In this document: positions 1 through 60,180 of the stretch, one piece after another
Layout: each line of letters begins with the position of its first letter
How positions within the stretch are numbered: position 1 is the stretch's first letter
IMG/VR virus record: IMGVR_UViG_3300047388_000264
Span: 1 to 60,180 of that record
Strand: one strand, 5' to 3'
Length of the DNA: 60,180 nt
DNA from: a virus
Taxonomy: Duplodnaviria; Caudoviricetes
Translations under genes and position numbers: made by a program
Notes under the pieces: generated by a model
What the model saw: the letters and a program-made list of their open reading frames with translations, nothing else
Told to the model about the DNA's origin: nothing
The model's database searches: none

Positions 1-89
1 CGGCATGGATGGCCGTGGACGCCACAAACATGCACGAAGCCAAGACATCACTGTGGCTGTTCGAGAACCTCGTGATTTGCATGTACCTC
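1..89. repeat. Terminal direct repeat, left copy (circular assembly overlap)
   Basis: Bases 1-89 are identical to 60074-60162, and the reading frame from 59680 continues into ORF 9..416. Confidence 0.97.
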
Positions 90-416
90 CCAGACGCTTG
101 GGTTAACCCCTTTCCGGCTGGTAGCGGATTCACCTGGAATGTCGCAGGGTCGCCGGTTTTTCAGAACGGTCACATGTTCCCAGCGGTCGGCTATGACTTT
201 CGCACGGAGGGTAAGAGGGGTTTTGAAATTGACACTTGGGCGATGCTAGGCAGAATGACTCCGGGTGCAGTGAGTACGTATTGCGTTCCCGCGCCAAATA
301 TTCACGGTGGCCTCTACACCGTTCTGAGCCAGGAGTCTATCAACCGGGCGCAACAAAAGGCCCCCAATGGGCTCAATTGGCCGCAATTGCAGGCCGCATT
401 CGCGGCGATGGCGTGA
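1..416 (+). CDS. C-terminal part of the junction-spanning papain-like peptidase (possible lysin or processing enzyme)
   Basis: NGHMFPAVGYD...IDTWA resembles the catalytic His / GYD / TWG region of papain-like peptidases. Confidence 0.6.
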   Translation, partial: AWMAVDATNMHEAKTSLWLFENLVICMYLPDAWVNPFPAGSGFTWNVAGSPVFQNGHMFPAVGYDFRTEGKRGFEIDTWAMLGRMTPGAVSTYCVPAPNIHGGLYTVLSQESINRAQQKAPNGLNWPQLQAAFAAMA

Positions 417-424
417 CCCCCCTT

Positions 425-1042
425 ATGAAAACACTCGCGTTTGCGGCGCTGCTCGCGGCTAGTTCCTTCGGTCAAAACATCGTGGGCAATCCCCCCGGCA
501 ACCAATACATCAATCAGCCGCCGGGGACCTTCCTGAATGTCAACCGTGGAAGCTTCGCCGGTTTTTTGGTTATCCCCAACGGAGTAGGCGCGCCCGTCAA
601 TCCGACATGCCGAAATGGAGCGATTTATTTACAAACCCTCGCCGCACCTTCGCCCGGAAAGCTTTGGCGCTGTAAAGAACTCCATTGGGTTCCTGAAGCG
701 CAAGCGTCGCACGGCCTGAGCTACACCATGTCAGGCGGAGACTTCACGCAAATCTCATACATGACGATCCCCTTCGCGTGCACGATCCGGTCCTACAATC
801 TGCTCGTTGATGCCGGAGCGATAACGGTCCAATTCTTGAAGGCTGCGAACAGGCTTCCCACCGCCGCTGACTCGATCAGCAACGCCGGGGTATCGTATTC
901 GGCTGGCAGCCCGATCCATATTACCGATCTGTCGGATTTCAAGACGGTCAATGTGTCCGCGTTCGACGTTGTGGCCGCGCAGGTCACATCTCAGACCAGC
1001 GTGAAACTCATGAATGTGGTGCTGGAGTGCGTTGAGCAATGA
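425..1042 (+). CDS. Secreted or virion beta-rich protein with a signal peptide (205 aa)
   Basis: Likely start ATG 425: MKTLAFAALLAASSFG|Q; the C-terminal half is beta-strand rich. Confidence 0.6.
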   Translation: MKTLAFAALLAASSFGQNIVGNPPGNQYINQPPGTFLNVNRGSFAGFLVIPNGVGAPVNPTCRNGAIYLQTLAAPSPGKLWRCKELHWVPEAQASHGLSYTMSGGDFTQISYMTIPFACTIRSYNLLVDAGAITVQFLKAANRLPTAADSISNAGVSYSAGSPIHITDLSDFKTVNVSAFDVVAAQVTSQTSVKLMNVVLECVEQ

Positions 1043-1356
1043 TGGATCTCCTCTTGCATCTGTGTCTGTGGTGCTCTCCGGTTCGTGTGCGGTGTTATTT
1101 CGTCGGAGGCATCGACACTTGCTATGTGAGTGTTCTCGATAACAAGGCGCACGTCATCAAAGCACTGGGCCTACCCGCGATGGGACTGCGCCAATCCGGG
1201 CATGGGTGGTCGAGTTTCACTGGCCCACCTCCCGCGCTATTGGGGCGAAATTTCGACCCGCGTCCGGGCGCGCAAAACGATCCGCCTACGTTCTTTTGGA
1301 TTGATCAGGTCGAGATAGATGGCAGGACCAAGAAAGTAAAGCGGGCAAAGGAGTAA
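1039..1356 (+). CDS. Hypothetical protein
   Basis: ATGA overlap with the upstream gene. Confidence 0.5.
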   Translation: MMDLLLHLCLWCSPVRVRCYFVGGIDTCYVSVLDNKAHVIKALGLPAMGLRQSGHGWSSFTGPPPALLGRNFDPRPGAQNDPPTFFWIDQVEIDGRTKKVKRAKE

Positions 1357-1358
1357 CA

Positions 1359-1532
1359 ATGCAACAGCCACACAAGCGACGCCGTAAAAAGAAAAAGAAT
1401 GGCCGCGTCATCATCCCGCAGACCATCGAGAAACTCAAGGTACTCTTGGCCCGGATCACGGACCCGCGTGACCGCCATGAGCTAGAGGAAGCGATTCGGC
1501 TACTTCAGAAGTTGATGGACTGGTGGAGTTGA
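1359..1532 (+). CDS. Small basic helical hypothetical protein (57 aa, not in ORF track)
   Basis: AAGGAG SD upstream of ATG 1359; MQQPHKRRRKKKK...LMDWWS. Confidence 0.55.
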   Translation: MQQPHKRRRKKKKNGRVIIPQTIEKLKVLLARITDPRDRHELEEAIRLLQKLMDWWS

Positions 1533-1619
1533 GAGGATCGTGCTTCTCGCCTGGATTTGCGTTATTATCCTAGCGGTGATCGCGATTGGTTTATTGCTCG
1601 ATTCATTTCCAAAAGATCA

Positions 1620-1886
1620 ATGAGCAACTGTTTCTTCTACGCCGTGAGTCAGTGGTTCCGCACCTACAATAGTGGCGGGCATTTGATTATCCGCAAGAGT
1701 CACAATGGGCCGTGGCCGCATTTCCAGTGGTCGCCCGATCTGGTTCGCTTCTTCCAATTCTGGCCGTCAAAGCCAGCCTATCCACGCCGTTTCCCTCCGC
1801 TGTTGTTTCGCGGCTACATCGGTCAGACCAAGGAGAGATCAAATGAAATTCATGGTGACATTTACCGGGCATTCTGCCGGTCATAA
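1620..1886 (+). CDS. Hypothetical phage protein (MSNCFFYA...GPWPHF...PPLLFRGY)
   Basis: ATG 1620; aromatic-rich small phage-type ORF. Confidence 0.45.
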   Translation: MSNCFFYAVSQWFRTYNSGGHLIIRKSHNGPWPHFQWSPDLVRFFQFWPSKPAYPRRFPPLLFRGYIGQTKERSNEIHGDIYRAFCRS

Positions 1887-2103
1887 GGCTAGCGTAGAGA
1901 AGTTTAAGCAGGAAGGGCAGAAAGTTCCCGCTGGCGTGAAGGTCCTAGGTCGGTGGCATGTAGCCGGAACCGGACGCGGGTACATGCTGATTGAAACTGC
2001 TGACCTCGGGGCGGTTCATTCGTGGGCATTCAGTTGGTCGCATTTGCAAGACTTCATCGTTGAGGCTGTAATCGAGGATGCTGAAGTGCTCGCGGTGCTC
2101 TAG
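1843..2103 (+). CDS. DUF3303-like protein (86 aa)
   Basis: AAGGAG SD; MKFMVTF...GVKVLGRWH...GYMLIET...W...V.AVIED pattern. Confidence 0.7.
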   Translation: MKFMVTFTGHSAGHKASVEKFKQEGQKVPAGVKVLGRWHVAGTGRGYMLIETADLGAVHSWAFSWSHLQDFIVEAVIEDAEVLAVL

Positions 2104-2447
2104 GGTTCGCAAACCGCCTCGATCCGCGTAACCGCCGTCACGATATAGCGCTTGTTTAAGTCCTTCATGAGCGGTCGAAAGTACACGGAATCACCGGGAC
2201 GCACGTCCGATTCCAGTAGTCTGGGGTAGCGCTTCGCCCAACCCTTCGCGTTGTTCTCGGTGAACGGGCCGTAGCCTACGGCTACCACGGTCGCCTTCAG
2301 GCAAGGATCGGATGCGGTTTGCTTGCGGGCGTTGTCGGGGATCACGATGCTGCCGATGCGGTCGGGTGGTTCGTCTAGGGTTAAGACGATGCGACCAGGC
2401 AAGGGACGGAGTAATGCGGGATCGAAGGAGAAATCGGCGGAGGTCAC
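2100..2447 (-). CDS. GroES/Cpn10-like co-chaperonin
   Basis: LRPLPGRIVL...GSIVIPDNA...ATVVAVGYG...DVRPGDSVYF match Cpn10 motifs. Confidence 0.8.
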   Translation of the reverse strand: MTSADFSFDPALLRPLPGRIVLTLDEPPDRIGSIVIPDNARKQTASDPCLKATVVAVGYGPFTENNAKGWAKRYPRLLESDVRPGDSVYFRPLMKDLNKRYIVTAVTRIEAVCEP

Positions 2448-3034
2448 GCGGATAACCTTTCCGGCGTGTCACGCTTGCGACGCTCCGCCCGTATCGTTAG
2501 ATATAAGTTAGCGGCGCACACTCCGCATTTGCAGGGCGCTTCCTCCATGAGGTACAGCACCTCGGACCAGTCTTCCTCTTGTTCTTTCGTCACAGCTTCA
2601 CCCCCATCCATCGTTGCTCCGCTTGCTTCAGCGCCTCATCTGCGAACAAGGCCGCGCGTTCGACCACCACCGAGTTCGTTGTTTCTCCATCCACCATGCC
2701 AGCGAGTAGATCACAGAAGAAATCCATCCATAGCGCGGCGGATCGCTTAACGCTGGCCGGTGGAGTCGGTGGGCGCTTCCGTGCGGTTCGCTTGCTTTGC
2801 TTTCGCTGCATCCTTCAACCTTTCCAAAAGTCTATCGTACACGTGACGTGGCTCGCAGCGGAGTTCCAGGGCGCAGCGCATCAGGATTGCTTCGGGTGAC
2901 TCGGCGTCCCGCTGTCGCCCACGGTCGCGCGCGGTCTTAATAATCCGTACGCGGTCGTCGGCGGACCACGCCATTTTCGCTTGGAGTGCATCCACTTCCT
3001 CTGCGCTCATCGGAGCCATGCTATCCGGCGTCAT
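2444..3034 (-). CDS. Three small translationally coupled hypothetical ORFs (2444-2593, about 2590-2750, 2747-3034)
   Basis: Consecutive overlapping start/stop junctions between the recombinase and the GroES-like gene. Confidence 0.45.
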
Positions 3035-3714
3035 ATTCCCAACCTCCGCACAGCATCCTGATAATCACCGGCGACGTGCTCAAGTGAGACGTGCTGATAC
3101 CGCTCCAATGATTTCTTGCTCGCGTGCCCCGAAATCAACTGAATCTGGCTGTCGCCAAGCCCTTGCGTCGTAAGAAAGGTGAGCATCTGGTGACGCAAAA
3201 GGTGTGGGTGAACCCCCGTCAGTCCCGCCGCGTCGGAATACTCCCGCACGATCTGCCGGATGCGCGAATCAGAAAAGCGCCGTTTCTGGTTGCTCTCGAA
3301 AAGGTATTCATTCTCCGGCACTCCGGCGAGATACGCCTTGAGCGTGAGCGCGAAGTCTTGCGGGAACAGCACGTACCTATCCTTAGATCCCTTGCCCTGG
3401 TCGATGAAGATTTTACTGGCCGCGAGATCCACGTCCGATATCTTCATCTCGCACAGTTCCGAGACGCGTACTCCGGTGTAGAACAGCAGCCGCAACATGA
3501 TCGCGTTACGCAAATTGTCCGCCCGGTCGATGGTTTCGTAAAAACGCCGCAATTCGGCGTCCGTCAGGAGCTTCGGCAGAACGCGCCGGTCACCGGGCGG
3601 TTTCATTTTAAGGTGTTTGCGCGCCTGATGCGCTGCCTTGGTGAACTTCGCGTAGTTCAGCCGGTGCTTGCGGATCACGGCCACTAGGGCGCGGGCGGGA
3701 GCGGGGAGGGTCAT
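3031..3714 (-). CDS. Tyrosine recombinase (XerC/D-like, essentially catalytic domain only, 227 aa)
   Basis: Complete catalytic set: TGVRVSE (R), GKGSKDR (K), HLLRH (HxxR), GHAS (H), LERY (Y). Confidence 0.93.
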   Translation of the reverse strand: MTLPAPARALVAVIRKHRLNYAKFTKAAHQARKHLKMKPPGDRRVLPKLLTDAELRRFYETIDRADNLRNAIMLRLLFYTGVRVSELCEMKISDVDLAASKIFIDQGKGSKDRYVLFPQDFALTLKAYLAGVPENEYLFESNQKRRFSDSRIRQIVREYSDAAGLTGVHPHLLRHQMLTFLTTQGLGDSQIQLISGHASKKSLERYQHVSLEHVAGDYQDAVRRLGI

Positions 3715-4635
3715 GACTCTCTCCGTAGACTAAAGCCTAGCGCTGGAGCTTGGGCGAGCGCGGTAAGCGACTTCTCCCGCAACTCCTTTTCCAGCCGCTT
3801 GCTCTCGATCAGATCATCCCGGCTCCGACTCTTGAAGTATTTCTGTTGCGCGTCTAGCACGGCTAGGGCGAGCGTAGCGAGTTCGGGGAGGGTCACTTGA
3901 AGCTCGCAATTCTGCGGTCCAGATAAAACCGCGCCTTTTCGAGATCCTGAAGCGGCGCGCCAGAAAGCATTTCGCACAAATCGCCTCATGGTCCATCCGC
4001 TGCCCGCTACACACTTCGCACGTTTGCATCAGTCCTGCTCCCCGGCCCCGGATACCGCGCCAGCATCCCGTAGCGAACCTTGAGCGCCTTCTCTCGATTC
4101 ACCCGCGATAGCGTCCGCTGGCCGCGCTTCCGTGCCAGCTCGACCGTCTCCCGCGTCGGCCACAGTTTCTCTTTCGACTTTTGCATAGCACTCCTCATGG
4201 GCGTGGCGGTTCTGGTAGTACACGTCGAATTGCCGGATCAGCTCGCCGCACAGGGCGCAACGCGGGATGTTGGCAAAGGATTCGGCCACTATGGGCGCTC
4301 CAGTTCCGTAGCAGCGGCGCGGATGCCGGAGATTTCGAGGTCAACCTTTTGTAGCCAGTAGGCGGTATAGTTGTAGACCTTGCCGCGTTCGAGGCCGTCC
4401 GCAAAGGCCAGCATCAGAGCGCGCGCGATGTGCCGCGTGTCGTTAGCGTGCAGGGCGTGGGCGCGATTGAGGGCTTCGTCCACCGTCATCTGATACACAA
4501 CCTCCGCTGCTCCTCACTGAGATGGTCCCAACATCGCCAAGGCCCCTTGCGCACGGTCTGGTATACCGAAACGCCGTCGCTCGGCCCACGACGGCACGTG
4601 GCGCAACGGAAGCGGGCGAGGTAGCGGGAGTTCAT
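3711..4635 (-). CDS. Cluster of small hypothetical phage ORFs (3711-3896, 4007-4198, 4289-4498 and neighbours)
   Basis: Tightly packed short ORFs with overlaps; no recognisable motifs. Confidence 0.4.
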
Positions 4636-5333
4636 GCGGCGGCTTCCATGATGCGCCTACCGATCCATTCGGCTACTTGTGGGACAACTACGTTGCCGAA
4701 TCCTTGGATTTGTTCACGGTCGCCCAGTCCACGTCGAATCCCATCAGCCACGCGAGCCATTGCGGGTTCGGTTTCCCAATGCCTCCGTAAAGCGCGCGTA
4801 GTTGGTTGCAGATCGACTCCCCCTCCCGTTTCGTATATCCCTTCCAGTCGCGCGCAACTGGGGTAAGCCACGATGAACACGCGCTGCCGTGTGTGTGGAG
4901 CACCAACGGCGCACGCGGATAGCACTCTCCATTCCGCATCGTACCCGCTCGCGGCCAGTTCTCCAAGGACTCTTCCCATTCCCCGAATAAGGAGTGCTGC
5001 GACGTTCTCCACGATGACGACACGCGGTCGTAGAACGCGAATAAGCCGTGCCATTGAGAACCAGAGTCCACTTCGTTCCGCTTCGATTCCAGCCTGTCGT
5101 CCAGCAGCGGAGATATCAACGCAAGGGAATCCCCCTGCGATACAATCGACTCGCTCAAGTTCGCTTCCGCTGAGGGTTTGGATGTCTCCATACTTCGGCA
5201 CCTTCGGCCAATGCTTCGTTAACACCTTCTGACAAAACGGCTCGATCTCTACTTGCCAGCGGCACTCCATCCCCGCACGTTCAAGCCCGAGGTCCATGCC
5301 GCCGATGCCAGCGAAGAGAGAGCCAAAAGTCAC
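4632..5333 (-). CDS. C5-cytosine DNA methyltransferase, large (alpha) polypeptide
   Basis: Motif I SLFAGIGG, IV GGFPC, VI ENV, VIII RQRVF, X GNVVVPQVAEWIG; TRD and motif IX are missing. Confidence 0.93.
   Translation of the reverse strand: MTFGSLFAGIGGMDLGLERAGMECRWQVEIEPFCQKVLTKHWPKVPKYGDIQTLSGSELERVDCIAGGFPCVDISAAGRQAGIEAERSGLWFSMARLIRVLRPRVVIVENVAALLIRGMGRVLGELAASGYDAEWRVLSACAVGAPHTRQRVFIVAYPSCARLEGIYETGGGVDLQPTTRALRRHWETEPAMARVADGIRRGLGDREQIQGFGNVVVPQVAEWIGRRIMEAAA
4688..5191 (-). CDS. Nested out-of-frame methyltransferase small (beta) polypeptide carrying the TRD and motif IX
   Basis: Lies entirely inside the MTase gene in another frame; WPRAGTMRNG, TPVARDWKG and NPQWLAWLMGF (motif IX-like). 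Confidence 0.7.
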   Translation of the reverse strand: METSKPSAEANLSESIVSQGDSLALISPLLDDRLESKRNEVDSGSQWHGLFAFYDRVSSSWRTSQHSLFGEWEESLENWPRAGTMRNGECYPRAPLVLHTHGSACSSWLTPVARDWKGYTKREGESICNQLRALYGGIGKPNPQWLAWLMGFDVDWATVNKSKDSAT

Positions 5334-5368
5334 AGCGCAAACCTACCGTTTCTCATTCCGTTCCCGCT

Positions 5369-5397
5369 AACTTACCGCTTTCCGCGCCCGCCGTCAA
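5369..5397 (-). promoter_or_regulatory. Sigma70-like promoter for the MTase/recombinase operon
   Basis: TTGACG-17 nt-TAAGTT on the minus strand. Confidence 0.5.
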
Positions 5398-6000
5398 GGG
5401 GAAAGCGCCGGAAGCGGGCCGGAAGCTCCCGGAATGGGCTATTATCGGGAGGTTCATGTTCTGTTCAACTGCTTTACTATCAGTGCAACGCCGAGCGCGA
5501 TCAGGGCCATGTGAACGACCATGAAGAGGCCAGTAGGGCGCGGATTCATGGCGAGCAGCCCAACGCCAGCGGCCACATAGAACCACCCGCGATACTTCAT
5601 TCCTTCAATTCTCCCCTGCCTTCAACGCCGCGCGTTCGCGTTTGATCTTGACCTGCGTATGTTTTGCGAACGTCACCGCCGTGCCAGCAAGCACCGGGCA
5701 GGTTGCCGAATGCCTCCGCGCGTAGGATTGCGAAGATGACGACAGCGCACGCCTTGTCGTCGGGGTCGCCATGCTCCAGTTTGTCGCCCAAGGTCCGTAG
5801 GTCGGCTAAAAGATCCGGCGTCATCCCTTCCCCCTCCGGTGCCCCGGCTTGTTCCAAAATTTGCTATGGCACTTCGTATTCGGGCATTTCTCAGGCATCC
5901 GCTTCAGGGACCGCCTCAGCCACTCATGCCCACAGCGGCAACATTTCAGTTGAAGTTTCACTAGGGCGATGGTATCATGATACCGACAGCGAGGTCAAGC

Positions 6001-6483
6001 GTGAAAGAAACTAGGAAGATCATCAAGGATTTTATCAGCGAGCGCTGGTCCGACGAGAAAGTCGTACAGGTGTTTGCCTTCAACGAGGACGGTAAGATGC
6101 ACTTTATCAATAGCTGCTCGTGCCTCACCGGAGTCCACTCTAGCGAAGTGCTTCATACACACTGCCTGTCGCCTTACCATCGTCGCAATCACTGGGAGCT
6201 AGCGAGACGCGATCCGCAGGTAGTAATGGCTGAGAGCGCTTATTTATGGTTGATGTGTGGCAGACCGCCCGCGCCCCGTCCTTCATGGAAGTGTTTGTTC
6301 TCCGCGACAGCCCGCGCAGCGTATCGCGCCGCCCTACGGGACTATAAACGCATTCTTGGCGAAAATAGCGACACGACCCGCCAGCGCATTCTGGGCGAAA
6401 TCCTACGCGAGATCATGACCGAGCGCGAAGCGATGCGGCCCCTACGTGCGGGATGCGCGGGCGTGGAGCTTACCGCACGGTGA
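6001..6483 (+). CDS. Hypothetical protein
   Basis: GAGG then GTG at 6001; 160 aa. Confidence 0.5.
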   Translation: MKETRKIIKDFISERWSDEKVVQVFAFNEDGKMHFINSCSCLTGVHSSEVLHTHCLSPYHRRNHWELARRDPQVVMAESAYLWLMCGRPPAPRPSWKCLFSATARAAYRAALRDYKRILGENSDTTRQRILGEILREIMTEREAMRPLRAGCAGVELTAR

Positions 6484-6486
6484 CCC

Positions 6487-6765
6487 ATGCTGACCTTCCC
6501 CAACGTCACCCCCGCCGTGTTCGAGGCCGTACTGAACGAGTTGCGGCAAAGCGCAACGGTGCGATCACTTGAGGCGATTTCTAATGGTAGCCAGCATTGG
6601 CTTATCGAGGGTAACGGAATCGTGGCGGAAGCGGTGCGGATGGAGAGCGGGACCGTACATGTAGCCGTGAGAGACAAACCCTGGTGGATGCCGGAGGCCG
6701 TGATCGCGGCGAAGATCGAGAGCGCAATCGAAGCGGCGCAAGCGGCGATAGGGGGGCGGGCGTGA
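6487..6765 (+). CDS. Hypothetical protein
   Basis: Starts 3 nt after the upstream stop; GTGA overlap with a short ORF 6762-6923. Confidence 0.55.
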   Translation: MLTFPNVTPAVFEAVLNELRQSATVRSLEAISNGSQHWLIEGNGIVAEAVRMESGTVHVAVRDKPWWMPEAVIAAKIESAIEAAQAAIGGRA

Positions 6766-6923
6766 ATGGAGACGAACTAGCGGCGATACTGTACGCACAA
6801 CAGGGATTTGTTGTCATGGCGTCAGGCATACAGCATCCAATCGGCGCAATCGTCCGCGAAAACGAAAACAATGCCGGTAGCTCAATCACCGCGCCTCTTC
6901 GCATAGTTAGGGTAATAATATAG

Positions 6924-6952
6924 TTGACAGACTACGGGCAAGGCGATAACCT
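6924..6952 (+). promoter_or_regulatory. Sigma70-like promoter pointing into a largely non-coding region
   Basis: TTGACA-17 nt-TAACCT. Confidence 0.5.
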
Positions 6953-7033
6953 TGGTGTGGCGTGATAGGCCAGTTTCAACAAAAAGGTTGTCCCAAAAGG
7001 GACCCCTAGTGTTACACTTGAAATGTAAGGTAT

Positions 7034-7059
7034 GCCTGGGGGACATACATCCCCCAGGC
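7034..7059. terminator. GC-rich perfect hairpin
   Basis: gcctggggga-cataca-tcccccaggc: 10-bp stem, 6-nt loop. Confidence 0.6.
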
Positions 7060-7073
7060 GCGTAGGTTGTCCC

Positions 7074-7175
7074 CTACGCTGGTTCTTTAGACGGAACGTC
7101 GAGACCGAAACTGAGTTTCCAGATTCGCAGTCTGATGCTCAGCCTACCCGGCGTCCGACGAATTGTAAGTTTCAC
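7074..7175 (-). CDS. 33-aa small peptide MKLTIRRTPGRLSIRLRIWKLSFGLDVPSKEPA
   Basis: Very strong SD AAAGGAGGTGA (7186-7196) upstream of GTG; flanked by hairpins. Confidence 0.5.
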   Translation of the reverse strand: MKLTIRRTPGRLSIRLRIWKLSFGLDVPSKEPA

Positions 7176-7533
7176 TGAATGGGGTTCACCTCCTTTCGGT
7201 GACAATAGGCCCCGGCGCTGTTCGGTCTGGACCCTGTTACAGCACCGGGGCTTTCTGCGCTTTGGACACGCAGAACCTATTTGGCGTTTGGGCTATCCTT
7301 CAGCCTCCAAGTGTTCCCGCCAATATTCTCGAACCCGCCATCGCGCTTGAGCGCAACCGGCAAGTAATTTTGAAAATTATTCGTACCGCCCTTGAACCCT
7401 CCGGCTCTCGCTAATTCCTCAATCATCTTCCCGCACGCGGATCTCGGTCCACTGGGACGGCACGGAGGATCAGCCGAGACGGAATCACTCGCACATAAAG
7501 GCGAAGCACCTACTTGGACAACCGAGCTTTAAT

Positions 7534-8031
7534 CTACCTGAACAACAGAAACGCCAGCAACCCGCCGCCAACGATCAAGCCTACCGTCATCGGGTCGAGC
7601 GATGTAGGCAGCGCTCCCGCGTCCAGCGTTCCACCGCTAAATCCGGGGTCGTAGATGGCCGGGGGACCGTCCGCGAGCGCCAGGGAGAGCGGATCCGAGG
7701 GACTAAGGCCGGTTGCAGCGGCAATGTTGGCGGCGTAGGTTGCCGGGTCGTTCCCCGCGCTGGCCGGGGCGTATTTGGCCGTGAACTGGTCGATGGTTTC
7801 GCCGCGTGAGGCGTCCAGGTTGATCTGGTTGATGAGCGCTTGGTAGCCAGTCGCGTAATCGGGGAAGATCGCTAGTCCGGTTGCCGGATCTTGGCCAGTG
7901 GCTCCCGGCTGTCCGGCGTACATGAGAGCGCCGGGATTATTGAAACGGTAGGTTGCGCTTCCGGCGTAGTACCCCTCTTGCGTCTGAATCGCCTGAGCGA
8001 CTGTATCGACGGAACCGAGGGAGAGGCGCAT
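7534..8031 (-). CDS. Virion-associated muramidase-like protein with C-terminal membrane anchor
   Basis: AIQTQEG...RFNNPGAL...F.....GYQAL...KYAP...NDPATY lysozyme-like pattern; MRLSLG leader; terminal TM helix. Confidence 0.7.
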   Translation of the reverse strand: MRLSLGSVDTVAQAIQTQEGYYAGSATYRFNNPGALMYAGQPGATGQDPATGLAIFPDYATGYQALINQINLDASRGETIDQFTAKYAPASAGNDPATYAANIAAATGLSPSDPLSLALADGPPAIYDPGFSGGTLDAGALPTSLDPMTVGLIVGGGLLAFLLFR

Positions 8032-8227
8032 GGTTGCCCTAAAACCCCTTCACACCTGCCTCGCGCAGCGCCCGCTTCAGCCGCTCGATCTGCTCCCGCT
8101 GGACCTGGATAATCTGCATCAAGTCCCGCATCTTCTCTGCGTCGGTATACGGCGGTAAGGGATACGGCTCGGGCTCATCGGTCACCGCTTCCATATCTCC
8201 ATTTCGCGTGGCGTGATGTGTTCCACG

Positions 8228-8710
8228 CTATAGGCACCTCGGAGGGTTGACGCTGCTCACGCCGCCGCTTGATTGCAATGTCGCATTATATGGCACCCCC
8301 ACCGTAGCCGGAGGCAACGATTTGGTGAGAATAAGCAGAGGCGCGCAGATCGCCAGCGGCAAGGTGACAGAGGCCGTTCTGCCGTTGCGGTCGCGCACGG
8401 TGATCGCCGGCGTAGCGTTGGTGACTATGGCCACGGAGCCAGCGAGCGCCGAGCCCGAGACCGCTATCCCCGACGGCAGTGCTGTCGCGCTCCAAGCATA
8501 AGGAGCCTTTCCGCCCGTCGCAGAGAGCGGCGCGGAATACGCGGTGTTGATCTTTCCGATGGGTAGGCTGGTGGTAGTGATGGACGGCCCGAGCCTGATA
8601 GGGGCGCTCAGGGTATTGATGAGCTTCCGCCACACAGAAGTAGCCTGTGCCGCCTGTATCGCTATGAATGTCAGGCAGAAGGCGAGGATGAACCGGCGTA
8701 AGCTATTCAA
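8228..8710 (-). CDS. Secreted protein with a putative Ig (He_PIG-like) domain
   Basis: Signal peptide; ITTTSLP.G....YSAPLSATGGKAPYAWS...LPSG plus a second partial repeat. Confidence 0.7.
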   Translation of the reverse strand: MNSLRRFILAFCLTFIAIQAAQATSVWRKLINTLSAPIRLGPSITTTSLPIGKINTAYSAPLSATGGKAPYAWSATALPSGIAVSGSALAGSVAIVTNATPAITVRDRNGRTASVTLPLAICAPLLILTKSLPPATVGVPYNATLQSSGGVSSVNPPRCL

Positions 8711-9003
8711 AACGCCCTCGCTTGTCTCTGGGCGACATAGCCTTATGGATCTGTGCTGCGCGACTCACCGCCTTCCGGCCCTCTTTGCTATGCGGCCCAC
8801 GTCTGCCGGGACCAAGAACCTCCGTAATCCTGCCGCTACGGATATGGAGCGTCCTTGCAATCGTGATGCGCGGGATCTCCTCCGCGTTCATCGCTTGAAT
8901 ACGCTGGATCATCCACGGTGGGAGCAGTTTCACTTCGCGTTCTCTCCTTGCGCGGGCTTCTTGGGCGGCGCGATCTGCTGCTCGATCATGGAAGCACCTG
9001 CCA
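8703..9003 (-). CDS. Hypothetical basic protein, possible HTH
   Basis: IPRITIARTLHIRSGRITEVLG is HTH-like; start uncertain. Confidence 0.35.
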
Positions 9004-9501
9004 TGTGATCGTAACGTCCACCGCGCCCGCTGTGATCGTGGAAATATTCGCAACCGTGGAGGTCAGAGCGAGAATCAGATTGGTCCCAGCGTAACTGACT
9101 ATCGGAACCGTTGGCAACGCGACACTGAAGTTTGTGTTTGCTACCGCTGCCATAAGATCAAAAGGCGTCGAAACGCAAGCTGTGAGCGTTCCAGTGACCC
9201 CCAGTGTTGCCGTGAGGGTAGCTTGCATCCCAGTGAATGCCGTAGTACTTTTGACGATACAGGAAAGTACCATCGCCTTTGCCGGGAGCGCAAAGATGGT
9301 AAGGCTCTGCGTGGTCGCTGCGGACTTCGCTGTTGTGACTACTGTTCCAACCTGATTTGTGATCGTGAAATTCGCACCGGAATTGGCAATCGACCATTTA
9401 GCGGATTGTACGGATGCGCCGGGATTCGTGGGAAAATAGTGAAGTGTTGTAGCTTGAGCAAAACCCATAGAGCTAATGAGAAAAAAGATTACTGCCAGCA
9501 T
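8986..9501 (-). CDS. Signal-peptide-bearing beta-sandwich virion/spike protein
   Basis: MLAVIFFLISSMGFA|Q; Thr/Ala/Val-rich beta strands. Confidence 0.55.
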   Translation of the reverse strand: MLAVIFFLISSMGFAQATTLHYFPTNPGASVQSAKWSIANSGANFTITNQVGTVVTTAKSAATTQSLTIFALPAKAMVLSCIVKSTTAFTGMQATLTATLGVTGTLTACVSTPFDLMAAVANTNFSVALPTVPIVSYAGTNLILALTSTVANISTITAGAVDVTITWQVLP

Positions 9502-11699
9502 CGTTTCACCCCGTTCACTGCCTCGACGTGTGCGCCAGTACCGGACCCGGCACAGGTATTGTCCACTCCACTTGTAACCGTGCAGTCTGAACAGAAAGTC
9601 ATTTTTCCATTGGTAAGCGTTCCGAGGGTAGCAAACGTCAAGACTCTCTCTTGCTGTCGAGCATTGCTATCAAACGCAGCAAGTACTGTAGTGCCATCCG
9701 AATCTAACAGTTCCATAACGTCGGCTGACTGCATGGCGACCCGTTGAAGTTTTTCCGTCACGTCGGTGGTTTTCAGGCTCACTACATGGAGGTCAGCCGT
9801 GGGAGCGTCGATATTGATTCCGAATCTTCCACCGTCCCCGTCCATAGTTCCCCCAGAGACTACTGTAAATGCATAAGGTATGTTTCCATCTGGATGTGAT
9901 GAACCGAGCGCCAACATGATTTCGCCAGCGTTCAAGGGAAAGAGTTGTCCAGCGCCTCCGCGATACGCCCCTAATAAAATCGCGGCATTGTCGGTTGTGG
10001 CCAGAGCAGAAGTGCCTAATATGTTACCAATAATTTGAGAACCGTAAGCCTGAATCGCCATGCTGCTATTTGGCAAAGTGTAACCATAGAAAAAAGCTCC
10101 CCCTTGTCCTGGGTATGCTTCTGCAATTGTTGCTACTTGTGCTGGTCCGTTCGCCGGCATCGTCATATCTTGAATTTGGTAGCCACCGAAATTATTAGCA
10201 GGATTGCTGAGAAAGGTCCACTCAGTGTTATTCAAGGTTCCAGCGCTACTCGTTAAATTTACAAATGGAAATCCTAGCGCGTCGTACAATGTTCCACCAG
10301 TCATGTTTACTCCAAAAGGCTGGCTACAAAGCCCCAGTCCCGCGTCGGCGGTATTGTCCAGATAGGTCGTAGTAGTGTTATCCGCGATGGTTGCTAGGAG
10401 AGCCTGGCAGGTGGAAGATGCTGCGATCGTATAAGCAACAGTCCGATAAAGTTTGCGCGCCGTGGTTCCCGCTGGACCCAAGGGAATCGCGCTAACCTGC
10501 ACCTTTCCGTCCATCGTCTTATCCGCAACCGTAACCGTCGCGGAGTTGAAAAGCATGTCGGTTTCTCCGCGCGGCATCACAAATGTCACTGCGTAATCGT
10601 GACTGCCGTTGTCCACGTTCCCCGCTCCCGCACCGGCTAGAGCAGTAGTAACTGCGGTGGGCGAATCGACTTGATTGGCTTGAAAATTGCCGAAGTTACC
10701 GATATTCCCCACGCCCGATTTGAACGTGCTCGAAGTTCCGTAAAGTTGCACGTCGCCAGCCGAGCCAGCGGGGAGAGTGCCGGAGCTTACGAACGCCTGC
10801 CATTGCGACATATCCACCGTATAAGTTCCACCACCCCCGTTGGTGCTAAGAACAATTCCGATCACTTGCCCCGAGGTTGGATAGGTTGCTCCAGCATCAG
10901 TACAATCACCCGCCACCGACGCGCTAATCTGGACGTAGTGCCCCGCCGTAGTTGCTCCATCGAACACACACCCATGTTGACCGGCTTCCTGGATCACGGC
11001 GCTCCCGGTCGTCCCCGCGCCTGAGTCCACGATCCCAATCGCCCCTCCAGTATCTCCAGCCCCGGAGATCACCGCCTTAGATGGTGCGCCCGTGAGTTTT
11101 GCGAGCTTGCTTACCGTTGTGCCCGTCATGGCGGCATTGGGAATCGTTTCGCATACCCCGGTGCCAACCAGAGTTCCGGTGGTGGTGATCGGCCCTCCGC
11201 TGATTCCGCATCCGGTATTGATGGAGGTTACCGAACCGCCCTTGTTGCTCACCGCCGCGCTGCTATTCCGAAACCCGTACAGCACGCCCGTAAGAGTCCC
11301 TGTGCCCGTTGCCGCCACATTCACCCGTACCCACGAAATATCCGCCGTGCCGTTCACCGCCTGAAGCGAGCCGCCCGTATTGCTCACAATCGGATTCACG
11401 AACCCGGTCGAAATCGTGCCCGCGAAAGATCCGAAGGACACCGTAGTGTTCACGCTCGATCCGCTCTGGAGCGTCACGGACACGCCGGTCATGCCGGTAC
11501 TTTGGTACATGAGCGTCCACGCCGCGCACCCCTTCTGCCGGTTATCGCCAGGGCCGTTAGCGGTAGCGGTCACCGGATAGTTCCCCGCTGCGGTGAACGT
11601 GAACGGGATGAAGCAATCCGGCTGAATGAGGGTGGAGCTTTGGGCGTGGAGCGGGGCGATCAGCAGCGCCCACAAGTAAAATATGTTGCGGAGTTTCAT
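9489..11699 (-). CDS. Large spike / receptor-binding protein candidate with signal peptide (736 aa)
   Basis: Likely start ATG 11699 (AAAGGA SD): MKLRNIFYLWALLIAPLHA|Q; Gly/Thr/Ser-rich multi-domain beta protein. Confidence 0.65.
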   Translation of the reverse strand: MKLRNIFYLWALLIAPLHAQSSTLIQPDCFIPFTFTAAGNYPVTATANGPGDNRQKGCAAWTLMYQSTGMTGVSVTLQSGSSVNTTVSFGSFAGTISTGFVNPIVSNTGGSLQAVNGTADISWVRVNVAATGTGTLTGVLYGFRNSSAAVSNKGGSVTSINTGCGISGGPITTTGTLVGTGVCETIPNAAMTGTTVSKLAKLTGAPSKAVISGAGDTGGAIGIVDSGAGTTGSAVIQEAGQHGCVFDGATTAGHYVQISASVAGDCTDAGATYPTSGQVIGIVLSTNGGGGTYTVDMSQWQAFVSSGTLPAGSAGDVQLYGTSSTFKSGVGNIGNFGNFQANQVDSPTAVTTALAGAGAGNVDNGSHDYAVTFVMPRGETDMLFNSATVTVADKTMDGKVQVSAIPLGPAGTTARKLYRTVAYTIAASSTCQALLATIADNTTTTYLDNTADAGLGLCSQPFGVNMTGGTLYDALGFPFVNLTSSAGTLNNTEWTFLSNPANNFGGYQIQDMTMPANGPAQVATIAEAYPGQGGAFFYGYTLPNSSMAIQAYGSQIIGNILGTSALATTDNAAILLGAYRGGAGQLFPLNAGEIMLALGSSHPDGNIPYAFTVVSGGTMDGDGGRFGINIDAPTADLHVVSLKTTDVTEKLQRVAMQSADVMELLDSDGTTVLAAFDSNARQQERVLTFATLGTLTNGKMTFCSDCTVTSGVDNTCAGSGTGAHVEAVNGVKRCWQ

Positions 11700-11709
11700 G
11701 AAGTCCTTT

Positions 11710-12018
11710 CTAGCCGGTTGGGTTGCCTTCCATTTGTGATTGCCTTCCGGCCTGAAAATTCGTATCTCGTTCCGATGCCGCCGCCTTTTCCTGTTGTTTG
11801 CCAACTTCGATTGACGCCTTACGAACCTCGGCCACAAGTTCATCCTTCAGATGGTTCGTGTTCTGCTCAACCTTAGCCACTTGCGTCATTGCTTCCTTCG
11901 CGTGTTGCGATGCCTTGTAGGAAAAGTACGCGGCGACCATTCCGCCCACTGCTCCGAACAGCCCCGGCACACCTACGGTAAGCCCGCGTATCAGTTCGAT
12001 CTGTACGGCATCGGTCAT
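11710..12018 (-). CDS. Membrane protein with TM helix and coiled coil (holin-like)
   Basis: N-terminal hydrophobic helix followed by a heptad-like charged segment. Confidence 0.5.
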   Translation of the reverse strand: MTDAVQIELIRGLTVGVPGLFGAVGGMVAAYFSYKASQHAKEAMTQVAKVEQNTNHLKDELVAEVRKASIEVGKQQEKAAASERDTNFQAGRQSQMEGNPTG

Positions 12019-12031
12019 TCATCGTTCCCTT

Positions 12032-12496
12032 TCAGCGCGGCCAAAAGAATCCCCTTAGCCCACAGATAATTTTACCCGTTCCCGGCGCTGGCAAGCTCCC
12101 GGTTGTGTTTGGGGCCGTCACGATATAGCTCACGGTGTTACCCGAATAGATCCTCAGCCCGCCCTGAATGTACTGGTACCACTTGACTGTTCCCAACTGT
12201 ACCAGAATGTTTCCGCAGTCGCGCAAGAACCGCGTCGCGTTCAGCGTGAGATTCACCGCCACGCGCCACGCGAGATCGCCGGAGCCATCGACAAAGCCGC
12301 CCAGCGTGAAGGCGTTGAACTGGCCAAGAATGATGCCGTCGTAACCGATAGGCACTTGAAACGAGAACACGGTCACGTCTCCCGCTGCCGGGGCAGGGAG
12401 AGGGATCGCGAAGCGCGGGGAGAACTGCACGGCCCCGGACGGCGGCTCCACTGGCCGATAGACTTCTGTGAGCGGATTGGCGGCAACGGCTCCCAT
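12032..12496 (-). CDS. Single jelly-roll-like minor capsid/penton candidate, paralog of 14149-14823
   Basis: Shares VPxGYDGxI, GFVDGSGDxxWR, RFLRDxGN, GGLRxYS and GxxWPR with the upstream paralog. Confidence 0.6.
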   Translation of the reverse strand: MGAVAANPLTEVYRPVEPPSGAVQFSPRFAIPLPAPAAGDVTVFSFQVPIGYDGIILGQFNAFTLGGFVDGSGDLAWRVAVNLTLNATRFLRDCGNILVQLGTVKWYQYIQGGLRIYSGNTVSYIVTAPNTTGSLPAPGTGKIICGLRGFFWPR

Positions 12497-12502
12497 AAGC
12501 GG

Positions 12503-14134
12503 CTACGCCGGCAACCCCCACTCTCGCTCATCCATCTTGAAACACGCTGGCAGTTTCGCGCAGCCCAGCCGTTCGTAGTCGATGGTCGAGTACAGCCGGA
12601 AGTCGCGCGCAAGGCAGTTGTCAAACTCGTTAGGGATGTAGGGATTCGGGCGACGCCCCGCCGCGCCAGTGGGCGGAGTAATGATGATGCTACAAGTGAC
12701 TACGGCAGTCAGACCGTTGGCATCTGTAACCGTGACGGTATAGGAATACGGCCCCTGAAGCTGAGGGATGCCGGAAATCACTCCGGTTGTGGCATTCAGG
12801 GTTAAGCCGGGCGGAAGCGCCCCGCCCGTAACGGCAAACGTAAATGGCCCCGTGCCAGTAGCGATCAGTTGCGCGGAAAAGAAGCTGCCAATCGTGCCGG
12901 TATTGGCAAGCGGGCAGGCGAGCGTAGGCGGCGTCCCCTGCGTGAAAATCGTGTACGCAACCGTGCTATGCGGCGTGAACTCCGTGTTGGTCTGCAACGT
13001 CCAGCTACCGTCTGATTTTTGAAGCGCCATCCCCGATAGCTGATATGGTGGATGAGTAGAGGCTGGTTGTCCGGGATACGGAGTTACGGTCGAATCAAAA
13101 AACGACACGGGTGCGCCGAAGGTTGCGCCGTTGTAGGTCGAAAGCCAGATGTAGGAATTGCCGCCTACGCCAAAGGCGATTACGTCCCAGAACACGGTCG
13201 CATTGCCAGCTATGCTCTCCGCCGCTACCAAATCGCGCGCCTCATACGAATTGCTGGGGATGGTGACCGCGCCTCCAGGATCGAGGTTGATCACACTCCA
13301 CGTGGGCGTAACAAGGCTGTCCCCGATCAGCACGAAAGGCTCAATGATCCCATCGGCCCCTACTAACTCAGAGAACGGAAAGAAAATCTTGCCGCCCGAA
13401 AGCAGCATCAGACTTGTGCCGTTTTCGACCGCATCCGGTGGGTTGACCGTCCAGGCGATAGATGGCGCGCCTACGACTCCACCCGCTGAAATCTGGAAAT
13501 AATAAAAGTCGAAGACGGTGGGTCCGCCATGCTGATCCTGGCAGATACAGTGAATCTTGCCGCTAGCCTCCATCGCCATGTCGGACGGAACGATAGCGTT
13601 GGCCGTGATAACATTGGTATCCGCGCCCCAAACGCCAGCCGTCCAGGTTGCGTAGTCCACTTTCGTTCCGGCACCGCCAGCAGCGAACACAATCCAGCGT
13701 GTTCCACCGGGCTGGACCTTAATCAAGATGGAGGTGAGCGTCCCGAATAGGTTGATGGTGGGGTGTGGTGCACTCAACCCACCGTAGGAATCAGTGGACG
13801 CATCGAAAGTTTGCAGCAGAGGTGGACGATTTGCGGTCTTCGATGCCACCCCAACAAAATAGATCACCGTTCCGCTTCCCGGATAGAATGCGTTTGCCGG
13901 TCCTTCGATCAAGCCAGAGGAACCGCCTACGATGCTCCACGTGGCGCGGCCATCGCTACTCTTGAGAACTTCTACGGCTTGACCGGCGAATGGCTCCAGC
14001 CATGTGTACCACGCACCATTGATGAACCACGGACCCGCAGATACGCCCGTACCAGCCTGCCCGGTCTGGGACATTTGCGCGAAGTTGGTCGCATCCGGCG
14101 CGACGGGAGGCAGGGTGACAAGAGGAGGAGCCAT
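12503..14134 (-). CDS. Beta-propeller/sialidase-like protein with an Ig domain (543 aa), vertex/spike candidate
   Basis: Likely start ATG 14134; Asp-box-like KSSDGRATW and STYNGATF; He_PIG-like LPPGLTLNATTGVISGIP. Confidence 0.6.
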   Translation of the reverse strand: MAPPLVTLPPVAPDATNFAQMSQTGQAGTGVSAGPWFINGAWYTWLEPFAGQAVEVLKSSDGRATWSIVGGSSGLIEGPANAFYPGSGTVIYFVGVASKTANRPPLLQTFDASTDSYGGLSAPHPTINLFGTLTSILIKVQPGGTRWIVFAAGGAGTKVDYATWTAGVWGADTNVITANAIVPSDMAMEASGKIHCICQDQHGGPTVFDFYYFQISAGGVVGAPSIAWTVNPPDAVENGTSLMLLSGGKIFFPFSELVGADGIIEPFVLIGDSLVTPTWSVINLDPGGAVTIPSNSYEARDLVAAESIAGNATVFWDVIAFGVGGNSYIWLSTYNGATFGAPVSFFDSTVTPYPGQPASTHPPYQLSGMALQKSDGSWTLQTNTEFTPHSTVAYTIFTQGTPPTLACPLANTGTIGSFFSAQLIATGTGPFTFAVTGGALPPGLTLNATTGVISGIPQLQGPYSYTVTVTDANGLTAVVTCSIIITPPTGAAGRRPNPYIPNEFDNCLARDFRLYSTIDYERLGCAKLPACFKMDEREWGLPA

Positions 14135-14148
14135 AAGCGCTGCTACTA

Positions 14149-14823
14149 CTATCTTGGCCAGTACCATCCGCTTATCCCCGCGATAATATTCCCGTTCGCA
14201 ATAGCCGCCGCTGGAGCGACTGCGGCGTACACACTGACCAAATCCCAACTATAAACTCGCAGCCCACCGCGCGGAATCGGCGATGGAAACTGAAACGAAC
14301 CGATGGACACCTGGACGTTGCCGTGATCGCGTAAGAAGCGCCCGCCCGTTCCGGCAGGGTCCACGAGATAATCCGACGCGAGCCGCCATGAGATATCGCC
14401 GCTGCCGTCCACAAAGCCTGTGCCGGTGAACTCAAAAATGATCTCTGTGATCACGCCGTCGTAGCCGAGCGGTACGCGCTCCTGAAGCACGATTGTATCG
14501 AGGCCATTGAATCCTGGGCCGGGGACCTGAAACGCTGAGAGTGGCTGACTGCCGATGGGCCGGAAGCGCCTGCCGTCAGGCGGCATAGAGATCCACGGAG
14601 GCGTCTGGTAATAACCGCGCCCACCGGGGTAGTTGTGCTCGATCCCGCCGCACGCTAGTAGGTTCATCCACTGCGAGAGATCCCGACTCAAGCAGTTGTC
14701 CCACACGTTTGCGCCATACATCTGGCTGCGCATCGGCGGCACGTTGGGCGTGATCGGATTCGCCGGGTTAGGCGGTAGGATGTTCAGCGGGACCACGTGC
14801 AGGTTGGGATTGTAGGGGATCAT
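14149..14823 (-). CDS. Single jelly-roll-like structural protein (224 aa)
   Basis: Start ATG 14823 by ATGA overlap; paralog of 12032-12496; ends in three tandem TAG codons. Confidence 0.6.
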   Translation of the reverse strand: MIPYNPNLHVVPLNILPPNPANPITPNVPPMRSQMYGANVWDNCLSRDLSQWMNLLACGGIEHNYPGGRGYYQTPPWISMPPDGRRFRPIGSQPLSAFQVPGPGFNGLDTIVLQERVPLGYDGVITEIIFEFTGTGFVDGSGDISWRLASDYLVDPAGTGGRFLRDHGNVQVSIGSFQFPSPIPRGGLRVYSWDLVSVYAAVAPAAAIANGNIIAGISGWYWPR

Positions 14824-15410
14824 GCCGAGTAGACCCCTTGCGCCTTGAGCAACTGAACGAACTGATCGGGCGGTAAGCACGGCTCCGCGATGAATAGCAC
14901 AAGCTGGCAGTGAACCTCCGCGCTATTGGAATTATAAATCTCGCAGTCCAGTTTCGCCGGATCGCCGATGATGCGCGGCTGCGAGAGCAAATGTGGCGCG
15001 CGAAACGTGCCGGTTGCGAATTGGCCGCTCAAGCCGATCAGCGTAGGGTCGCACAGGAAATTCATCGCTCGCGGGTAGTCGGAAAAGAGCGGTGTCTCCG
15101 TACAGACGTCCGTGATCTGGACGTGAACCAGCGGAGCCAGCCCGCTATCGACCTCGCTGGCGAACATCGCGAAGGAAAGACCCCACAGAAAAGAGCCCGG
15201 CTGCGGAGCGATCTGATACTCCACTTGCGAGTAGGCCGCAATAGGCTCCTCCAGCGAATCCGGAACGATGTAATGGCGCGGGCGGAACGCGGAGGCCCGG
15301 CGCAGCACGTCCATCTGGCCGAGGATCAGCGCCCGGTAGCTCGTTGGCACGAGCAACTGGGAATTGCTCATTGCGAAGCCGTCGCAAATGTCGCGCTCGA
15401 TGGTGCTCAT
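14820..15410 (-). CDS. Jelly-roll-like minor structural protein
   Basis: VQITD...LFSD...PRII...LDCEIYN...CQLVLF resembles the 137-aa and 276-aa neighbours. Confidence 0.5.
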   Translation of the reverse strand: MSTIERDICDGFAMSNSQLLVPTSYRALILGQMDVLRRASAFRPRHYIVPDSLEEPIAAYSQVEYQIAPQPGSFLWGLSFAMFASEVDSGLAPLVHVQITDVCTETPLFSDYPRAMNFLCDPTLIGLSGQFATGTFRAPHLLSQPRIIGDPAKLDCEIYNSNSAEVHCQLVLFIAEPCLPPDQFVQLLKAQGVYSA

Positions 15411-15550
15411 GCCTTCGCCGCCTTTGCCTTATTGTCCACGCGAGCCAGTAATTCCGCTACTCGCGCTCCCAGTTCGGCGAGTCGCTGCTCCGTAGTCCGC
15501 GCCTGATCTCTCAATTCGATGATAATCTCATCAAGCCTCTTTACGGGCAT
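15407..15550 (-). CDS. 47-aa coiled-coil peptide
   Basis: Overlaps both neighbours; heptad pattern LDEIIIELRDQ...LAELGARVAELL. Confidence 0.45.
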   Translation of the reverse strand: MPVKRLDEIIIELRDQARTTEQRLAELGARVAELLARVDNKAKAAKA

Positions 15551-16371
15551 GGAATCCTCCGCGCGCCGTGAAACAACAACTGGTAGGTCTGCGGCAACAC
15601 CGTAGGCGCAAGCAAAAGAGATGCGATGTCGAACCGGATCACAGACGCTACCTTATAAACCAGCGGTGGGCACGGCCAGAAGTTGTTCTCGCCACTCGAC
15701 AGCGCCGGATCGAAGTGAAAGAACCGATTCGCATTGATCGGAATATTGGACCGCTGAATCCGGTTCGTGTCGTACAGCCAAATCGAGAAGGGCGACGGCG
15801 AATGGTACGTGGTCATTTCCACCCGCCACAACTCGAAATCGTAATCGTCAATCGCGATGGTTTGCTGCGGGATCACCGCGCCGCCCGCGTAGGCGTTCAC
15901 GGTCAGCGTATATGGGTAGCAGAACCGCTTCAGCTTGTACTTGTAACTGGACGGGGCCGGATCACTCGATTGGCCGGGGATGCGCCGCGCGCCCGTAAAG
16001 ACAAGCTGCGAGGCGAAGGTTGAGCCGCCAACGGCGAGCCGCGCCACGTCCAGAAGATCGAAGCCGATGCGGGAATTGACGGGATAGCGTTTCTCCGGCA
16101 GCACGCATTGGCCTTGCGCGAAACTGGCAAGATTGATGTAGGTTGAGAACCACTGGCGCTTCAGGTTGTCGTAAATCTGGATGCCGCCCGCCGTTGCGGT
16201 GTTGATGACAGTTTCCATTCCGGCCCAATTTCGGCAGATGAAGTCGTAATCGTAGATGTTGATGCCGTTCACCTGACCGGGGTAGCTGCTGCCATCGGTC
16301 AAAGCATCGGCATTGAAGGCATACTGAAAGAACTGATCACCGTTGCCTGGAGGCGTGATGTAGTCGTACAC
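15541..16371 (-). CDS. Internally duplicated (double) jelly-roll-like structural protein
   Basis: Two homologous halves: DYDFICR/DYDFELWR, IQIYD/IWLYD, PEKRYPVNSRIGFDL/PPLVYKVASVIRFDI, QLVFTGARRIP/QLLFHGARRIP. Confidence 0.65.
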   Translation of the reverse strand: MYDYITPPGNGDQFFQYAFNADALTDGSSYPGQVNGINIYDYDFICRNWAGMETVINTATAGGIQIYDNLKRQWFSTYINLASFAQGQCVLPEKRYPVNSRIGFDLLDVARLAVGGSTFASQLVFTGARRIPGQSSDPAPSSYKYKLKRFCYPYTLTVNAYAGGAVIPQQTIAIDDYDFELWRVEMTTYHSPSPFSIWLYDTNRIQRSNIPINANRFFHFDPALSSGENNFWPCPPLVYKVASVIRFDIASLLLAPTVLPQTYQLLFHGARRIPCP

Positions 16372-16382
16372 TCAAGGCCCCC

Positions 16383-16796
16383 TTAGGACGTTGCGTACCG
16401 ATTCGCGCCCACGAAAAGAATCTGGATCGTGTTTTGCGCCACGCTCAAATCCTGAATGTCAATCCAGATGCGACCGCTCGCGGGATAGACCACTTCCGGT
16501 AGCCAAGGGAACGGATCGCCGGGGTTGTTCGGGTAGTTTGTTGAGTAAACCATCCCCGACTGGAGATAGTACCCTTCCCCGTCCTGAAAGCGCACAGCGA
16601 ACAGGCCGGTGCTCGTGAAGACAAGTCCACGGAAGCAAAACGCGGCTTCGCTGAAGATCGAGACTGTCTGCCCTTGCAGCACTTGGCTGGCGCTCAACAC
16701 CACGTTGTAGGTGTAGGAAAAACTAACGTCAACGAACCCCGTAGGTGACGCGTCATTCAAGCCCTGAACGCCCACCGGAGCGATGGCATTAAACAT
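16383..16796 (-). CDS. Single jelly-roll-like structural protein homologous to each half of 15541-16371
   Basis: FSYTY...AAFCFR...VRFQD...PEVVYPASGRIWIDI...IQILFVGANRY. Confidence 0.6.
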   Translation of the reverse strand: MFNAIAPVGVQGLNDASPTGFVDVSFSYTYNVVLSASQVLQGQTVSIFSEAAFCFRGLVFTSTGLFAVRFQDGEGYYLQSGMVYSTNYPNNPGDPFPWLPEVVYPASGRIWIDIQDLSVAQNTIQILFVGANRYATS

Positions 16797-17004
16797 AAAC
16801 TCGTGTACCCCGATCTCCCCCTGTCAAGGAAGTACCCGGCCCCACTCGGAGGAAGATGGGGCCGAGCCGGAGATGCGTTTGCGCTCGCACTCCGAAACAC
16901 AACACAAGAGGCAGGAGAGCGGGACTGCGTAGGAACCGCCCTCCAGTTGCTCTTGCCACGCCGTGCAGGACGCAGCCCAGTACAAAGGCTTTGCCCGGCC
17001 CGAT
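16797..17004 (-). promoter_or_regulatory. Structured 208-nt intergenic region after the putative major capsid gene
   Basis: One of the few long gaps in the operon; hairpin cggcccca...tggggccg at about 16837-16864. Confidence 0.4.
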
Positions 17005-17625
17005 TTACTGGACGCCGCGAGCGTGGAAGCCGTCGAGTACCAGTGTCGCCAGCAAACCGACGCCGCCCGAGGCGGTAGCGGTCAGCGTGAACTGGGTGCC
17101 GTTGAACCAAGCGTAGAAGCTGGCTTGGTTGTCGATCACGATGTTGATCTCGCGCGGATTCGTGGCATTCGCGCCAGGGATGCCGTTGGTAACAGCCTGT
17201 GCGTTGGAGATGCCCGAGAAGCCCGAGATTCCGCCGCCCGCTGTGTAATACCAGATGGGGCCGCGATTGTAGGACTTTTGGCCGATGTAGAACTCCAGCA
17301 CCATATTGTCGTTCAGTGCGATGAAGTCCTTGATGAGAATGTTCTCATCGACGTGAATCTGGATCGCCATCACCGCGAAAGCTTCGGGCGCATCCAGCTT
17401 CTTCGGGGTCTGCACATTGGTCAGGTTGATGGCCCGGCCAGCGGCTTGCGCGAAGAATGCCTGTGACTGGCTTCCAGCCAGCACGTTAGCGGCTTGCGCG
17501 ATGGATAGTTGATCGTACAGCGGCTCATGCTGCACGTCCATCGCATTCGGCTGATAGGTCGTTCCAAGGAATGCCTGGAAGATTTGAGCGGCTTGCGCTC
17601 CACCGGGTTGTTGATAAGTTGCCAT
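17005..17625 (-). CDS. Putative major capsid protein, single jelly-roll type (206 aa)
   Basis: Strong SD (GAAGGAGA); follows the Arg-rich core gene; beta pattern PLYD...FF...TN...F.V.AI...LEF.IG...LVLDG...RGVQ. Fold is inferred. Confidence 0.6.
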   Translation of the reverse strand: MATYQQPGGAQAAQIFQAFLGTTYQPNAMDVQHEPLYDQLSIAQAANVLAGSQSQAFFAQAAGRAINLTNVQTPKKLDAPEAFAVMAIQIHVDENILIKDFIALNDNMVLEFYIGQKSYNRGPIWYYTAGGGISGFSGISNAQAVTNGIPGANATNPREINIVIDNQASFYAWFNGTQFTLTATASGGVGLLATLVLDGFHARGVQ

Positions 17626-17660
17626 GTTATGTTTTCTCCTCTTCTCTTTCTTTCACCCGG

Positions 17661-18527
17661 TTACCCGCGCCGACGCCGGTAGAAACCAACGCCAGCGCCC
17701 GGCATCTGTACGACCTGCTGCCGCATCGACCGATCCGGTACCGCGAAACCCATCGTGGGTACGATGTCCCCTACGCCCGACAGCGACAACTGCGAAGAGA
17801 TACTGGCTGGTGCCACTACGTCCAGCAGTCTCGAAAGGGTCAGCGCCGCGCCACCGGCCACGACGCCAGCCGCCACGCCACCCGGCAGGAACTTGTGAGC
17901 CAAGTAGCCCGCCATTGCCGCGCCCACGCCCGTTACGAGCGGCACGGTGAACGAACTGGACGGAATCATACCCGTCAGCGAAGCCGGGATGAGGGTAGGC
18001 AGATACTTGGTGGCTGCGACGCCAATCAGTACCCCACCCGCCATTTCGACCAGTTGCTTGTTGATCCCAGCCGGATTCCGGCGACGCCGGTAGTGATGGC
18101 GGTTCCGTGCGACCGAGTTGCGACGGCGACGCCTCCGGTTGTGGACAGTCACCACCGGATTTCTCCGGCGACGACGATGATGCACCCGCGCCACGGCATG
18201 GCGGCGACGAGTGTTACGAGAACGACGATGTTTTCTTGCCACGCTCTTTCTCCTTTTTTTGTGTGGGTTCAAAGCCCCGAACTCCAGGAGTACGGGGTTT
18301 CTTCGCTTGATCGTGCGACGGACTTTCCGACGCCGCGCGGACGGGTTCGCTTTGACTCCCCGCCTTCTCAATTCCTTTTTCAGCGTCTTCACGCTGTACC
18401 GGCGAATGACGGGCGCGCTTCGCTTGCGCCTCGCCGTGTTGTGCCGCCGCACCGCTTTTACGCGGCGTACCTTGCGGACCCTGCGTCGCGGATTCGCGAT
18501 CCGCGTGACCCTGCGAATGATTGCCAT
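17661..18527 (-). CDS. Arg-rich DNA-condensing core protein with hydrophobic C-terminal domain
   Basis: N-terminal half is poly-Arg/Lys with repeated NP; C-terminal half has three hydrophobic helices and LSGVGDIVPTMGFAVPDR. Confidence 0.75.
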   Translation of the reverse strand: MAIIRRVTRIANPRRRVRKVRRVKAVRRHNTARRKRSAPVIRRYSVKTLKKELRRRGVKANPSARRRKVRRTIKRRNPVLLEFGALNPHKKRRKSVARKHRRSRNTRRRHAVARVHHRRRRRNPVVTVHNRRRRRRNSVARNRHHYRRRRNPAGINKQLVEMAGGVLIGVAATKYLPTLIPASLTGMIPSSSFTVPLVTGVGAAMAGYLAHKFLPGGVAAGVVAGGAALTLSRLLDVVAPASISSQLSLSGVGDIVPTMGFAVPDRSMRQQVVQMPGAGVGFYRRRRG

Positions 18528-18553
18528 GTCTGCTCAATCTCTCCGCTTGGCCC

Positions 18554-18913
18554 TCACAGGAACAATCCGATGGGACGGCTGATCACCACGTTGAGCGTGA
18601 CGTTCGAGCCAACCACGGACGCCTTGACGATGGTGATCGTATTCGTGGCGATGGACCACGCGATAACCGGGTTCACCGTACCGAGTGAACTCACGTCAAT
18701 CCAGGTCGAGATGTTCGGGAGCAGGTTGATCTGCTGTGCCTGCGTCAAGGCCCAATTGTGGGTGATTGTGCAAGTGGTGTCCGCATCCGCCGCCGTCAAC
18801 TGCGCGATGATCTGATTGCACAAAAACGATTGCGCCGCCGTGGGTGCTGTAGTCGTGCTTCCGGACGGCACCCCATTGGTGTAATACCTGTAAGCAACTC
18901 CAATAACTGCCAT
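18554..18913 (-). CDS. Beta-rich structural protein (119 aa)
   Basis: AAAGGAG SD before MAVIGVAY; first gene after the leader hairpin. Confidence 0.55.
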   Translation of the reverse strand: MAVIGVAYRYYTNGVPSGSTTTAPTAAQSFLCNQIIAQLTAADADTTCTITHNWALTQAQQINLLPNISTWIDVSSLGTVNPVIAWSIATNTITIVKASVVGSNVTLNVVISRPIGLFL

Positions 18914-18979
18914 GTTGTTCCGTTCTCCTTTCGGTCTGTTACCCTTTCGGGGTGCTGTCAAAAACTCGTGAACCAAAGC

Positions 18980-19037
18980 AAAAAGGGCGTTGCGGTCGGA
19001 TTCTGATTTACACCAGAACCAAACAGCAACGCCCTTT
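18980..19037 (-). terminator. Long hairpin followed by a U-tract upstream of the core/capsid genes (attenuator-like)
   Basis: aaagggcgttgc (18982-18993) pairs with gcaacgcccttt (19026-19037); inner ttctg/cagaa stem; T5 run at the 3-prime base on the minus strand. Confidence 0.6.
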
Positions 19038-19131
19038 CTAGAAAGCTTTGCTTCGGCTTCAGGACTACGCTCGCCGCTTTCCGTCGATCACGGCAAACCC
19101 TGAAAATGATTGCGGACGATGAACCTTTTTA

Positions 19132-21234
19132 CTACTTCACGGCCACCGCCTCTTGCTTGTACTTATCGAGAACCTGTTGCGACGGCCCCGCTGGCATCAG
19201 TTTCAGATGCGGAACCTCCACGCGGCGATCCACGGCGAACTTACCGCCGCCGATCACGCCAGCGCGCGCAAAAAACGTAATATCTTCGCCGCTCTTGCCG
19301 AATCCGTAGCGGCTGTCGAGCATCGGCAGAAAGGCATCCGGCCCGCCTGCTTTCTTCAGCAGTTCGGCGCGCATGAGCACGACCGGGAAGCCGGAATAGC
19401 CGATGGACTTCAGATCATCGTCACCCTGCATCAGCTTCGCGTAATCGAAGGAGTGCGGGCGGCAGAACTTCACGTCGTGCGTTTGCCCCTTCTGAAGTTC
19501 GATGCCGCTAGGCGTTAGTTCCACATCTGACAACTGGCCGCATGAGATCGAAGCCCCGGCTTCGGTCAGTCCGATATCGTGCCGCATGATCCAGCACCAC
19601 CCCACCACGGCATCCAGTTCGGGATGCGCGTCAAGATCCGCCATCAGCATCTCGAACTGATCGAAGGTGAGCATGTTGTCGTCGTCCAGCCACAACACGA
19701 ACTCCGGTTGCGGTTCGGCTTCGATCACGGCCTTAGCGAAAACCATTCGGGTCATGGTCACATCGGAAGTGTAGCCGTTGATCGGGATGACATCGTACTT
19801 GTTCACCAGATTGGCGAACAACCAATCCCACGAGTTTTTCCACGGCCCCGAAAAGGTTTCGCCCGGCGTGCAGGTTGCGACGATGCGGCGCTTGCCGGTT
19901 GATGTGGTGCCCGATACGGTTGGCATCGCGGCAGGAGCCGTTGGTATCGCGCCCGCAAAGTTTAACTGTTGCCGCACCTTGAAAATCGCTAACCCTTTTT
20001 CGTACTCTTCGGGGCGGTTGTGATAGGCGTCTACGCCGTCCGCTTCCCGCTGTTTATTGATCCAGTGCTTGTGCGGGAACACCAAATGCCGCGCGTCGAT
20101 CACCACGCCGTCTCGCCGCGCCATTGCACAGAAATCGTTATCGGCAAACATGCCGGAGTATTCCGGGTAAAACACCCACCCGAAGCGCTCGTAGCGCTCG
20201 CGGGAAAGAATCGGCATTACAAGGATGCCGCGCTCGTGCTCGGTGGGCGTGTTGGTATTGACTTCGATCACGAAGTCGCCCGGAGTATTCGGACTTCGGC
20301 CACTGAGGTTATCGCGCTCGATCACGTCTCTCAGTCGGCCATCCCATCCCTCGCACGGCCACTGATCGTCCGCGTTCACAATCAGCACGTCGCCGGTTGA
20401 GGCTTCCGCCGCAAGGTTCACGCCGTCCACGTAGCACTTGCGGCCAGTATTCCAGATGACCTTATCTTGCGCGCGAAGGCCGAATGGCGTAGGTCTTACG
20501 ATATTACCGGGATAAAGAGCCTCGGTCTGGTTGCGGTTCGGGAATCCCCACCGCTCATCCACGCACAACACGTACTCCACTTGCTCGGGATGCACCGCCG
20601 CGCCGATCCACGCATCGTAAATCTCGCGCCACTTATCGGGACGGGCGGAGGTGTGCAAAATACTGAAGGCGAACTTGCCGCGCTCTTTCGTGGCTGGCGC
20701 GGCGCTACGGTGATTCAGCATCTCATCGGCAGTTCTTAGGGCCTCTGCCTCACTGACGGGTAGCGGTGCTTTCACTGCCGCCAGCACAATCGTCAACTTC
20801 GTTACCCCGTAGGAATCCGTCGTCAGGTTCGATGACCTCACGTTGAACGCGCCCTTGATCCCGTACGCCTCATGAAAGCGGTTGTAGTGCGGATCGCCAG
20901 CCGTGTGGTACAGGAAAGAATTGCGGTTCCAATACGAGCAGTGCGTGGGGTCTTGCCACGCGCCCGGCCCGTCCGTGGTGGGTACAACGATCTCGACCGT
21001 GCCGCCCGGCTTGAGGACGCGATGGATTTCATTGAGTGTCCAAATTTTGCTTTTTAGGTGCTCGATGATGTCGTGCGCCCGAATGTGGTCTACCGAGTTA
21101 TCGGCCCAAGGCCATCCGAGATCCAAATCAGCCGCTACGAAATTCGCGTCGGTTGCCCACGGCGGAAGCCACTTGTCAACGCCAATAAATCCTTCGATGA
21201 GTTGATCGCTACAACCGAGGTTGAGATTAAGCAT
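19132..21234 (-). CDS. SAM methyltransferase fused to two GT-A (GT2-like) glycosyltransferase domains (700 aa)
   Basis: LNLGCS...HDIIEHL...RVLKPGG...DPTH; then NADD and ADND motifs; then WLDDD and GEDITF motifs. Confidence 0.8.
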   Translation of the reverse strand: MLNLNLGCSDQLIEGFIGVDKWLPPWATDANFVAADLDLGWPWADNSVDHIRAHDIIEHLKSKIWTLNEIHRVLKPGGTVEIVVPTTDGPGAWQDPTHCSYWNRNSFLYHTAGDPHYNRFHEAYGIKGAFNVRSSNLTTDSYGVTKLTIVLAAVKAPLPVSEAEALRTADEMLNHRSAAPATKERGKFAFSILHTSARPDKWREIYDAWIGAAVHPEQVEYVLCVDERWGFPNRNQTEALYPGNIVRPTPFGLRAQDKVIWNTGRKCYVDGVNLAAEASTGDVLIVNADDQWPCEGWDGRLRDVIERDNLSGRSPNTPGDFVIEVNTNTPTEHERGILVMPILSRERYERFGWVFYPEYSGMFADNDFCAMARRDGVVIDARHLVFPHKHWINKQREADGVDAYHNRPEEYEKGLAIFKVRQQLNFAGAIPTAPAAMPTVSGTTSTGKRRIVATCTPGETFSGPWKNSWDWLFANLVNKYDVIPINGYTSDVTMTRMVFAKAVIEAEPQPEFVLWLDDDNMLTFDQFEMLMADLDAHPELDAVVGWCWIMRHDIGLTEAGASISCGQLSDVELTPSGIELQKGQTHDVKFCRPHSFDYAKLMQGDDDLKSIGYSGFPVVLMRAELLKKAGGPDAFLPMLDSRYGFGKSGEDITFFARAGVIGGGKFAVDRRVEVPHLKLMPAGPSQQVLDKYKQEAVAVK

Positions 21235-21799
21235 GGACAACCTCCGGTATGACGTGCGCACCGATAGGATCGAACTGCTTAACAAACGCAGCGATGGGCC
21301 AGTAAAACGCTCCATGCTCCAGATGCAAGCGAATTGTGCTCTCCGGCCACTGCCACCACGCGATCCGCAACAGCGCCTCCACCGTCTTTTCATCGAAGCG
21401 GTACTTAGTCACCCGCGCCGGATTCCCCACGGCGATTCCGTACGCTGGCACGTCGGTAAAAACCGTGGCGTTGGCCGCGATCACCGCGCCGTGGCCCACC
21501 TTGACGTGTCCGCAAATTGTGGCACCGTAGCCGATCCAAACGTCGTTCTGAATCTCAATGCCGCCGCCCTTTTCGTAGGAGCGGTCTTGCATGGGGTTCG
21601 CCGCTGTCTTCAGTAGCATCGTGTCGAACGGATAGGCCGATACCGCATCCGTGCGGTGATTTCCGCCCGCCAACAACTTGACTCCCTGCGAAATGGCGCA
21701 CCATTTTCCAATCGAAATCTTTTCGTCACCCCACCTGTGGACACACAGATCCGCGTAATAAGAATGCGCGCCGATTGTGCAATACTCCGGCAGACTCAT
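21227..21799 (-). CDS. CatB/Vat-like hexapeptide-repeat O-acetyltransferase
   Basis: IGKWCAI...GGNH...YPF...IQNDVWIG...IAVGNPARV.KYRF...IAWWQW. Confidence 0.9.
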   Translation of the reverse strand: MSLPEYCTIGAHSYYADLCVHRWGDEKISIGKWCAISQGVKLLAGGNHRTDAVSAYPFDTMLLKTAANPMQDRSYEKGGGIEIQNDVWIGYGATICGHVKVGHGAVIAANATVFTDVPAYGIAVGNPARVTKYRFDEKTVEALLRIAWWQWPESTIRLHLEHGAFYWPIAAFVKQFDPIGAHVIPEVVHA

Positions 21800-21828
21800 G
21801 CGGTCACCGCCTGATACACTGACGAAGA

Positions 21829-22023
21829 GTGGATTACCTCAAGGCATTGCGCGAAGCGCCGATTACACCGAAGACGGTTCCCGGCTACATCGTTCGTGAA
21901 CCCAACGACGGTTTCGACCAAGAGTTTTACGGCATGATCAAGGAAATGTTGCGCCGGGGATACGAGATAAGACTCGTGTTCAAGAACGGCGAGGAAGTTA
22001 CGCTTTTGCCGATTCCGCATTAG
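21829..22023 (+). CDS. Small hypothetical ORF antisense to the structural operon
   Basis: 64-aa ORF with plausible composition; the competing minus ORF 21796-22020 is equally possible. Confidence 0.3.
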   Translation: MDYLKALREAPITPKTVPGYIVREPNDGFDQEFYGMIKEMLRRGYEIRLVFKNGEEVTLLPIPH

Positions 22024-22895
22024 TCCGTTATCCCCTGACTCGTACCCATGAGCGGGCGCGGAATGCGATAAACCCCACCGTCCAGATACAGATGCTCGTT
22101 GCGAATGTCGTAGCGTAGCATGGGACGCAAACCGTTGCTCTCTTCCGAGAAGCGGTGAAAGTAATCGTACTCCTCCACCTTGCCGTCAAACTTCTTCTGA
22201 GCGTGATACGTCACGTGGGTGACGGTTCCGATCACTGCGCTTTCCTTGCCCTTCAGTTCGCCAAGTCCGAGCGCCCCAAGGTCCAGGGATTGATCACCCC
22301 CCTCGATGTACAAGTGTTTGCCATCTTCGGTTGAGCACAACAATACCGGCCCGTTAGGATTCATCTTGCGCGGATTCACCCAGGCGTCCGTAAAGCCCTT
22401 CACCAGATGCGTTACCGCTTTGCCCCTTCTATCCACCCACCCCTTGATCTTTCCGAAGCCGCTCTTACGTTTTTGCGGATTCTGCTCTTTCGTGAACGCG
22501 ATGATGACGTTCTCACCCTTCACGGTTTTGACTTTCAGTTCGATCAATTCGCCCAGTGCCGCAAGGTGGGAATGGACGTGCATTTCCTCGCTCACCACTT
22601 CCACGCGCTTGCTTGGCAGGCCGGTGAAGGATTCGCGCATGGCGACCGCGCCCGCTTCGGGGTTGCGCTTCTTGTTCCGCGCCCCACTCCGTTTAAACCT
22701 CTCCCGCTTCCCCGTAGCCGAATCCACGATCACGAACTCCGCATGCACGCCCTTGTTCTGCTGATCCGTGCCATAGCGATGCGCCGCCGTGTGCGACTCG
22801 AAGTGTTTGCGGCGCGCACCGATCACGACATCGTAGCCGCCCGAGCCAGAGCGCGGCGTGGGTGCGAGATTGCGCTTGCGCTTGGTTGCGGCCAC
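22020..22895 (-). CDS. Basic NP-motif virion protein with globular C-terminal domain (291 aa)
   Basis: GGAGG SD then GTG 22895 (MAATKRKRNL); KKRNP, EQNP, WVNP and MNPN motifs. Confidence 0.6.
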   Translation of the reverse strand: MAATKRKRNLAPTPRSGSGGYDVVIGARRKHFESHTAAHRYGTDQQNKGVHAEFVIVDSATGKRERFKRSGARNKKRNPEAGAVAMRESFTGLPSKRVEVVSEEMHVHSHLAALGELIELKVKTVKGENVIIAFTKEQNPQKRKSGFGKIKGWVDRRGKAVTHLVKGFTDAWVNPRKMNPNGPVLLCSTEDGKHLYIEGGDQSLDLGALGLGELKGKESAVIGTVTHVTYHAQKKFDGKVEEYDYFHRFSEESNGLRPMLRYDIRNEHLYLDGGVYRIPRPLMGTSQGITD

Positions 22896-22984
22896 TACGC
22901 GCACCTCCACACGATCACGCCGATGAGCGTAACCGCTACCGCCGTGACGGTCCAGAATGCGTGCATGAAGCCGCGTAGCGCCAT
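22895..22984 (-). CDS. 29-aa single-TM peptide
   Basis: MALRGFMHAFWTVTAVAVTLIGVIVWRCA; fills the gap exactly between neighbours. Confidence 0.45.
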   Translation of the reverse strand: MALRGFMHAFWTVTAVAVTLIGVIVWRCA

Positions 22985-22987
22985 AGT

Positions 22988-23266
22988 TTACTTGTCGTCG
23001 CTCCTTGCGGTCGTTTCTTCCGTCTTGCGTGTCGTCACGGTGCTTGGAGTCGGGGGCATCGGGATTGTCGGATCTTCGGTCGTCCCCTTCGGCTTCACTC
23101 GCATCAGGAGCGCACCGGCGAATCCCGAATCCAAATTGGCGATCACCTGGAAGGTCTGACCGTCGCTCGACATGAACTTTGCCACACCGATCAACGCGCA
23201 CGAGAACAGAACCACCAGACCTACCAGCAGTAGGACAATCGGCTCGATTTTGTTGTCCGAAGGCAT
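22988..23266 (-). CDS. Small membrane protein (92 aa)
   Basis: MPSDNKIEPIVLLLVGLVVLF...; TGATG overlap. Confidence 0.55.
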   Translation of the reverse strand: MPSDNKIEPIVLLLVGLVVLFSCALIGVAKFMSSDGQTFQVIANLDSGFAGALLMRVKPKGTTEDPTIPMPPTPSTVTTRKTEETTARSDDK

Positions 23267-23445
23267 CACTTTCTCAGCAACGGCCACAGTTGCGAGAGAG
23301 CCCAAAAGAACAAGCCCGCGCACAAGAACGCTGAATAATACGGATACTGCGGAGCCGGAGGAGGAGGGACGGGCCACCAGCGCGACCATGCGCCGATAGC
23401 AAAGATCAGGCATGCCAGCACTAAAAACACAACAGCGAAATCCAT
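23266..23445 (-). CDS. Two-TM membrane peptide (59 aa)
   Basis: GGGAGAG SD; MDFAVVFLVLACLIFAIG...FFWALSQLWPLLRK. Confidence 0.6.
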   Translation of the reverse strand: MDFAVVFLVLACLIFAIGAWSRWWPVPPPPAPQYPYYSAFLCAGLFFWALSQLWPLLRK

Positions 23446-23459
23446 AACAGTTCTCTCCC

Positions 23460-23618
23460 TTATCGGGGTATAGCCCCGACTACCAACAAAATCACAATGA
23501 CCAACACAACGAGTCCCAACCCGCCACCCAAGCCGTACCCGCCGTAGACGTGATAACCGCCACCGCCGAACAGGATCAGCAAGAGCAAGATCAGCAGAAC
23601 AAGGCCGAGAGGACTCAC
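23460..23618 (-). CDS. DUF3309-like Gly-rich two-TM peptide (52 aa, not in ORF track)
   Basis: GGAGG SD; MSPLGLVLLILLLLILFGGGGYHVYGGYGLGGGLGLVVLVIVILLVVG. Confidence 0.6.
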   Translation of the reverse strand: MSPLGLVLLILLLLILFGGGGYHVYGGYGLGGGLGLVVLVIVILLVVGAIPR

Positions 23619-23620
23619 GC

Positions 23621-24103
23621 TTACCTCCGTCTCCGTCCACCGCTTCCACCGAGAAGCCCCGGCAGAATCATCGCTGCTGCAATCGCCAGCGGAATCGCGT
23701 AGGGGATACCCATGATCGGCGCGCTCAAGATCCCCATGTAGTTCCCACTGCTAAAATCCGTCTGGATGGCCGCGAAGTCCGCCGCGATGTCGCCCATCCC
23801 CATGCCGTTGAGCGACCCCTGTGCGCACGTACCGCAGCATCCCACGCCGGTTCCGAGCGGGCGCACGTTGCCGCTCACGTACGCCGCGACAGGGTTCATG
23901 TCTCGATTGGGAACACTGAAACCCTGCGTTGCCAGGATCTCACCGATGCCCATGCGGTAGTCCATCGTCGCTTGCATATCACGGTCAGGAACCGAGAAGC
24001 CCTGCGTCGTGAGAATGTCGCCCATGCCTGCGTGCCGCGCGGCGAAGAAGCCGGGAGGCAGCTTGTGAATCCCCGGAGCCGGATGCAAATTCAGTTGTGC
24101 CAT
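23621..24103 (-). CDS. Virion membrane protein with two GDI-x-T-QGFSVP(D/N)RDM repeats
   Basis: Start ATG 24103 (GAGAGGAG); two internal repeats; C-terminal TM plus GGRRRR. Confidence 0.65.
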   Translation of the reverse strand: MAQLNLHPAPGIHKLPPGFFAARHAGMGDILTTQGFSVPDRDMQATMDYRMGIGEILATQGFSVPNRDMNPVAAYVSGNVRPLGTGVGCCGTCAQGSLNGMGMGDIAADFAAIQTDFSSGNYMGILSAPIMGIPYAIPLAIAAAMILPGLLGGSGGRRRR

Positions 24104-24113
24104 AAATCTCCTC

Positions 24114-24422
24114 TCACTTCTTGAACGCAAACACCGCGAGCGCCACGAAACCAACCAACAGCAAACCGTTCAAGTTGATCCCGCTCCCGAAGGCATTCGC
24201 CCCGCCAGCCGCCGCCGCTCCTACGTCTGTCGCAATTCCGTGCGCTGCTGAACCCACCGCGCCGATCACGCGCGGATCGTAGGGATTCATGCACGCCAAA
24301 TATGGCAGGCAATCCGGCGAACCCCAGCCCGCGTAAATCGAATCCAGAAACGTGCATGGGTCCGCTCCGCAGTCCACGCCGCCCGCTCCGGTATCTCCGA
24401 GACTCAAGGTGCCGAGGTTCAC
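24114..24422 (-). CDS. Small Cys-containing tail-anchored membrane protein
   Basis: MNLGTLSLGD, CGADPCTFLD; C-terminal TM plus KK. Confidence 0.65.
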   Translation of the reverse strand: MNLGTLSLGDTGAGGVDCGADPCTFLDSIYAGWGSPDCLPYLACMNPYDPRVIGAVGSAAHGIATDVGAAAAGGANAFGSGINLNGLLLVGFVALAVFAFKK

Positions 24423-24856
24423 CGCCGCCCTCCAATCATCATGAGAGCGAAGACCACAACACCGAGAATCAAGTACGGAGTAGTGCCTACTTGTGTCGGG
24501 ACGACGTTACCGACATGCAAATCAGCTTGAACTTGCGCAACCGTGGTGGTCGGACCCGCGTAAGTATCCCCGGTCGGAAGCGTGTCGCCCGCCTTCACTA
24601 TCGCCGAAGGATTTGACCAATCCACCACCGAAGGAACCGTGGACGTTCCGCCACAAGAAACAATCGTATTGCCGTTAGCATCAATGCCGCCCGGAATGCA
24701 CGGGGGCTCCGCAGTCGGAGCACCGGCGTTGTACGCAGCCGCGCATTGTTGCCACGTTCCGCAATCACTGGACGGAGAGAAGAAATCGAGGAAGCCGCAC
24801 GGATTTGCGCCGCACGTCAAGTTCAGATCGCCGATCCCGACAGCGCCGAGCCTCAT
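24419..24856 (-). CDS. Small Cys-containing tail-anchored membrane protein, paralog of 24114-24422
   Basis: MRLGAVGIGD, CGANPCGFLD; C-terminal TM plus RR. Confidence 0.65.
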   Translation of the reverse strand: MRLGAVGIGDLNLTCGANPCGFLDFFSPSSDCGTWQQCAAAYNAGAPTAEPPCIPGGIDANGNTIVSCGGTSTVPSVVDWSNPSAIVKAGDTLPTGDTYAGPTTTVAQVQADLHVGNVVPTQVGTTPYLILGVVVFALMMIGGRR

Positions 24857-25065
24857 ATCGGCAACCATCCCTTCTTCCACGCGTACCACCCGGCCAAAGC
24901 GAGCAGCGCGATCCACACCAGCGACGATGAACCGCTGGCCGGTGCCGCAACCGTAGCAACCGGCACAACCGCGAGCGCGCCGGGGTTCGCGTGCATCGAC
25001 GTGGGCGTTAGTCCCATCGTCAACTGATCGCTGCCAACAATCGGCATGAGCGCGAGACTGTTCAT
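24853..25065 (-). CDS. Tail-anchored membrane peptide (70 aa)
   Basis: ATGA overlaps; LVWIALLALAGWYAWKKG. Confidence 0.6.
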   Translation of the reverse strand: MNSLALMPIVGSDQLTMGLTPTSMHANPGALAVVPVATVAAPASGSSSLVWIALLALAGWYAWKKGWLPI

Positions 25066-25271
25066 CCGCGCTTTTTCCTCTTGAGCATTCCGCCGATCAG
25101 GATGGCCGCACCCGAAAGCCAGAACCACGTGATGTCAGGACACACACCAGAAACCGCATTCGCAGCCGCTACGCCCGCGCCCGCCGTGAGAGGCACAGCC
25201 GTAGGGCATCCGATCTGTACCTGATCCGCCGCGTTACACGTGGGTTCTGCTGACCAGCCGAGACACATCAT
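25062..25271 (-). CDS. Tail-anchored membrane peptide (69 aa)
   Basis: MMCLGWS...WFWLSGAAILIGGMLKRKKRG; ATGA overlaps. Confidence 0.6.
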   Translation of the reverse strand: MMCLGWSAEPTCNAADQVQIGCPTAVPLTAGAGVAAANAVSGVCPDITWFWLSGAAILIGGMLKRKKRG

Positions 25272-25906
25272 TGGATGTACCTGTTCACCTTTCCGCGCTG
25301 CCCCGCGCTGTATCCGCCGCTGAAACCCCGATTGCCGAAGCTCATCGAAGCCGGAGCCGGAGCGACCGGAGCGACTACCGGCCCGTAGTTGGGAACCGGC
25401 ACGATGTCGCCCACGCCGGAAAGCCCGACGCTGAAGTTCAGGGGCGCAGCGGGAACCCCGCCCACCATGATCTGCTCCGACCATGCGCCCGCGTTTGCCG
25501 CTGACCAGCTTCCATTGAGGCTGAAGCGCCCGCTTGCGTCGGTCATCCCAAGTTGAGTAACCACGCCTCCGCCTACCGGCGTGCCGTTCTGTGCGGCCAC
25601 AATCGTAACGGGTGCGTTCGGTGGGCCGATGATCGAAAGATTCCACGTGTCCCCGGCCTTGAAGATCGAGCTTCCGCTATTGTCGTGGAGCAAAACTTGA
25701 ACCTGTCCGGTGTTGCCTCCGGCTGGCTGCGAGGTGCCAGCGGGGAGCATCGTACCTACCGGAAGTATCGGCGTAGGCGCAGCGCCCGCTGCCAGTGCAG
25801 TGCCACCGAACCACTGCGCCCACATGCCGCTGGACACGAGGTACTGATACAGCATGTAGCCACCTGCGCCCAACAGTGCGAACTTGATGAGATCGCCGGT
25901 TTTCAT
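25268..25906 (-). CDS. N-anchored virion protein with an Ig-like middle domain and LSGVGDIVP motif
   Basis: N-terminal TM; beta domain; motif shared with the core protein. Confidence 0.65.
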   Translation of the reverse strand: MKTGDLIKFALLGAGGYMLYQYLVSSGMWAQWFGGTALAAGAAPTPILPVGTMLPAGTSQPAGGNTGQVQVLLHDNSGSSIFKAGDTWNLSIIGPPNAPVTIVAAQNGTPVGGGVVTQLGMTDASGRFSLNGSWSAANAGAWSEQIMVGGVPAAPLNFSVGLSGVGDIVPVPNYGPVVAPVAPAPASMSFGNRGFSGGYSAGQRGKVNRYIQ

Positions 25907-26037
25907 CGCTGATCCTTTTCACGCTCGCTTTGCTCGATCATTTCGATGAACCTGTAACCGGCGAAGGTGATCGCTCCGACTACGAGGCCCAGGAACGGTA
26001 CGAAGAAAAGCCAGTCTCTCAATGTGACGTGTCCCAT
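25903..26037 (-). CDS. 44-aa single-TM peptide
   Basis: MGHVTLRDWLFFVPFLGLVVGAITFAGYRF; ATGA overlap at 25903-25906. Confidence 0.5.
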   Translation of the reverse strand: MGHVTLRDWLFFVPFLGLVVGAITFAGYRFIEMIEQSEREKDQR

Positions 26038-26043
26038 AAAAAC

Positions 26044-26337
26044 TCAATCCTTGAACGCAAACCACGCGAGCCCGCCCAAAACCAACAGCGCCCACACCGT
26101 ATTTTGGCTGACCCATTCCGCAATCGGACTGCACGGGTCGGGAGTAACTGGCGTGGGGTTCACGATGGAGGGGAGCCGCTGAACGAGATCGGTGGGCGTG
26201 ATTCCGGTAGTCGTGTCGCCCAAGCCAGCGAGCGCGGTCAAGGGCAGCGACGGCATCCGCATCATGGCGACGCCGGGCATTTGCTCCGGTAGCGGCATCC
26301 CGGTGTAGGAACGGCTTTCAATCGTGGTTCGATCCAT
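26044..26337 (-). CDS. Tail-anchored membrane protein with LAGLG motif
   Basis: GAGGAG SD; LAGLGD; C-terminal TM. Confidence 0.65.
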   Translation of the reverse strand: MDRTTIESRSYTGMPLPEQMPGVAMMRMPSLPLTALAGLGDTTTGITPTDLVQRLPSIVNPTPVTPDPCSPIAEWVSQNTVWALLVLGGLAWFAFKD

Positions 26338-26347
26338 TACGCTCCTC

Positions 26348-26953
26348 TCATTTCTTCAGCATCATCACAGCGAGCACTGCGCCCGCGATCAGCATCCAGT
26401 TTGGAATCCCCGCAACCGAAGACTCCGATAAAACCGCTGGCATCGTGAAGCCAGCGGGCGCGGCCCCGGCAACATTACTTATTTGTGTTCCGACATTCGG
26501 AGTGATCGTCTGCCCTCCTGCGATCTGCTGAACCGTGGGCGTCGCCGGAGCACCCGGCGCAACCATCCCACTCGAAGGCATGATCGTTGAAATAATGGGC
26601 GGATTCTGAAACGGCGTGTTCAGCGGCACTGGCGCTTGTGTGATCGGCGGTAGCCACGGCGGACGGTAGTTCGGATCTTGCGGGTCGATGAACCCTTGAC
26701 CCTTGGGCGGCAAGTACTGAGCATTCGCCGGATTGATGAGCGACAGATACACCGGATCGGTCGGATTGCCGCCCCATGCGAGAAAAGTTAACCACGGTGG
26801 CGGATTGGTTTCGAGGTAGTTCATGTACGCCGAGTAAGCATTCGATGCGCTTCCGGCGTCCTGTGGGCAATACGAGTACCACGCGACTTGCAACGGATCA
26901 AGCGTACCGCTACCTGCCGGTGGGCCGGTGCAGTAACCGAGGGACATCCTCAA
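26348..26953 (-). CDS. Pro-rich tail-anchored membrane protein
   Basis: MSLGYC start; GIPNWMLIAGAVLAVMMLKK anchor. Confidence 0.65.
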   Translation of the reverse strand: MRMSLGYCTGPPAGSGTLDPLQVAWYSYCPQDAGSASNAYSAYMNYLETNPPPWLTFLAWGGNPTDPVYLSLINPANAQYLPPKGQGFIDPQDPNYRPPWLPPITQAPVPLNTPFQNPPIISTIMPSSGMVAPGAPATPTVQQIAGGQTITPNVGTQISNVAGAAPAGFTMPAVLSESSVAGIPNWMLIAGAVLAVMMLKK

Positions 26954-27774
26954 TTGCCACCTCCCAAAACCAGCGCGGCGACGATGAGAGCGCCACCGAT
27001 CAGCAACGGCTTCATATTCGCGCTACCGATCACGCCGCCCGATGCGGCCTGCTGTTGCTGCTGGTACGCCGCCGCCGAAACAACTGAGATTGTTCCGTCT
27101 GGATTCATGACGGAAACCGTAGGCGGCGCGGAAGTGTCCAATTGCCCAGGTGGAGGCGGATCGGGCACCACGTTCGGATCATTTCGTATCGGATCTAAAT
27201 AACCGATCCACCAGTTCCAGCACGGCCCCGTTCCCCATCCATCCGGCCCGTTGTGAAAGTCGCACGAACCTTCTTGCCGGTTGTGGATGCAATTCACGCC
27301 CGCCGTTCCAAGCGTCGGATCGCTGCACGCTTTCACAAGCGCGTTCCAAGCCGTATTGAAATTGTTGATGGCCGCAAGTTGCAGCGAGCGGTAGTGAACC
27401 GGCGCATCCAAATAATGATGGAGGTTCTGTGCGAGATACGCCTCCACTGTGTTTGCGTCCTGCGTTGCCTGCACGCACGTTTGACCGCAACCGGAGAACA
27501 CGCCCGCGATGGCGATGCCTACAGCCGTCAACCCCGCGATGGCCGCGCCGATGGGACCGGCGAGCGCGAACTCCGGTAGGATCGCTCCCATGCCAGCGAG
27601 TCCCGCGAGAATGCCGCCCGTTGTGGCCGCGCCCTGCGCCGCGATTGCCGCGATGCTGGTCGGATCTGACATATCGCCGATGTCTCCGAGCGACGATGAA
27701 ATATAGGGAGCGTACCGCGAGAACCCCGGTATGGGCGTGAGCGGGTGCGCGTACTCTGGCATGGATACCCTCAA
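26950..27774 (-). CDS. Tail-anchored membrane protein with hydrophobic hairpin and Cys-rich domain (entry protein candidate)
   Basis: SLGDIGD, then a long Ala/Gly hydrophobic stretch, six Cys and a C-terminal TM. Confidence 0.6.
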   Translation of the reverse strand: MRVSMPEYAHPLTPIPGFSRYAPYISSSLGDIGDMSDPTSIAAIAAQGAATTGGILAGLAGMGAILPEFALAGPIGAAIAGLTAVGIAIAGVFSGCGQTCVQATQDANTVEAYLAQNLHHYLDAPVHYRSLQLAAINNFNTAWNALVKACSDPTLGTAGVNCIHNRQEGSCDFHNGPDGWGTGPCWNWWIGYLDPIRNDPNVVPDPPPPGQLDTSAPPTVSVMNPDGTISVVSAAAYQQQQQAASGGVIGSANMKPLLIGGALIVAALVLGGGN

Positions 27775-28184
27775 CGCTTCCGCCTCCGTGCCGTCTTGCG
27801 CTTTGCCTTGCGCTTTCGCGGGTTCACCTTCGCGCTTCCACCCAGTTGCGCGTGGCCCAAAACATCCTGCGAGACAAGCGCCTGTACTTTCCCGTCGCTA
27901 GTGATGCGAACCTTGGCGTTGATAAACTTGTTGCGCGGGATCGCGAGCGTCAGATTGCGTTTGCGTTTTCGGTTGCTCATGCGTTTCCTCACGATAGCCT
28001 TGTGTTCCGGCGACAACCGCTCGTAGTACTTGCCGTATGCCGCCTCTGGATCTTTGTCTTTGGAGCGAGATGATTTTTTTGGTGTCGCCCTTCCTGAACG
28101 GTCAATGTGATAGGTCCGGCTTGTCGAGAACAAGCCGCCGCGCCCGAACCCGAGAAAGTTTCGCTTGCGTTTGCGTTTCGCCAC
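27771..28184 (-). CDS. Lys/Arg-rich DNA-binding core protein
   Basis: KRKRKRNF, RKRKRNL, KVNPRKRK. Confidence 0.65.
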   Translation of the reverse strand: MAKRKRKRNFLGFGRGGLFSTSRTYHIDRSGRATPKKSSRSKDKDPEAAYGKYYERLSPEHKAIVRKRMSNRKRKRNLTLAIPRNKFINAKVRITSDGKVQALVSQDVLGHAQLGGSAKVNPRKRKAKRKTARRRKR

Positions 28185-28185
28185 A

Positions 28186-29010
28186 TCAGCGTCTCCCGCT
28201 CATCGTCATCAGCACTACTGCGCCCACCAGCAACAGAACCATTGGCGAACTCAGCGCGCCAGCGATACCGGAGCCGCTAACACTCAACTGATTCTGCGGA
28301 AAGCCGGCGGCTACCGTCGCCGTCTGCGGAGATCCGTAAATGTTTCCGCTCGCCGAAACCGAGCCACCCTGCGAAACCGCAAGCGTGCGCGTCAGTGCGT
28401 TCGAGGAGGACGCGATCAGGTTCGCCCAGTCCGCCGCGCTCATTGTTCCGGTTGTGCCGTCACTGAATACCACGGGGTAGGGAGATTCTGTAATACTACC
28501 GCCGCTGGTGTCCGTGGGCATCATGCAATCGGCAGGATTGTAATCGGGCGCGGAGGGATCGACACACGAACCGAGCCCGGTAAGCGTGCTGGACGGTCGA
28601 TTCATCCACGTGATGACCGGCCCGCCTGAAGTCTTGACTACCTTCGCCCAGATGTAGCCCCACGGAGTATGCTGCAAGTGCGCGTCACCCGGAGCGCCTA
28701 CCGGGCGCGGCGGCAACTGCGGAGCGATCAGCCCTTGCGAAATCAACCCTTGAATATAGGTGGGCATTCCGCCGCCTGTGTACGCCGGAAGTGGTGCGGC
28801 TGTCGGCGGCATAGGAATAGGATCAATCGGCATCAGCGTGGACGCTAGGTCAACTCCGAGGCCGCTCACACCGCCGCCCGTTACCGGCGCAAGGTTCTGG
28901 TGAAGCCGATGCCAGCCCCATGCGTTCCCGCGCGGAATGTGCTGCGGGGTGCGAAGCTCTGCGGGCAAGCTGTGATTGCCGGGGACATCGGAGGGAACTT
29001 GCATTCTCAT
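28186..29010 (-). CDS. Tail-anchored virion membrane protein with VSGLG and LTGLG motifs
   Basis: ATGA overlap at 29007-29010; C-terminal TM plus GRR. Confidence 0.6.
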   Translation of the reverse strand: MRMQVPSDVPGNHSLPAELRTPQHIPRGNAWGWHRLHQNLAPVTGGGVSGLGVDLASTLMPIDPIPMPPTAAPLPAYTGGGMPTYIQGLISQGLIAPQLPPRPVGAPGDAHLQHTPWGYIWAKVVKTSGGPVITWMNRPSSTLTGLGSCVDPSAPDYNPADCMMPTDTSGGSITESPYPVVFSDGTTGTMSAADWANLIASSSNALTRTLAVSQGGSVSASGNIYGSPQTATVAAGFPQNQLSVSGSGIAGALSSPMVLLLVGAVVLMTMSGRR

Positions 29011-29231
29011 GTGGCTGTGCTCGATCCTTTCAGGACACACGAACCGCCAGCGGCCAGGGTGGAATCAGGCACCCAATCGTAACCCTGCGGGCACTGATGC
29101 ACTACGCTCCCGGTGCTCGCTCCGAGCGGACCAACGGGCGGCGTACTCGCAGCGGCTTGCTGTTGATGCTGGTAGAAAAGGTAGCCCCCGGAGCCAAGTA
29201 CGCCGAGCATTACGAGATCGCCGGTGTCCAT
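29007..29231 (-). CDS. Small N-anchored membrane protein
   Basis: N-terminus resembles 25268-25906 (MxTGDL...LG.GGY..YQ); CPQGY...C. Confidence 0.6.
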   Translation of the reverse strand: MDTGDLVMLGVLGSGGYLFYQHQQQAAASTPPVGPLGASTGSVVHQCPQGYDWVPDSTLAAGGSCVLKGSSTAT

Positions 29232-29507
29232 TTAATTTCTGCGCCTCCGTGCCAATGCCTTCATGCCGTGCGGATGTTTTCCGGGTTCTTCGCAGACAAC
29301 CGCATGCCGAATATCGTAAGGATGAATCGACTCGTGGCCGTCCGTGATTTTTGTTGTCCCGTTCTTTACCCACGCCGGAGTGCAGTGACCACCGTAGGCT
29401 TTTACCCAAACCGTGTGATGACCGCGCGGTGCGCGACTTGAGCGCGGATGACGCGGTTTAGGATTCGGCATGCGAGTTATGCGATGGCGACGGCGCGCTT
29501 TCGTCAT
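29232..29507 (-). CDS. Basic Arg/His-rich protein (91 aa)
   Basis: MTKARRRHRITRMPNPKPR; ATGA overlap with the protease gene. Confidence 0.55.
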   Translation of the reverse strand: MTKARRRHRITRMPNPKPRHPRSSRAPRGHHTVWVKAYGGHCTPAWVKNGTTKITDGHESIHPYDIRHAVVCEEPGKHPHGMKALARRRRN

Positions 29508-30190
29508 ACCCGACCCTCGATCATCTTCCACCCGAACCAAACCGTTGCCGCGAGCGCCGCGAGCGAGATCAGCGAACACGAACCGTCCGTGCTCCACTCC
29601 TTCAGCTTGCCGAATTTATTTGGCACTTCCCACCCCGGATAATCGCCGTGGCTGGTATCCATCGGCACGCGCTCGCCGTTCGGGTACGCCACGGTGTAGA
29701 CGTGCGAGTACTGATCGGGCGCGATCTCCGACGCGGCAACCGTACAGAACTTGCACGGAATCCCCTGAGTCATGAGCAGCGCCGCGCAGTACATGGCGAA
29801 GTCGTCACAGTCGCCGGTCGCCACGCCCGATTCGATGTAGCGCGCCATGTCCACGGGACGGATGATGACCTCAACCAAATCGTCAGGGGAGCCACCCGCG
29901 AAACCGAGGCCGATACTTTCGTCGCGCTGGAAGTGGATCGAGTTCTTGACGTGATCGAAGGCGCGGGCAAGGATTCCTGAAGGTGACGACTTCGGAACGC
30001 CCGCGAAAACTTCCGCCGCGTACGCCTTGAACTCAGGAGTAGCCGCGTCCGCGCTGGCGCGCTCTCCCATGATTCGCAAGGTCCGCGCTACCTGATCGTC
30101 CGGCACGTTCCCCAGTTCCGTGACGCTAAAACGTCCAGACCCAAGTAGGGCATGTGTTGCGTTCCCGCTTGCTGCGGAGGCAAGGCGCAT
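29504..30190 (-). CDS. Transglutaminase-fold cysteine protease, candidate maturation protease, with C-terminal TM
   Basis: GDCDD (catalytic Cys), SHVY (His), PMDTS (Asp); first gene of the structural operon. Confidence 0.8.
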   Translation of the reverse strand: MRLASAASGNATHALLGSGRFSVTELGNVPDDQVARTLRIMGERASADAATPEFKAYAAEVFAGVPKSSPSGILARAFDHVKNSIHFQRDESIGLGFAGGSPDDLVEVIIRPVDMARYIESGVATGDCDDFAMYCAALLMTQGIPCKFCTVAASEIAPDQYSHVYTVAYPNGERVPMDTSHGDYPGWEVPNKFGKLKEWSTDGSCSLISLAALAATVWFGWKMIEGRV

Positions 30191-30334
30191 TGGCTTTGCG
30201 AGATTATGGCACAAAAAACGGCGCGCGCAAAGGAATTTTGTTTAGGTACGATTGCGCCGATCAGCAACAGCCTAGTCCCAAGGCTTGCAATTCAGCGGAT
30301 TACGGTTTATTATCGTTATTCCTGAAAGGGGTTC

Positions 30335-31032
30335 ATGAAGAAAGGCTCTCGCCGCAAGGCCAATAAGCGTCGCAATCGTGGCCATTTCATCGCGCCTAAG
30401 GGTGTCAGGCCGAAGAAACTCCGCAAGAATCCGCTGTGGGGCGCGACGGATCAGAAGGCTCTGCGGAAGATGGTCAACCAGACAATTGGCATGTCGCTCA
30501 TGGCCGCGCTCGACATCGACTTTCTCGGCATCATGGAGCAGATTGACGAAGAGAAGGGCGGCAGGCCGATCACGGAGACGGTTCAGTGAAGATCACGCGC
30601 ATTTACGAGCGGGCTAACCCGTCGAGCAAGGTTGCGGATCTTCGCGCGCTCTTCGATTCATACCGATACCAATTCAATATGCGCGGCCAGGTGTTCGTGG
30701 AGGCACCTCTCTGGATGTTTGCGATTGCGCATGACGTCGGACTAAGACCACGATACTCCGAGCGACCGCGCCCAAAGCAACCGGCATTGGCTCTTCAAAT
30801 AGACAATCTGGATGAATGTTCCGGCATCCTGGCTCGCGGCTCGCCTCCGGTCGATGAAGAAGGCCGCGCACTGTCGAGCAATTCACGCTGGCCGTTTTGG
30901 GTTGATGAGGAATTGCTATTCCAATTCCTTTTCGAGACAGACACGGAGCATATGCTCGCACAGGAGTTCTTATTTGAGCCGGGACGCAAATACGAAACAG
31001 AAACGGTCCACGGTTTTATTGGCGGAAGATGA
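30335..31032 (+). CDS. Two hypothetical ORFs (30335-30589, basic with RKNP; 30586-31032)
   Basis: Coupled GTGA/ATGA overlaps, divergent from the structural operon. Confidence 0.55.
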
Positions 31033-32735
31033 TGCCCGATATCGCAGACACTTCCGTTGACGAATCCCCCGCACCACTTCCTAAGCGCGGCAAGGGTCGT
31101 CCGCGTAAGGATGGCTCGCCCCAAGGATCGCGTGCCGTCAAGCCAAACGGGGAGCCAGTCATCGCGCCCTTCGTTCCCGATCCGCCGTTCAAGAATTTCT
31201 TTTCCGATCACGAGAACCCAGCGCAGAAAACCCGAGCATGTTGGGGATGGTGGGGAAGGCTATCGACTCCGTTCCAGAATCAGATCGACGCGCACGTTTA
31301 CCGCGACTGGCCCGTAACGAACGATCCGCCCGAGGACTGGTGTAAGGAGTGCAAGCTCATCATGTCCGCAGAGCTTGGCAACTGTCCGCGCTGCGGAACG
31401 AAGTTGGAAGCGCAAGACTTCAAGTACATCGACAAAATTATCGGCGTGGAGCCGATCAAAAACGATCAGGAGTTTATCGACAAGTACGGCGCGGGCGACT
31501 ATCGGCTGTACTTGAACGCGAACCCACCGGAACCGGGGAAGCGGCGCACGCTGGCTACCTGCTACATCAAAGGCACGCACGATTTCAGAACCTATGCTCC
31601 GGCTGATCGTCGCATTCAGGACATCGCAAATCTTTCGCTGACCGATCCACTCAATACCGCATACGTGGCGTGGCTCCGTTCGCAAGGCAAGATCCCCGAT
31701 GACGACAAGACAAAGGAGAAGGAAGAAATGGCCGCGTCAGGAGTGCTTGTAGAAAAACTGATTGACCGCGTGGACAAACTCACCGACCGCGCTATCGAAA
31801 AGGCAGAGAGGACGGAGACGCAGACGACGCCCGCCGAAACCGCGCGCACTCCCGAAGAACATCTCAACGATGCTCTCGGTTTAGTCGAGCGACTTTCCAA
31901 ACTCACAGCGCGGCCCGAGTCGAACGGAAAGAGCGACCTTGCCACGCTCATGGAGATCATGGACCGCTTGCGTGCCGCGTCCGATCCCGCTCCGTATCTG
32001 AAGCTCATCGCGGAGCAAGGCGAGAAGATCCACGAAATCGAAATGCGTCACTTGAACGAAAAACTGGATCTGCTCAAAAGCAGTATCGACAAGCCGCCGC
32101 AAACCACCGTCACCACTACGGACGGGACAAACATTTCATCGCTGATCGAGAAGGCCGTACAGAAAGCGGTCGAGAAAGCTGGCGTGGGTGAGGACGACAA
32201 TGCGTGGTACGTGGAGCCGCTGAAGCAACTGGTGCCCGTCGCCATTCCCGCGCTCATGGCGGGACTCCAAAACTTTCTCATGCCGCGCCCAACGCAACCC
32301 GCCGCGCCGCCGATGAATCCCGGCTTCCCCGGCCCGGCGCAAGCTCAGGCTGCGTTGCCAGCGCCACAGCAACAGGCACAACCTCAGCCGCAAGCACAAC
32401 CCCAGGCGCAACCGAGCGCCGCGCAACAGGAAATCATTCACATTCTCACGGCGATCTCCGCGCCTGTAATTGACAGCCTGTCGCGCGACGAAGGCGGCGA
32501 TGATTTCGCGGACATGTTCGTGCAGGAGCACGGCAACCGCGCGTTTCGACTGATCAGCAGTTTTGCGCCGGAGCAGATCGCGGCCACGCTCTACCAGTTT
32601 CCGCTGATCGCGCCGAACATGACGCAGTTCCCGCAAGAGAAGGTGTTGAAGTTTGCGCAGGAGTTCAAATCGTATTCACCAGACGCCTACGACAAGAAGA
32701 TGGCCGCGAAGGAAGCGGGGGGAGGTGCAGCGTGA
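31029..32735 (+). CDS. 568-aa protein with AT-hook, zinc ribbon, coiled coil and Q/P-rich linker; function unknown
   Basis: KGRPRK; CKEC...CPRC; heptads at about aa 240-380; QPQPQAQPQAQP. Confidence 0.7.
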   Translation: MMPDIADTSVDESPAPLPKRGKGRPRKDGSPQGSRAVKPNGEPVIAPFVPDPPFKNFFSDHENPAQKTRACWGWWGRLSTPFQNQIDAHVYRDWPVTNDPPEDWCKECKLIMSAELGNCPRCGTKLEAQDFKYIDKIIGVEPIKNDQEFIDKYGAGDYRLYLNANPPEPGKRRTLATCYIKGTHDFRTYAPADRRIQDIANLSLTDPLNTAYVAWLRSQGKIPDDDKTKEKEEMAASGVLVEKLIDRVDKLTDRAIEKAERTETQTTPAETARTPEEHLNDALGLVERLSKLTARPESNGKSDLATLMEIMDRLRAASDPAPYLKLIAEQGEKIHEIEMRHLNEKLDLLKSSIDKPPQTTVTTTDGTNISSLIEKAVQKAVEKAGVGEDDNAWYVEPLKQLVPVAIPALMAGLQNFLMPRPTQPAAPPMNPGFPGPAQAQAALPAPQQQAQPQPQAQPQAQPSAAQQEIIHILTAISAPVIDSLSRDEGGDDFADMFVQEHGNRAFRLISSFAPEQIAATLYQFPLIAPNMTQFPQEKVLKFAQEFKSYSPDAYDKKMAAKEAGGGAA

Positions 32736-33600
32736 GTTTAGAATGGCACGAGATACGCGGAGGTTTTCAGGTAGCGACGGATGGCGAAAAGATTTTCGCC
32801 GTGATCGCAAAACCGGAAGGCGCACCGATTGAGATGTTCCAGATTCAGTACTTCGAGAATTGCTTTTCGGCTATCGGCGCGGCGATGGCCGAGGTTGAGC
32901 GCGACCACAAGGAATACAGCGCCGCGCAAAAACAACGGCATTTGAATCAGCCGTCGCTCATCGACACGATTCTGCCGATGCTCAAACAGTTCGTGGCGAC
33001 TTACGACAAGAAGCCAACGGAGGCCGCGTGACTGTCTACGCTCAGTTGATCATGGAGGCCATCGGCAACGGAATGCGCCTTCGGATTGCGAAGGACGGAT
33101 TCACTCCAGCCGCGCTTGTCACTAATTATTCCGATGCACCACCAACCGGAAAAGAGGCCGAGTACTTTCATGCTTCAATGGTGCGCAGCATTGGACCGTT
33201 AGACAACGATGCGGTTCAGGAACTTCTGAACAACCAGACTCCCGGTGAACGGCTCCATTGCTTAAGCGAAAACCAGAGCGGTCAGCGGCGCGGATGGTCA
33301 CAGATGGGACTCGATGGCACGAAGGCAGATTTCTACGTGATGGAAATATGAGCGGCCACGGCAAGCGCACCTCTCCGCGCCGCGAGCGGGAACTCGAAAA
33401 TGCAGCCGAGTTTATTTCAGCTTTCGGACTCCTGCAATTTCCTGGAGCACTACCACCTTGAGCACACCGCCGATATGGTGACGCGCTTTCGCGGCAAGGG
33501 ACGCGATAACGCGGTTCACATTTACATCACGAGCGATCCGACATGGAAGCGAAAGATCGCGGAGTGTGTCGCGCCGATCTTCGATGCAAAGGATGATTGA
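32732..33600 (+). CDS. Three to four small hypothetical ORFs (32732-33031, 33028-33351, 33400-33600)
   Basis: GTGA overlaps, same operon. Confidence 0.5.
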
Positions 33601-33774
33601 CGATCTCCGTCCCTGTCTCGCGCACCGCATCCCGATCAACCGTTGCGCTCCGTGCTGGCCGCTGATGCTGAAACACCTTGGGGCGCTGTGCGCGAAAGCG
33701 GACGAACCGCGAATGCGCGCGGTTCTCGGTGGAGCACAGTACTTGGGATTTCTGAACAAGAAAGTGATGGAGCG

Positions 33775-34074
33775 TTACTCCGCGATAGGCTCGGCCTCTT
33801 CTTCGTCTTCGCTCTCCTCTTCGTCCCCCTCTTCGTCCGAGTCGTCGTCGTCCGCCACGGCTTCAAAGTCTGTAACCGGCGTCAGAAGATGAAGAGTCAC
33901 CTCCCCGGCTTCGTCAGCGCTCGCAAGGTAAGTGCGCCCGTCGAAATCTAAGGGTACGCCCAATTCAGCCGATTCGCCGGTTGCGCTCTCTTCGTCGCCA
34001 TCGAACTCCAAGTGATAGGTTTGCACTTCGTCATCTTCTTCAGGTTCTTCAATCACCACCAGAATTTTTGCCAT
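33775..34074 (-). CDS. Highly acidic 99-aa protein
   Basis: AAGGAG SD; MAKILVVIEEPEEDDE...DDDDSDEEGDEEESEDEEE. Confidence 0.65.
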   Translation of the reverse strand: MAKILVVIEEPEEDDEVQTYHLEFDGDEESATGESAELGVPLDFDGRTYLASADEAGEVTLHLLTPVTDFEAVADDDDSDEEGDEEESEDEEEAEPIAE

Positions 34075-36153
34075 CGCTGTCTCCTTTTCCGTTGTCTCGC
34101 AAAACAAAAGCGTACACTACTCCGAGGATCGTTGCCGCGAAAAACAGGAACCATCCGACGAAGGCATAGGGCATCACAATGATCGCCACCAGCAAGCCAG
34201 TCGCTACGCCGATCACGTAGGCGTCCCAGGCGAAGGGCGTCATCGCATTAACCTTTCAAGGTCCGCGACTTCACCGGCTGACCTTATGCCGGAGTGATCA
34301 CCGACGAAGGTAACGTAACGGCGTGCGCCGCAAATACAGTGCTCCGCGATTTCAGTGAAGCCGTAGGTTAGTTTTTGCATGTCGTTCGACATGTCAGCCG
34401 TGCCATGTAGATTTGTCCATGTGACGGGACGCGGAGGTGTGAAGACACACGACACTATATGCCAGCGGTGATAAGTGACCCAGTGCCAGAATCTCACTTG
34501 TAAACCTTGGGGAACTTCAGCATCGCACCGTCGGGATACAGGAACGCCGTCAGTCGATCACGGAGACGACTGGGCGGTAACGCGGACGCGAACCTCACAA
34601 TCATTTTGCGCCACGGCTGGCGATAGCGGATGAAGTCGAGCGTCATTCCGGCATCCCCGGTTTTTCAAAATAGTCCAACGGTAAGCCGTATTTCTTGGCT
34701 ACACCCTCACGCCAATAGCGACTTGTATTTTGACGGCCATTTGTAGGATCGCGGTAATCTTCGATTTTGCCGGCGTACGGTCGCCATGAAAGGTGCTGCT
34801 CATCGTCCAACGAATGACTTGAATCTGGAACAGCTACCCACCTTGAAGTATCCGCCATGAAGACCCCGATACCGCCGTCAGGAGAAATACTGCCCTGCTC
34901 CCTCGTCCACCGATGCAAGCCGTACCACGGAGCTACGCCATAAGTGCAACGCAATTCGATAACGGTTCCGTCGCGGGGCGCGCTGGACATAGGGAGCCAC
35001 GCGGCCCCTTGCTTCGGCACCTTGAACCATCTCTCAACCGCCGCGATGCCAGCGAACAGCAGCACACCGAGGGCGAGCACGAAGACGATGGCGCGGCCAA
35101 CCTCAAACATGGGAAGGCTCCACGCCAGCGCGATACGCGCGGTAATTCTTAACTGCCTCTTCGATAGCTTCGCCAGCGCTGAAGCCGTTGCCCTTGCACC
35201 AAGCGCGCCCGCGTAGCTCGTGACACTCTCCGCACTCGCCCGAGACTTCGATGAGCGCGTGCCAAGTCTTAACCTTTACGGGTTCACTGTAGTTTCCGAA
35301 CGTCGTTCCGTCGCCTCCGGGTCCGTAATATCTGATCGAGTGACGTGGCGAATCGTGCAGCAACTCGAAGCGGACGCCTTCGGGCAGTTCACAGATTTCA
35401 AGAATGTCGGACTGAAGAAAGTCTGCGCTCATCGTCGCCTCCCCTGGTTGTACTAGTCTCGATTCCCGCCCACCGCATCGCGGCTTCGGCGTCACGCCGC
35501 GAACAAGACAACTTGAACGCGATCCAACGAACGAGATCGCCATCGCTATGCTGAAGCGATGCGAAACCTTCCGCGCTGCGTTTTAAATATTCACGCATGG
35601 AGTCTTCGGTTTCCGCTTCGCCCGTGATCCATGCTCGAATGACTTGCGGTGGCTTCACCTTCGCCTCCCCTGGTTGTACCAGATCAATTCCACTTTCGCG
35701 CCCTCCGGGTAGCGGATCACGATGACGCCGCTGACCGTTTCGTTTTCCATGTGCTCCTTCGCGGCGATCAGCGTCTCGAAACTTTTATCGGGAACGCTGG
35801 AGCGGAAATAGAAGATGTCGAACTTCATCGTAGTGCCTTCAACACAGCCTCAACCAGCGCCGCCGCGAAAATACCAGCGAGGCATAGCTCGATTAGGAAA
35901 CGGGTCACTTGGTTGCCTTTTTCTTCTTCGCCCACTGTTGCGCGGTTCGCCAGTAGCCACACTTCACACACCCGATGCGTAGCGCCTTCATTGTTGCCGC
36001 ACTGCGAACTACCGCCGTCTCAGGAAACGCGCAAGACGGGCAAACTTCGTCGCGCACCGTGTTCCTGGTCTTGGTTCCAGGAATCCTAGTCCACTGTCGC
36101 GGGTCTGTTTTCGGCGCTGTTGATGTTGTCACTTCGTCTCCTTCTTCGCCCAT
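34049..36153 (-). CDS. Cluster of small accessory ORFs (34049-34243, 34240-34497, 34643-35110 DUF551-like, 35103-35432, 35398-35658, 35905-36132)
   Basis: Tightly packed; WLPMSSAPRDGTVI is DUF551-like; CPSC...CVKCG is a zinc ribbon. Confidence 0.5.
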
Positions 36154-36269
36154 CGTGCCCGCGCTGCGCGCCGGGCGCTTGCGCTGCGTTCGGCTTTCGT
36201 TAACTTCTTCGCGGTAGCCTTGCCGCCGTCTCGACCGAGAGCTACCGCGTTGGGGTTTTTCTCTTTCAC
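36129..36269 (-). CDS. 46-aa basic KGG-like DNA-binding peptide (not in ORF track)
   Basis: MKEKNPNAVALGRDGGKATAKKLTKAERSASARRAARARWAKK; GGAG SD. Confidence 0.6.
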   Translation of the reverse strand: MKEKNPNAVALGRDGGKATAKKLTKAERSASARRAARARWAKKETK

Positions 36270-36435
36270 TTAGCTCCGTGAACGTACAGCATGAAATCCA
36301 CCGCGCACAACTTCACCACGCGGACGAACTGCCAGTAGGCGCGCATAGCCTTGGCTTGCGACAGCGCGGAATCGTGGTCGCTGGTGCGGCCAGCAAGTAG
36401 GTACTCTCTGCCGTCGATGTAGCGGACGCCGCGCG

Positions 36436-37025
36436 TCATGCTGCCGTCTCCTTTGCGCGACTAACCATTTCTCTGCCCGCGTCCGTGATCCAATACGCGG
36501 TCGCATCGAGTAAGTTCTGATCTGATTCTGCGCTTCTCAATTTCGCAAGGGTGGTGCGCCAATCGCTTTGTGTTAGATAAGCCACGCGGATATGCTCATC
36601 GCGGCGCGTCTCAATTGTCGCGCGCTCACCGGCATCCCGAATCCTCGACTGGACTTCGATCAAGCCGTGAGACTGCAAAATATCCAAAGTCCGCTGTAGG
36701 GTTCCGTAAGTTGAGATCCTTCCGTCTCTCGCGGACGCACGTTCAAGTAAATACAATTGCGCGGAAGATAGCACGGATTTCATGACTGCTTTCCTCGCTT
36801 CGCCCATCGTATATTAGCCAACCCCACAGCCATCGGATTCTTGACTCGCTTCCCTTCCTTATTAGTGAGGCGCGGACGGTTCGTTTCTACCCAGTGCCGC
36901 ATCCTACATTTTTTACTGTGGTAAACCTGATCGGTCCTTTTGGGGGTGAACTCGATTCCACAAGCCGGATAGCGGCACAGCTTGGCCGGTAACGGGTCGC
37001 GCCGGGATTTGTCGGGAGAAGCCAT
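36436..37025 (-). CDS. Two ORFs: winged-helix-like 36436-36783 and zinc-finger-like 36780-37025
   Basis: YWITDAGR wing motif; CRYPACG.EF...YHSKKCR. Confidence 0.5.
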
Positions 37026-37035
37026 CGCTATCCGC

Positions 37036-37063
37036 ATTATAACGCTTTAGAAGGCGTTGTCAA
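37036..37063 (-). promoter_or_regulatory. Consensus sigma70 promoter with a palindromic spacer
   Basis: TTGACA-16 nt-TATAAT; aacgc...gcgtt inverted repeat across the spacer. Confidence 0.7.
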
Positions 37064-37151
37064 TGCTTAGTTTGTGAAATTCCATTTTCTCATCTGGGAA
37101 ATTTGCTGTAGGCCGCGCGTTGCGTTTTCGCTTTGCGTTCGCTTTTGGTGC

Positions 37152-37274
37152 TCAGTCCAGTTCCCACTCCGGCAGCAATTCCGGTTCGTCGTCCGAGTCG
37201 AAATCGTCGTCGTCTCCGTCCGGTTCTTCGCCTGGAAACGGTTCGTTTTCGGCAGGCCATTCCAATGGCGTCAT
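37152..37274 (-). CDS. 40-aa very acidic peptide
   Basis: MTPLEWPAENEPFPGEEPDGDDDDFDSDDEPELLPEWELD; ATGA overlap. Confidence 0.5.
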   Translation of the reverse strand: MTPLEWPAENEPFPGEEPDGDDDDFDSDDEPELLPEWELD

Positions 37275-37636
37275 TCCGGCCCATCCAGCGTCAACAATTC
37301 CTGCAACGGCTGATCGAGCGGCAAGCCCGTTCGCGAGGCGACCGCCGCAAGGTACGCACTGGTGTCGTTTTCGGTCGGAGGTGCCCACTTGGAAATCAAC
37401 TGCCGGAGCGTCATGCCGCGCGCCACGTCCAGCGCGACTTGGTGGTACAGGCCCGCGATGCCTTGCGCGACGGAAGCGAAGTGAACGTAGCCGCCCTCGA
37501 TCACTTGCGACAGGAGCCACGGAGCCGCGCGGAGATCGCCGGGGTTGTTCAGGCGTTGCGGCTTTGCACCGGGAACGTAGAAGCCCTCTTCGATGGCGAT
37601 GGCCGAAGCGATGGCGCGGATGGGATCGGCGGTCAT
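37271..37636 (-). CDS. Soluble muramidase-like protein, paralog of 7534-8031
   Basis: AIAIEEGF...RLNNPGDLR...FASVAQG...KWAPPTENDTSAY. Confidence 0.7.
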   Translation of the reverse strand: MTADPIRAIASAIAIEEGFYVPGAKPQRLNNPGDLRAAPWLLSQVIEGGYVHFASVAQGIAGLYHQVALDVARGMTLRQLISKWAPPTENDTSAYLAAVASRTGLPLDQPLQELLTLDGPE

Positions 37637-37826
37637 ACTCGCCTGCCCGTCGTTCGTTCACCAGCCACGCGCCATGCGTCCGCGCGCCGTTCTTTCGCTT
37701 CTTCACGCTCATTGAATCGAGCCAACTGGTAGGCAATTTCCAGAAGCGCCACCGTCTGCATGAGATCCGATTGCATCGAAGTGTCTAACTCGAATTTCTG
37801 CCGAAGCGCGGAAATCTGTTCGCTTG

Positions 37827-38216
37827 TCATCGCAAACTCCTGTCGTACTCGCGGCGCTTCGCCGGATCTTTCAAAATCGAATACGCCGCTGTGATGTCTT
37901 TCATGGCTTCTGGATTTCCGCCGTGATCGGGGTGATGTTTTTTTGCGAGCGCCTTGTACGCCGCCTCGATCACAGCGGGAGATGCGCCGCGCGTTACTTC
38001 CAGAACCGAGTACAGCGTGAGTTGTGGACGAACCGGACGCTGTGGTTTTGCTTTTGGTTGCTTCGGCGCTTTCCCGCTCACCCGTTTTGCGCGCGGCGCT
38101 CGCGGTCGCTCCAACTTTCGACGCGCGTCGTCGATCATGTCGTGCGCGTAATCGGTGAGCGTTTCGCGGATACGGTCGAACAGTTCGCCGATGGGATCGG
38201 GATTACGCGGAGGCAT
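37827..38216 (-). CDS. J-domain (DnaJ-like) protein
   Basis: LYSVLEV...IEAAYKALAKKHHPD...AYSILKDPAKRREYD. Confidence 0.9.
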   Translation of the reverse strand: MPPRNPDPIGELFDRIRETLTDYAHDMIDDARRKLERPRAPRAKRVSGKAPKQPKAKPQRPVRPQLTLYSVLEVTRGASPAVIEAAYKALAKKHHPDHGGNPEAMKDITAAYSILKDPAKRREYDRSLR

Positions 38217-38821
38217 CGTGCTTCACTCTGCCGAGGTAGCGAATAATCACCGACGACAGCGACATGCCTTCGTGCTCGCCGCGTTGGATCTCCGCTTCAA
38301 AATTCCGGCGAAGGAAAATCCCAAGCTTGTTTATCTCCGCGCTCATCTCAGTGTGCTCCCTGCGAAGAGTGGCGATGGCCTCGGCTTGCGCGGGCGTCAG
38401 GAGTTCCGCCGCGCGAAGCTCCACCACTTGCGCCGCGAGATCAGCGTTGCGCTCCAGCAAACCGGCCTTTTCTGTTTCGAGCGCCTTGATCTTTTCCGCG
38501 TCCGTAATGCGGCCCGCGAGTGATACGGTTTTGAGCTTCCGCTGACGCGCCGATCCAATTCGCGGTAGTGTTTTTCCCATTAAATTTTCCCTCCCAGTTT
38601 CGCCCTCAGCGCATCCGCGATCTCGAACACCGTCTCTCCGGTCACCTGCTGCGGCTTCCTTCGGCCCACGCGGTACGAACACACGATCATTCGCCCGATG
38701 AGATTATTTTCGAGCGTCATGTCGAGCTTCACGCCGCGACGGACGCCGCGCCAGTGCGCGGAGGCGAGCAGGGCGCGGCTGATCTCGACCCGGCTGTGTG
38801 GTGTGAGGATATCGGTCATGA
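38203..38821 (-). CDS. Two hypothetical ORFs (coiled-coil 38203-38580; about 38580-38819)
   Basis: Adjacent ORFs in the same operon. Confidence 0.45.
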
Positions 38822-39271
38822 GCACGCCTTGCGCTTGTCGGCGGTTTCTGAATCGACATACTCGCGCCATTGGATGAATTGCCCTTCGTGCCAGAATCCC
38901 CACTCGCGCGTGGATCGTCCGACAATCACCAGCGTCCAGCAAGTTTTAGTGAGCAGCGACAGTCGGTGAATGTGCTCCGCTGGAAAAGTGCGAATCCAGG
39001 GAGCGTGATAAATTTCAATCCAGGAAAACTCAGCGACCTCTGTGCTCAGCCATCGTTCTTCGCGGTACGAACCCCATAGTCCAACGCTGACGAAACGCTT
39101 CGGGTGGTCGTGAAGATCGCGGCTCCAGTCGTCGCCCACGAATTTGTGAAGGTAGACCTTGAGCCATCGCGTGCTCAGGATTGTCCAACGGTACAGGTAC
39201 GTCGGGCAACGCTCCCGGCCGTTGATCTCTTCCGGCTTGCCGAACAGCGAACACAAAAGTCTCTCGATCAT
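38816..39271 (-). CDS. Cupin-like phage protein
   Basis: YLHKF..DD...LHDHP...G.Y.E...HR...WGF. Confidence 0.65.
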   Translation of the reverse strand: MIERLLCSLFGKPEEINGRERCPTYLYRWTILSTRWLKVYLHKFVGDDWSRDLHDHPKRFVSVGLWGSYREERWLSTEVAEFSWIEIYHAPWIRTFPAEHIHRLSLLTKTCWTLVIVGRSTREWGFWHEGQFIQWREYVDSETADKRKACS

Positions 39272-39419
39272 TTCGCCGCCTCCACGCACTCTTGCGACCG
39301 CTCCGCTCTCGGCTTGCGCTCCGGTCGGATGAAAAGTTTGGTGCCGCACTTGTACAGGTGCATCGATTCCTGAATGCCGATGCGCGCGGCGTTGCAGAAG
39401 GGGCAGGTTAGGGGTTGGG

Positions 39420-40751
39420 TCATGCCTTCTCCTCAAAGCGAACATACTTCCGAACGAACTTCAGAAACGCCCGACCCTTCGGCCCGTTGCGTTGTTTTTC
39501 TAGCCGGAGTTCGTAATCGACAACATCGGGCAACGGGTCAACCGGCTTCGCATAGGGAAAAATCACAATATCCGCATCCTGTTCGATGGAGCCGGAATCG
39601 CGGAGATCGCTCAAGCGCGGAGGGCGATCCTGCTTCTCTTGCTCGCGGGAAAGCTGTGAGAGGCAGATCACCGGGCACTTTAATTCCATCGCCAGCATCT
39701 TGAGCCCGCGCGACATCTCGCCTACTTGCTCCGCTCGGTTCTTTTCCCGCTTCGATTCGAGCGACTCCATGAGTTGCAAATAGTCGATCACCACCATACC
39801 CACGTGACCGCGAGCGGCTTCCTTGCGGAGTTCCGCGCGCAACGCGAGCACGGACGCCATATTGCTTTTCCAAATCATCAGGCCGGGGTGATCATCGCTA
39901 GCGATCTCCTCGACCGCTACCGCGATGTCCTGACGCTCCTGCGCGCCGCATGTCGCGTGGCTCGCTTTTTTGAGATCCACCTGAGCCCGCGCGCAGATCA
40001 TTCGGCGCAAAATATCAGCGGAAGTCATTTCGAGTGAAACGTAAAACACTCGGTTCCAGCGTTGCGCCGCGTACAGCGCGACGTTCGCGGCAATCGCGGT
40101 CTTGCCAGCGCCCGGCCTTCCGCCGATGACCACGAGTTGCCCCGCCGAGAATCCGCCGCCAGTCAGTTGCATGTTCAGATTCGACCACGGCGTCGGGATT
40201 CCGGCGAGCGAGCGAGGCGAAAGAAAACTGTCGATGCCGCCCGCATTGTCGATAATTTGCTGCGGGGTTTCAAAGCCGCCAGTCTCGCGGCCCGCGCGCA
40301 AGTCCGAGATTGCCTTCTCCGCTTTTTCGAGAAGTTCCGGCGCATCCTCGGCGTCGATCAAAAGTTCGTCAATGGCTTTCTGGTAGGCGAAGATTGCGTG
40401 GCGCTTGGTGCTTTTGTCGCGCACGATCTGGACGTAGGAAGTAAGGTTTGGAATCTCCGGCATTCCCTCATCGAGTGACGTGAGGTAGGAGTAGCCGCCA
40501 ACGGCTTGCAGTTGCCCGGCCTTATCCAACTGCTCTGCGATAGTGAGCCGGTCGATGGGTGCGCCGCGCTCGTTCAGTTCTTTCATGCGTAGAAAAATGC
40601 GGCGATGAGATTCGATTGCGAAATCCTGATCGGTCAGCACGGCGGCTACCGCGTCGAAGTTTGCGTGGTTCAAAACAATCGAGCCAAGAATTGTTCGCTC
40701 GCTTTGGAGGTTCATTGGGAGTCCGTGCCGGTTCAGTTTTGCGTCACTCAT
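39420..40751 (-). CDS. dnaB: Replicative DNA helicase
   Basis: N-terminal DnaB domain; GGRPGAGKT, SLEM, IDYLQLM, LSQLSR, DLRDSGSIEQDAD, KQRNGP. Confidence 0.97.
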   Translation of the reverse strand: MSDAKLNRHGLPMNLQSERTILGSIVLNHANFDAVAAVLTDQDFAIESHRRIFLRMKELNERGAPIDRLTIAEQLDKAGQLQAVGGYSYLTSLDEGMPEIPNLTSYVQIVRDKSTKRHAIFAYQKAIDELLIDAEDAPELLEKAEKAISDLRAGRETGGFETPQQIIDNAGGIDSFLSPRSLAGIPTPWSNLNMQLTGGGFSAGQLVVIGGRPGAGKTAIAANVALYAAQRWNRVFYVSLEMTSADILRRMICARAQVDLKKASHATCGAQERQDIAVAVEEIASDDHPGLMIWKSNMASVLALRAELRKEAARGHVGMVVIDYLQLMESLESKREKNRAEQVGEMSRGLKMLAMELKCPVICLSQLSREQEKQDRPPRLSDLRDSGSIEQDADIVIFPYAKPVDPLPDVVDYELRLEKQRNGPKGRAFLKFVRKYVRFEEKA

Positions 40752-41797
40752 GTGTTTGTCTCTTTCGATTTCGCGGAGATGCCGGGCATTCTTCGCCTAA
40801 GCCGCTCCTCGATTTCCTCTAGCGTCTCAACCTTCTCGCCCTTGGCAAGTTTCTCGGCTTCCCGTTTTGCGCGACGCTCCGCACGCTGGCGCGCCTCTTC
40901 CGGCTCCGCCGCTTTCTCTCGCGCCAAAACTTCTTCAGTCGTCGGTAGTGGATCGACAAACGGCTTGACGCGTTCGGCCTTGACTTTGATCCGCAGCCAT
41001 TCCGAAGTTTCGAGGTACTTCCGTGGACGCTTGATGAAATCCGGGTCCTGGCCTTTCAGTTTTCGGATTCCGTCGATGGCCGCAAGTTTTTGCTCGAAGT
41101 CCAGATTCGGCCACACGAAATACGCATCGGCCCAGTCTGCGTCGATGGTCGCCACCCCGGCGTCATCGAAACCAGCGCGCAAGACACCGAATTGCTCGTC
41201 AAGATCCCACCGCTTCGCGTTGTTGCCGTTACGAGAAAATGCGGGCGCTACTGCTTTCTCTTTCTCAGAATCAAAACTACCAGAAGACCTATACTCCCCT
41301 ATACTCCCCTTTACGCGTGGGGGTATAGTAAGTCGAGACGGTGTCGAGACGGTGTCTAGACGGCTAGACGGATCTTCACTTACGGGCGCTTTATGGATAG
41401 ATGGTGTCGAGACGGTGTCGAGACGGTGTCTAGACATATCATCATTTACGTAACATGGCAGGAAGGTGTATCCGAGGTGTTTTTCGGCCCGCGAGAGCTT
41501 CTTTTTAACCCACTCCTGAGCGTGGTGATTCCAGTCGTGGATTATTAGACGATAGACTGGGTGACGGTCGATCCAGTGGACCTTAACTAAGGCTTCGATC
41601 AGCGCGCCGGGATCACCGCCCCAACCAACCCCGCGCGCTATCTGGACATCGGGCAATTTTCCAATATCCCCATTCATGGCGTAATCTCCGGCGTAGTGCC
41701 ATAGCATCTCCATGATGCCGTGCGCCGCATATATAGGGATACCGAGTTCCTCCGCAAGATCATGCATTTTGGGGTGCCCTACGGCCTCGTGTTTCAC
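40748..41797 (-). CDS. Replication initiator (lambda O-like position) containing iterons
   Basis: Immediately upstream of dnaB; N-terminal wHTH-like LW...G...IHDW..H; internal DNA repeats. Confidence 0.7.
   Translation of the reverse strand: MKHEAVGHPKMHDLAEELGIPIYAAHGIMEMLWHYAGDYAMNGDIGKLPDVQIARGVGWGGDPGALIEALVKVHWIDRHPVYRLIIHDWNHHAQEWVKKKLSRAEKHLGYTFLPCYVNDDMSRHRLDTVSTPSIHKAPVSEDPSSRLDTVSTPSRLTIPPRVKGSIGEYRSSGSFDSEKEKAVAPAFSRNGNNAKRWDLDEQFGVLRAGFDDAGVATIDADWADAYFVWPNLDFEQKLAAIDGIRKLKGQDPDFIKRPRKYLETSEWLRIKVKAERVKPFVDPLPTTEEVLAREKAAEPEEARQRAERRAKREAEKLAKGEKVETLEEIEERLRRRMPGISAKSKETNT
41288..41435. repeat. Iteron cluster / probable replication origin
   Basis: 11-bp GGTGTC(G/T)AGAC at 41340, 41351, 41403, 41414 and 41425 plus partial copies; 10-bp tandem cctatactcc at 41288. 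Confidence 0.75.
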
Positions 41798-41999
41798 CCA
41801 AGGCCGATCCCGGCTGAATCCAATGGACGCGGAATGTCAGCAGTCTTCATGTCCAAAACCCGCAAAGCCGAAGGGGGCGGGGTTTTGGATATTCGCCCCC
41901 GTCCCGGCTGTAAACTGAGCACCTCGTGGGAGCTACCCGCGAGACGTACCGCCCCAGTCAGAAAATAGTTTACCGCGCGTCTCCGACAAAAGCAAGGTT

Positions 42000-42206
42000 T
42001 TACTTCACGCGGATCGACTTGTCGAACTCGAACCCCGGCTCCGGTTCGCGCTTCACGCGCGGACGCGGTTTTGCGCGCTCTGGCCGCGCGGTCGGATCGG
42101 GAATCCCTAGACAATTCGGACAGTCAATCAACCTTGGATTGATCTCCGCGCCGCAACGCGGACACCGCTTTATGTTTTGAAATTTATGCGGGAATGGGTC
42201 ACTCAT
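42000..42206 (-). CDS. Small zinc-ribbon protein
   Basis: CPRCG...CPNC. Confidence 0.5.
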   Translation of the reverse strand: MSDPFPHKFQNIKRCPRCGAEINPRLIDCPNCLGIPDPTARPERAKPRPRVKREPEPGFEFDKSIRVK

Positions 42207-44538
42207 ACTTCACGGTTTCGTCTTCAGTGAAAAGCGCGTCGGGTTGCTGATTGGCGCGTTTCAGGTTCGCGATGGCCTGCTCCCAGTAGGACCGCTTCAG
42301 TTCCATTCCAAGGAAGCGCCGTCCCAATCTTAACGCTTCGTGCCCGGTCGATCCGATCCCCGCAAACGGATCGAGGATGAGATCGTGTGGGTTCGTCCAG
42401 AGCCGAATGGCGCGCTCGATAACTTCGAGCTGAAGTGGGCAAATATGGCGCTCATCTTCGGCCTGTCGTGCGCTTCTATGCTGGAGCGTGTCGGATGGGT
42501 TAATATCCATCCACACCGGCGAAGCGTAGTTTTGCCATAAGCCCACAGGGAACTGATCGGGGTCCTTGGTCACGCGCTCGAGGTTTTCGCCCGGCTTGCG
42601 CATCGTCACAAGGTAATCGGCGATGCCCTGCCGCGAGAGGCAGGAGTCTTTTTTTAGTTGCTTGTAAAGCAGCCCGATGGCCTTGGTCCGCTGCATCGCG
42701 GTCACTGGATCTTTCCAAATGCAGACCTCGGAATGGTAGATGAACCCGGCGCGCTCGAACATCTGAATCAGTGTGCCGCGAAAATCCTTGATGCCGATGA
42801 ACCCGTCAAATTGCTTGGACGCGGGCAGGTTCATGCAATGAAAAGAAAGCAACCGCCCCGGCATGAGCACGCGGTTCAGTTCGGTCACCAGAAACGCGAA
42901 GTGCTCGCGAAAGTCATCCACGGATTTACAGTTTCCCATGTCGCGTTCAGACGCCGAATAGGTGTACAGCGAAGCGAACGGTGGACTGAAAATGGAAAAG
43001 TGCACGCTGTTATCGGCATGGCCCCTGATGATCTCAATTGAATCTCCAAGGTGGAGGGCCCAGTCCCGCCCGGTAGCCACATCAGTCTCGTATTCGGAGT
43101 GCGTCACGGTTGCGCCGGTAACCTGTCGTTGCATCTCATCCTTCATGTGCTCCACCATTCCGTTCATCATCGCATCGGCCTGCTTTTCTTTCCGTTCGAT
43201 GTTGCGAACCACCGCGCCCTCTGCCGTGGAGGTGATCACATAACAGTCAACCTCGGAGGTTTGGCCGAATCGCCAGCAGCGCCGAATGGCTTGATAGAGA
43301 GCCTCGTAACTGTCCGACAATCCCACGAATGCCATCTTGTGACAGTGCTGGAGATTCACCCCAAGTCCGCAGATGGATGGTTTAGAAACCAGAACGCGAC
43401 GGGTGCCAGCAATAAAATCGAGAACCCCCTGCTCCTTGGCGTCCTCTTTATCGGCCCCGACGATCTCGACACAATCAGGTATCGCGGTAGCCAGTGCGTT
43501 GCTCTCCGCGTTCAGATCACACCAGACAAGGAAGGCATCAGCAGTCCCATTAGCGATCTCTGCCGCCGCCGCTACGCGCTTCTCGATAGTTTCGCGCCGG
43601 GCGTCCCTGCGCTCGGTTAAGGTCTGCGCTTCAACCGAAAACAGCAGGCCCTCCGGTTGGTACTCATGATCAACTGTGACTTGGTGGAGATTCAATTTGG
43701 GCAAAGTGAACGGGCGTGACCGGCCATCCCGGTCTACTTCGTCGCTGAATCCAAGATCAGACGGCTTGCGGATCGCCATGGCCCACGAACATACCCACTT
43801 CCAAAACTCAGACTGCGCGTGACGCTTCAGCCGCCACTTGGACGTTTCACCGCCGTCGTGGGTAAAGAACGTAGCCAGCATTTCCGTGCAGGTCATCACG
43901 CCCAAGAACTCAGCGTGGTTGCCCAGTTCCATATAATCGTTGGGGGCCGGAGTCGCCGTGGCGCACAGGCGATAGGGAATCAGCGCCGCGAACTCGGTCA
44001 GCGCCGCCCGCGTCTTTCCATCGAACCCTTTCAGGATGCTCGATTCGTCCAGCACGATTCCGCCAAGATCGTTGCCGAAGTGCTGAAGTTTCTCGTAATT
44101 GGTGATATCGACGCCCGGCTGCATGTCGCCATTCGCCCGGCAGAGTGTGACATTCACGCCGAATTTGTGACCCTCGCCCACGGTTTGTTTCGAGACGGCG
44201 AGCGGGGCAAGAGTCAAGACCGCCTTGCCGGTATGGTCCGCGATGTGTCGCGCCCATTCAATCTCGAGAAAAGTCTTGCCGGTTCCGCAATCCGAAAAGA
44301 TGGCACATCGACCCTTGCGGAGCGCCCACCGCACGATGGCTTTCTGGAAGTCAAAGAGCTTCGGGTTGAGTTCGGAAACCTCAATACCCACCTGCGGAGC
44401 GCGAATCAGCTTGCCATGAAGAAACGCTCCGTATTCAAGCGACCGTTCCGCGTACCGATCCGCCTCCCCCATCGCCGCCGCCCACGCGGGCGATTCGGGG
44501 CCGGGGGTGAATCGAGGATCGTTGAGGATGTCGCTCAT
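42199..44538 (-). CDS. SF2/SNF2-like helicase fused to a beta-class N4/N6 DNA methyltransferase (779 aa)
   Basis: CGTGKT, DESS, TATP, GVNLQ, RRCWRFGQ; then FSPPF, HICPLQ, DPFAGIGST. Confidence 0.9.
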   Translation of the reverse strand: MSDILNDPRFTPGPESPAWAAAMGEADRYAERSLEYGAFLHGKLIRAPQVGIEVSELNPKLFDFQKAIVRWALRKGRCAIFSDCGTGKTFLEIEWARHIADHTGKAVLTLAPLAVSKQTVGEGHKFGVNVTLCRANGDMQPGVDITNYEKLQHFGNDLGGIVLDESSILKGFDGKTRAALTEFAALIPYRLCATATPAPNDYMELGNHAEFLGVMTCTEMLATFFTHDGGETSKWRLKRHAQSEFWKWVCSWAMAIRKPSDLGFSDEVDRDGRSRPFTLPKLNLHQVTVDHEYQPEGLLFSVEAQTLTERRDARRETIEKRVAAAAEIANGTADAFLVWCDLNAESNALATAIPDCVEIVGADKEDAKEQGVLDFIAGTRRVLVSKPSICGLGVNLQHCHKMAFVGLSDSYEALYQAIRRCWRFGQTSEVDCYVITSTAEGAVVRNIERKEKQADAMMNGMVEHMKDEMQRQVTGATVTHSEYETDVATGRDWALHLGDSIEIIRGHADNSVHFSIFSPPFASLYTYSASERDMGNCKSVDDFREHFAFLVTELNRVLMPGRLLSFHCMNLPASKQFDGFIGIKDFRGTLIQMFERAGFIYHSEVCIWKDPVTAMQRTKAIGLLYKQLKKDSCLSRQGIADYLVTMRKPGENLERVTKDPDQFPVGLWQNYASPVWMDINPSDTLQHRSARQAEDERHICPLQLEVIERAIRLWTNPHDLILDPFAGIGSTGHEALRLGRRFLGMELKRSYWEQAIANLKRANQQPDALFTEDETVKYE

Positions 44539-45099
44539 AGCTGATCGGCTCTCTGACAGAAGATATCGTCCATGGTGAGCCTGAAGCGTACCGGCTCCCC
44601 CCGCACAACCGCCGTGATCCCCTTGATGCGGGCATGCGTCTTGTCGTACGCGCGGCGCTTGCGCATCGACTTTCGGCGCACGCAAATCTTACACGTTCCG
44701 AGGGCGCACGTGCATTTAAGAACGCGACTCATTCCGTTCCGCCCTTCTCTCCCCGCATCCTCCGGTCAGCCTCTCTCGCGCACGTCAAACACGCCCGCCG
44801 AAGGTGCCCGCAGTTGGGGCATGGCGCGCTCCACCATCGGTTCAGCGCCCACGCGGTTGCACCTATGGCAGCCAGCATGACGGCGGGAATCATTGAATGG
44901 TTTCCGCCTTCTCGTCCAAGTAGAGCACGATGGCCGCAATCTTCACATCGTCACGTTTCATGTAGGTGTCCCTGAGATCAGAATCAGACAACCCCATGAC
45001 CTTTTGTAAAAACGCCTCAGGCCCCTCCGTCTTTTTAGAGTCCATCGCAAGATCGGCCATCTCGTTTATCAGTTGCGCGATCCGCTCGCTCGGTTTCAT
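44535..45099 (-). CDS. Small hypothetical ORFs (44535-44732, 44890-45099)
   Basis: Overlapping short ORFs. Confidence 0.45.
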
Positions 45100-45350
45100 G
45101 AGAACAATTCCTCACTGGCTCGCACCTTCCCCGGCCCGGAACTCACCAGTAGTTTCCGCGCAAGCAACTTCCGCGTGTACTCGTAAATACTGGTGCTCTT
45201 GTAGCCGGTCGATGCCCGCAGCGCTTCGCGGTCCACTGGATCACGATACGCCGTGATTGCGACTTCCAAAATCTTCCGCTCGCCTTCAGTCAATCGCGGG
45301 AGCCAGTACTCACGGAGTGCGTCTCCGGTCGGCAGCGGAGCGTAATCATT
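45096..45350 (-). pseudogene. Severed C-terminal winged-helix part of the HerA-like ATPase
   Basis: Resumes NDYAP after the TSD; repeats the GERxIL...TGYKSTS.YEY.RKL motif seen at the end of 47154-48617. Confidence 0.85.
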
Positions 45351-45373
45351 GGGAATTATATACATGAGTATAG

Positions 45374-46164
45374 TTACCGTTTCTTTTGAGCACGTTTGGC
45401 TCTCCGTTTTTCGCGCCGTTTTGTGGCCTTCGCTTTTTCGGGTGGCCGGTAGCGAAGTACTGCGTCAGTTATCGCGTCTAACTCTTTGGGCGGCTTCATG
45501 GTTGTTCTTCTTCGAGTCGATGCTTTGCGACGTATTCACTCAGTCGTTTTGCGCAGTAGTGAGCATAGTCGAAATCTTTGAAGCGACCAATGACAGTCGC
45601 CGCATAATCCGCCTGACGCTGAACGACCAGAAAACGATCCGGCGCGTCCATATCGTCATTGACCACAAAGAAGGCATCCGACAGAAGCGCAATATCCTCG
45701 CCGTTTTCTATGAGCGTCAGCTTAGAGGCAACGTCCACTGCGCACCTCCTTCGGCCATTCAGAACGCGGCCATCGCCGGTTGTTGTCTCCGATTTGGACT
45801 CCTCTGTGCCCATAAACGGACCCCCCGTGACCATCCGGCAATCTGCAACACAACACTATGCCACTATCATGCTTGACCCAAATATACCCACAGATGAGTG
45901 GCGAGTCCTCTTGTTCGGTCAACGCAGATCCATCCCGAGGACAGAACTGATGGTTCTCAAAAGACCGGTAGTCACATTTCTCGCATTTCATCGACATAAT
46001 TACTCCAATCCAGGCCAACGTTTGGGCTGTTCTTCTATTTCTTTCCCCGGCCATGCGCGAGGGAGTGTCCAATCATGAAAACGCCAAGCCCACAATCGGC
46101 CAAACGAGACTCCGATTAATGGATGGGCCACAAGATGATGGGTCAGTTGCCAAAAGCGTCTCAT
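45374..46164 (-). CDS. IS passenger ORFs (46000-46164, 45722-45997, 45496-45834, 45374-45499)
   Basis: Located between the transposase stop and the distal TIR; overlapping ORFs. Confidence 0.55.
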
Positions 46165-47096
46165 GCTGGCACCTTGGCGATAAGCCGAGCATACGTCAGG
46201 CGCTTGCCGACGATGGCATCCACAAACGACGCCAGCCGTTCAAGACTGTGGCGCTTGACGTTTCCCTCGTTCAGTCTGAAAGTGAATTCGTCGATGTACC
46301 GCGAAAGGTGCTTGGGACTCGCATGATGGTAAACGCCGTGAATCCCGCGCTTCAGTACGGCCCAAACAGACTCGATAGAGTTCGTGGACACCGGACCCCT
46401 GGCATACTCACCAGCAGCGTGCGAGACGGCATCGTGCCGAAAGAACAAGCCGTCCAGGTCCGAGAAAACCATGTGGTCATCGGTGTACAGTTGCGATCCG
46501 ACTTCCACGTTCGCGTGAATCTCACCGTGGATCGCGTCCAGCGTCCGAAGCTCCGTGACTTTGGCGCGGGTCCGTCCGCCTCGCTCCCGCATTCCGAGTA
46601 CAGCCACCTTGCCGACTGGCCCGCGACCGGCGCGGAGTTTCTTCGATTCGTGTTTGTTGCCCTCTTTGCCACCAAAGAACGCTTCGTCAATCTCCACGAT
46701 GCCGCGCAACTTGTCGATGGAATCAGGGGCGCTACAAGCCTCGCGCAACCGACCGAGCATAAACCAAGCCGTCTTTTGGGTAACGCCGATCTCCTTAGCC
46801 AGTTGCAGGCTGGAGATACCCTTGCGGGCGGTAACGAGCAAGTACATCGCGTACAGCCACTTATTCAGCGGAATCTTGGACCGCTCAAAGATCGTCCCGG
46901 TACGGATCGTGAAATCGAAGTTACAGGCGTTGCAGTGGTAGAAGCCGACGCGCTTGGTTTTGCTGATTCGGTCGCCCTTGCAGTCCGGGCAGACGGTCCC
47001 GTTCGGCCACAGCCGCGCCTCAAAGTAAAGCCGCGCGGCCTCGTTGTCCGGGAACAGCTCGAACAGTTTGAAAGTAGAGATTGTGCTCTTGCTCAT
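46161..47096 (-). CDS. IS1595-family DDE transposase
   Basis: CPDC...CNAC zinc finger, HTH, VEIDE, YTDD, TNSIES, EFTFRLN; TTGACA-17-TATCAT promoter at 47103-47131. Confidence 0.96.
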   Translation of the reverse strand: MSKSTISTFKLFELFPDNEAARLYFEARLWPNGTVCPDCKGDRISKTKRVGFYHCNACNFDFTIRTGTIFERSKIPLNKWLYAMYLLVTARKGISSLQLAKEIGVTQKTAWFMLGRLREACSAPDSIDKLRGIVEIDEAFFGGKEGNKHESKKLRAGRGPVGKVAVLGMRERGGRTRAKVTELRTLDAIHGEIHANVEVGSQLYTDDHMVFSDLDGLFFRHDAVSHAAGEYARGPVSTNSIESVWAVLKRGIHGVYHHASPKHLSRYIDEFTFRLNEGNVKRHSLERLASFVDAIVGKRLTYARLIAKVPA

Positions 47097-47153
47097 GTTT
47101 CAATGATACCTGAGTACAGAGCCGTTGTCAACTATACTCATGTATATAATTCC

Positions 47154-48617
47154 CTAATCATTGCCAAGCGCGGCAACGCCGGAATCCGTCGCCGTGATGA
47201 GATCGCCGCAGCCCTGGTCGATCAGTCCAGCGGATTGCAGTTTGCGGAGGTATTCGTAGCGTGACGTGCTTTTGTATCCCGTCAGCACGGCGATTTGCTC
47301 GCGGGTGACGCCTTGCGCGTGCTGCGCCACGGCGGTTAGAATAGTGCGCTCGCCTTTACTGAGAGCGGAATGTCCGTTCGTGCTGATCGGATCGCCACGC
47401 GAGAATCCCGCGATGGATCGCGTATCGTGAACTGGCGGGACTTCGATGCGGCGAGAATCGAACGGCACGTGGGCTGTTGTTGTTCTGCCGTCCGGCTCCA
47501 CATAGGCCACATTCACAGCGGGAGCGTCCAGCCACGCATCGTTAAGTATCGCTCGCGCCTTGTCGATTGCGGCTGGCACGCCGGCGATTATTTCATACGC
47601 GCGCTTGGTGGCCGCGCGCAGCGCGGCTATCTTGTCGCCATACTCTTTATGCAGCCGGTTAAATTCCTTCGTGGCTTCCGGCTGAGATTGCGCCTTTGCC
47701 AACAATCCCTGAAGATCGCGGATTTGGCGTTTCAGGTCCCCCACGGTCTGCGCTTCCTGCTCGGCCTCATGCGGGAGATCGGCCAGGGTCGCCAGAATGC
47801 GCTTGACGCTCTCTTTCGGCGGCGGCGGGGCAAGCGCGCGTTGCCCGGCGCGCGGGTGCGTGGTGACGACCGGCCCCACCTTCAGTTCGGTTACCTCATC
47901 GCAGAATGCCGGGCCAACCGCGAAGAAGCTGCCCGGCTGAAGCGAGCGTAATTCGGCTTGCTGTTCGCGGCGGTAGAACCCAAGATCATCGGCGGCGCGC
48001 TTCACGTCGATGTCCTGGGAGAAGCGGCCCACGAGTTTATTGATCGCCTGGGCGCTGGCATCCTTAGAAAGCATCGAGGCTCGCTGGCTCGCCAGCAAAC
48101 CGCAAAACCCGCGCTTCCTCCCGCGCGTCATCAGGTCGATTACGGCTTGCGTGGATTCGGCCTTGCCTGACTCCGGGCAAAAATAGGAAGCCTCGTCTAT
48201 CACGATCAGGACCGGGTGCCAAAGGTCCTTCGGCGCGTTTACCAGTTCTTCGAGGAACAGCCGCACGAAGCGCACGCGCTCATGTTGCTTGAGTTCATAA
48301 ATGCCAACGATGGCCGAGACGCGAAGCTCAAGTAATCGGCGCGCAAGCAGGGCCGCGCACCGCACGTCAGCCGGGCAGTCGCCGCCTTGCCGCCCGGCGA
48401 GCACGTAATCGAACTTCTCGCGGAGCGTGGCGAACTCATCCTCGACGTCGATTACGATTTGCTGGACCTTGCCGTGGGTTTGCTCCAGGAGACGGCGAAG
48501 TGCCCACGACTTCCCAGCGCCGGAATTGGCGAGCACTACGGCGCGCGTCTCAATCAACCGCTCCACATCGATGGGGATGGTTTTGCCTTCGGAAGTGGTG
48601 CCGATGGAGGGTTTCAT
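47154..48617 (-). CDS. HerA/FtsK-superfamily (DUF87-like) ATPase, truncated by the IS
   Basis: ANSGAGKS Walker A, VIDEA Walker B, GRKRG, ASQR; its stop TAG is created by the TSD/TIR junction. Confidence 0.88.
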   Translation of the reverse strand: MKPSIGTTSEGKTIPIDVERLIETRAVVLANSGAGKSWALRRLLEQTHGKVQQIVIDVEDEFATLREKFDYVLAGRQGGDCPADVRCAALLARRLLELRVSAIVGIYELKQHERVRFVRLFLEELVNAPKDLWHPVLIVIDEASYFCPESGKAESTQAVIDLMTRGRKRGFCGLLASQRASMLSKDASAQAINKLVGRFSQDIDVKRAADDLGFYRREQQAELRSLQPGSFFAVGPAFCDEVTELKVGPVVTTHPRAGQRALAPPPPKESVKRILATLADLPHEAEQEAQTVGDLKRQIRDLQGLLAKAQSQPEATKEFNRLHKEYGDKIAALRAATKRAYEIIAGVPAAIDKARAILNDAWLDAPAVNVAYVEPDGRTTTAHVPFDSRRIEVPPVHDTRSIAGFSRGDPISTNGHSALSKGERTILTAVAQHAQGVTREQIAVLTGYKSTSRYEYLRKLQSAGLIDQGCGDLITATDSGVAALGND

Positions 48618-48808
48618 TTCAATCCCACTCCACAAAACAGCACCGATCCGCCAGCGTCTCGACAGGCGTTAAACTCACGTTGAAATCCGCGCACTCCCCA
48701 CGCCAGCATCAAAGCGCTGCCGATGAATGCCGCAAAAGCCAAAAGTAGAATGTGCCAGATTTTCATTACCGATCTCAAAAACTGAGGGCGACATCCGCGC
48801 GGCCACCC

Positions 48809-49210
48809 TTATGCCGCTCTGCTTATTCGATGTATTTCGGCGTGATGACTTCGGCAGAGCCAAGTCACCTCAAGAGGTTTTGCGTAATCTTCGTGATGCG
48901 CTTCTGATTTAGGATTCCCGCATCGTACGCATGGCAAACGCGTCAACTTGCCGGATCGCACAGCATGTCGCGCCATATCGCGCGCCTTTAGCTTGGCCGG
49001 AGATTGCCGCAATCTGTTCTCGTATTTCCGCCGCTCGCCTACGGAGCGCGTTTGCAATCCCTTCAGTGACCGCGCGTATTTGGATTCTGTAGCGTGCTGG
49101 CAAGTTCGGCATTGCCGCTGTAGTCCGTCCGCAGTAGCGCTGTTACGGTTGAACTCCAAAGAGTCTTTCTCGATCCGACATGCTGAACAAGTTTTAGGCA
49201 TCGCTTTCAA
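48809..49210 (-). CDS. HNH-like zinc-binding nuclease
   Basis: CSAC...CRTC; CVRCG...AHHEDY.KPL.V.WLCRSHH..IH. Confidence 0.7.
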   Translation of the reverse strand: MKAMPKTCSACRIEKDSLEFNRNSATADGLQRQCRTCQHATESKYARSLKGLQTRSVGERRKYENRLRQSPAKLKARDMARHAVRSGKLTRLPCVRCGNPKSEAHHEDYAKPLEVTWLCRSHHAEIHRISRAA

Positions 49211-49250
49211 AAAGTGGCGCGGCCCCTCCCCCTTGGATTGACCGCGCCAT
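49208..49250 (-). terminator. Intrinsic terminator-like hairpin
   Basis: tggcgcgg...ccgcgcca followed by cttttt on the minus strand. Confidence 0.45.
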
Positions 49251-49571
49251 CATCCGCCGCCCTAAGGAAGCGACGGCGAAACCATTTACAGCGCTACCAG
49301 CTTCCGCGCGCTCGCCACGATAGCGTCCCGAAGGTCGCTCACTTGCGAGGGCGTCACGGTTCCCTGGCGGAACGCTTCAGCTATGCTCGGAACCTGCTCG
49401 GCAAGGTCGATGATGTGCTGAACCTCCGGGTTAACCGGCAAAAGTGGAACCTCTGAGGTTGTTGCTTCCAGCGCTGTAGCGCTCACGTTGTTCATAATAG
49501 TCGCTCTCCTTTGTTCAAGTTTCTTGCGGTGCTTCTGGCGTAGCATTTGTGACTACCTCCTGCTTTTCAGG

Positions 49572-50975
49572 TTAAGGCTTCTTGCCCTTGCGCCCTTCCC
49601 GTTGCGCCGTGATCTCGTCTTCCAGATCGAAGATGATCTCCTCCGCGATCTCCGCAGGCACCTCCGTGCGCCAATGCCCAATCGCAAAGCCATCGGGATA
49701 CTTCCGGCGAGCCTTCGCCATGATCAGATAAAACGGCTTGTCGCCCACCTTGGCGCGATAGCCTTCGAGCAGCGCAATGTGCGCCGGTATTTCCGGGGCG
49801 GGAGAGTCCGTCGCCTTGCTGGACGCTTCAGCCGTGCCAGCGTGCCCGATCTGACCTGAAGAGTCAGCCGGAGCGGTCGAGGTGCCTCCCGCCTTGTCAT
49901 CCGTTGCGGTCTGTCGCGTGGATGTTCCTTGGCCGGATTGGGGAGCCGGAGCCTCGGAGGTAGCTATGGACTCCCCGTTTTGCGTGTCATGCGCGCCGCT
50001 ACCGGCAGCGGCTTCCGAAGTAGAGGACGCCACTTCAGAACTCTTGCGAAGTCGATCTTTGAGCGCGGAGGTGCGGGACTTGTCAATCATGGGCGGCTCC
50101 GCCACGCCGGCCTGCTCTTGCGCCGTTCGCCTGTCCGCTACCAATTCGCGCCACGTGACATGCCCTTCGCGGATCGCGGTGAACACTTCGCGCAACCCCA
50201 CCAGTTCAGCCGGGGCAATTTGCGCGAGTTCGCAACCGAGATAATCTTTGAGTTGCGAAGGCAGCACGCCAAGCGATGCGAAGGCGTCCGCAATGGCCTT
50301 GCGTTCCGCTTCGGGATCGTCCAGCACTTTTTTATTTAGTGTCGCTTCAATCGCGGTCTTAGCCTCTTCGAGCAAACCGGGAGGGATGAGGCGCTGGCCG
50401 TTCGTGCGCTGCGCCTTCGAGATCGCGGAGCCCTCCTTGCTCAGTAGTTCCTCGTCCGTGGCGCGCACGATAGCGATACGCCCGCCGTCTGCCTTCTGGC
50501 GAATCCTGACTACTTCGCGTCCGGTGGAATCTTGACGCTCAACCGTCTTTTGCACCGTGACGTCGCGCTCCCAGGTGACGTTCCGTTCCAGGTCGATCAC
50601 GGTTGCGCGGATCGTGCGCCGCTCGTCATCTTCGTAGATCACATAACTTGGACAATACAGATTGCCCATGAGTGCGAGGGTCCGCTCCACGAAGCGAATC
50701 GTGAACCCTTCGCCACGATTCGGGATCTTGTAACGCGCGGCCTTGGCGAACTCGAAGCGCTCGCAATCGGCCAGCACGCGCACGCGCACATCGTCCCAGT
50801 CTCGCGGGTTACGCTCGCTGTATACGAATCTTGCCTCCACCTCTGCTTTCGCGCGGGCAGAGAGTGTGATCGCGGCCATCTCCGCGCTCAGACGGCGCTC
50901 GGTTGCGGCGAACTCATCGCGGACGGCAATGTTGCGCCGGTCGATGGTGGATAGGGCTTCGGTGGGCGTGCTCAT
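49572..50975 (-). CDS. Putative recombination / single-strand annealing protein
   Basis: Same operon as the YqaJ exonuclease; AEVEA...NPRD...IRFVE motifs and a long low-complexity linker. Family not firmly identified. Confidence 0.55.
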   Translation of the reverse strand: MSTPTEALSTIDRRNIAVRDEFAATERRLSAEMAAITLSARAKAEVEARFVYSERNPRDWDDVRVRVLADCERFEFAKAARYKIPNRGEGFTIRFVERTLALMGNLYCPSYVIYEDDERRTIRATVIDLERNVTWERDVTVQKTVERQDSTGREVVRIRQKADGGRIAIVRATDEELLSKEGSAISKAQRTNGQRLIPPGLLEEAKTAIEATLNKKVLDDPEAERKAIADAFASLGVLPSQLKDYLGCELAQIAPAELVGLREVFTAIREGHVTWRELVADRRTAQEQAGVAEPPMIDKSRTSALKDRLRKSSEVASSTSEAAAGSGAHDTQNGESIATSEAPAPQSGQGTSTRQTATDDKAGGTSTAPADSSGQIGHAGTAEASSKATDSPAPEIPAHIALLEGYRAKVGDKPFYLIMAKARRKYPDGFAIGHWRTEVPAEIAEEIIFDLEDEITAQREGRKGKKP

Positions 50976-52102
50976 TTGGTTCCTCCGTTAGTCTTAAGAT
51001 TCGGCGTGAAGCAAGAGGATGCCTTGCCGGATCGCGTCACATCACACCACAGCCACGGCAGACGGCCTTGGGAGTAGCGCAATACAGCCTCGGTATTAGT
51101 TGTCCAGCCGCGTCTACCGTCCGCGTAATCGAAGCCAAGCGTTAGGGCGTCGGCATTCCAGAGTTCGCGCGGACGCACATTGCCGTGCCAGATGCTCACG
51201 TTGTAGTACGAGCAAGATTCCATGCCGCACGCGATTCCAGACAGCACAATCATCAAAATCCCAAGCGGGAAAGAAATGATGTATTTCATTGCTCGCTCCA
51301 CTCGACCATTGGGCATATCCGCGCTTTCTTGGCCTTGATCCATTCAACGAATACCGGAGGTCCGCGCCGTTTGCGCCCGCCGGTATCATCGGGTTCTGAT
51401 CCTTGGTTCGCGCCGTAGACTCCCACTAAATACAGAATCAGCGCGACAATGCCGCCAGTTAGAGCCGTACCGCCGAATATTTCCAACACGTGAAGCCAGC
51501 CAGTCACTCCGAAGAGATAGCGCGGAAGCCAGTACAGGGCTACTAGCGGAGCCGCGATAAAAAGCAGTTGCATGGCGAATACGAACGGAATGCCGATCAC
51601 GATAGTTCTGACGAAGTGGCATAGATTCGTGCCCCGTACGACGTAGTTGATATCGAGCGGCCCGCCGTTCAGGGCCTCCTCTAGCCGGATACCGAAGGCA
51701 AACAGGCGGAATATTCGCGTGTGTTTTGGAACTATCAATTGCTGGATCACTTCCCCTCCTCTTGTTTCCTGTAATACGCCATCCCGTTCTCGAACTTCTC
51801 AAACACCAGCACGGTCTTGATGGTCACTTCGCGCGGGCAGATGGCCTCACCCGCTCCGTTGAAAGTCACGTCCACGTCAAAGCGCGCTTCGATCCGGTTG
51901 GAGGGATCGCGGAACATGGCGGGGAGCTTCATGCGTCCCTCTTCGCGTATTCCGTCGCCGCGAACTCTAAGGCCGCATCTCCCGCGTCTCCGGTTTGCTC
52001 AACCACGATTCGGAGCGCGAGCACCAGCCGGTTGATCGTGAACGGCAGTATCGGGTGATGCAGCGGGCCGTTGATGATTTCATTGAAGCGTTCCGTGGTC
52101 AC
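50972..52102 (-). CDS. Small accessory ORFs including membrane protein 51286-51750
   Basis: Overlapping ORFs; two TM helices in 51286-51750. Confidence 0.45.
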
Positions 52103-52350
52103 GCTACGGACCTCCCGGCCAACGTGGGCAGTGGCTTCCCTTCCTTCAGCGCGACACAGGAGATGGAGACGAACGCCGTAGCGATGTAATCAACGGTCGG
52201 TTGTTTGTCGATCTCTTGACCGGGCCGGTAGTGTCGCCAGATTAGATCCTGGACGGCCTTTGGAACCATTCGCCAATGCGCAAGGCACATGTGCATCTTG
52301 GGCGGTACGGGTGTTGAGCATCCGACCGCATGGCACTGATGGGCGCTCAC
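52099..52350 (-). CDS. Small Zn-binding phage protein
   Basis: CHAVGC...MCLAHWRMVP. Confidence 0.6.
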   Translation of the reverse strand: MSAHQCHAVGCSTPVPPKMHMCLAHWRMVPKAVQDLIWRHYRPGQEIDKQPTVDYIATAFVSISCVALKEGKPLPTLAGRSVA

Positions 52351-53315
52351 GACTTCGCCTCCGAAACGCGCACATCTAAACGGCGATATCCCGGCCTAGT
52401 CACCCCGTAAAACTGCTTTTGCAGCCGCTCCAGATCGTCGCCAGCGGCCCACCGCGCAAGGGCTTCGTAATCGTAGCCAGTCGAATCCTTGATGCGTTTA
52501 TAGGTGATTCGGTCGTGTCCCGCAAACCGGAAACCATCATCATCCCCAATCGCCGCCTTCAGCTTCACTTCGGCGTCATCGTATTGATCCTTCGCGGCCT
52601 TCAGGACGGCGCGCTTGAGCAGGAAGTCCTCAATGATTACGGCTTCTTCGCCGGTCGGAACTCGCAATATCCCGTTGCCTCTAGGGTGTTTGTGCTTTAA
52701 GAAAGCTGAAGCGGTCGGCGTGGCTGTCATCGGCGGGGGGACGTTGGCAAGCACGTGCTTGCGCCAGAACTCATCCCCGGCTTCGAGCAGCATTCCTTCA
52801 AGTTCGAGATCGCGGAGGACGGTATAGATTCTTAATTCGCTGCCGGTGCACGCGGCCACGTCCCACCAATAACAATCGAGCGTTGAGCACGTCCATTGAC
52901 ACTGAAGCGAGACGTGATCCGGTACGGCGTCCGTTCCTGGATCACCAAATTCGTAGAATTGGTCCATCGCCACGGCCTTGCAATCCACGCCGCCATTCCA
53001 GCCCCTACGCTCCGGCGAAGTTCGTACATAGGCATCCGGCGTACAGCATTGCCACGGGCGCTTGGGATGCACCACCGTGCGATCCGACCATTCAACCTCG
53101 AAGCCCGTCTCTTGCGCGTAGGCGTCCGCTATGCCGCGCTCGATTGCCTTACCCACGCGCATCCGTGGGTTCGTTTCAATCGGCACGCCCTGAAGCTCTC
53201 CGGTCTTGCGCGCCCACAGATCCCACGCGGATAGATAGGGGTTAACGCCCATCACGGCGCTGATTTCGGAAGCCCCGAGGGCCTTGCGGCGAAGCGGGGA
53301 GACGGCGGCGCTCAT
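52347..53315 (-). CDS. YqaJ / lambda-exonuclease-like recombination nuclease
   Basis: LGASE...NPY.S...LW..K, G..IE, TPDA, VDCK, Q.QW. Confidence 0.9.
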   Translation of the reverse strand: MSAAVSPLRRKALGASEISAVMGVNPYLSAWDLWARKTGELQGVPIETNPRMRVGKAIERGIADAYAQETGFEVEWSDRTVVHPKRPWQCCTPDAYVRTSPERRGWNGGVDCKAVAMDQFYEFGDPGTDAVPDHVSLQCQWTCSTLDCYWWDVAACTGSELRIYTVLRDLELEGMLLEAGDEFWRKHVLANVPPPMTATPTASAFLKHKHPRGNGILRVPTGEEAVIIEDFLLKRAVLKAAKDQYDDAEVKLKAAIGDDDGFRFAGHDRITYKRIKDSTGYDYEALARWAAGDDLERLQKQFYGVTRPGYRRLDVRVSEAKS

Positions 53316-54039
53316 CCTTTCCTCTCCGGCCCCAAAAAGGTAGGCAGCACGATCCCGCTGCCCCTAAGCGCATTTTCGATATTGGCGATGCTTGCGGCCA
53401 GTTGCTCTTGCTGAAGCGAGAGGCCAAGTATCTGGACGGCAATTATGTCGGACATGGCAAGACAGACGGCACGTACGGTGCAATCATCCGTGCTCGGTGG
53501 ATTTCCCCAGTGATCCACTAGCCGCTGTCCTGCCCCGGCGAGCATAGCTATCGACTTGTCCACAACATTCTTTTGCTTTTGCAGCCCGGCCAGTTGCGCG
53601 CGGGCTTGCTCGGGGGTGAGTTGGAGGTTCATGCGGCTACGCCTTTGGTCCATTTGCGCCTTGTCGGATTAGCGCCAAGCGCCACAATGTCATTTACGAA
53701 ACGACCCCAGGTTACCATTAGAGATCGAGGGCTTATATTTATCACGTGCTTATTCAGGGGCGCTTTCAGGACTAGATGAATCGCGTTCTTCCAGAAGGGG
53801 CAACCTTCTAGGCGCACCACATAGAAGTCAACCTTCTCATTGAGGATTCCGTGGCGGTGAATGTTCACATTCCATCGGCCCTTGGAGTAGGACGAACACT
53901 TGGCCTCTATGCGCAGGCCGTTCACTTCAAAGTCCCATGGGTGACCGTATGGCATCGCCCGCGTCGGCCCCACTTGGTTGGATAGCCACGCGTAAATCTT
54001 ATGTTGCCCAGATCCCCCGGTTGTGCGACTAAACTTCAT
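53312..54039 (-). CDS. Coiled-coil ORF 53312-53632 and PD-(D/E)xK-like ORF 53629-54039
   Basis: PWDFEVNGLRIEAK in the second ORF. Confidence 0.5.
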
Positions 54040-54188
54040 GCGGCGTGTTTCCTTGCGGCTTCTTCTAGCCACTTTTCAGCCAACCGATGAAGCTGGTAGC
54101 CTTCTCGTTTCGCAATCGCCGCCAGCTTCGCGTGGAGCACGGAGGCAATAGCAATGGTTTTCTTGCCGTTCTTGGTCTGCTTCGGCAC
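54036..54188 (-). CDS. 50-aa ribbon-helix-helix (Arc/CopG-like) regulator (not in ORF track)
   Basis: KKTIAIASVLHAKLAAIAKREGYQLHRLAEKWLEEA; first gene of the leftward early operon. Confidence 0.6.
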   Translation of the reverse strand: MPKQTKNGKKTIAIASVLHAKLAAIAKREGYQLHRLAEKWLEEAARKHAA

Positions 54189-54195
54189 GTACAAC

Positions 54196-54257
54196 AACGT
54201 ATCATAAAAAACATTTGCATGTCAAGGCTTGCATTCAAATACTTTCTATGCTACCCT
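54196..54257. promoter_or_regulatory. Back-to-back divergent promoters
   Basis: Minus: TTGACA-18-TACGTT (TG extended). Plus: TTGCAT-17-TACCCT (TG extended). The two spacers resemble each other. Confidence 0.6.
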
Positions 54258-54294
54258 TGTAATCAAGTCCGCTACCTACGGACAGGAGCGCATC

Positions 54295-55085
54295 ATGAAT
54301 CTCTGGCTACCGACCATCCCCTATTCCCTAATCGACTGCATCAACCGCGTTGCAGCCGCGCAAGGATCACCCCGCTACGCTATGGCCGCTTCGGATGCCG
54401 ATTACAACGGACATTACGTGATCGTGGATCAAAGCCCGGTGCGCCCCGGCTGGCGCGCGCACTACACATGGGCCGGTATCAACTGGCTGACTCGCGGCGC
54501 GGACGTTCGCCATGCCCTCCGTGTCGCGCACGATGAATACAAACGCGGAGCTAAGGGCGCTACCGTGCTGGCCGCAGCTATCCCTGAAGACGCCGTGGAC
54601 TTCGCGCGGTCGCTCGGATACGTGGACTATTCCGAAGAGATCGGCGCGGCGCACTACGCGACGTGGAAAGATGCGCGATTCGAGGAAGTCGGTAGCGCCA
54701 TGCGGTACGAACGGCAGTTGGGTTGCCCGGCTGTCGGGTTTCTGGCGAACTCCAAAACGCTGGAAGAGTACAAGGCGAAGGTGGATGCGTTCTTTCAGGA
54801 ACAGCGGGCGCGGAGGGTGGCGCGATGACAACCAATCTCGCCGTCATCTACCCCAAGTCGCGCGGTACGCGCCACCTCTACCGCGCCGAAGAGATCAAGG
54901 ACGAAACCGGAAAGATCACCGGCAAGCGCGGCGTGCCGGATGGTCATGAAGAGTTCTGGTATGAAACCTCTATCGACCTGAAGGAACTCGCCGGGCTCGC
55001 CGCGAAGGCCGCTAAGAATGCTTCGCTGAAGGCGAAGGATGGCCCGTTGCGGGTGAAGATTCTGGCGAAGCGGAGGATAGCATGA
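54295..55085 (+). CDS. Two hypothetical early proteins (54295-54828, 54825-55085)
   Basis: AGGAG SD; ATGA overlaps. Confidence 0.6.
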
Positions 55086-56077
55086 AAATCTGCTACGTCT
55101 CCCGCGATTTCTCGGAATCGTCGCAAAAGACGATCCGCGTTGCCAATCAGATTCTTGAGGACTACGCCGCGCAAGGGTACGACCTGACACTGCGGCAGCT
55201 TTACTATCAGTTCGTTTCTCGTGCGCTGATCCCGAACAGTGACCGCGAATACAAGAAACTCGGCTCCGTCATCAACGATGCGCGACTGGCCGGTCTGATC
55301 GACTGGGATCACATCACGGATCGCACGCGCAACCTTCAGAAAAACTCGCACTGGGATTCCCCGAAGGACATCATCGAAACGTGCGCGTCCCAATTCCAGT
55401 ACGACAAGTGGGCGAAGCAAAAGAACTACGTGGAGGTGTGGGTAGAAAAGGATGCGCTGGTGGGCGTGCTACAAGTGGCGTGCGCTCCGCTGGACGTGCC
55501 GTACTTCTCTTGCCGTGGGTATACCTCCCAGTCCGAAATGTGGAGTGCCGGACAAAGACTCCTGAAGCAATATCGGGCAGGGAAGCGCGTTCATGTCATC
55601 CACCTGGGAGATCATGATCCGAGTGGGATCGACATGAGCCGCGATATCGAAGACCGGATACGCATGTTCATGACCCATCACATCATCCGTGATTACGCTA
55701 AGGCGAACCCGCAAAACAACGGTGAGTCGGTTGACGAATGGGCGGAACGGATTCGCAATTCGGAACTAATGACGATTCAACCGTTAAATCTCAACCGGAT
55801 CGCGCTCAACATGGATCAGGTTCGGGAGTACGAACCGCCTCCGAACCCGGCGAAACTCAGCGATTCACGCGCTACGGGCTACATCGCGGAACATGGTGAC
55901 GAATCGTGGGAACTTGACGCGCTGGAACCTGCCGTGCTCACGGCGCTGATCCGCAACGAGGTATTCGCGTTGCGCGACGTGGATCTATGGGACGCCTCAG
56001 TAAAGGAGGAAGAGAAAGCGCGCGGTCAACTGAAGAAAGTTGCCGCTAAATGGCAGCAAGTCACCGAATCGCTTTGA
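55082..56077 (+). CDS. Topo VI-A / JetD-like TOPRIM-domain protein
   Basis: TLRQLYY, VWVEKDAL, GDHDPSG, WELDALEP. Confidence 0.8.
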   Translation: MKICYVSRDFSESSQKTIRVANQILEDYAAQGYDLTLRQLYYQFVSRALIPNSDREYKKLGSVINDARLAGLIDWDHITDRTRNLQKNSHWDSPKDIIETCASQFQYDKWAKQKNYVEVWVEKDALVGVLQVACAPLDVPYFSCRGYTSQSEMWSAGQRLLKQYRAGKRVHVIHLGDHDPSGIDMSRDIEDRIRMFMTHHIIRDYAKANPQNNGESVDEWAERIRNSELMTIQPLNLNRIALNMDQVREYEPPPNPAKLSDSRATGYIAEHGDESWELDALEPAVLTALIRNEVFALRDVDLWDASVKEEEKARGQLKKVAAKWQQVTESL

Positions 56078-56183
56078 TCTCTGCCGCGCCCCTCCCGTCT
56101 CTCAGTCGGCTCCGGGCGCGGCCTAGCGTGGGGCTGGTAACCCTCAGCCACGGTACGCAAGCCGTGGTATACTCTTTCCAACC

Positions 56184-56648
56184 GTGAGCGAGCTATCCGA
56201 AGCCATCGCGAACCTCCACCAAGTCACCCCCTTGCTTTCTCGCGGTGCGCAGCCCGATCTCGCGGCCTACCCCTTGCTCGCGGCTTCCGGCGTCAAGCTG
56301 GTTGTCAACCTCCGAGACGATCCGCTACCGATGGAGCCGCAAGCCGTATTGGACGCCGGGATGAAGTACGCCGCGTTCCCGATGAACGGATGGGAAAGGC
56401 CGAATAAGACCGAAGTCGATGCAATCCTGGGCGTGGTGATCGGGTCGGTTCTCAAAAGCCAAGGGGCGTTCATCCATTGTCTCCACGGTGACGATAGGAC
56501 CGGCGTGATATGCGCGTGCTACCGAATCCGTCACGATGGATGGTCTAACCACGCGGCGATTGAGGAAGCGGAAGCGGATCACATGAGCCCGCTTGAGATT
56601 TTCATGAGAGACTTTTTGGAGGAGTATGACCCGCGAGGTCAAGCGTGA
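56184..56648 (+). CDS. Dual-specificity (Cys-based) phosphatase
   Basis: RGAQP, VVNLR, HCLHGDDRTG (CX5R). Confidence 0.9.
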   Translation: MSELSEAIANLHQVTPLLSRGAQPDLAAYPLLAASGVKLVVNLRDDPLPMEPQAVLDAGMKYAAFPMNGWERPNKTEVDAILGVVIGSVLKSQGAFIHCLHGDDRTGVICACYRIRHDGWSNHAAIEEAEADHMSPLEIFMRDFLEEYDPRGQA

Positions 56649-57229
56649 GACTCTGCACGATTGCTCCCCTGCTACTGTTTGCCGTCCCGCTGTGTGCCCA
56701 AGCCACGGTAATGTTCAAGCCGCTATCGCTCCGTAATACGCAAGCTGTATTCGGCAAAGCGAGCGCGCTTGGGATTTGGATAGCGACCGTTTGCTCCGCG
56801 ACGCCAGTAATGCTGTTCCGCGAAGAAATTATGATGGCCGCGCCAGACCTGCATGACGTACCGAACACGCTTGCTATAGACGAACTCAATCGGCAGGCGG
56901 CACGTGATCCACGCTCACTCATCGGGAACAATGGTGACGCCGCCCTGGGATTAGCGAGCACAGCCGCAACGGCTATCGGACTAGCAGCAAATAGTTCAGC
57001 CGGACCTTACGTGGGACTTGGTTTAAGTTTATTCCAGTTCATCTTTCAGCACTTTAAGCGCGTAGCGCCTAATCCCCAGCCCTATCTTAAAAACCTTCTG
57101 GCCGACAGAATCGTGATTGATGACCCACGTGGTTGCCAGTGGGGTTACGTGGTTGCGTCGCTGATGCACAACGCGCGCACCATCGGCCCGGTAGCAATCC
57201 CAGCAATGCCGAAAGGACAACAACCATGA
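56645..57229 (+). CDS. Secreted/membrane protein
   Basis: Signal peptide ...PLCA|Q; central hydrophobic hairpin. Confidence 0.55.
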   Translation: MRLCTIAPLLLFAVPLCAQATVMFKPLSLRNTQAVFGKASALGIWIATVCSATPVMLFREEIMMAAPDLHDVPNTLAIDELNRQAARDPRSLIGNNGDAALGLASTAATAIGLAANSSAGPYVGLGLSLFQFIFQHFKRVAPNPQPYLKNLLADRIVIDDPRGCQWGYVVASLMHNARTIGPVAIPAMPKGQQP

Positions 57230-57723
57230 CACATCGTAAACCATTTGCAGTCGCGCTCGCCGTTCTGCTCATTCTCTCCCTAACCGCGTGCTCCACCAGC
57301 ACGGTCGTAACCGACACCCAGTTCGCCATCGACGCCGTGAAGATCGCCGCGCCCATCGTTGCGGCTTTCAGCGGCCCCGGCGCGGCTGTCATCACCGCCG
57401 CGCTATCGACGGCGGCAACCGGCCTGAACTGCGTTCTAACGGCAGCGGAAGCGCCCGGCGCGACTACGGCAAGTGTGGCGCAAGCCATCGGCTCATGCTT
57501 GGTATCTGATGTCGCCCCAGTGCTCCCTCCCGGCACGCCTCAGCTTGTCGTGGCCGTGGTCAGCGCCGCGTTTGCGGCTATCGCGATCATCATTCAGAAG
57601 TATGGACCGCAGAGCGGGTTTGCGAAGGCTAGCGCGCCGATGAAGTTGACTTACGGCGATCACCAGATTGTTAAGGGGATGCGCGGGGATTTGAACGGGG
57701 CGCTGGCGGTGTTGAAGAAATGA
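57226..57723 (+). CDS. Lipoprotein
   Basis: MTHRKPFAVALAVLLILSLTA|C lipobox. Confidence 0.65.
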   Translation: MTHRKPFAVALAVLLILSLTACSTSTVVTDTQFAIDAVKIAAPIVAAFSGPGAAVITAALSTAATGLNCVLTAAEAPGATTASVAQAIGSCLVSDVAPVLPPGTPQLVVAVVSAAFAAIAIIIQKYGPQSGFAKASAPMKLTYGDHQIVKGMRGDLNGALAVLKK

Positions 57724-57920
57724 TCTGGATGTATTGGCGCGGGACGAAGACTCACCCGCGCGTCGATCTTCAGGCGAAGGACTTCACGGATGCTTTGTCG
57801 CGCGCCAAGAGACGCGGACTGAGGATCTTCCATCTATTCGAGGATCAGGCTCATAAGCAGATGTTGGGAACGTGGCGACAAGATGTGTTGGGTAAGTGGG
57901 ATTTTATCAGCGCGCGATAG
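57720..57920 (+). CDS. Hypothetical protein
   Basis: ATGA overlap. Confidence 0.45.
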   Translation: MIWMYWRGTKTHPRVDLQAKDFTDALSRAKRRGLRIFHLFEDQAHKQMLGTWRQDVLGKWDFISAR

Positions 57921-58086
57921 GTCCCAGTAACCACGCCAGAATCTTAGCCAGCGTAACCCCGTCCATCGCTTCGCCGCGCTCGATCCGCGAAAGCGTAGAC
58001 AGACTAACCCCGAGTTCCTTCGCGGCCTCCCGCTCGGTAAGGTCGCTCATGCGCCGCCACTTACGCAGTACGTCGCCTAGTTTCAT
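57907..58086 (-). CDS. XRE/Cro-type HTH regulator
   Basis: LRKWR...LTEREAAKELGVSLSTLSRIERG. Confidence 0.85.
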   Translation of the reverse strand: MKLGDVLRKWRRMSDLTEREAAKELGVSLSTLSRIERGEAMDGVTLAKILAWLLGPIAR

Positions 58087-58112
58087 GCCTGCAATATCGT
58101 AGCACAAGTGGA

Positions 58113-58141
58113 TTGACTTTCGAGCGCGGTAGTACTAAACT
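58113..58141 (+). promoter_or_regulatory. Sigma70-like promoter divergent from the HTH gene
   Basis: TTGACT-17 nt-TAAACT. Confidence 0.55.
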
Positions 58142-58154
58142 TTTCTTTCATACC

Positions 58155-59588
58155 GTGAAACGCTCCCAACCCCTCATAGCCTTCTGTACCACGTGCAAGG
58201 GACGCACTCAACACCTTGCACAAACCCTCCCGCAAAACCTTGCCGATAACGCGATGTACGAGCGCGCGAAGTTCATCGTCCTCGACTACGGAAGCCGCGA
58301 TAACCTCCTGTCGTATCTGAAAACGAGCTACGCCGAAGAAATCGAGAGTGGGCGACTAGTGGTCTATTCGCTTCTGAGTCCGCTTGGTCCGTTCAGGATG
58401 GCCCACGCGAAGAACATGGCCCACCGCCTAGGGATGATCGAAGGCGGCGAGATCCTGGTAAACCTGGACGCGGACAACTTCACCGGGGAAGGATTCGCGC
58501 ACTACATCGCGCAGCAGTTCGCCGCCGATGATGACGTGTTCCTGTGGTCCGAGATGATCCAAGGCGTCTTGCCGCGCGGCATTCACGGCAGGATTGCGGT
58601 AACGGCGCGCGCCTTCCTAAACTCAGGCGGCTACGATGAGAAATATGACACGTGGGGACCGGATGACAAGGACTTCAACGCGCGGCTCCGGCGCTTGGGG
58701 TACTCGCCGCGCAAGATCGACAGGAGGTTTCTAGAAAAGGGAGTCAATCACAATGACCGGATGCGGTTCAGGGAATATCCGCACGTGGCGGAGATCGCGG
58801 ATTACGATGACCAGTTCAACTTGAGTGATGAGACTTCGACCATTGCGAACTACGGGAACATCGGATGCGGTAGGGTACTTAAGATGCAGTCCGGGGCGTA
58901 CATGGGCGATGGCGACCTGATCCCTGAGGTTCCGCACAATTACGACCCGACCACAAGCCTTAAGGGTTTCGACCTCAAACCGCTTCCTACCCGCATCTTT
59001 GGAATCGGGATGCACAAGACGGCTACCACGTCGCTGCATACCGCGCTCGGGATTCTCGGCTTCGATTCGGTCCACTGGAAAACGGCGCATTGGGCGAAGG
59101 CGGTTTACCACGAGATGATGGAGCAAGGCCGTTCGCTCACCCTGGAAAAGCACTACGCGGCGTGCGACCTGCCCATCACGATTCTCTACGAGGAATTAGA
59201 TAAGGCGTACCCAGGCTCGAAGTTCATTTTGACCGTAAAAGATGAGGAACGCTGGCTCAAGGACGTGCGCGATCACTGGGGCTACGATACAAACGTGTTT
59301 CGCCACACGTGGGACAAGGACCCGTTCAGTCACAAGTTGCACCAGATCATTTATGGCCAGCGGCATTTTGATGCGGACGTTTTCTTGGCGCGCTATCGGC
59401 GGCACAATGCCGAAGTGCTGGAACATTTCAAGGACCGGCCTGACGATCTCCTGGTGATGAACATGGACAAGGAGGCCGGATGGTGGGAGCTTTGCAACTT
59501 CCTGGGCCGTCCGATGCCCAACGCTCCATACCCGCGCATCGACCCTACGCGCCCGGAGCCGATTGAGAGTATGATTAAGCAATTATGA
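58155..59588 (+). CDS. GT2-like glycosyltransferase fused to a sulfotransferase-family domain
   Basis: CTTCKGR, LDYGS, NLDAD, GGYDE, WGPDD; then GIGMHKTATTSL, YPGSKFILT, GWWELCNFLG. Confidence 0.85.
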   Translation: MKRSQPLIAFCTTCKGRTQHLAQTLPQNLADNAMYERAKFIVLDYGSRDNLLSYLKTSYAEEIESGRLVVYSLLSPLGPFRMAHAKNMAHRLGMIEGGEILVNLDADNFTGEGFAHYIAQQFAADDDVFLWSEMIQGVLPRGIHGRIAVTARAFLNSGGYDEKYDTWGPDDKDFNARLRRLGYSPRKIDRRFLEKGVNHNDRMRFREYPHVAEIADYDDQFNLSDETSTIANYGNIGCGRVLKMQSGAYMGDGDLIPEVPHNYDPTTSLKGFDLKPLPTRIFGIGMHKTATTSLHTALGILGFDSVHWKTAHWAKAVYHEMMEQGRSLTLEKHYAACDLPITILYEELDKAYPGSKFILTVKDEERWLKDVRDHWGYDTNVFRHTWDKDPFSHKLHQIIYGQRHFDADVFLARYRRHNAEVLEHFKDRPDDLLVMNMDKEAGWWELCNFLGRPMPNAPYPRIDPTRPEPIESMIKQL

Positions 59589-59683
59589 CGCGCCGCAAGC
59601 ACAGACGGAAGAAGCGCGGGCGTTCCACGCTTGCGCGGATTCGGTTGTGGCTTGATCTAAAACTGGAAGCATGGAATTTATGA
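59585..59683 (+). CDS. 32-aa basic peptide
   Basis: ATGA overlaps at both ends; MTRRKHRRKKRGR. Confidence 0.45.
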   Translation: MTRRKHRRKKRGRSTLARIRLWLDLKLEAWNL

Positions 59684-60073
59684 AAACCATCGAAGCTAAC
59701 GGCACCACCTACAAATTCGGGCGCAAACATCCCCCGGCGCTCGGATTACATTTCAAGCTGCGAAACTACCTGCTCGCTACGGTTCCAGATCCGCCGCGCC
59801 ATGTGAGTTATGCGCCCGCCGCAAGCGAGTCACTGTCGAATATCTTCGGTAACGATGTCGAGGGCGATTGCGGCCCCGCGTGCGCGGCGCATATCGAGGG
59901 AGTATGGACCGACAACGCTGGCGGACCTTTGTTCATCCCGTCATTGGCCGAAGTGAACGATTTTTACAGTGGAGTCGAAGGGCCTCCAGGGTTCCCGGCA
60001 ATTGACAACGGAGTAGATGAAGTCACGCTCATGAACTATTGGGTGTCGCACGGATTCTCTGGCCGCAAAGCTA
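59680..60073 (+). CDS. N-terminal part of a 269-aa papain-like (C1-type) cysteine peptidase that spans the circular junction and ends at 416
   Basis: ATG 59680 (ATGA overlap with ORF 59585-59683); MKTIEANG...GNDVEGDCGPACAAH...DNG; in frame with 9..416 after circularisation. Confidence 0.65.
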
Positions 60074-60180
60074 CGGCATGGATGGCCGTGGACGCCACAA
60101 ACATGCACGAAGCCAAGACATCACTGTGGCTGTTCGAGAACCTCGTGATTTGCATGTACCTCGTGATTTGCATGTACCTC
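60074..60180. repeat. Terminal direct repeat, right copy (60074-60162) plus an 18-nt tandem duplication (60163-60180), probably an assembly end artefact
   Basis: Exact match to 1-89, then gtgatttgcatgtacctc repeated once more; the left copy lacks this extra 18-mer. Confidence 0.9.

What the first reader, a model, noticed from the sequence alone, without database searches (positions are those of the whole stretch)
7534..30190. Complete 60 kb genome of a tailless, probably membrane-containing jelly-roll virus with no Caudoviricetes morphogenesis genes
Seen: the genome is circular and complete, yet no terminase, portal, HK97 capsid, tape measure or tail gene is recognisable. One 22 kb operon instead encodes a Cys protease, about 15 small membrane proteins, protamine-like core proteins, several beta-sandwich proteins and spikes. 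Known: internal-membrane viruses (Tectiviridae, Corticoviridae, Sphaerolipoviridae, Matsushitaviridae, Portogloboviridae) use jelly-roll capsids plus many small membrane proteins, and their characterised genomes are much smaller than 60 kb. Inference: this belongs to a large, poorly described or undescribed lineage of tailless bacterial viruses.
Basis: partly seen in the sequence, partly recalled or inferred. Interest (0 to 1): 0.92.

Follow-up and report, generated by a model that had tools for sequence, protein, structure and literature searches.

The report
Undescribed 60-kb soil virus lineage
This is a probably complete genome of a widespread but undescribed group of soil bacterial viruses that have none of the usual tailed-phage building genes and seem instead to build a lipid-containing, tailless particle from small beta-rich proteins, although the protein folds could not be checked here.

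Summary
The window is a circularly permuted 60.1-kb viral genome. Bases 1-89 repeat at 60074-60162, and a 272-aa gene spans the junction. HMM searches found no terminase, portal, HK97 capsid or tail gene in it or in three about 60-kb relatives.

The relatives share only the minus-strand block 7.5-30.2 kb, a divergent 568-aa protein and a J-domain protein. This shared block holds:
- a very conserved 206-aa protein;
- a 137-aa protein, and a 276-aa protein that is a tandem duplication of the same domain (hhalign 98%);
- a reusable C-terminal 'anchor' domain on variable spike proteins;
- a membrane-anchored arginine-rich protein;
- 13 or more small membrane proteins;
- a transglutaminase-like Cys protease with a conserved Cys-His-Asp triad;
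- glycosyl- and methyltransferases.

The 206-, 276- and 568-aa proteins match none of 50,697 phage records. Relatives lie integrated in Acidobacteriota (Bryobacteraceae) genomes.

The jelly-roll fold is not shown. The lineage has no conserved packaging ATPase, which most known jelly-roll viruses carry. The window's HerA-type ATPase is accessory.

Verdict: a real, undescribed viral lineage. It is probably tailless and lipid-containing. A jelly-roll capsid is plausible but unproven.

The parts
1..89 (.). Terminal overlap of a circular or terminally redundant assembly. It repeats at 60074-60162. The last 18 bases of the window look like an assembly stutter.
   Evidence: A 272-aa ORF reads through the junction.
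7534..8031 (-). Lysozyme/transglycosylase-like protein with a C-terminal membrane anchor. It is the last gene of the late operon. A soluble paralogue lies at 37271-37636.
   Evidence: PHROGs phrog_2276, phrog_873 and phrog_7182 match over the lysin domain only. The anchor is seen. Orthologues occur in G001, G003 and the Bryobacteraceae prophage.
8228..11843 (-). Variable block of beta-rich proteins (160, 171 and 784/736 aa) with Sec-type signal-peptide-like N-termini. Only the first ~120 residues after the hydrophobic N-terminus of the large protein are conserved.
   Evidence: No Pfam or PHROG family.
12032..12496 (-). 154-aa protein that consists of the 'anchor' domain. In relative G001 the same domain forms the C-terminus of a 708-aa spike-like protein.
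   Evidence: BLASTP families. No Pfam or PHROG hit.
12503..14248 (-). 581-aa candidate receptor-binding spike with a He_PIG Ig-like domain and an N-terminal hydrophobic segment.
   Evidence: Pfam He_PIG at E = 9.2e-14. The C-terminal part is 45% identical to the G001 708-aa fusion.
14149..14880 (-). 243-aa protein ending in the ~130-aa 'anchor' domain. A short form like this occurs once in each of the genomes examined. Candidate vertex (penton-like) protein.
   Evidence: Alignment A5. An anchor-like ORF is also present in the divergent G193 prophage at E = 9.5e-9.
14820..15410 (-). 196-aa conserved core protein of unknown fold.
   Evidence: Orthologues in 7 other genomes or loci. No Pfam, PHROG or PDB hit.
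15541..16371 (-). 276-aa protein made of two homologous ~135-aa beta-rich domains. Candidate double-domain capsid protein.
   Evidence: N half against C half by hhalign: 98.5%, E = 2e-15. The family has 105 clusters. It is split into two ORFs in G003 and was not found in G193.
16383..16796 (-). 137-aa single-domain paralogue of the two domains of the 276-aa protein. Candidate capsid or penton protein.
   Evidence: hhalign 98.2% and 97.7% to the two halves. 29 clusters. Present in G193 at E = 2e-8.
17005..17625 (-). 206-aa protein, the most conserved protein of the lineage. Candidate major capsid protein.
   Evidence: 174 clusters, with the 52 aligned members 50-73% identical to the window's protein and 43 invariant columns. 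Unrelated to the 137/276 domain by hhalign. No match in phage or plasmid records.
17661..18527 (-). 288-aa protein with a protamine-like N-terminal half (44% R+K) and a hydrophobic C-terminal half that ends in the G-h-G-D motif. Candidate DNA-condensing protein tied to the membrane.
   Evidence: Orthologues in all relatives and in G193.
18554..18976 (-). 140-aa beta-rich protein.
   Evidence: Orthologues in 4 other genomes. Weak BclA_C hit at E = 0.011, below the cut-off.
19132..21799 (-). 753-aa methyltransferase plus glycosyltransferase-like protein, followed by a 190-aa hexapeptide acyltransferase. Modification enzymes inside the structural operon.
   Evidence: Pfam Methyltransf_11 at E = 4.9e-7, Glycos_transf_2 at E = 7.1e-5 (23.2 bits against a 23.3-bit cut-off), Hexapep at E = 2.8e-8. 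The C-terminal ~500 aa are conserved in G002, G003 and the Bryobacteraceae prophage.
22020..23201 (-). 393-aa basic protein. Its C-terminal ~220 aa are a core domain that sits at the end of 448-739-aa proteins in relatives.
   Evidence: Alignment A7. No PDB hit.
22988..29040 (-). Block of small membrane proteins, many with a single C-terminal helix and a short basic tail. It includes the conserved 274-aa multi-helix Cys-rich protein (26950-27774) and a 137-aa Lys/Arg-rich soluble protein (27771-28184).
   Evidence: 26950-27774 is 42-50% identical in G001-G003.
29504..30190 (-). Transglutaminase-like cysteine protease with a C-terminal membrane anchor. It is the first gene of the operon.
   Evidence: Pfam Transglut_core at E = 7.5e-4, below the cut-off. 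The Cys-His-Asp motifs are invariant in 4 of 4 orthologues.
31029..32735 (+). 568-aa core protein transcribed divergently from the operon. It has a basic N-terminus, a CxxC...CxxC ribbon, a long helical middle and a Q/P-rich linker. It is not a P-loop protein. Function unknown.
   Evidence: Conserved in G001-G003 and the Bryobacteraceae prophage. 242 representative clusters. No Pfam, PHROG, PADLOC, PDB or phage-record hit.
37827..38216 (-). J-domain (DnaJ-like) protein conserved across the lineage.
   Evidence: Pfam DnaJ at E = 2.9e-17. Present in G001-G003. It lies inside the structural module of the Bryobacteraceae prophage.
3031..3714 (-). Tyrosine recombinase/integrase.
   Evidence: Pfam Phage_integrase at E = 1.5e-35. 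PHROG integrase families. 51% identical in G002.
46161..48635 (-). IS1595-family transposase (46161-47096) next to a HerA/DUF87 ATPase with a C-terminal HTH (47154-48635). This is accessory cargo, not part of the conserved set.
   Evidence: DUF87 was found in 1 of 4 genomes. tblastn found it in 0 of 3 relatives.

Best explanation
The window is a whole genome of a temperate virus of soil Acidobacteriota. It belongs to a large lineage that has not been described.

Shown:
- The lineage is defined by a ~23-kb late operon plus a divergent 568-aa protein and a J-domain protein.
- Replication genes are swapped freely between members.
- No tailed-phage morphogenesis gene is detectable.

Inferred (how the particle is built):
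- The particle is tailless and contains lipid.
- Its shell is built from the very conserved 206-aa protein together with a set of three homologous ~135-aa beta-rich domains. One is free (137 aa) and two are fused (276 aa).
- Vertices carry proteins that share a C-terminal ~130-aa 'anchor' domain. This domain plugs variable receptor-binding parts, such as the Ig-domain 581-aa protein, into the shell.
- A membrane carries 13 or more viral small proteins, many of them tail-anchored.
- The genome is condensed by a protamine-like protein whose hydrophobic C-terminal half ties the DNA to that membrane. Soluble basic proteins help.
- A membrane-anchored transglutaminase-like Cys protease matures precursors.
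- A membrane-anchored lysin opens the wall.
- Glycosyl-, methyl- and acyl-transferases in the operon modify virion or envelope components.
- The J-domain protein recruits host Hsp70 for assembly.
- Because no packaging NTPase is conserved, I take the DNA to be enclosed by condensation and co-assembly rather than pumped into a preformed shell.

The beta-rich capsid candidates are most likely jelly rolls, but this is the weakest step.
For: Complete genome:
- 89-bp end overlap and a 272-aa junction ORF.
- Relatives of 58.9-61.5 kb with terminal repeats, rated 100% complete.

Virus without tailed-phage genes:
- 56 ORFs scanned without a terminase, portal, HK97 or tail family.
- 4 Pfam hallmark families found in 0 of 4 genomes each, with positive controls.

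Conserved module: tblastn of 114 window ORFs against three relatives finds shared genes almost only in 7.5-32.7 kb, in the same order.

Paralogous capsid-candidate domains: hhalign 98.5%, 98.2% and 97.7%. The fused form is split in G003 and was not found in the divergent G193 prophage. G193 still keeps the order basic-membrane protein, 206-like, 137-like, 196-like, anchor-like.

Beta-rich: crude propensity profile with E 0.39-0.50 and H 0.04-0.17.

Jelly-roll leads:
- The ESM Atlas model of homologue P0063 (pTM 0.67) has as its nearest named structural neighbours clusters carrying Cu2_monoox_C, P_proprotein, PPC and FlgD_ig, at TM 0.34-0.43. I recall these as beta-sandwich domains.
- The nearest named feature neighbours of both P0063 and P0171 are the PM2 P2 and PRD1 P3 capsid families, at 0.76-0.78.
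- All four weak PDB hits of the 276-aa profile are parvovirus capsid proteins, best E = 0.042.

Membrane and core. The 274-aa and 288-aa membrane proteins are conserved in all relatives.

Protease triad invariant in 4 of 4.

No conserved ATPase:
- Walker A in real genes only in DnaB and HerA.
- DUF87 in 1 of 4 genomes and FtsK in 0 of 4.
- The P-loop proteins of the relatives are UvrD-like helicases, by motifs I recognised by eye.

Host and lysogeny:
- The module lies in a 358-kb Bryobacteraceae MAG contig and in a 1.8-Mb contig of another Acidobacteriota genome.
- The 206-aa profile hits 6 of 301 Bryobacteraceae genomes against 2 of 401 across the phylum; both counts include the genome used as the centre of the search.
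- An integrase is present.
- The holder run is a soil metagenome and may be the source sample itself.

Undescribed:
- No match for the 206-, 276- and 568-aa proteins among 50,697 phage records.
- Six literature searches found no description.
Against: - No fold was determined: structure prediction was off.
- All profile searches against solved structures were non-significant.
- hhalign and hmmsearch against PM2 and SSIP-1 structural proteins gave nothing.
- The Atlas scores are below the tool's own bar (under 0.9, TM under 0.5), so they are leads only.
- The packaging ATPase that most jelly-roll viruses share is missing from the conserved set.
- Sec-type signal peptides on several proteins of the operon's variable end are unexpected for parts of a particle assembled in the cytoplasm.
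- A cytoplasm-facing basic domain on a membrane anchor fits a wrapped or enveloped core at least as well as a PRD1-type internal vesicle.
- No particle, lipid or protein data exist.
- IMG/VR calls the window linear and CheckV rates it 57% complete.
- Automatic taxon labels of the Atlas clusters say Uroviricota.
- Only 2 of 401 Acidobacteriota genomes carry the 206-aa protein, so the host link rests on few cases.
Confidence: 0.6

Rival explanations
1. It is a virus of the same undescribed lineage, but the virion is not a jelly-roll icosahedron with an internal vesicle. It is an enveloped or wrapped nucleoprotein particle, or has a capsid fold not yet known. Signal-peptide proteins serve as outer spikes, and the tail-anchored and basic proteins line the inside of the envelope.
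For: - Membrane-anchored protamine-like protein with its basic half on the cytoplasmic side by the usual topology rules.
- Sec-type signal peptides on the variable proteins in the window and in the relatives.
- No packaging ATPase.
- No significant link to any solved capsid protein.
Against: - Five or more conserved soluble beta-rich proteins sit in one cluster. They include a duplicated domain set and a reusable anchor domain, which looks like a protein shell with vertices.
- The Atlas leads point to beta-sandwich and PM2/PRD1 capsid families.
- From memory, known enveloped or pleomorphic prokaryotic DNA viruses have much smaller genomes and few soluble structural proteins.
Confidence: 0.22
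2. It is a tailed phage (Caudoviricetes) whose head, packaging and tail genes have diverged beyond what HMMs can recognise.
For: - The replication and recombination genes are of ordinary phage types: DnaB, YqaJ, the phrog_6247 protein at 43-46% identity to tailed phages, and an integrase.
- Automatic labels on the Atlas clusters say Uroviricota.
- CheckV rates the window 57% complete.
- The 568-aa core protein has a long helical region.
Against: - No hallmark family in 56 ORFs or in six-frame searches of 4 genomes.
- No P-loop protein in the conserved set.
- The most conserved structural proteins are 137-276 aa and predicted beta-rich without long helices. From memory, that is too small and of the wrong class for HK97-fold capsid or portal proteins.
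- The replication modules are not conserved among relatives, so they say nothing about the virion.
Confidence: 0.08
3. It is not a virus. It is a plasmid-like or integrative element whose conserved block builds a cell-surface or vesicle-based transfer apparatus.
For: - Many membrane and signal-peptide proteins, a wall-degrading enzyme and DNA-binding basic proteins.
- No capsid fold shown.
- Circular ~60-kb replicons that can also integrate.
Against: - No relaxase-like, VirB4/VirD4-like or other conserved NTPase.
- No match of the 206-aa protein in 72,556 plasmid records.
- Genome size is tightly held at 54-67 kb in the 16 of 105 clusters with longest contigs over 50 kb. That fits a head-full or capsid limit.
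- The records are in a virus collection with terminal repeats.
Confidence: 0.1

Closest known systems
Helvetiavirae: Matsushitaviridae (Thermus phages P23-77, IN93), Simuloviridae, Sphaerolipoviridae
   Same: These are tailless particles with an internal membrane. They have two small capsid proteins encoded side by side, many small membrane proteins, and temperate or episomal lifestyles. The ICTV Simuloviridae profile describes two single jelly-roll capsid proteins and a 16-19 kb genome (abstract as listed). P23-77 has two capsid protein types with single beta-barrels (passage of PMC6356626).
   Different: This genome is 3-4 times larger. It has no conserved FtsK/HerA ATPase. There are three paralogous domains plus an unrelated 206-aa protein rather than two capsid proteins. 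It has protamine-like core proteins, a Cys protease and a J-domain protein. There is no sequence link to solved chains of this group in the PDB profile searches.
Tectiliviricetes (PRD1, PM2 and relatives; double jelly-roll capsid)
   Same: A double-domain ~270-aa capsid candidate sits next to a single-domain paralogue. That is the layout of a double jelly-roll capsid protein plus a single jelly-roll penton; PM2 P2 is 269 aa. It also shares a membrane-protein block and a membrane-bound lysin. The nearest named language-model neighbours are the P2 and P3 families at 0.76-0.78.
   Different: The two halves are still recognisably homologous; from memory, in known double jelly-roll proteins they are not. 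There is no ATPase in the conserved set. hhalign against PM2 P2 gives 0.2%. The genome is 4-6 times larger.
[quoted passage not shown]
   Same: SSIP-1 is a large (43,788 bp, circular) membrane-containing tailless phage with an integrase and a run of 130-260-aa structural proteins. It is said to encode two capsid protein types (PMC6356626, passage).
   Different: There is no hmmsearch or hhalign similarity between its structural proteins and the profiles made here. SSIP-1 has a structural ATPase, gp40. Its host is a halophilic Bacteroidota bacterium (host phylum recalled).
Adenoviruses (functional analogy only, recalled)
   Same: Arginine-rich core proteins condense the DNA. A dedicated cysteine protease matures virion precursors at short glycine-containing motifs. 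Fibres are plugged into single jelly-roll pentons.
   Different: Adenoviruses are eukaryotic viruses with no membrane. They have a packaging ATPase, and their protease has a different fold. No homology was found or claimed.
Comovirus large and small coat proteins (domain-arrangement analogy only, recalled)
   Same: One coat protein has two fused jelly-roll domains and one has a single domain, which gives three related domains per unit. A split version has three separate proteins, as in picornaviruses. This mirrors the 276 + 137 arrangement and the split form in G003.
   Different: Comoviruses are small RNA viruses with ~30-nm shells. A shell of that kind could not hold 60 kb of DNA. No homology is shown.

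Membership tests
Caudoviricetes (tailed phages) | HK97-fold major capsid protein | tested here: not met
   Pfam Phage_capsid was found in 0 of 4 genomes with controls positive. No PHROG or Pfam capsid family in 56 ORFs. This was tested by sequence only; the fold was not tested.
Caudoviricetes (tailed phages) | Terminase large subunit | tested here: not met
   Terminase_6N and TerL_ATPase were found in 0 of 4 genomes. The only 'terminase' label is phrog_2666, hit by a HerA-type ATPase that is absent from 3 of 3 relatives.
Caudoviricetes (tailed phages) | Portal protein and tail genes | tested here: not met
   Phage_portal was found in 0 of 4 genomes. Tail-labelled PHROG hits cover only a lysin domain and an Ig domain.
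Bamfordvirae / Tectiliviricetes | [quoted passage not shown] | tested here: inconclusive
   The 276-aa protein has two homologous beta-rich domains. Atlas leads point to P2/P3 at 0.76-0.78 and to beta-sandwich neighbours at TM under 0.45. There is no Pfam P2 or P3 hit in 56 family members, hhalign to PM2 P2 is 0.2%, and no fold model could be made.
Bamfordvirae and Helvetiavirae (Varidnaviria) | FtsK/HerA-type packaging ATPase in the morphogenesis module. 'Most of them' share it (abstract of PMC8328091 as listed). | tested here: not met
   DUF87 was found in 1 of 4 genomes and FtsK_SpoIIIE in 0 of 4. The window's copy lies 17 kb from the module beside an IS1595 transposase. There is no Walker A in any conserved gene.
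Helvetiavirae | Two single jelly-roll capsid proteins encoded side by side | tested here: inconclusive
   The adjacent 206-aa and 137-aa proteins are the pair kept even in the divergent G193 prophage. Their folds are unknown, and there is no sequence link to solved chains.
Any internal-membrane virus | Lipid membrane in the virion | not testable with these tools
   There is only indirect evidence: 13 or more hydrophobic-segment proteins in the operon, several of them conserved.
SSIP-1-like phages | Sequence similarity of structural proteins | tested here: not met
   hmmsearch best E = 0.033 and hhalign at most 1.6%. tblastn of the 206- and 276-aa proteins against all phage records gave no match.
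Conjugative plasmid / ICE | Relaxase and secretion ATPases | tested here: not met
   The only P-loop genes are DnaB and HerA in the window and UvrD-like helicases in the relatives. The 206-aa protein has no match in plasmid records. Relaxase families were not searched one by one.

The most novel reading that the evidence does not exclude
This is a realm-level new kind of virus. It is a 60-kb bacterial virus that builds its shell from three still-recognisable copies of one ~135-aa domain (free, fused in tandem, or split in different members) plus an unrelated 206-aa protein. It ties its genome to a viral membrane with a protamine-like anchor, and it encloses the DNA without any packaging motor. 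If the domain is a jelly roll, the lineage would be a living snapshot of the single-to-double jelly-roll transition that is otherwise only inferred.
Probability: 0.25. Interest if true: 0.92.

Novelty: new variant of a known kind. Interest (0 to 1): 0.78.

Why it matters
Almost all known viruses of soil bacteria are tailed phages, and automatic pipelines appear to label this lineage as such too. Here is a lineage with hundreds of sequence clusters, a fixed ~60-kb genome and a link to Acidobacteriota, one of the most abundant and least tractable soil phyla. Its particle genes match nothing described.

If the particle is a membrane-containing jelly-roll virus, three things follow:
- It would be the largest bacterial one by far.
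- It would be the first without the lineage's packaging ATPase.
- It would carry a capsid-domain duplication young enough to read in the sequence, which makes the origin of double jelly-roll capsids testable.

If the fold is something else, it is a new virion type. Either way it gives concrete targets: seven or so proteins to fold, and lysogens in Bryobacteraceae to induce.

Tried and rejected
Fold search therefore could not be used.
- Complex prediction on three copies of the 276-aa protein returned 'no answer' with score 0.00. I draw nothing from it.
- The ESM Atlas did not hold the window's own proteins. I used stored homologues instead. The Atlas has no model for the 206-aa homologue.
- Profile searches against PDB sequences with seven alignments (A1-A7) gave only non-significant hits. 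These were parvovirus VP2 at E = 0.042, echovirus VP3 at E = 0.68, a tailspike at E = 0.05 and designed helical proteins for the 568-aa family.
- Pfam scans of all 56 members of A1 and all 42 members of A3 gave scattered single hits only.
- A profile for PM2 P2 could not be built. The virus collection held only 93-100% identical copies.
- I first considered the HerA-type ATPase as the packaging enzyme. I rejected it as a lineage feature because it is absent from the relatives. Its two phage-record matches are unverified, unannotated gut contigs. PADLOC gives only generic HerA hits.
- I considered the ~560-aa P-loop proteins of the relatives as motors. By their motifs, which I recognised by eye, they are UvrD-like helicases.
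- I expected the C-terminal 'GARR'-like ending shared with the 206-aa protein to mean homology. hhalign says no, at under 1%.
- Promoter and terminator scans of 7.0-26.9 kb were at background: 5 found against 7.8 expected, and 23 against 18.8.
- No RNA holder was listed for the capsid region. The single DNA holder may be the source sample.
- No tRNA gene in the window.
- Six literature searches found no description of the lineage. PMC11924767 reports Bryobacterales 'group (i)' proviruses classed as Caudoviricetes (section 23). I could not establish whether they are this lineage, because its Fig. 4 and Table S6 were not visible (figures are not held, supplements are closed).

Full report
**What the window is.** The 60,180-base window is one IMG/VR virus record. 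Its first 89 bases recur at 60074-60162 with 100% identity, followed by an 18-base stutter. When the repeated tail is removed, an ORF that starts at 59671 runs through the junction for 272 aa. IMG/VR labels the record linear and CheckV rates it 57% complete. The relatives argue otherwise. Three related virus records of 60,646, 58,934 and 61,475 bp are rated 100% complete, and two of them carry terminal repeats of 127 and 97 bp. Among the 105 clusters of the 276-aa protein family, 16 have longest contigs of 53.8-67.3 kb and none is longer. I take the genome as complete and circular or circularly permuted. G+C is 55-62% along the window and there is no tRNA gene.

**Absence of tailed-phage genes.** I scanned 56 different ORFs against Pfam and/or PHROGs. 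They include every coding-strand ORF of 243 aa or more except the junction ORF. None matches a terminase, portal, HK97 capsid, tape measure, sheath, tube or baseplate family as such. Three hits carry misleading labels:
- The HerA/DUF87 ATPase 47154-48635 hits phrog_2666, 'terminase large subunit'.
- The lysin domains of 7534-8031 and 37271-37636 hit a tape-measure family over its enzyme domain only.
- The Ig domain of 12503-14248 hits a tail protein family at E = 3.7e-4.

Six-frame searches with Pfam Terminase_6N, TerL_ATPase, Phage_portal and Phage_capsid found 0 of 4 genomes each, while the control genomes rang. About half of the roughly 113 predicted ORFs were not scanned. Nearly all of these are small.

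**What is conserved.** I ran tblastn of 114 window ORFs against the three relatives. They share the minus-strand block 7.5-30.2 kb in the same order, the divergently transcribed 568-aa protein 31029-32735, a J-domain protein (37827-38216; Pfam DnaJ at E = 2.9e-17) and little else. The integrase is shared with two relatives and the phrog_6247 protein with one. The replication genes are not shared. In the window these are a DnaB helicase, a replication initiator, an SNF2-methylase fusion and a YqaJ exonuclease. The lineage is therefore defined by its particle module.

**The module.** Read in the direction of transcription it contains:
- A transglutaminase-like Cys protease with a C-terminal anchor. 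Its Cys, His and Asp motifs are invariant in 4 of 4 orthologues.
- A run of small membrane proteins, many with a single C-terminal helix and a short basic tail, and a conserved 274-aa multi-helix Cys-rich protein.
- A Lys/Arg-rich 137-aa protein.
- A basic protein whose C-terminal ~220 aa are a core domain.
- A hexapeptide acyltransferase, and a methyltransferase plus glycosyltransferase-like protein.
- A 140-aa beta-rich protein.
- A 288-aa protein with a protamine-like first half (44% R+K, pI 12.0) and a hydrophobic second half.
- The cluster 206 aa, 137 aa, 276 aa, 196 aa, 243 aa.
- A 581-aa protein with a He_PIG Ig domain (E = 9.2e-14), and a 154-aa protein.
- A variable set of beta-rich proteins with signal-peptide-like N-termini.
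- A lysin with a C-terminal anchor.

**The capsid candidates.** The 206-aa protein is the most conserved. It has 174 clusters, the 52 aligned members are 50-73% identical to the window's protein, and 43 columns are invariant. The two halves of the 276-aa protein are homologous (hhalign 98.5%, E = 2e-15). Both are homologous to the 137-aa protein (98.2% and 97.7%). The 206-aa protein is unrelated to them (under 1%). In G003 the 276-aa protein is split into two ORFs. In a divergent prophage in the 1.8-Mb contig of genome G193 I found only one copy of the domain. The order there is still basic-membrane protein, 206-like, 137-like, 196-like, anchor-like. The last ~130 residues of the 243-aa and 154-aa proteins form an 'anchor' domain. 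The same domain ends large, variable proteins of 576-911 aa in relatives. That is what one expects of a vertex plug for exchangeable receptor-binding parts.

**Is it a jelly roll?** This could not be settled, because structure prediction was off. The signs in favour are all weak:
- A crude propensity profile calls the three families beta-rich, with about nine strand segments in the 137-aa domain.
- The ESM Atlas's own model of homologue P0063 (pTM 0.67) has as its nearest named structural neighbours clusters carrying Cu2_monoox_C, P_proprotein, PPC and FlgD_ig, at TM 0.34-0.43. I recall these as beta-sandwich or jelly-roll-like domains.
- The nearest named language-model neighbours of P0063 and of P0171 (a 206-aa homologue) are the PM2 P2 and PRD1 P3 capsid families, at 0.76-0.78. 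The tool itself says this range is often chance.
- All four sub-threshold PDB hits of the 276-aa profile are parvovirus capsid proteins (best E = 0.042).

The signs against:
- No Pfam P2 or P3 hit in 56 family members.
- hhalign to PM2 P2 at 0.2%.
- Nothing against SSIP-1 or PM2 structural proteins.
- Nothing significant for any of seven profiles against PDB sequences.

I put the jelly-roll step at a little over one half.

**Packaging.** The window has only two real P-loop genes, DnaB and the HerA-type ATPase. The latter lies 17 kb from the module beside an IS1595 transposase. It is absent from 3 of 3 relatives. DUF87 was found in 1 of 4 genomes and FtsK_SpoIIIE in 0 of 4. The ~560-aa P-loop proteins of the relatives are UvrD-like helicases, by motifs I recognised by eye. 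The conserved 568-aa protein has a Cys ribbon and a long helical middle and no nucleotide-binding motif. Its family has 242 representative clusters but no hit in Pfam, PHROGs, PADLOC, PDB or the phage records. The lineage therefore has no recognisable packaging motor. With a membrane-anchored protamine-like protein and further basic proteins, condensation and co-assembly is the simplest inference. It remains an inference.

**Membrane.** At a strict threshold, 15 of 37 listed ORFs of the block have a hydrophobic 19-residue window. Two of these, the 276- and 206-aa proteins, are probably soluble. At a looser threshold 19 of 30 genes pass. Several of the membrane proteins are conserved across the lineage. 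Two features do not fit a simple PRD1-type picture. First, the variable proteins carry Sec-type signal peptides in the window and in the relatives. Second, the basic half of the 288-aa protein should face the cytoplasm. An enveloped or wrapped core is therefore a serious rival.

**Host and lifestyle.** The module lies in a 358-kb contig of a Bryobacteraceae MAG, between about 2 and 26 kb of the contig. A divergent form lies in a 1.8-Mb contig of another Acidobacteriota genome. The 206-aa profile hits 6 of 301 Bryobacteraceae genomes and 2 of 401 genomes drawn across the phylum; both counts include the genome used as the centre of the search. The window encodes a tyrosine recombinase. The one sequencing run that holds the capsid region is a soil metagenome and may be the source sample itself. 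I take the virus to be temperate with acidobacterial hosts. For the window itself this is by extension.

**Comparison with what is known.** The closest kinds are the tailless internal-membrane viruses. Helvetiavirae have two single jelly-roll capsid proteins and 16-19 kb genomes in Simuloviridae (abstract as listed). Tectiliviricetes have a double jelly-roll capsid protein plus a single jelly-roll penton. Varidnaviria are characterised by such capsid proteins, and 'most of them' share a packaging ATPase (abstract of PMC8328091 as listed). SSIP-1 is an unclassified membrane-containing phage of 43,788 bp with a structural ATPase. This lineage works like these viruses in outline, but it fails or leaves open every membership feature that I could test. 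The capsid fold is undetermined, the ATPase is not conserved, and there is no sequence similarity.

**Novelty in databases and print.** The 206-, 276- and 568-aa proteins have no match in 50,697 GenBank phage records, and the 206-aa protein has none in 72,556 plasmid records. Six full-text searches found no description. One paper reports Bryobacterales proviruses classed as Caudoviricetes (PMC11924767, section 23 read). I could not see the figure or the supplementary tables that might show whether they are the same lineage.

**Verdict.** This is a real, abundant, undescribed viral lineage without tailed-phage morphogenesis genes. It is probably tailless and lipid-containing. Folding seven or so proteins would settle most of this.

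Noticed in passing
window 17661-18527, 23621-24154, 25268-25906; orthologues in G001-G003: A short motif, G-hydrophobic-G-D-hydrophobic-hydrophobic-x(3-4)-[FY]-x-V-P, recurs in several otherwise unrelated membrane or core proteins and in their orthologues. The G-h-G-[DE]-h core occurs 8 times on the minus-strand ORFs of the window against once on plus-strand ORFs. It may be a protease site or a docking peptide.
   Followed up: partly
window 17661-18527, 22020-23201, 27771-28184; relatives' 448-739-aa homologues: Basic stretches are punctuated by Asn-Pro (for example K/R-K/R-N-P) many times per protein. In the relatives these separate small modules of a long basic protein whose domain order differs between genomes. 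Seen by eye, not counted.
   Followed up: no
window 37827-38216: A J-domain protein is one of the few genes outside the late operon that all relatives keep. In the Bryobacteraceae prophage it sits inside the structural module.
   Followed up: partly
window 46161-48635: An IS1595-family transposase lies directly beside a HerA/DUF87 ATPase that carries a C-terminal helix-turn-helix. The pair is specific to this genome.
   Followed up: partly
window 8228-11843; G001 36841-41175, G002 17569-22389, G003 7691-14227: The variable end of the operon encodes several large Ser/Thr/Gly-rich proteins with Sec-type signal-peptide-like N-termini. In G001 it also encodes a long run of ORFs whose N-termini look by eye like glycosyltransferases and sugar-modifying enzymes; these were not searched against any library.
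   Followed up: no
G003 16804-18085 (L013); G193 contig 2, about 252-254 kb: The 276-aa double-domain protein is split into two ORFs in G003. It was not found in the divergent G193 prophage, where the single 137-like protein carries an N-terminal Cys-ribbon.
   Followed up: partly
window 58113-59588 and 38816-39445: There is a glycosyltransferase plus sulfotransferase fusion (Sulfotransfer_4 at E = 4.4e-34) and a protein of a PHROG family labelled cysteine dioxygenase (E = 7.6e-35). Both are possible auxiliary metabolic genes.
   Followed up: no
window 42199-44685: An 828-aa fusion of an SNF2-type helicase and an N6/N4 DNA methyltransferase.
   Followed up: no
window 12503-14248: Upstream of its Ig domain, the spike candidate has a sequence that looks like a sialidase-type Asp-box (S-x-D-x-G-x-T-W). 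I recognised the motif from memory and did not test it.
   Followed up: no
window 60163-60180: The last 18 bases repeat the bases just before them and break the otherwise exact end overlap. This is probably an assembly artefact and may be why the record is labelled linear.
   Followed up: yes
G004 contig 13, 53652-53728 (L029): A tRNA-Val gene lies about 27 kb beyond the conserved module in the Bryobacteraceae contig. It is a possible attachment site. The other prophage end may run off the contig start.
   Followed up: no

Follow-up and report, generated by a model that had tools for sequence, protein, structure and literature searches.

With a probability of about 60%, the row of small beta-protein genes described here (Table 1) forms the module for shell and vertices in a complete ~60-kb genome from an undescribed lineage of tailless, probably internal-membrane-containing prokaryotic viruses. 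The window, i.e. the whole stretch of DNA analysed (60,180 nt), is an entire virus record and the complete genome of an uncultured bacterial-type virus; ~89 nt are repeated at both of its ends.

Table 1. Features of the row and its surroundings in the window.
Feature	Position	Strand	Basis or remark
154-aa protein	12032..12496	-	stand-alone copy of the 224-aa barrel (hhalign)
581-aa protein	12503..14248	-	He_PIG Ig-like domain (Pfam)
224-aa protein (called gene)	14149..14823	-	C-terminal 8-stranded barrel (AlphaFold2)
243-aa ORF, longest ORF of the 224-aa gene	14149-14880	-	start at 14880
196-aa protein	14820..15410	-	own family; stop overlaps start of next gene as ATGA
276-aa ORF	15541-16371	minus	two-unit protein
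C-terminal barrel, residues 142-276, plus stop codon	15541..15948	-	AlphaFold2
Linker SDPAPS between barrels	15949..15966	-	found by pattern; conserved
N-terminal barrel, residues 1-135	15967..16371	-	AlphaFold2 and unit alignment
137-aa protein	16383..16796	-	stand-alone unit copy; hhalign to both 276-aa halves
Non-coding spacer, 208 nt, after 206-aa gene	16797..17004	-	GC-rich hairpins
206-aa protein	17005..17625	-	own family; candidate shell protein
288-aa protein	17661..18527	-	first conserved gene upstream of the row
FtsK/HerA-type ATPase	47154-48635		sole one in the window

The row contains three copies of a ~130-residue unit: the 137-aa protein is one, and the 276-aa protein consists of two in tandem. 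Residues 1-140 and 141-276 of the latter are 28% identical over 128 columns (BLASTP, E 3e-8). Aligned by Smith-Waterman they score 84, whereas shuffled sequences average 26.8 (sd 4.6; z 12.6) and none of 2000 shuffles reaches the observed value; with a 100-sequence alignment, hhalign links the two halves at 98.6% probability (E 1.4e-15). An earlier note had described two alignable halves in this ORF and proposed a search for an internal repeat; the repeat is significant by all three approaches, and the motifs quoted in the note correspond to conserved columns (DYDF..R, I.(I/L)YD, P..Y...S.I.FD and QL.F.GARRIP). Judged by its sequence, the 276-aa protein is a true tandem duplication. In the linker, S136, D137, P138, P140 and S141 are each at least 90% conserved among 100 homologs.

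The AlphaFold2 model of the 276-aa protein (pLDDT 91.3, pTM 0.89) is all-beta and has two consecutive 8-stranded jelly-roll sandwiches, in which DSSP assigns 8 + 7 strands (N barrel: residues 10-20, 30-38, 43-50, 63-67, 88-96, 101-107, 113-115 and 122-132; C barrel: 145-158, 170-174, 178-186, 195-200, 237-239, 243-251 and 261-274). Its top PDB matches in Foldseek are capsid proteins of phiCjT23 (7zzz, E 8e-5), PM2 (P2, 2vvf, 1e-4) and PRD1 (P3, 2e-4). The next match, peptidylglycine hydroxylating monooxygenase, scores comparably with a slightly higher TM (0.28-0.31); it is listed as a cellular double jelly-roll protein in PMC8812541. On solved double jelly-roll capsid proteins the model superposes poorly (TM by query 0.20-0.28, rmsd 17-19 A); consequently, a pseudo-hexagonal orientation of its two barrels is unsupported.

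Single-sequence BLASTP relates the 137-aa protein to the two 276-aa halves over its last ~40 residues only (E 2e-5 and 4e-4). Profile alignment covers the full length, matching the N half at 98.5% (E 2.1e-15 over 113 columns) and the C half at 97.7% (E 2.5e-12 over 117 columns), in agreement with the proposal that this ORF is a stand-alone unit copy. Of its 21 family members, 19 measure 135-144 aa, and two ORFs are called at 176 and 188 aa. By homology the 137-aa protein would be a single jelly-roll, and it is a candidate vertex (penton) or capsomer-partner protein.

The step from single to double barrel had been considered relatively recent, which the phylogeny contradicts. N, C and single-unit copies form one clade each in the unit tree, with stems of 1.7-1.9 substitutions/site against mostly 0.02-0.7 substitutions/site inside the clades. 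N and C units resemble each other throughout the family, which has at least 910 clusters at 50% identity: of 92 homologs, 72 have z>3 and 52 have z>5. Separate long-stemmed clades and family-wide similarity together indicate a duplication older than the sampled lineage; the similarity looks maintained rather than young. It is also unusual, as had been supposed: PMC8812541 describes no detectable pairwise similarity even among double jelly-roll capsid proteins.

A second paralog pair is formed, as the note had it, by the 224-aa and 154-aa proteins. The 243-aa ORF is 42% identical to the 154-aa ORF over 132 aa (BLASTP, E 1e-25; z 37 against shuffles), and the 243-aa family matches the 154-aa protein at 100% (hhalign, E 2e-38). 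In the hhalign comparisons, the 206-aa and 196-aa proteins reach at most 0.7% and 1.7% probability, respectively, with any other family. Profile comparison thus separates both from the two paralog sets, leaving four mutually unrelated families by BLASTP and hhalign: the 137-aa protein with the 276-aa N and C halves, the 224-aa with the 154-aa protein, the 206-aa protein, and the 196-aa protein. Paralogy among the six genes is therefore confirmed within the 137/276 unit family and, separately, within the 224/154 pair, and is not supported for the 206-aa and 196-aa proteins. The latter had been regarded as a diverged unit copy; it has no BLASTP match to the unit family and its alignment scores fall under the shuffle mean. 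Its profile comprises up to 87 database homologs of 160-215 aa and the locus sequences; none of these 87 homologs carries a Pfam domain or an informative name. Its conserved position alone suggests a structural role. The row families have no Pfam or PHROG match, no solved relative by sequence, and no sequence or HMM link to known capsid families.

In an AlphaFold2 model built from 66 sequences (pLDDT 80.4; barrel blocks mostly 87-97), the 224-aa protein starts with a disordered stretch, followed by a helix at residues 40-63 and, as its C-terminal part, an 8-stranded barrel at 85-223. PDB ranks 1-10 and 12 in Foldseek are capsid chains of P23-77 (VP16), HHIV-2, HCIV-1 and SH1 (E 1.3e-3 to 3.7e-3, probability 0.97-1.00, TM by target 0.33-0.51). 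The protein is modelled as a single jelly-roll resembling small capsid proteins of sphaerolipovirus-type viruses, and is a candidate vertex or shell protein. The 276-aa and 224-aa models support a jelly-roll-like fold in the row; the expected 8-stranded barrels are found in these two models, while for the 206-aa and 196-aa proteins there are sub-threshold ESM Atlas leads.

The 581-aa protein carries a He_PIG domain at residues 443-523 (E 9e-14), and over its last ~45 residues it is homologous to the 243-aa ORF (residues ~50-95 of the latter). In four relatives (L001, L011, L012 twice, L013), 581-like and 154-like domains are joined in one frame; the 154-like barrel is then the C-terminal domain of proteins of 620-751 aa which bear Ig-like or other outward domains. 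In the window, the 581-aa and 154-aa ORFs are in the same frame, separated by TAG and two codons. The corresponding genes of L004 are joined by an ATGA stop/start overlap in a different frame; the difference is therefore a true gene fission or fusion and no assembly error. Within the long paralog, the 581-aa protein is predicted to face outward or to recognise the host.

The surroundings of the row are consistent with a tailless virion module. A conserved block common to the window (~9.5-32.7 kb) and two complete relatives includes the row, several proteins that seem to span a membrane by hydrophobic segments, mostly located C-terminally, and very basic proteins, which could form a nucleoprotein core. 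The gene order 288-206-137-276-196-224-long paralog is preserved across related loci; the row is core and syntenic in every relative examined, unlike replication and accessory genes. The 288-aa protein keeps its position in 14 related loci and both complete relatives and has no Pfam or PHROG match. It is rich in arginine over the N-terminal ~150 residues, where (R/K)nNP motifs recur, and its hydrophobic C-terminal part probably spans a membrane; it may be a DNA-binding core protein with a membrane anchor. Portal, terminase, HK97 capsid, tail tube and sheath families were not found in the ~94 ORFs scanned. Counting against the shell-module reading, the FtsK/HerA-type ATPase lies 30 kb from the row and no counterpart was found in either complete relative; the pairing of capsid and ATPase genes that usually marks the realm is consequently absent. 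Glycosyltransferase genes also lie near the row.

Within the same tailless setting the roles could be swapped, a reading which is unlikely on balance, although the strongest of the rivals. The 206-aa protein, perhaps with the 196-aa protein, would then form the major shell, a layout known from viruses whose capsids use one or two single jelly-roll proteins, and the 137/276 family would make up vertices, turrets or structures for host recognition. Conservation in the row is highest in the 206-aa family (60% mean column identity in a 15-sequence alignment), which also varies least in length (202-228 aa); its gene is first in the row, and in 12 of 12 relatives checked the 206-aa homolog has a spacer of 132-273 nt behind it. 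For these reasons it may be the true major protein. The spacer of the window contains a stem-loop with the loop AUCUUCCUCCGAGU, which includes an anti-Shine-Dalgarno-like CCUCC. This loop is kept in L004 and L005 while the stems differ (GGCCCC/GGGGCC in the window, GCGGGC/GCCCGC in L004). The fold of the whole spacer is modest (z -2.36) and no terminator-like site above chance is found in it; the spacer may set a different expression level for downstream genes. Variation is greatest in the two-unit protein. Among its best 150 representatives, 106 are clean two-unit and 15 single-unit proteins; 17 score as three pieces and another 12 as two pieces with only one full unit, mostly explained by insertion at unit 2 profile positions ~51-56 or near ~110 of unit 1. 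The former is a ~95-135-aa domain (~110 aa) between the DYDFELRR and F.I.LYD strands; the latter, in some relatives, is a whole FG-GAP beta-propeller between the last two strands (E up to 6e-50). L020 and L022 each have two paralogs of the two-unit protein, and the sole one of L024 bears a ~400-aa propeller, which is more readily imagined on a protein of the vertex or of host recognition than on each capsomer. Against swapped roles, solved double jelly-roll capsid proteins head the PDB matches of the 276-aa model, and the fold of the 206-aa and 196-aa proteins is indicated by ESM Atlas scores below the tool's bar. For the 206-aa protein (pTM 0.77; no Pfam, PHROG or PDB match by sequence), these lead towards capsid N-terminal barrels: the nearest named structure is NCLDV Capsid_N (TM 0.48) and the nearest named feature clusters are PM2 P2_N/P2_C and PRD1 P3 (0.75-0.77). 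A jelly-roll fold of this protein is thus a lead only. For the 196-aa protein (pTM 0.66), all named neighbours have TM <0.5, including the GH172 second domain (0.49), with a feature lead to PM2 P2_N/P2_C at 0.77.

It is improbable that the row comes from a tailed phage, with head, portal and terminase genes too divergent to recognise, and specifies beta-sandwich proteins for its tail, baseplate or receptor binding. In a BFVD search, tail, fibre and capsid proteins are mixed at similar E-values, including minor tail proteins and a tail-fibre connector (E 2e-4 to 1e-3). One ORF matches a 'tail length tape measure' PHROG (E 1e-11), the 581-aa Ig domain matches a tail-protein PHROG, and Atlas clusters related to the 206-aa and 196-aa proteins are mostly labelled 'Uroviricota' where the phylum is known. 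However, the scan for hallmark head and tail families was negative, membrane-anchored and basic proteins dominate the conserved block, and the leading matches of the 224-aa model come from membrane-containing tailless viruses; the 276-aa and 206-aa proteins have 0 matches each among 50,697 GenBank phage records. A non-virion function is less plausible still. The row would then consist of accessory genes, for example for two-barrel proteins comparable to PNGase F or the hydroxylating monooxygenase, secreted or membrane-associated and either enzymatic or binding carbohydrate; the score of the monooxygenase and the nearby glycosyltransferase genes would be consistent with this. Core, syntenic placement and the lack of catalytic family matches in the row speak against this, and five consecutive small beta proteins with paralogs beside membrane and basic proteins suggest the layout of a morphogenesis module.

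The favoured reading, a shell and vertex module, can be compared with known systems. The 276-aa protein resembles the phiCjT23, PM2 and PRD1 double jelly-roll capsid proteins in being a single chain of similar size in which one 8-stranded jelly roll follows another; the gene next to it codes for a small single-barrel protein, and insertions are found in loops that would face outward. In contrast to them, its barrels are clearly similar in sequence to each other and to a free-standing paralog, it has no sequence or HMM link to them, and its global TM is low. No packaging ATPase is conserved here and the genome is ~60 kb, while prokaryotic viruses with such capsid proteins have genomes under 20 kbp according to PMC8812541.

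The 224-aa barrel has its top matches among Helvetiavirae-type single jelly-rolls, namely P23-77 VP16 (3zn5, 3zmo), HHIV-2 (6h82), HCIV-1 (6h9c) and SH1 (6qt9), with rmsd of 4.8-5.9 A to the HCIV-1 and HHIV-2 chains. In those viruses several different small barrel proteins make one shell over an internal membrane, as is predicted here. Helvetiavirae-type viruses have a gene trio of ATPase, small capsid and large capsid protein; this trio is missing from the present genome, which is two to three times larger. In addition, E is only ~1e-3 with no sequence similarity, and the barrel here, preceded by a disordered N-terminus and a helix, is found again at the C-terminal end of long spike-like proteins. 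The archaeal SPV1 (Portogloboviridae) has a genome of ~20 kb. Like the virus described here on the favoured reading, it has a jelly-roll shell and no packaging ATPase (PMC8812541 for the lack of the ATPase in SPV1); its chains (6oj0) are absent among the listed Foldseek matches of the 276-aa and 224-aa models.

In PR772, P31 and P5 share a barrel by sequence between a short and a long host-recognition protein and form a 3+2 heteropentamer (PMC6750898). The 224-aa and 581+154-aa (or fused 620-751-aa) proteins match this PR772/PRD1 layout; a pentamer would follow by analogy. Unlike P5, in which it is N-terminal, the common barrel is C-terminal here, the long protein is split into two genes in the window and L004, and the 224/154 barrel has no sequence relation to P31/P5.

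On the shell and vertex reading, the 276-aa protein would be a capsomer protein of the double jelly-roll kind, in which large domains are inserted in the D'E' and HI loops only; these loops would face outward. As P31 and P5 do in PR772/PRD1, the 224-aa protein and the 581/154-aa pair would make up the fivefold vertices, mixing a short barrel protein with a long one composed of the same barrel and a receptor-binding arm. The 137-aa protein would be a further shell or vertex subunit, and the 206-aa and 196-aa proteins would add to the shell or cement it. Both duplications (single to N to C) are older than the whole sampled lineage; similarity would have been kept by constraint, presumably because all three unit copies make equivalent lattice contacts. 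The halves of the 276-aa protein are still recognisable copies of each other and have a one-barrel gene beside them; if it is a capsomer protein, this would bear on the origin of double-barrel capsids.

The row of minus-strand genes at 12032-18527 is most economically explained as a shell-and-vertex module; the virus would belong to an undescribed lineage whose large, tailless members have an internal membrane. The 276-aa protein, which carries a ~130-residue barrel (the unit) twice, as N and C halves, would be the double-barrel capsomer protein. The vertices would be built from the 224-aa protein and the 581- and 154-aa proteins, with the 137-, 206- and 196-aa proteins as further shell proteins.

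The window is an entire virus record of 60,180 bases. Its first ~89 bases (1-89) are repeated at 60074-60162, and the right-end copy is followed by a short tandem copy of CCTCGTGATTTGCATGTA; because of this end repeat, the genome is considered complete and either circular or terminally redundant. In addition to the features in the table, it encodes DNA methylases, a replication initiator, a SNF2-methylase fusion, a YqaJ exonuclease and a topoisomerase-like protein. Searches with 64 smaller ORFs (alignment A6) give matches to a dual-specificity protein phosphatase, Cpn10, DUF3303 and an endolysin PHROG; no tRNA was found in the window. Virion proteins may be glycosylated or sulfated by the two large glycosyltransferase fusions. 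Downstream of the row, a 784-aa protein (9489-11843) is conserved in relatives only at residues ~46-192 and reads as a conserved anchor with a variable remainder, while the start of a 171-aa protein (8986-9501) resembles a signal peptide; both are probably further host-recognition proteins.

Coordinates of the gene row and of other features of the virus genome
Feature	Coordinates	Strand	Remarks
Tyrosine integrase	3031-3714		
154-aa protein	12032-12496	minus	
581-aa protein	12503-14248	minus	He_PIG Ig-like domain (Pfam)
224-aa protein (243 aa from first start)	14149-14823	minus	
196-aa protein	14820-15410	minus	
276-aa protein	15541-16371	minus	
137-aa protein	16383-16796	minus	
206-aa protein	17005-17625	minus	
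288-aa protein	17661-18527	minus	
Methyltransferase + GT2 fusion, 753 aa	19132-21393		Directly upstream of structural row; partly conserved in relatives
Run of conserved proteins with hydrophobic, apparently membrane-spanning segments	23621-30214	minus	
DnaB	39420-40751		
HerA/DUF87 ATPase	47154-48635		E 3e-17 to PHROG 2666, whose label is terminase large subunit
GT + sulfotransferase fusion, 491 aa	58113-59588		

Two complete relatives (60,646 and 58,934 bases; CheckV 100%) were compared with the window. The genes common to all three form one block, at ~9.5-32.7 kb of the window, and replication genes are not among them. Besides the jelly-roll row, this block encodes a transglutaminase-core protein, a 568-aa coiled-coil protein and several proteins whose hydrophobic segments apparently span a membrane and are mostly C-terminal (e.g. 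proteins at 23621-24154, 24419-24916, 26348-26953 and 28186-29040). In the 177-, 165-, 201- and 284-aa proteins the C-terminal segment is followed by R/K residues; the segment is near the C-terminus in the 236-aa protein and N-terminal in the 212-aa protein, and there are several in the 274-aa protein. With its transglutaminase-like cysteine-protease core, the 236-aa protein of the 23621-30214 run might be a maturation protease. Also in the block are very basic proteins (17661-18527, 27771-28184 and 22020-23201) in which (R/K)nNP motifs recur; they may be involved in genome condensation or be processed at the NP motifs. The 393-aa basic protein is 611-634 aa long in relatives, and only its C-terminal ~150 residues are well conserved.

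An earlier note had described an internal repeat in the 276-aa ORF and a stand-alone copy of the same unit in the 137-aa ORF. Both are borne out. The 276-aa halves share 28% identity over 128 columns (BLASTP E 3e-8), score 12.6 sd above 2000 composition-preserving shuffles and match each other in profile-profile comparison with 100 homologs (probability 98.6%, E 1.4e-15). The 137-aa protein matches both the N half (98.5%, E 2.1e-15) and the C half (97.7%, E 2.5e-12) over its full length in hhalign. Columns common to an alignment of 39 units are the F of DF, the P and Y of P..Y, the D of YD, and the I, Q, F, G and R of Q.LF.G..R.

The claim that this duplication was relatively recent does not survive. 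In a maximum-likelihood tree of the 39 units, single-unit, N and C copies form one group each (supports 92/96, 67/89 and 97/97), on stems of 1.7-1.9 substitutions per site versus mostly 0.02-0.7 on within-group branches; both duplications therefore predate the radiation of the sampled viruses. The tree does not single out any two of the three groups as the closest pair. N-C similarity reaches z>3 in 72 of 92 homologs without large insertions and z>5 in 52 of the 92, the most distant member included. The kept similarity thus appears, from these comparisons, to be a conserved property and not a sign of youth.

The AlphaFold2 model of the 276-aa protein (100-sequence alignment; pLDDT 91.3, pTM 0.89) comprises a pair of all-beta domains (8 and 7 DSSP strands) joined by a conserved SDPAPS linker. 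Two consecutive barrels of the 8-stranded type are thus predicted in one chain, as in double jelly-roll (DJR) proteins. In the PDB it is matched best by the phiCjT23 capsid protein, PM2 P2 and PRD1/PR772 P3 (E 8e-5 to 3e-4), followed by peptidylglycine hydroxylating monooxygenase, which PMC8812541 counts among cellular DJR proteins. Global superposition is low: TM by query is 0.20-0.28 and rmsd 17-19 A against 7zzz, 2vvf, 7ook and 1cjd, and all top matches give a global TM of 0.20-0.31 with rmsd >15 A. The canonical side-by-side, pseudo-hexagonal orientation of the barrels is therefore not demonstrated by the model, and the low superposition may reflect alignment rather than fold. A homotrimer prediction (276-aa x3, alignment A1) scores 0.00 against a mark of 0.42, which gives no verdict and is evidence neither way.

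The 224/243-aa and 154-aa proteins share a domain (BLASTP E 1e-25, hhalign E 2e-38) and are a paralog pair, as had been proposed. The AlphaFold2 model of the 224-aa protein (66 sequences; pLDDT 80.4) is disordered at the N-terminus, followed by a helix (40-63) and an 8-stranded barrel (85-223). PDB ranks 1-10 and 12 for this barrel are P23-77 VP16 and chains of HHIV-2, HCIV-1 and SH1 (probability 0.97-1.00, E ~1e-3, TM by target 0.33-0.51), with rmsd 4.8-5.9 A against the HCIV-1 and HHIV-2 chains. In structure, the predicted barrel resembles the single vertical jelly-roll of Helvetiavirae (P23-77 VP16 and the HHIV-2/HCIV-1/SH1 small capsid protein); the score is modest, and the likeness would be at fold level only. 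By sequence or profile it does not group with them, the best PDB sequence match being no better than E 0.08.

The 154-type barrel is also the C-terminal domain of 620-751-aa proteins in four related loci (L001, L011, L012, where it occurs twice, and L013). In the window (12497-12505), the 581-aa and 154-aa ORFs are in the same frame, separated by a TAG and two codons before an ATG; in L004, the closest long relative, the corresponding ORFs lie in different frames and overlap by ATGA at ~11700-11716. This marks the split as a real gene arrangement; read-through of the TAG, or a sequence error, was considered and rejected, as L004 has the overlap at the same place in another frame. Viruses of one group thus differ by fission or fusion of the long spike-like gene. 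The penton base of PR772 is a P31/P5 3+2 heteropentamer, according to PMC6750898, with a short barrel protein and a long protein that has the same barrel and an outward arm. A short barrel protein with a long, putatively receptor-binding partner sharing its barrel by sequence is also found here, in the 224-aa protein versus the 581+154-aa or fused forms; the long partner carries an Ig-like domain.

Database homologs of the 276-aa protein number 105, none of them annotated; 16 of these are on contigs of 53.7-67.3 kb and none is on a longer contig. The unit profile picks out at least 910 of 1.84 billion representative clusters (50% identity) at E<=1e-3, and 485 of these reach E<=1e-10. Such numbers point to tailless viruses as a sizeable group that has gone unrecognised, its genomes being called 'hypothetical' throughout by standard phage annotation. 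The best 150 representatives include 106 clean two-unit and 15 single-unit proteins; in a further 17 the match is broken into three pieces and in 12 into two, of which only one is a full unit, mostly due to insertion. None of the 150 has three units; the three-stretch matches are two units broken by an insertion. A domain of roughly 95-135 aa is inserted between the D' and E' strands of the second barrel, and a complete FG-GAP beta-propeller (~400 aa) between the last two strands of the first (related locus L024, 6354-8510; also P0336 and P0374). By textbook jelly-roll topology, both insertion loops would lie at the same end of a jelly roll, which is consistent with an outward-facing surface.

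A single-protein 276-aa query against viral contigs found no related loci and an alignment query found two; 35 related loci were retrieved in all. The gene order 288-206-137-276-196-224-long paralog is kept in them. Two-unit genes occur as two tandem copies in each of L020 (3729-5938) and L022 (7047-9589), and L014 (68-926) has two tandem single-unit genes. Apparent splits of the two-unit gene into a clean pair of single-unit genes were rejected, being a frameshift within the N barrel in L028 and an in-frame stop at the start of the propeller insertion in L024. A pattern-limited scan of 185,579 species genomes found no related loci. Relatives were found in none of Pfam, PHROG, PDB sequences and GenBank phages: the 206-, 137-, 276-, 196-, 224- and 154-aa proteins have no Pfam or PHROG match, the 276-aa protein matches none of the Pfam models, those for PM2, PRD1 and NCLDV capsids included, and the 224-aa family (14 members) and all 206-aa family members give only chance Pfam matches. 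The 276-aa family profile has a single, chance-level match among PDB sequences, the 206-aa and 196-aa families nothing meaningful, and tblastn of the 276-aa and 206-aa proteins finds no match in 50,697 GenBank phages. Searches of the full text of articles list no paper on this virus group.

The main rival explanation keeps the same setting and makes the 206-aa protein the major shell protein. This protein is the most conserved and least variable of the row, and its gene is followed by a conserved 132-273-nt spacer with a hairpin (window 16797-17004; L004 7575-7706; a further related locus, L005, 910-1100). The hairpin loop AUCUUCCUCCGAGU persists across changes in both arms of the stem. Its CCUCC might base-pair with the 137-aa gene's ribosome-binding site, and no terminators above chance were found after the 206-aa gene. 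The earlier note had placed six genes of the row in one paralogous family, with the 196-aa protein as a diverged unit copy. By sequence and profile there are four families, since the 206-aa and 196-aa proteins each stand apart from the unit and 224/154 families. The 196-aa protein has no BLASTP match in the row, alignment scores below the shuffle mean and hhalign probabilities of <=1.7% against the other row families (up to 87 database homologs of 160-215 aa, plus locus sequences). Five of the seven jelly-roll domains claimed have fold evidence, direct or by homology, from the 276-aa and 224-aa models. The other two, in the 206-aa and 196-aa proteins, have ESM Atlas leads below the tool's bar: TM 0.48 to an NCLDV Capsid_N domain and 0.49 to the second domain of GH172, respectively, with PM2 P2_N/P2_C as the nearest named feature cluster for both (0.77, also below the bar).

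That the row is instead a tail module of a tailed phage is unlikely. Predicted viral structures similar to the 276-aa model are of mixed kinds (capsid, tail and fibre), and one of the 64 smaller ORFs matches a 'tape measure' PHROG (E 1e-11); no portal, tailed-phage-type large terminase, HK97 capsid, tail tube or sheath was found in ~94 ORFs scanned with Pfam, PHROGs or both, although divergent structural genes of this kind could lie beyond such detection. The sole 'terminase' label belongs to a PHROG matching the HerA-type ATPase. This ATPase is encoded far from the structural block and has no match in the two complete relatives, so it does not count among the group's core genes for packaging. 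No conserved P-loop protein was found in the shared block, and thus no FtsK/HerA-type packaging ATPase as the conserved partner gene of DJR-type viruses. Other candidates in relatives were rejected: ~560-aa P-loop proteins are UvrD-type helicases, ~280-aa P-loop proteins have neither a Pfam match nor a window homolog, and the P-loop of a 634-aa protein (relative G002) is not conserved. A non-virion role for the row is also unlikely.

The shell and vertex reading can be extended, tentatively and with the odds against the extension. The ~54-67-kb viruses would be a separate high-rank lineage, membrane-containing and icosahedral. Their double-barrel capsomer protein would have arisen by tandem duplication of their own single-barrel shell gene, independently of the PRD1-adenovirus DJR, with the parent-type gene still adjacent. 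All three copies would work in one lattice, which would explain why they stay alike, and arginine-rich core proteins would condense the genome, in place of pumping by a packaging ATPase.

Prokaryotic viruses with DJR capsids have genomes under 20 kbp, and the origin of the DJR is disputed between duplication and fusion of a viral single barrel and capture of a cellular two-barrel enzyme (both from PMC8812541). Against that size, the genomes carrying the two-unit gene are about three times larger. Known DJR examples cannot settle the origin because their halves share no sequence. Here, the two-barrel protein, its halves and a free single-barrel paralog can be aligned across hundreds of natural variants; this opens the sequence of events, the constraint acting on each copy and the rules of assembly to direct testing.

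Follow-up and report, generated by a model that had tools for sequence, protein, structure and literature searches.

A conserved G-phi-G motif on small membrane proteins of a putatively tailless bacterial virus, and its possible processing by a transglutaminase-fold enzyme

Introduction

Along the minus strand of the window, the 60,180-nt stretch of viral DNA analysed here, a short glycine-containing motif recurs in the proteins of a virion operon, which raises the question of what reads this motif and to what end. The original prediction proposed an adenovirus-like LxGx/G maturation signal (the slash marks the proposed border here and below) that would be read by a membrane-anchored enzyme encoded at the head of the operon.

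Results

Virus type and genome context

The 60-kb window is best explained as a temperate virus genome that is close to complete. The virus would be tailless and membrane-containing, with single jelly-roll capsid-like proteins, and its likely hosts are soil Acidobacteriota (Bryobacteraceae, Solibacteraceae). The virus is previously undescribed, and no relative of it was found among GenBank phages. Four genes provide this context:

15541-16371, minus strand: capsid-like protein, 276 aa, two copies of the 16383-16796 module (E 4e-5 and 1e-3), without the motif
16383-16796, minus strand: capsid-like protein, 137 aa, without the motif
17005-17625, minus strand: capsid-like, jelly-roll-like protein, 206 aa, without the motif
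47154-48617, minus strand: HerA/FtsK-type ATPase, candidate genome-packaging ATPase (Pfam DUF87, E 8.4e-10)

The capsid-like genes (15541-17625) are kept in 5/5 complete relatives, and an AF2 model from this block (pLDDT 64) matched the SPV1 capsid chain, HCIV-1 and HHIV-2 with VIA Z scores of 8.3, 6.3 and 5.5, respectively. NCBIfam HerA models matched the ATPase at E 6e-10, far under the model cut-offs. Among 15 loci with the capsid-like protein, an enzyme match was present in the same contig for all but one incomplete 40.9-kb contig.

The enzyme heading the virion operon

29504-30190, minus strand: transglutaminase-fold Cys-His-Asp enzyme, 228 aa, start MRLAS (Pfam, triad, AF2, VIA)

As originally described, the minus-strand virion operon of the window begins with this gene, and the same is true of 5/5 complete relatives. 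The triad is likewise as described: Cys128 (nt 29807-29809), His163 (29702-29704) and Asp178 (29657-29659) are invariant in 32/32 aligned family members, and a C-terminal TM helix at about nt 29528-29575 provides the membrane anchor. Pfam Transglut_core matched the window protein at E 7.5e-4 and 20.2 bits, under the 23-bit cut-off, and 25/32 family members at E<=0.01. From the AF2 model (pLDDT 90.2) we confidently predict a transglutaminase-core fold, with VIA Z scores of 12.9 to 3kd4, 11.9 to factor XIII, 11.5 to TG2, 11.4 to TG3, 9.7 to LapG, 9.0 to PeiP and 8.4 to PeiW, and no bacterial lysin among the top fold matches. The enzyme thus has a transglutaminase/papain-like fold and is not of the adenain type; as had been anticipated, its family differs from that of the adenovirus protease. 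Since this fold is common to site-specific proteases (LapG), cross-linking transglutaminases and cell-wall endoisopeptidases (PeiW, PeiP), it does not by itself decide the function. An N-terminal MRLGSLG or similar tag is present in 21/61 family members; the window's own enzyme starts without a Gly motif.

Motif instances and the conserved core

All of the motif instances in the original list (16/16) are present, on the minus strand. The genes carrying the motif, assigned from sequence unless another basis is given, are as follows:

7534-8031, minus strand: lytic-transglycosylase-like tail-anchored protein, start MRLSLG/S (nt 8014-8031; PHROG)
17661-18527, minus strand: 288-aa protein with an Arg-rich N-terminal ~170 aa, a hydrophobic middle and a C-terminal motif
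23621-24103, minus strand: Cys/Gly-rich tail-anchored protein with three motif copies
24114-24422, minus strand: tail-anchored protein, start MNLGTLSLG/D (nt 24396-24422)
24419-24856, minus strand: Cys-rich tail-anchored protein, start MRLGAVGIG/D (nt 24830-24856)
25062-25271, minus strand: tail-anchored protein, 69 aa, start MMCLG/W (nt 25257-25271)
25268-25906, minus strand: protein with an N-terminal hydrophobic helix, LSGVG/DIVPVP (nt 25409-25423) 46 residues from the C-terminus
26044-26337, minus strand: small tail-anchored protein, LAGLG/D (nt 26218-26232)
26348-26947, minus strand: tail-anchored protein, start MSLG/Y (nt 26936-26947)
26950-27762, minus strand: conserved membrane protein, YISSSLG/DIGD (nt 27685-27699) ahead of a hydrophobic region (27 related sources)
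28186-29010, minus strand: tail-anchored membrane protein, VSGLG/V (nt 28855-28869) and LTGLG/SCVDPS (nt 28570-28584)

The 7534-8031 protein matched the PHROG tape-measure/endolysin lytic domain at E 1e-11 to 2.5e-8, and the chosen start of 24419-24856 is supported by its ATGA stop/start overlap with gene 24853-25065. Orthologues of 26950-27762 carry SGLG/A, SGLG/Q, RGLG/L, VGLG/Q, YGLG/Q or RGMG/D at the matching place, the MMC[LF]G[WF] N-terminus of 25062-25271 is kept in G1, G3 and G5, and relatives of 25268-25906 end with GLSGLG/F, GISGMG/Y, GLQGMG/N or GLSGLG followed by Q, R, C or I. Where a protein has an N-terminal helix, topology judged by eye suggests that its C-terminal motif may sit across the membrane from the catalytic domain of the enzyme.

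In the Arg-rich protein (17661-18527), LSGVG/DIVPTMGFAVPDRSM (nt 17769-17783) lies 35 residues from the C-terminus with D at P1', and an additional GAGVG/F is found at nt 17685-17699. Across this family, G-phi-G occurs 35-67 residues from the C-terminus in 19/25 distinct ORFs; the six without it in the C-terminal tail, where G4 has LAGIM and G5 S-L-G, include short ORFs of L016 (137 aa) and L018 (120 aa) and an L018 ORF reaching the locus end. The three copies in 23621-24103 are HAGMG/DILTTQGFSVPDRDM (nt 24020-24034), RMGIG/EILATQGFSVPNRDM (nt 23942-23959) and LNGMGMG/D (nt 23792-23812). The HAGMG/D and RMGIG/E sites are window variants of a longer peptide, HPAPGLG[DE]-phi-x-x-G-x-[FWY]-x-VP[QN]NP, whose conservation extends over ~20 residues before and after the Gly pair, and which gave 41 matches (one evidently false) in 25/52 sources as opposed to 0 on reversed strings. 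The window has VPDRDM, VPNRDM and VPDRSM in place of the VPQNP of relatives, which leaves the Gln unconserved.

Conservation centres on [R/S/G]-G-[L/M/I/V/F]-G with D, Q or A as the next residue. The original prediction was right that a real short signal exists, but what is conserved is G-phi-G or S-L-G, with D, Q or A next and frequently Arg at P4, rather than an adenovirus-like LxGx/G. Among 102 N-terminal G-phi-G sites, P4 was Arg in 22, P2 was L in 38 and M in 23, and P1' was D in 19, A in 14 and Q in 13, against background frequencies of 5% for R, 4% for D and 4% for Q. Sites lie mostly 4-40 residues from the N-terminus, and the shortest N-terminal tags (MSLG, MRLSLG, MTGLG, MRGLG) are 4-6 residues long.

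Enrichment by position and protein class

Whole-protein enrichment was evaluated in six genomes with 100 within-protein shuffles; our own gene calls gave 213 proteins of the structural module and 439 others. The [LIMV]xGxG pattern was observed 156 times in structural proteins vs 113.0 expected (z 4.5, ratio 1.38); other proteins were also above expectation (107 vs 86.1, z 2.3), making the plain LxGxG pattern a weak signal. [GS]-phi-G-[DE] was found 35 times vs 13.9 expected in structural proteins (z 4.7) and 19 times vs 19.3 in the others, and G-phi-G showed a mild excess in non-structural proteins (133 vs 99.8, z 3.4). Control patterns were not enriched (ratios of 0.68 for A-phi-G, 0.95 for phi-GG and 0.85 for phi-G-[KR]). 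Across all six-frame ORFs, the five-residue pattern was not more common than on reversed strings (171 vs 156).

Within the six complete genomes, the first 45 residues contained G-phi-G in 30/80 structural proteins with a C-terminal TM helix (shuffle mean 11.6, maximum 21 over 500 shuffles), in 16/133 other structural proteins and in 28/439 non-structural ones. An unbiased tripeptide count over residues 2-45 placed GMG (12 vs 1.15) and GLG (20 vs 4.5) at or near the top. Downstream of the enzyme gene in 31 related loci, 80/183 tail-anchored proteins had N-terminal (<=45 residues) G-phi-G, against a shuffle mean of 25.3 and a maximum of 39 in 300 shuffles; upstream of it, only 26/444 proteins did. 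All motif counts are based on our own gene calls and start choices in related, hence non-independent, genomes. The motif signal depends on position and on one protein class, not on plain LxGxG content; the enrichment in structural proteins sought by the original prediction exists in the former sense, whereas plain LxGxG is raised just 1.38-fold.

Conservation and the fusion junction

For 15/34 window virion-operon queries, including the small proteins 28186, 26348, 25062, 24853, 24419 and 24114, BLAST found no relative in any other genome or locus. Syntenic small proteins in G1-G5 and the distant loci L023-L029 do carry the motif, which outlasts BLAST-detectable similarity of the rest of these proteins. 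Enzyme identity across relatives that keep the motif is only about 30-46%.

Distant relatives encode the enzyme and the next membrane protein as a single fusion, with the motif at the junction. G-phi-G was found 20-40 residues past DxSHG in 17/25 long-extension enzyme representatives (shuffle mean 2.8, maximum 9 over 1000 shuffles), and 19/25 fused enzymes had it in the stretch linking the domain to the first TM helix, 6/25 being without a junction motif. Beyond the motif, the fused sequence is homologous to a downstream gene that stands alone in the window group (E 8e-7 to 1e-9); for instance, residues 143-274 of 28186-29010, after its second motif copy, matched residues 228-336 of the L025 enzyme ORF by blastp (E 8e-7).

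Discussion

We consider proteolytic maturation at G-phi-G by the enzyme at 29504-30190 the best reading of these data, one that we hold tentatively and in which we infer the cleavage, the bond and the enzyme responsible. Most small particle membrane proteins, the ones bearing the tag, would be made as precursors with an N-terminal leader of 4 to ~50 residues or, in some, a C-terminal tail, the border of leader or tail being the [R/S/G]-G-[L/M/I/V/F]-G core followed by D, Q or A. The tail-anchored enzyme would act as the maturation protease, cutting most likely after the second Gly, which would give a hydrophobic P2 and a P1 Gly, a pairing that suits papain-like enzymes. Such cutting would strip leaders, release the C-terminal tail of the Arg-rich core/membrane protein, free short peptides of the type D-phi-phi-x-G-x-F-x-VPQNP and, in the fusions of relatives, part the enzyme from the membrane protein. 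This reading is favoured by the position and protein class of the motif, its residue preferences, its conservation and its place at the fusion junction, by the triad and LapG-related fold of the enzyme, by the tag at the start of 21/61 family members and by co-occurrence. Against it weigh the weak plain LxGxG signal, the MRLAS start of the window's own enzyme, the fused enzymes and Arg-rich family ORFs in which the motif is missing, and the possible placement of some C-terminal motifs across the membrane from the catalytic domain.

A possible but less probable explanation is that G-phi-G and the longer GLGD-phi-phi-x-G-x-F-x-VPQNP form a docking or particle-loading signal that binds the capsid shell, a scaffold or an assembly factor and is left uncut by the enzyme of the operon, which would have another job, such as that of a virion-borne cell-wall endopeptidase at entry or exit. 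The ~20 conserved residues flanking the Gly pair exceed the needs of a protease site and resemble a binding peptide, and the frequent tag on the enzyme itself (21/61) is as expected for co-targeted cargo. The virion's tail-anchored lytic transglycosylase (7534-8031) bears the same tag, so that lytic enzymes belong to the tagged set. Shared by transglutaminases (Z 11-12) and by PeiP and PeiW, the fold fits a cross-linker or a lysin role equally well. PeiP and PeiW, however, are phage-encoded endoisopeptidases whose substrate is archaeal pseudomurein, and bacterial lysins are missing from the top fold matches. Tags of 4-6 residues would also make very small binding epitopes, the sequence ahead of the motif is unconserved and variable in length, and the junction position (17/25), which a cleavage site predicts, lacks an evident rationale if the tag only docks.

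It is improbable that processing takes place at the motif but is the work of a host protease or an unrecognised viral one. Co-occurrence and gene order are the sole ties of the enzyme to the motif, and many virion-operon genes are without a recognisable family in Pfam and PHROG scans. Nevertheless, no second protease-like family was found in the Pfam (63 window proteins) or PHROG (28) scans, the conserved C-terminal domain of 22020-23201 gave no match in searches, the enzyme gene is present in all recovered related contigs but the incomplete one, and in fused forms the motif adjoins the enzyme domain. A host protease would have to be conserved across the several phyla, mostly Acidobacteriota, spanned by MAGs with related loci.

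We give equally little credence to a true transglutaminase or sortase-like transpeptidase, either of which would harden the particle by joining its proteins covalently at the motif to one another, to capsid or to lipid. The top characterised fold matches are indeed factor XIII, TG2 and TG3, and relatives' VPQNP includes Q-x-P, a preferred tissue-transglutaminase context, but this Gln is replaced in the window. Near-C-terminal motifs (Arg-rich protein, 25268 family) would let a transpeptidase keep a large N-terminal part, yet at the mostly N-terminal sites only a tiny leader would be carried. Furthermore, characterised bacterial minimal-core transglutaminase-like proteins include proteases such as LapG, described as a cysteine protease of the transglutaminase-like type whose cut in LapA falls at a pair of small residues (PMC10990149).

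Finally, the motif is very improbable as a functionless by-product of Gly-rich, low-complexity membrane proteins, which the 10.7% Gly of structural proteins, the mild non-structural G-phi-G excess and the six-frame result would favour, given that no shuffle reached the observed values in the positional tests, that GMG and GLG stand at or near the top of the over-represented N-terminal tripeptides, that control patterns are unenriched and that the motif is kept at orthologous positions at 30-46% enzyme identity.

Under the preferred reading of proteolytic maturation, the window virus would resemble adenovirus in its short N-terminal leaders, its C-terminal tails and an Arg-rich core-like protein with a site, and differ from it in the fold of its protease and in a motif that is not (M/I/L)xGx-G. 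To our knowledge, no bacterial virus of this type has been seen to trim its particle proteins in the manner of adenovirus. Taken together, the tag and the protease-like enzyme heading the operon point to putative adenovirus-style particle-protein trimming in a bacterial virus.

Genome, host and relatives of the virus

The window spans an entire IMG/VR virus record of 60,180 bases, classed there as linear with a completeness of 57%. Its bases 1-89 are repeated near the end (about 60059-60180), where an 18-base tandem duplication (GTGATTTGCATGTACCTC) follows, and because the first 89 bases recur in this way, the window is probably a complete genome of ~60.06 kb, circular or terminally redundant, like 56-61 kb relatives with terminal repeats. 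Its genes include a tyrosine integrase, a DnaB helicase, a YqaJ exonuclease, DNA methylases, an IS1595 transposase and a HerA/FtsK-type ATPase, and a virion operon of ~23 kb runs on the minus strand from 30190 down to 7534. Most products of this operon have no match to any Pfam or PHROG family, and many are small proteins with a C-terminal hydrophobic helix followed by basic residues. A promoter scan of 29000-30700 gave a single plus-strand consensus match, no more than in shuffles.

Genes outside the virion operon:
58113-59588, plus strand: glycosyltransferase-sulfotransferase fusion
56184-56648, plus strand: dual-specificity phosphatase-like protein (E 4e-12)
47154-48617, minus strand: HerA/FtsK-type ATPase
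46161-47096, minus strand: IS1595-family transposase (DDE_Tnp_IS1595, E 4e-40), directly downstream of the ATPase gene
37827-38216, minus strand: DnaJ-domain protein (E 2.9e-17)
37271-37636, minus strand: second lytic-transglycosylase-like protein

Genes of the virion operon, all on the minus strand:
29504-30190: putative enzyme of 228 residues, heading the operon
29007-29231 and 25268-25906: proteins with a common N-terminus
28186-29010: protein related to a segment fused to the enzyme in some relatives
23621-24103: Cys/Gly-rich tail-anchored protein
22020-23201: protein with a conserved C-terminal domain
19132-21799 (region): methyltransferase/glycosyltransferase fusion (700 aa) and hexapeptide acyltransferase (190 aa)
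17661-18527: arginine-rich protein
17005-17625: capsid-like protein
16383-16796 and 15541-16371: proteins of 137 and 276 residues sharing a module
14149-14823 and 12032-12496: paralogues
7534-8031: lytic-transglycosylase-like protein of the virion

We recovered 32 viral loci related to the window; five of them (G1-G5) are genomes complete at 56-61 kb, bounded by direct terminal repeats and syntenic with it. In a more distant set (L023-L029), on contigs mostly of 38-45 kb, the enzyme is ~30% identical; the arginine-rich protein is shared as well, and some proteins of this set end like the capsid-like protein. The 19 loci on genome contigs, among them a 358-kb Bryobacteraceae contig, carry MAG names that are mostly Bryobacteraceae, Solibacteraceae, Terriglobia or Acidobacteria, with some bins otherwise named. 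Neither the enzyme nor the capsid-like protein matched any of 50,697 GenBank phage records, and the search turned up no relative that has the capsid gene but lacks the enzyme.

Capsid-like proteins and other products of the virion operon

The capsid-like protein is the best conserved of the operon. Its predicted structure is of moderate confidence (pLDDT 64) and comes nearest, among solved structures, to the single jelly-roll capsid proteins of viruses that contain a membrane. The model aligned with the SPV1 capsid chain at Z 8.3 (rmsd 3.4, 151 residues aligned), and further matches were obtained to HCIV-1 (Z 6.3), HHIV-2 (Z 5.5) and P23-77 VP16 (Z 4.9). In the protein Atlas the closest named clusters were the PM2 P2 and PRD1 P3 capsid proteins, a mere lead at just 0.75-0.77. 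The ATPase matched DUF87, the HerA central domain, at E 8.4e-10 (39.5 bits against a cut-off of 23.2), and an NCBIfam scan of 8 key proteins returned nothing beyond weak HerA matches. The 137-residue protein aligns twice inside the 276-residue protein (E 4e-5 and 1e-3), and all three copies of the module end in F-x-G-A-[RN]-R. This internal duplication, together with the splitting of the 276-residue gene in two in G5, suggests that the capsid may be built of several related single jelly-roll modules. In our reading, the operon supplies the virion parts of a tailless jelly-roll virus that contains a membrane, the membrane itself being inferred. The arginine-rich protein, which is conserved in relatives and adjoins the capsid-like gene, consists of ~170 very Arg-rich, protamine-like N-terminal residues followed by a hydrophobic region, and is a candidate membrane-tethered genome-condensing protein.

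Several other genes deserve mention in their own right. The two paralogues (E about 1e-20) both end in G-[WF]-[YF]-W-P-R, and the shorter one is fused in G2 and G4 to the C-terminus of a large protein of 520-600 aa. The sugar-transfer and modification enzymes of 19132-21799 and 58113-59588, in or near the operon, hint at particle proteins that are glycosylated or otherwise modified. The second lytic-transglycosylase-like protein, which has neither a membrane anchor nor the motif described below, is paralogous to that of the virion (39% identity, E 1e-10). The C-terminal domain of 22020-23201, of ~170 residues (...LYIEGGDQSLDL...GGVYRIP...GITD), is kept in 21 related sources including the distant set, and the N-terminal part is basic and variable; this domain (alignment A5) was considered as a second protease and set aside, with no PDB match and no Pfam match. 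Finally, 29007-29231 and 25268-25906 begin with M-x-TGDL-x4-LG-x-GGY-[LM]-x-YQ, an N-terminus also present in G1, G3, G4, G5 and distant loci, and the longer proteins of this type carry a GLSGLG-type motif near the C-terminus.

A tail-anchored enzyme with a transglutaminase fold

The operon had been predicted to be headed by a Cys-His-Asp enzyme with a transglutaminase fold, and this was borne out both by an invariant triad and by a confident structural model (pLDDT 90.2). The enzyme has 61 relatives among 90%-identity clusters, and a profile search of 50%-identity clusters retrieved 464 at E<=1e-30, 1,537 at E<=1e-10 and 4,722 at E<=1e-3. The segments GDC(128)DDF, SH(163)VY and D(178)xSHG, in the order Cys-His-Asp, are invariant in 32 of 32 sequences. 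The window enzyme scored 20.2 bits against Pfam PF01841, under the cut-off of 23 (E 7.5e-4), and 25 of the 32 aligned family members matched that model at E<=0.01, the best at 1.5e-6. The closest structure among the matches listed was the putative protease 3kd4 (Z 12.9, rmsd 3.5, 150 residues aligned), along with the transglutaminases factor XIII (Z 11.9) and TG2 (Z 11.5), the putative cysteine protease 3isr (Z 10.7; Foldseek E 3.5e-5), PNGase (10.3), LapG (9.7), PeiP (9.0) and PeiW (8.4). Among proteins with this fold are site-specific proteases, cross-linkers, amidases and phage lysins, so the fold alone does not decide which reaction the enzyme performs.

Searches for more specific assignments were mostly negative. 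The Peptidase_C93 model did not match the window enzyme and matched 1 of 32 family members (E 7.5e-4); no adenain or Ulp1 chain was among the fold matches listed, an absence that does not exclude the family; and the enzyme profile found nothing useful among solved-structure sequences, where the best match was centrin (E 0.33). Inspection of the N-terminus (MRLASAASGNATHALLGSGRF) showed neither a hydrophobic core nor a signal peptide, and the only hydrophobic helix of the window enzyme is C-terminal (residues about 206-221). An N-terminal MRLGSLG or similar is found in 21 of 61 family members, and the window enzyme begins MRLAS.

A glycine motif near the termini of virion proteins

All of the motif instances listed in the original prediction were found in the window, where the motif lies near a terminus in at least 12 genes, and the observation extends to the whole lineage. 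The adenovirus-like LxGxG pattern claimed for many virion proteins is enriched, if weakly: [LIMV]xGxG occurred over whole structural proteins 156 times against 113 expected (z 4.5), and over other proteins 107 times against 86 (z 2.3). The real signal is instead a positional G-phi-G (phi being hydrophobic), often preceded by R, S or G and followed by D, Q or A. The form [GS]-phi-G-[DE] occurred 35 times in structural proteins against 13.9 expected (z 4.7) and 19 times in other proteins against 19.3, and the control patterns A-phi-G, phi-GG and phi-G-[KR] showed no enrichment. Across six genomes, G-phi-G was found in the first 45 residues of 30/80 structural proteins with a C-terminal helix (500 shuffles, mean 11.6, maximum 21), compared to 16/133 other structural and 28/439 non-structural proteins, and across 31 loci in 80/183 tail-anchored proteins downstream of the enzyme gene (shuffle mean 25.3, maximum 39 of 300) and just 26/444 proteins upstream of it, although such motif counts overstate independence, coming from our own gene calls and related genomes. 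In an unbiased count of tripeptides over residues 2-45, GMG and GLG ranked highest or close to it for over-representation. Among 102 N-terminal sites, numbered around a proposed cut after the motif, Arg was found 22 times at P4, Leu 38 and Met 23 times at P2, and Asp 19, Ala 14 and Gln 13 times at P1'.

Other tests were uninformative or discarded. The pattern phi-[SAT]-G-phi-G over all six-frame ORFs gave an uninformative 171 against 156 on reversed strings; a regular expression for the N-terminal-helix family yielded 7 ORFs, 5 with a C-terminal G-phi-G, too few to use; and the spacing between motif and GCGQTC in the family of the gene at 26950 (47-69 residues), scorable in 8 of 14 ORFs, was not counted as evidence. 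A BLAST family seeded with 25268-25906 was dropped, as it collected sharers of an Ig-like middle domain and not orthologues. Lipobox, prepilin-peptidase and double-glycine bacteriocin leaders were rejected by eye because there is no conserved Cys or hydrophobic stretch directly after the motif and no match to a leader consensus.

The motif persists where sequence similarity fades. Of 34 virion-operon queries from the window, 15, including several small membrane proteins, had no BLAST-detectable relative in the other genomes or loci, and syntenic counterparts of such orphans keep the motif (a slash marking the proposed cut): MHIGMG/D, MAKLSMG/D, MMLSLGSLG/A, MTGLG/I, MQIGIG/Q and MRGLG/S. Counterparts in the distant set have basic leaders ending in R-G-phi-G, such as MIARARGFG/D, MSYVVRGIG/D and MAYVSRRRGMG/Q, and in the family of the gene at 26950 the motif precedes a hydrophobic region in the window, G1-G5, L023 and L027. 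Within the arginine-rich family, G-phi-G lies 35-67 residues from the C-terminus in 19/25 distinct ORFs, usually as [LS]-x-[GS]-phi-G/D. A longer peptide, HPAPGLG[DE]-phi-x-x-G-x-[FWY]-x-VP[QN]NP, occurs once in the tail of the arginine-rich protein and one or two times at the start of the Cys/Gly-rich membrane protein, with 41 matches (one evidently false) in 25/52 sources and 0 on reversed strings; the variants in the window (GMGDILTTQGFSVPDRDM, GIGEILATQGFSVPNRDM and GVGDIVPTMGFAVPDRSM) are diverged. So long a conserved peptide looks like a binding element, which counts against cleavage.

The motif at enzyme fusion junctions

In L024-L027 and L029 the enzyme ORF is extended to 335-408 residues and comprises the catalytic domain, R-G-phi-G, and a segment with a terminal transmembrane helix. 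This fused segment is homologous to a separate gene just downstream of the enzyme in the window group: residues 143-274 of 28186-29010 align with residues 228-336 of the L025 protein (E 8e-7), G1 44070-44549 matches L029 and L026 at about 1e-9, and the window-group alignments start at or near these proteins' own LTGLG or LAGLG. In 25 of the family representatives retrieved, 95 or more residues follow DxSHG; G-phi-G falls between the enzyme domain and the first transmembrane helix in 19 of these, and 20-40 residues after DxSHG in 17 (shuffle mean 2.8, maximum 9 in 1,000). The motif thus bounds two polypeptides that are encoded separately elsewhere, as predicted for a cleavage site.

A possible maturation mechanism and its alternatives

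Based on these sequence patterns, the enzyme may be a maturation protease cutting at G-phi-G, an assignment to which we give just short of an even chance. The original prediction of a maturation signal read by this enzyme thus stands in part, with the motif, fold, triad and fusion junction in its favor and the adenoviral pattern, weak in its plain form, against it. The enzyme appears to be tail-anchored, as do most of its proposed substrates; this would place their N-terminal parts on the same face of the putative viral membrane. In the wider scenario, which we regard as possible if somewhat doubtful, Acidobacteriota would host a large, uncultured lineage of temperate jelly-roll viruses that contain a membrane, have genomes of 40-60 kb and mature their particles by proteolysis: the tail-anchored enzyme would cut after G-phi-G, with a hydrophobic residue at P2 and Gly at P1, stripping leaders from at least 10 membrane proteins, clipping the tail of the arginine-rich genome-condensing protein, and freeing VPQNP-type peptides and, in fused forms, the enzyme itself from its substrate. 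The kind of system, i.e. virion maturation by a site-specific protease, is partly supported, its novelty lying in the virus lineage and the protease fold.

Several observations count against cutting: 6 of the 25 fusions have no junction motif, the arginine-rich proteins of G4 and G5 have variant motifs, and the N-terminus of the window enzyme has no tag. In N-terminal-helix proteins, moreover, the C-terminal motif may lie on the opposite face of the membrane. A complex prediction without controls, pairing residues 12-212 of the enzyme (alignment A1) with the first 80 residues of the Cys/Gly-rich family (A3), scored 0.01 against a mark of 0.32 and speaks neither for nor against. A lysin or a cross-linker, the latter already raised as an alternative in the original prediction, would suit the enzyme as well, the fold being compatible with these roles too. 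Virus-encoded enzymes with a similar transglutaminase-like fold, PeiW and PeiP, are pseudomurein endoisopeptidases that serve methanogen viruses as cell-wall lysins and have no tie to a repeated virion-protein motif; unlike them, the enzyme here comes first in an operon for the virion, and some relatives have it fused to a membrane protein of the particle.

Comparison with known maturation systems

Cleavage at G-phi-G would parallel adenovirus maturation and the capsid targeting sequences of T4, with a different protease fold. Adenovirus sites given in PMC4246237 include IVGL/G, QRGF/G and a Met-Arg-Gly-Gly substrate, and pVIc, freed at IVGL/G, is described there as functional in its own right. 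The adenovirus protease (AVP, adenain) is, as proposed here, a single virus-encoded cysteine protease; it cuts many particle precursors at a short Gly-containing consensus near the N- or C-terminus, where the motif lies here too, and its substrates include basic core proteins, as the motif-bearing arginine-rich protein would be here. The general AVP consensus is (M/I/L)xGx-G and its catalytic order His ... Glu/Asp ... Cys, whereas the conserved unit here is G-phi-G followed by D/Q/A, and Cys128, His163 and Asp178 lie on a transglutaminase core, AVP being of a different fold class with His before Cys. Unlike in adenovirus, the host is bacterial, the substrates are membrane-anchored and cutting is deduced from sequence.

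The T4 capsid targeting sequences are described as N-terminal propeptides of ~10 residues on unrelated internal proteins, which load these proteins into the particle, end at a protease site, and are removed by the prohead protease gp21 (PMC9026906). T4, however, has a tail, an HK97-fold capsid and an unrelated protease, and loading takes place onto a scaffolding core, not a membrane. The gp21 site is L/I-x-E, unlike the motif here. In RNA viruses, papain-like Cys-His leader proteases of the potyvirus HC-Pro type release themselves by cutting their own C-terminus after a hydrophobic-Gly pair, which resembles the fusions of enzyme, G-phi-G and membrane protein, although they act in polyproteins, belong to a different protease family and have no membrane anchor.

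By fold and Cys-His-Asp triad, the enzyme resembles LapG and DvhG (BTLCP, Peptidase C93), with 137 residues aligned to LapG. LapG is described as a site-specific protease with a transglutaminase-like fold that cuts LapA at the small-residue pair 108AA109 (PMC10990149). DvhG is predicted to be membrane-bound, as the window enzyme is C-terminally anchored, but both are cellular, periplasmic regulators of one adhesin, whereas the enzyme here is viral and, by inspection, without a signal peptide. Among jelly-roll viruses, SPV1, HCIV-1, HHIV-2 and P23-77 have the capsid proteins nearest to the model of the capsid-like protein, and they share with the window a HerA/FtsK-type ATPase and many small membrane proteins; their genomes are about 17-31 kb, compared to 56-61 kb and a probable acidobacterial host in the window lineage. 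Adenoviruses, giant viruses, virophages and tailed phages characteristically mature their particles by proteolysis. A literature search found no report of a maturation protease or transglutaminase-like enzyme in prokaryotic jelly-roll viruses. In the gene comparison of PMC4405056, a maturation protease is among the genes that polintoviruses share with Mavirus and not among the four shared with tectiviruses.

Significance for jelly-roll viruses

Whatever the mechanism, the window reveals a group of viruses not described before and without a relative among GenBank phages. If the proposed cleavage is real, prokaryotic jelly-roll viruses would have their first maturation protease and the transglutaminase-like protease fold its first viral use in maturation, with the adenovirus strategy reinvented independently and maturation cleavage having arisen at least twice among jelly-roll viruses, on unrelated protease folds. 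It would also provide a new and simple pair of site-specific protease and tag, give a transglutaminase-like family of 464 clusters (50% identity, E<=1e-30) a function, and offer a defined motif from which mature protein termini could be predicted across a widespread lineage of soil viruses.
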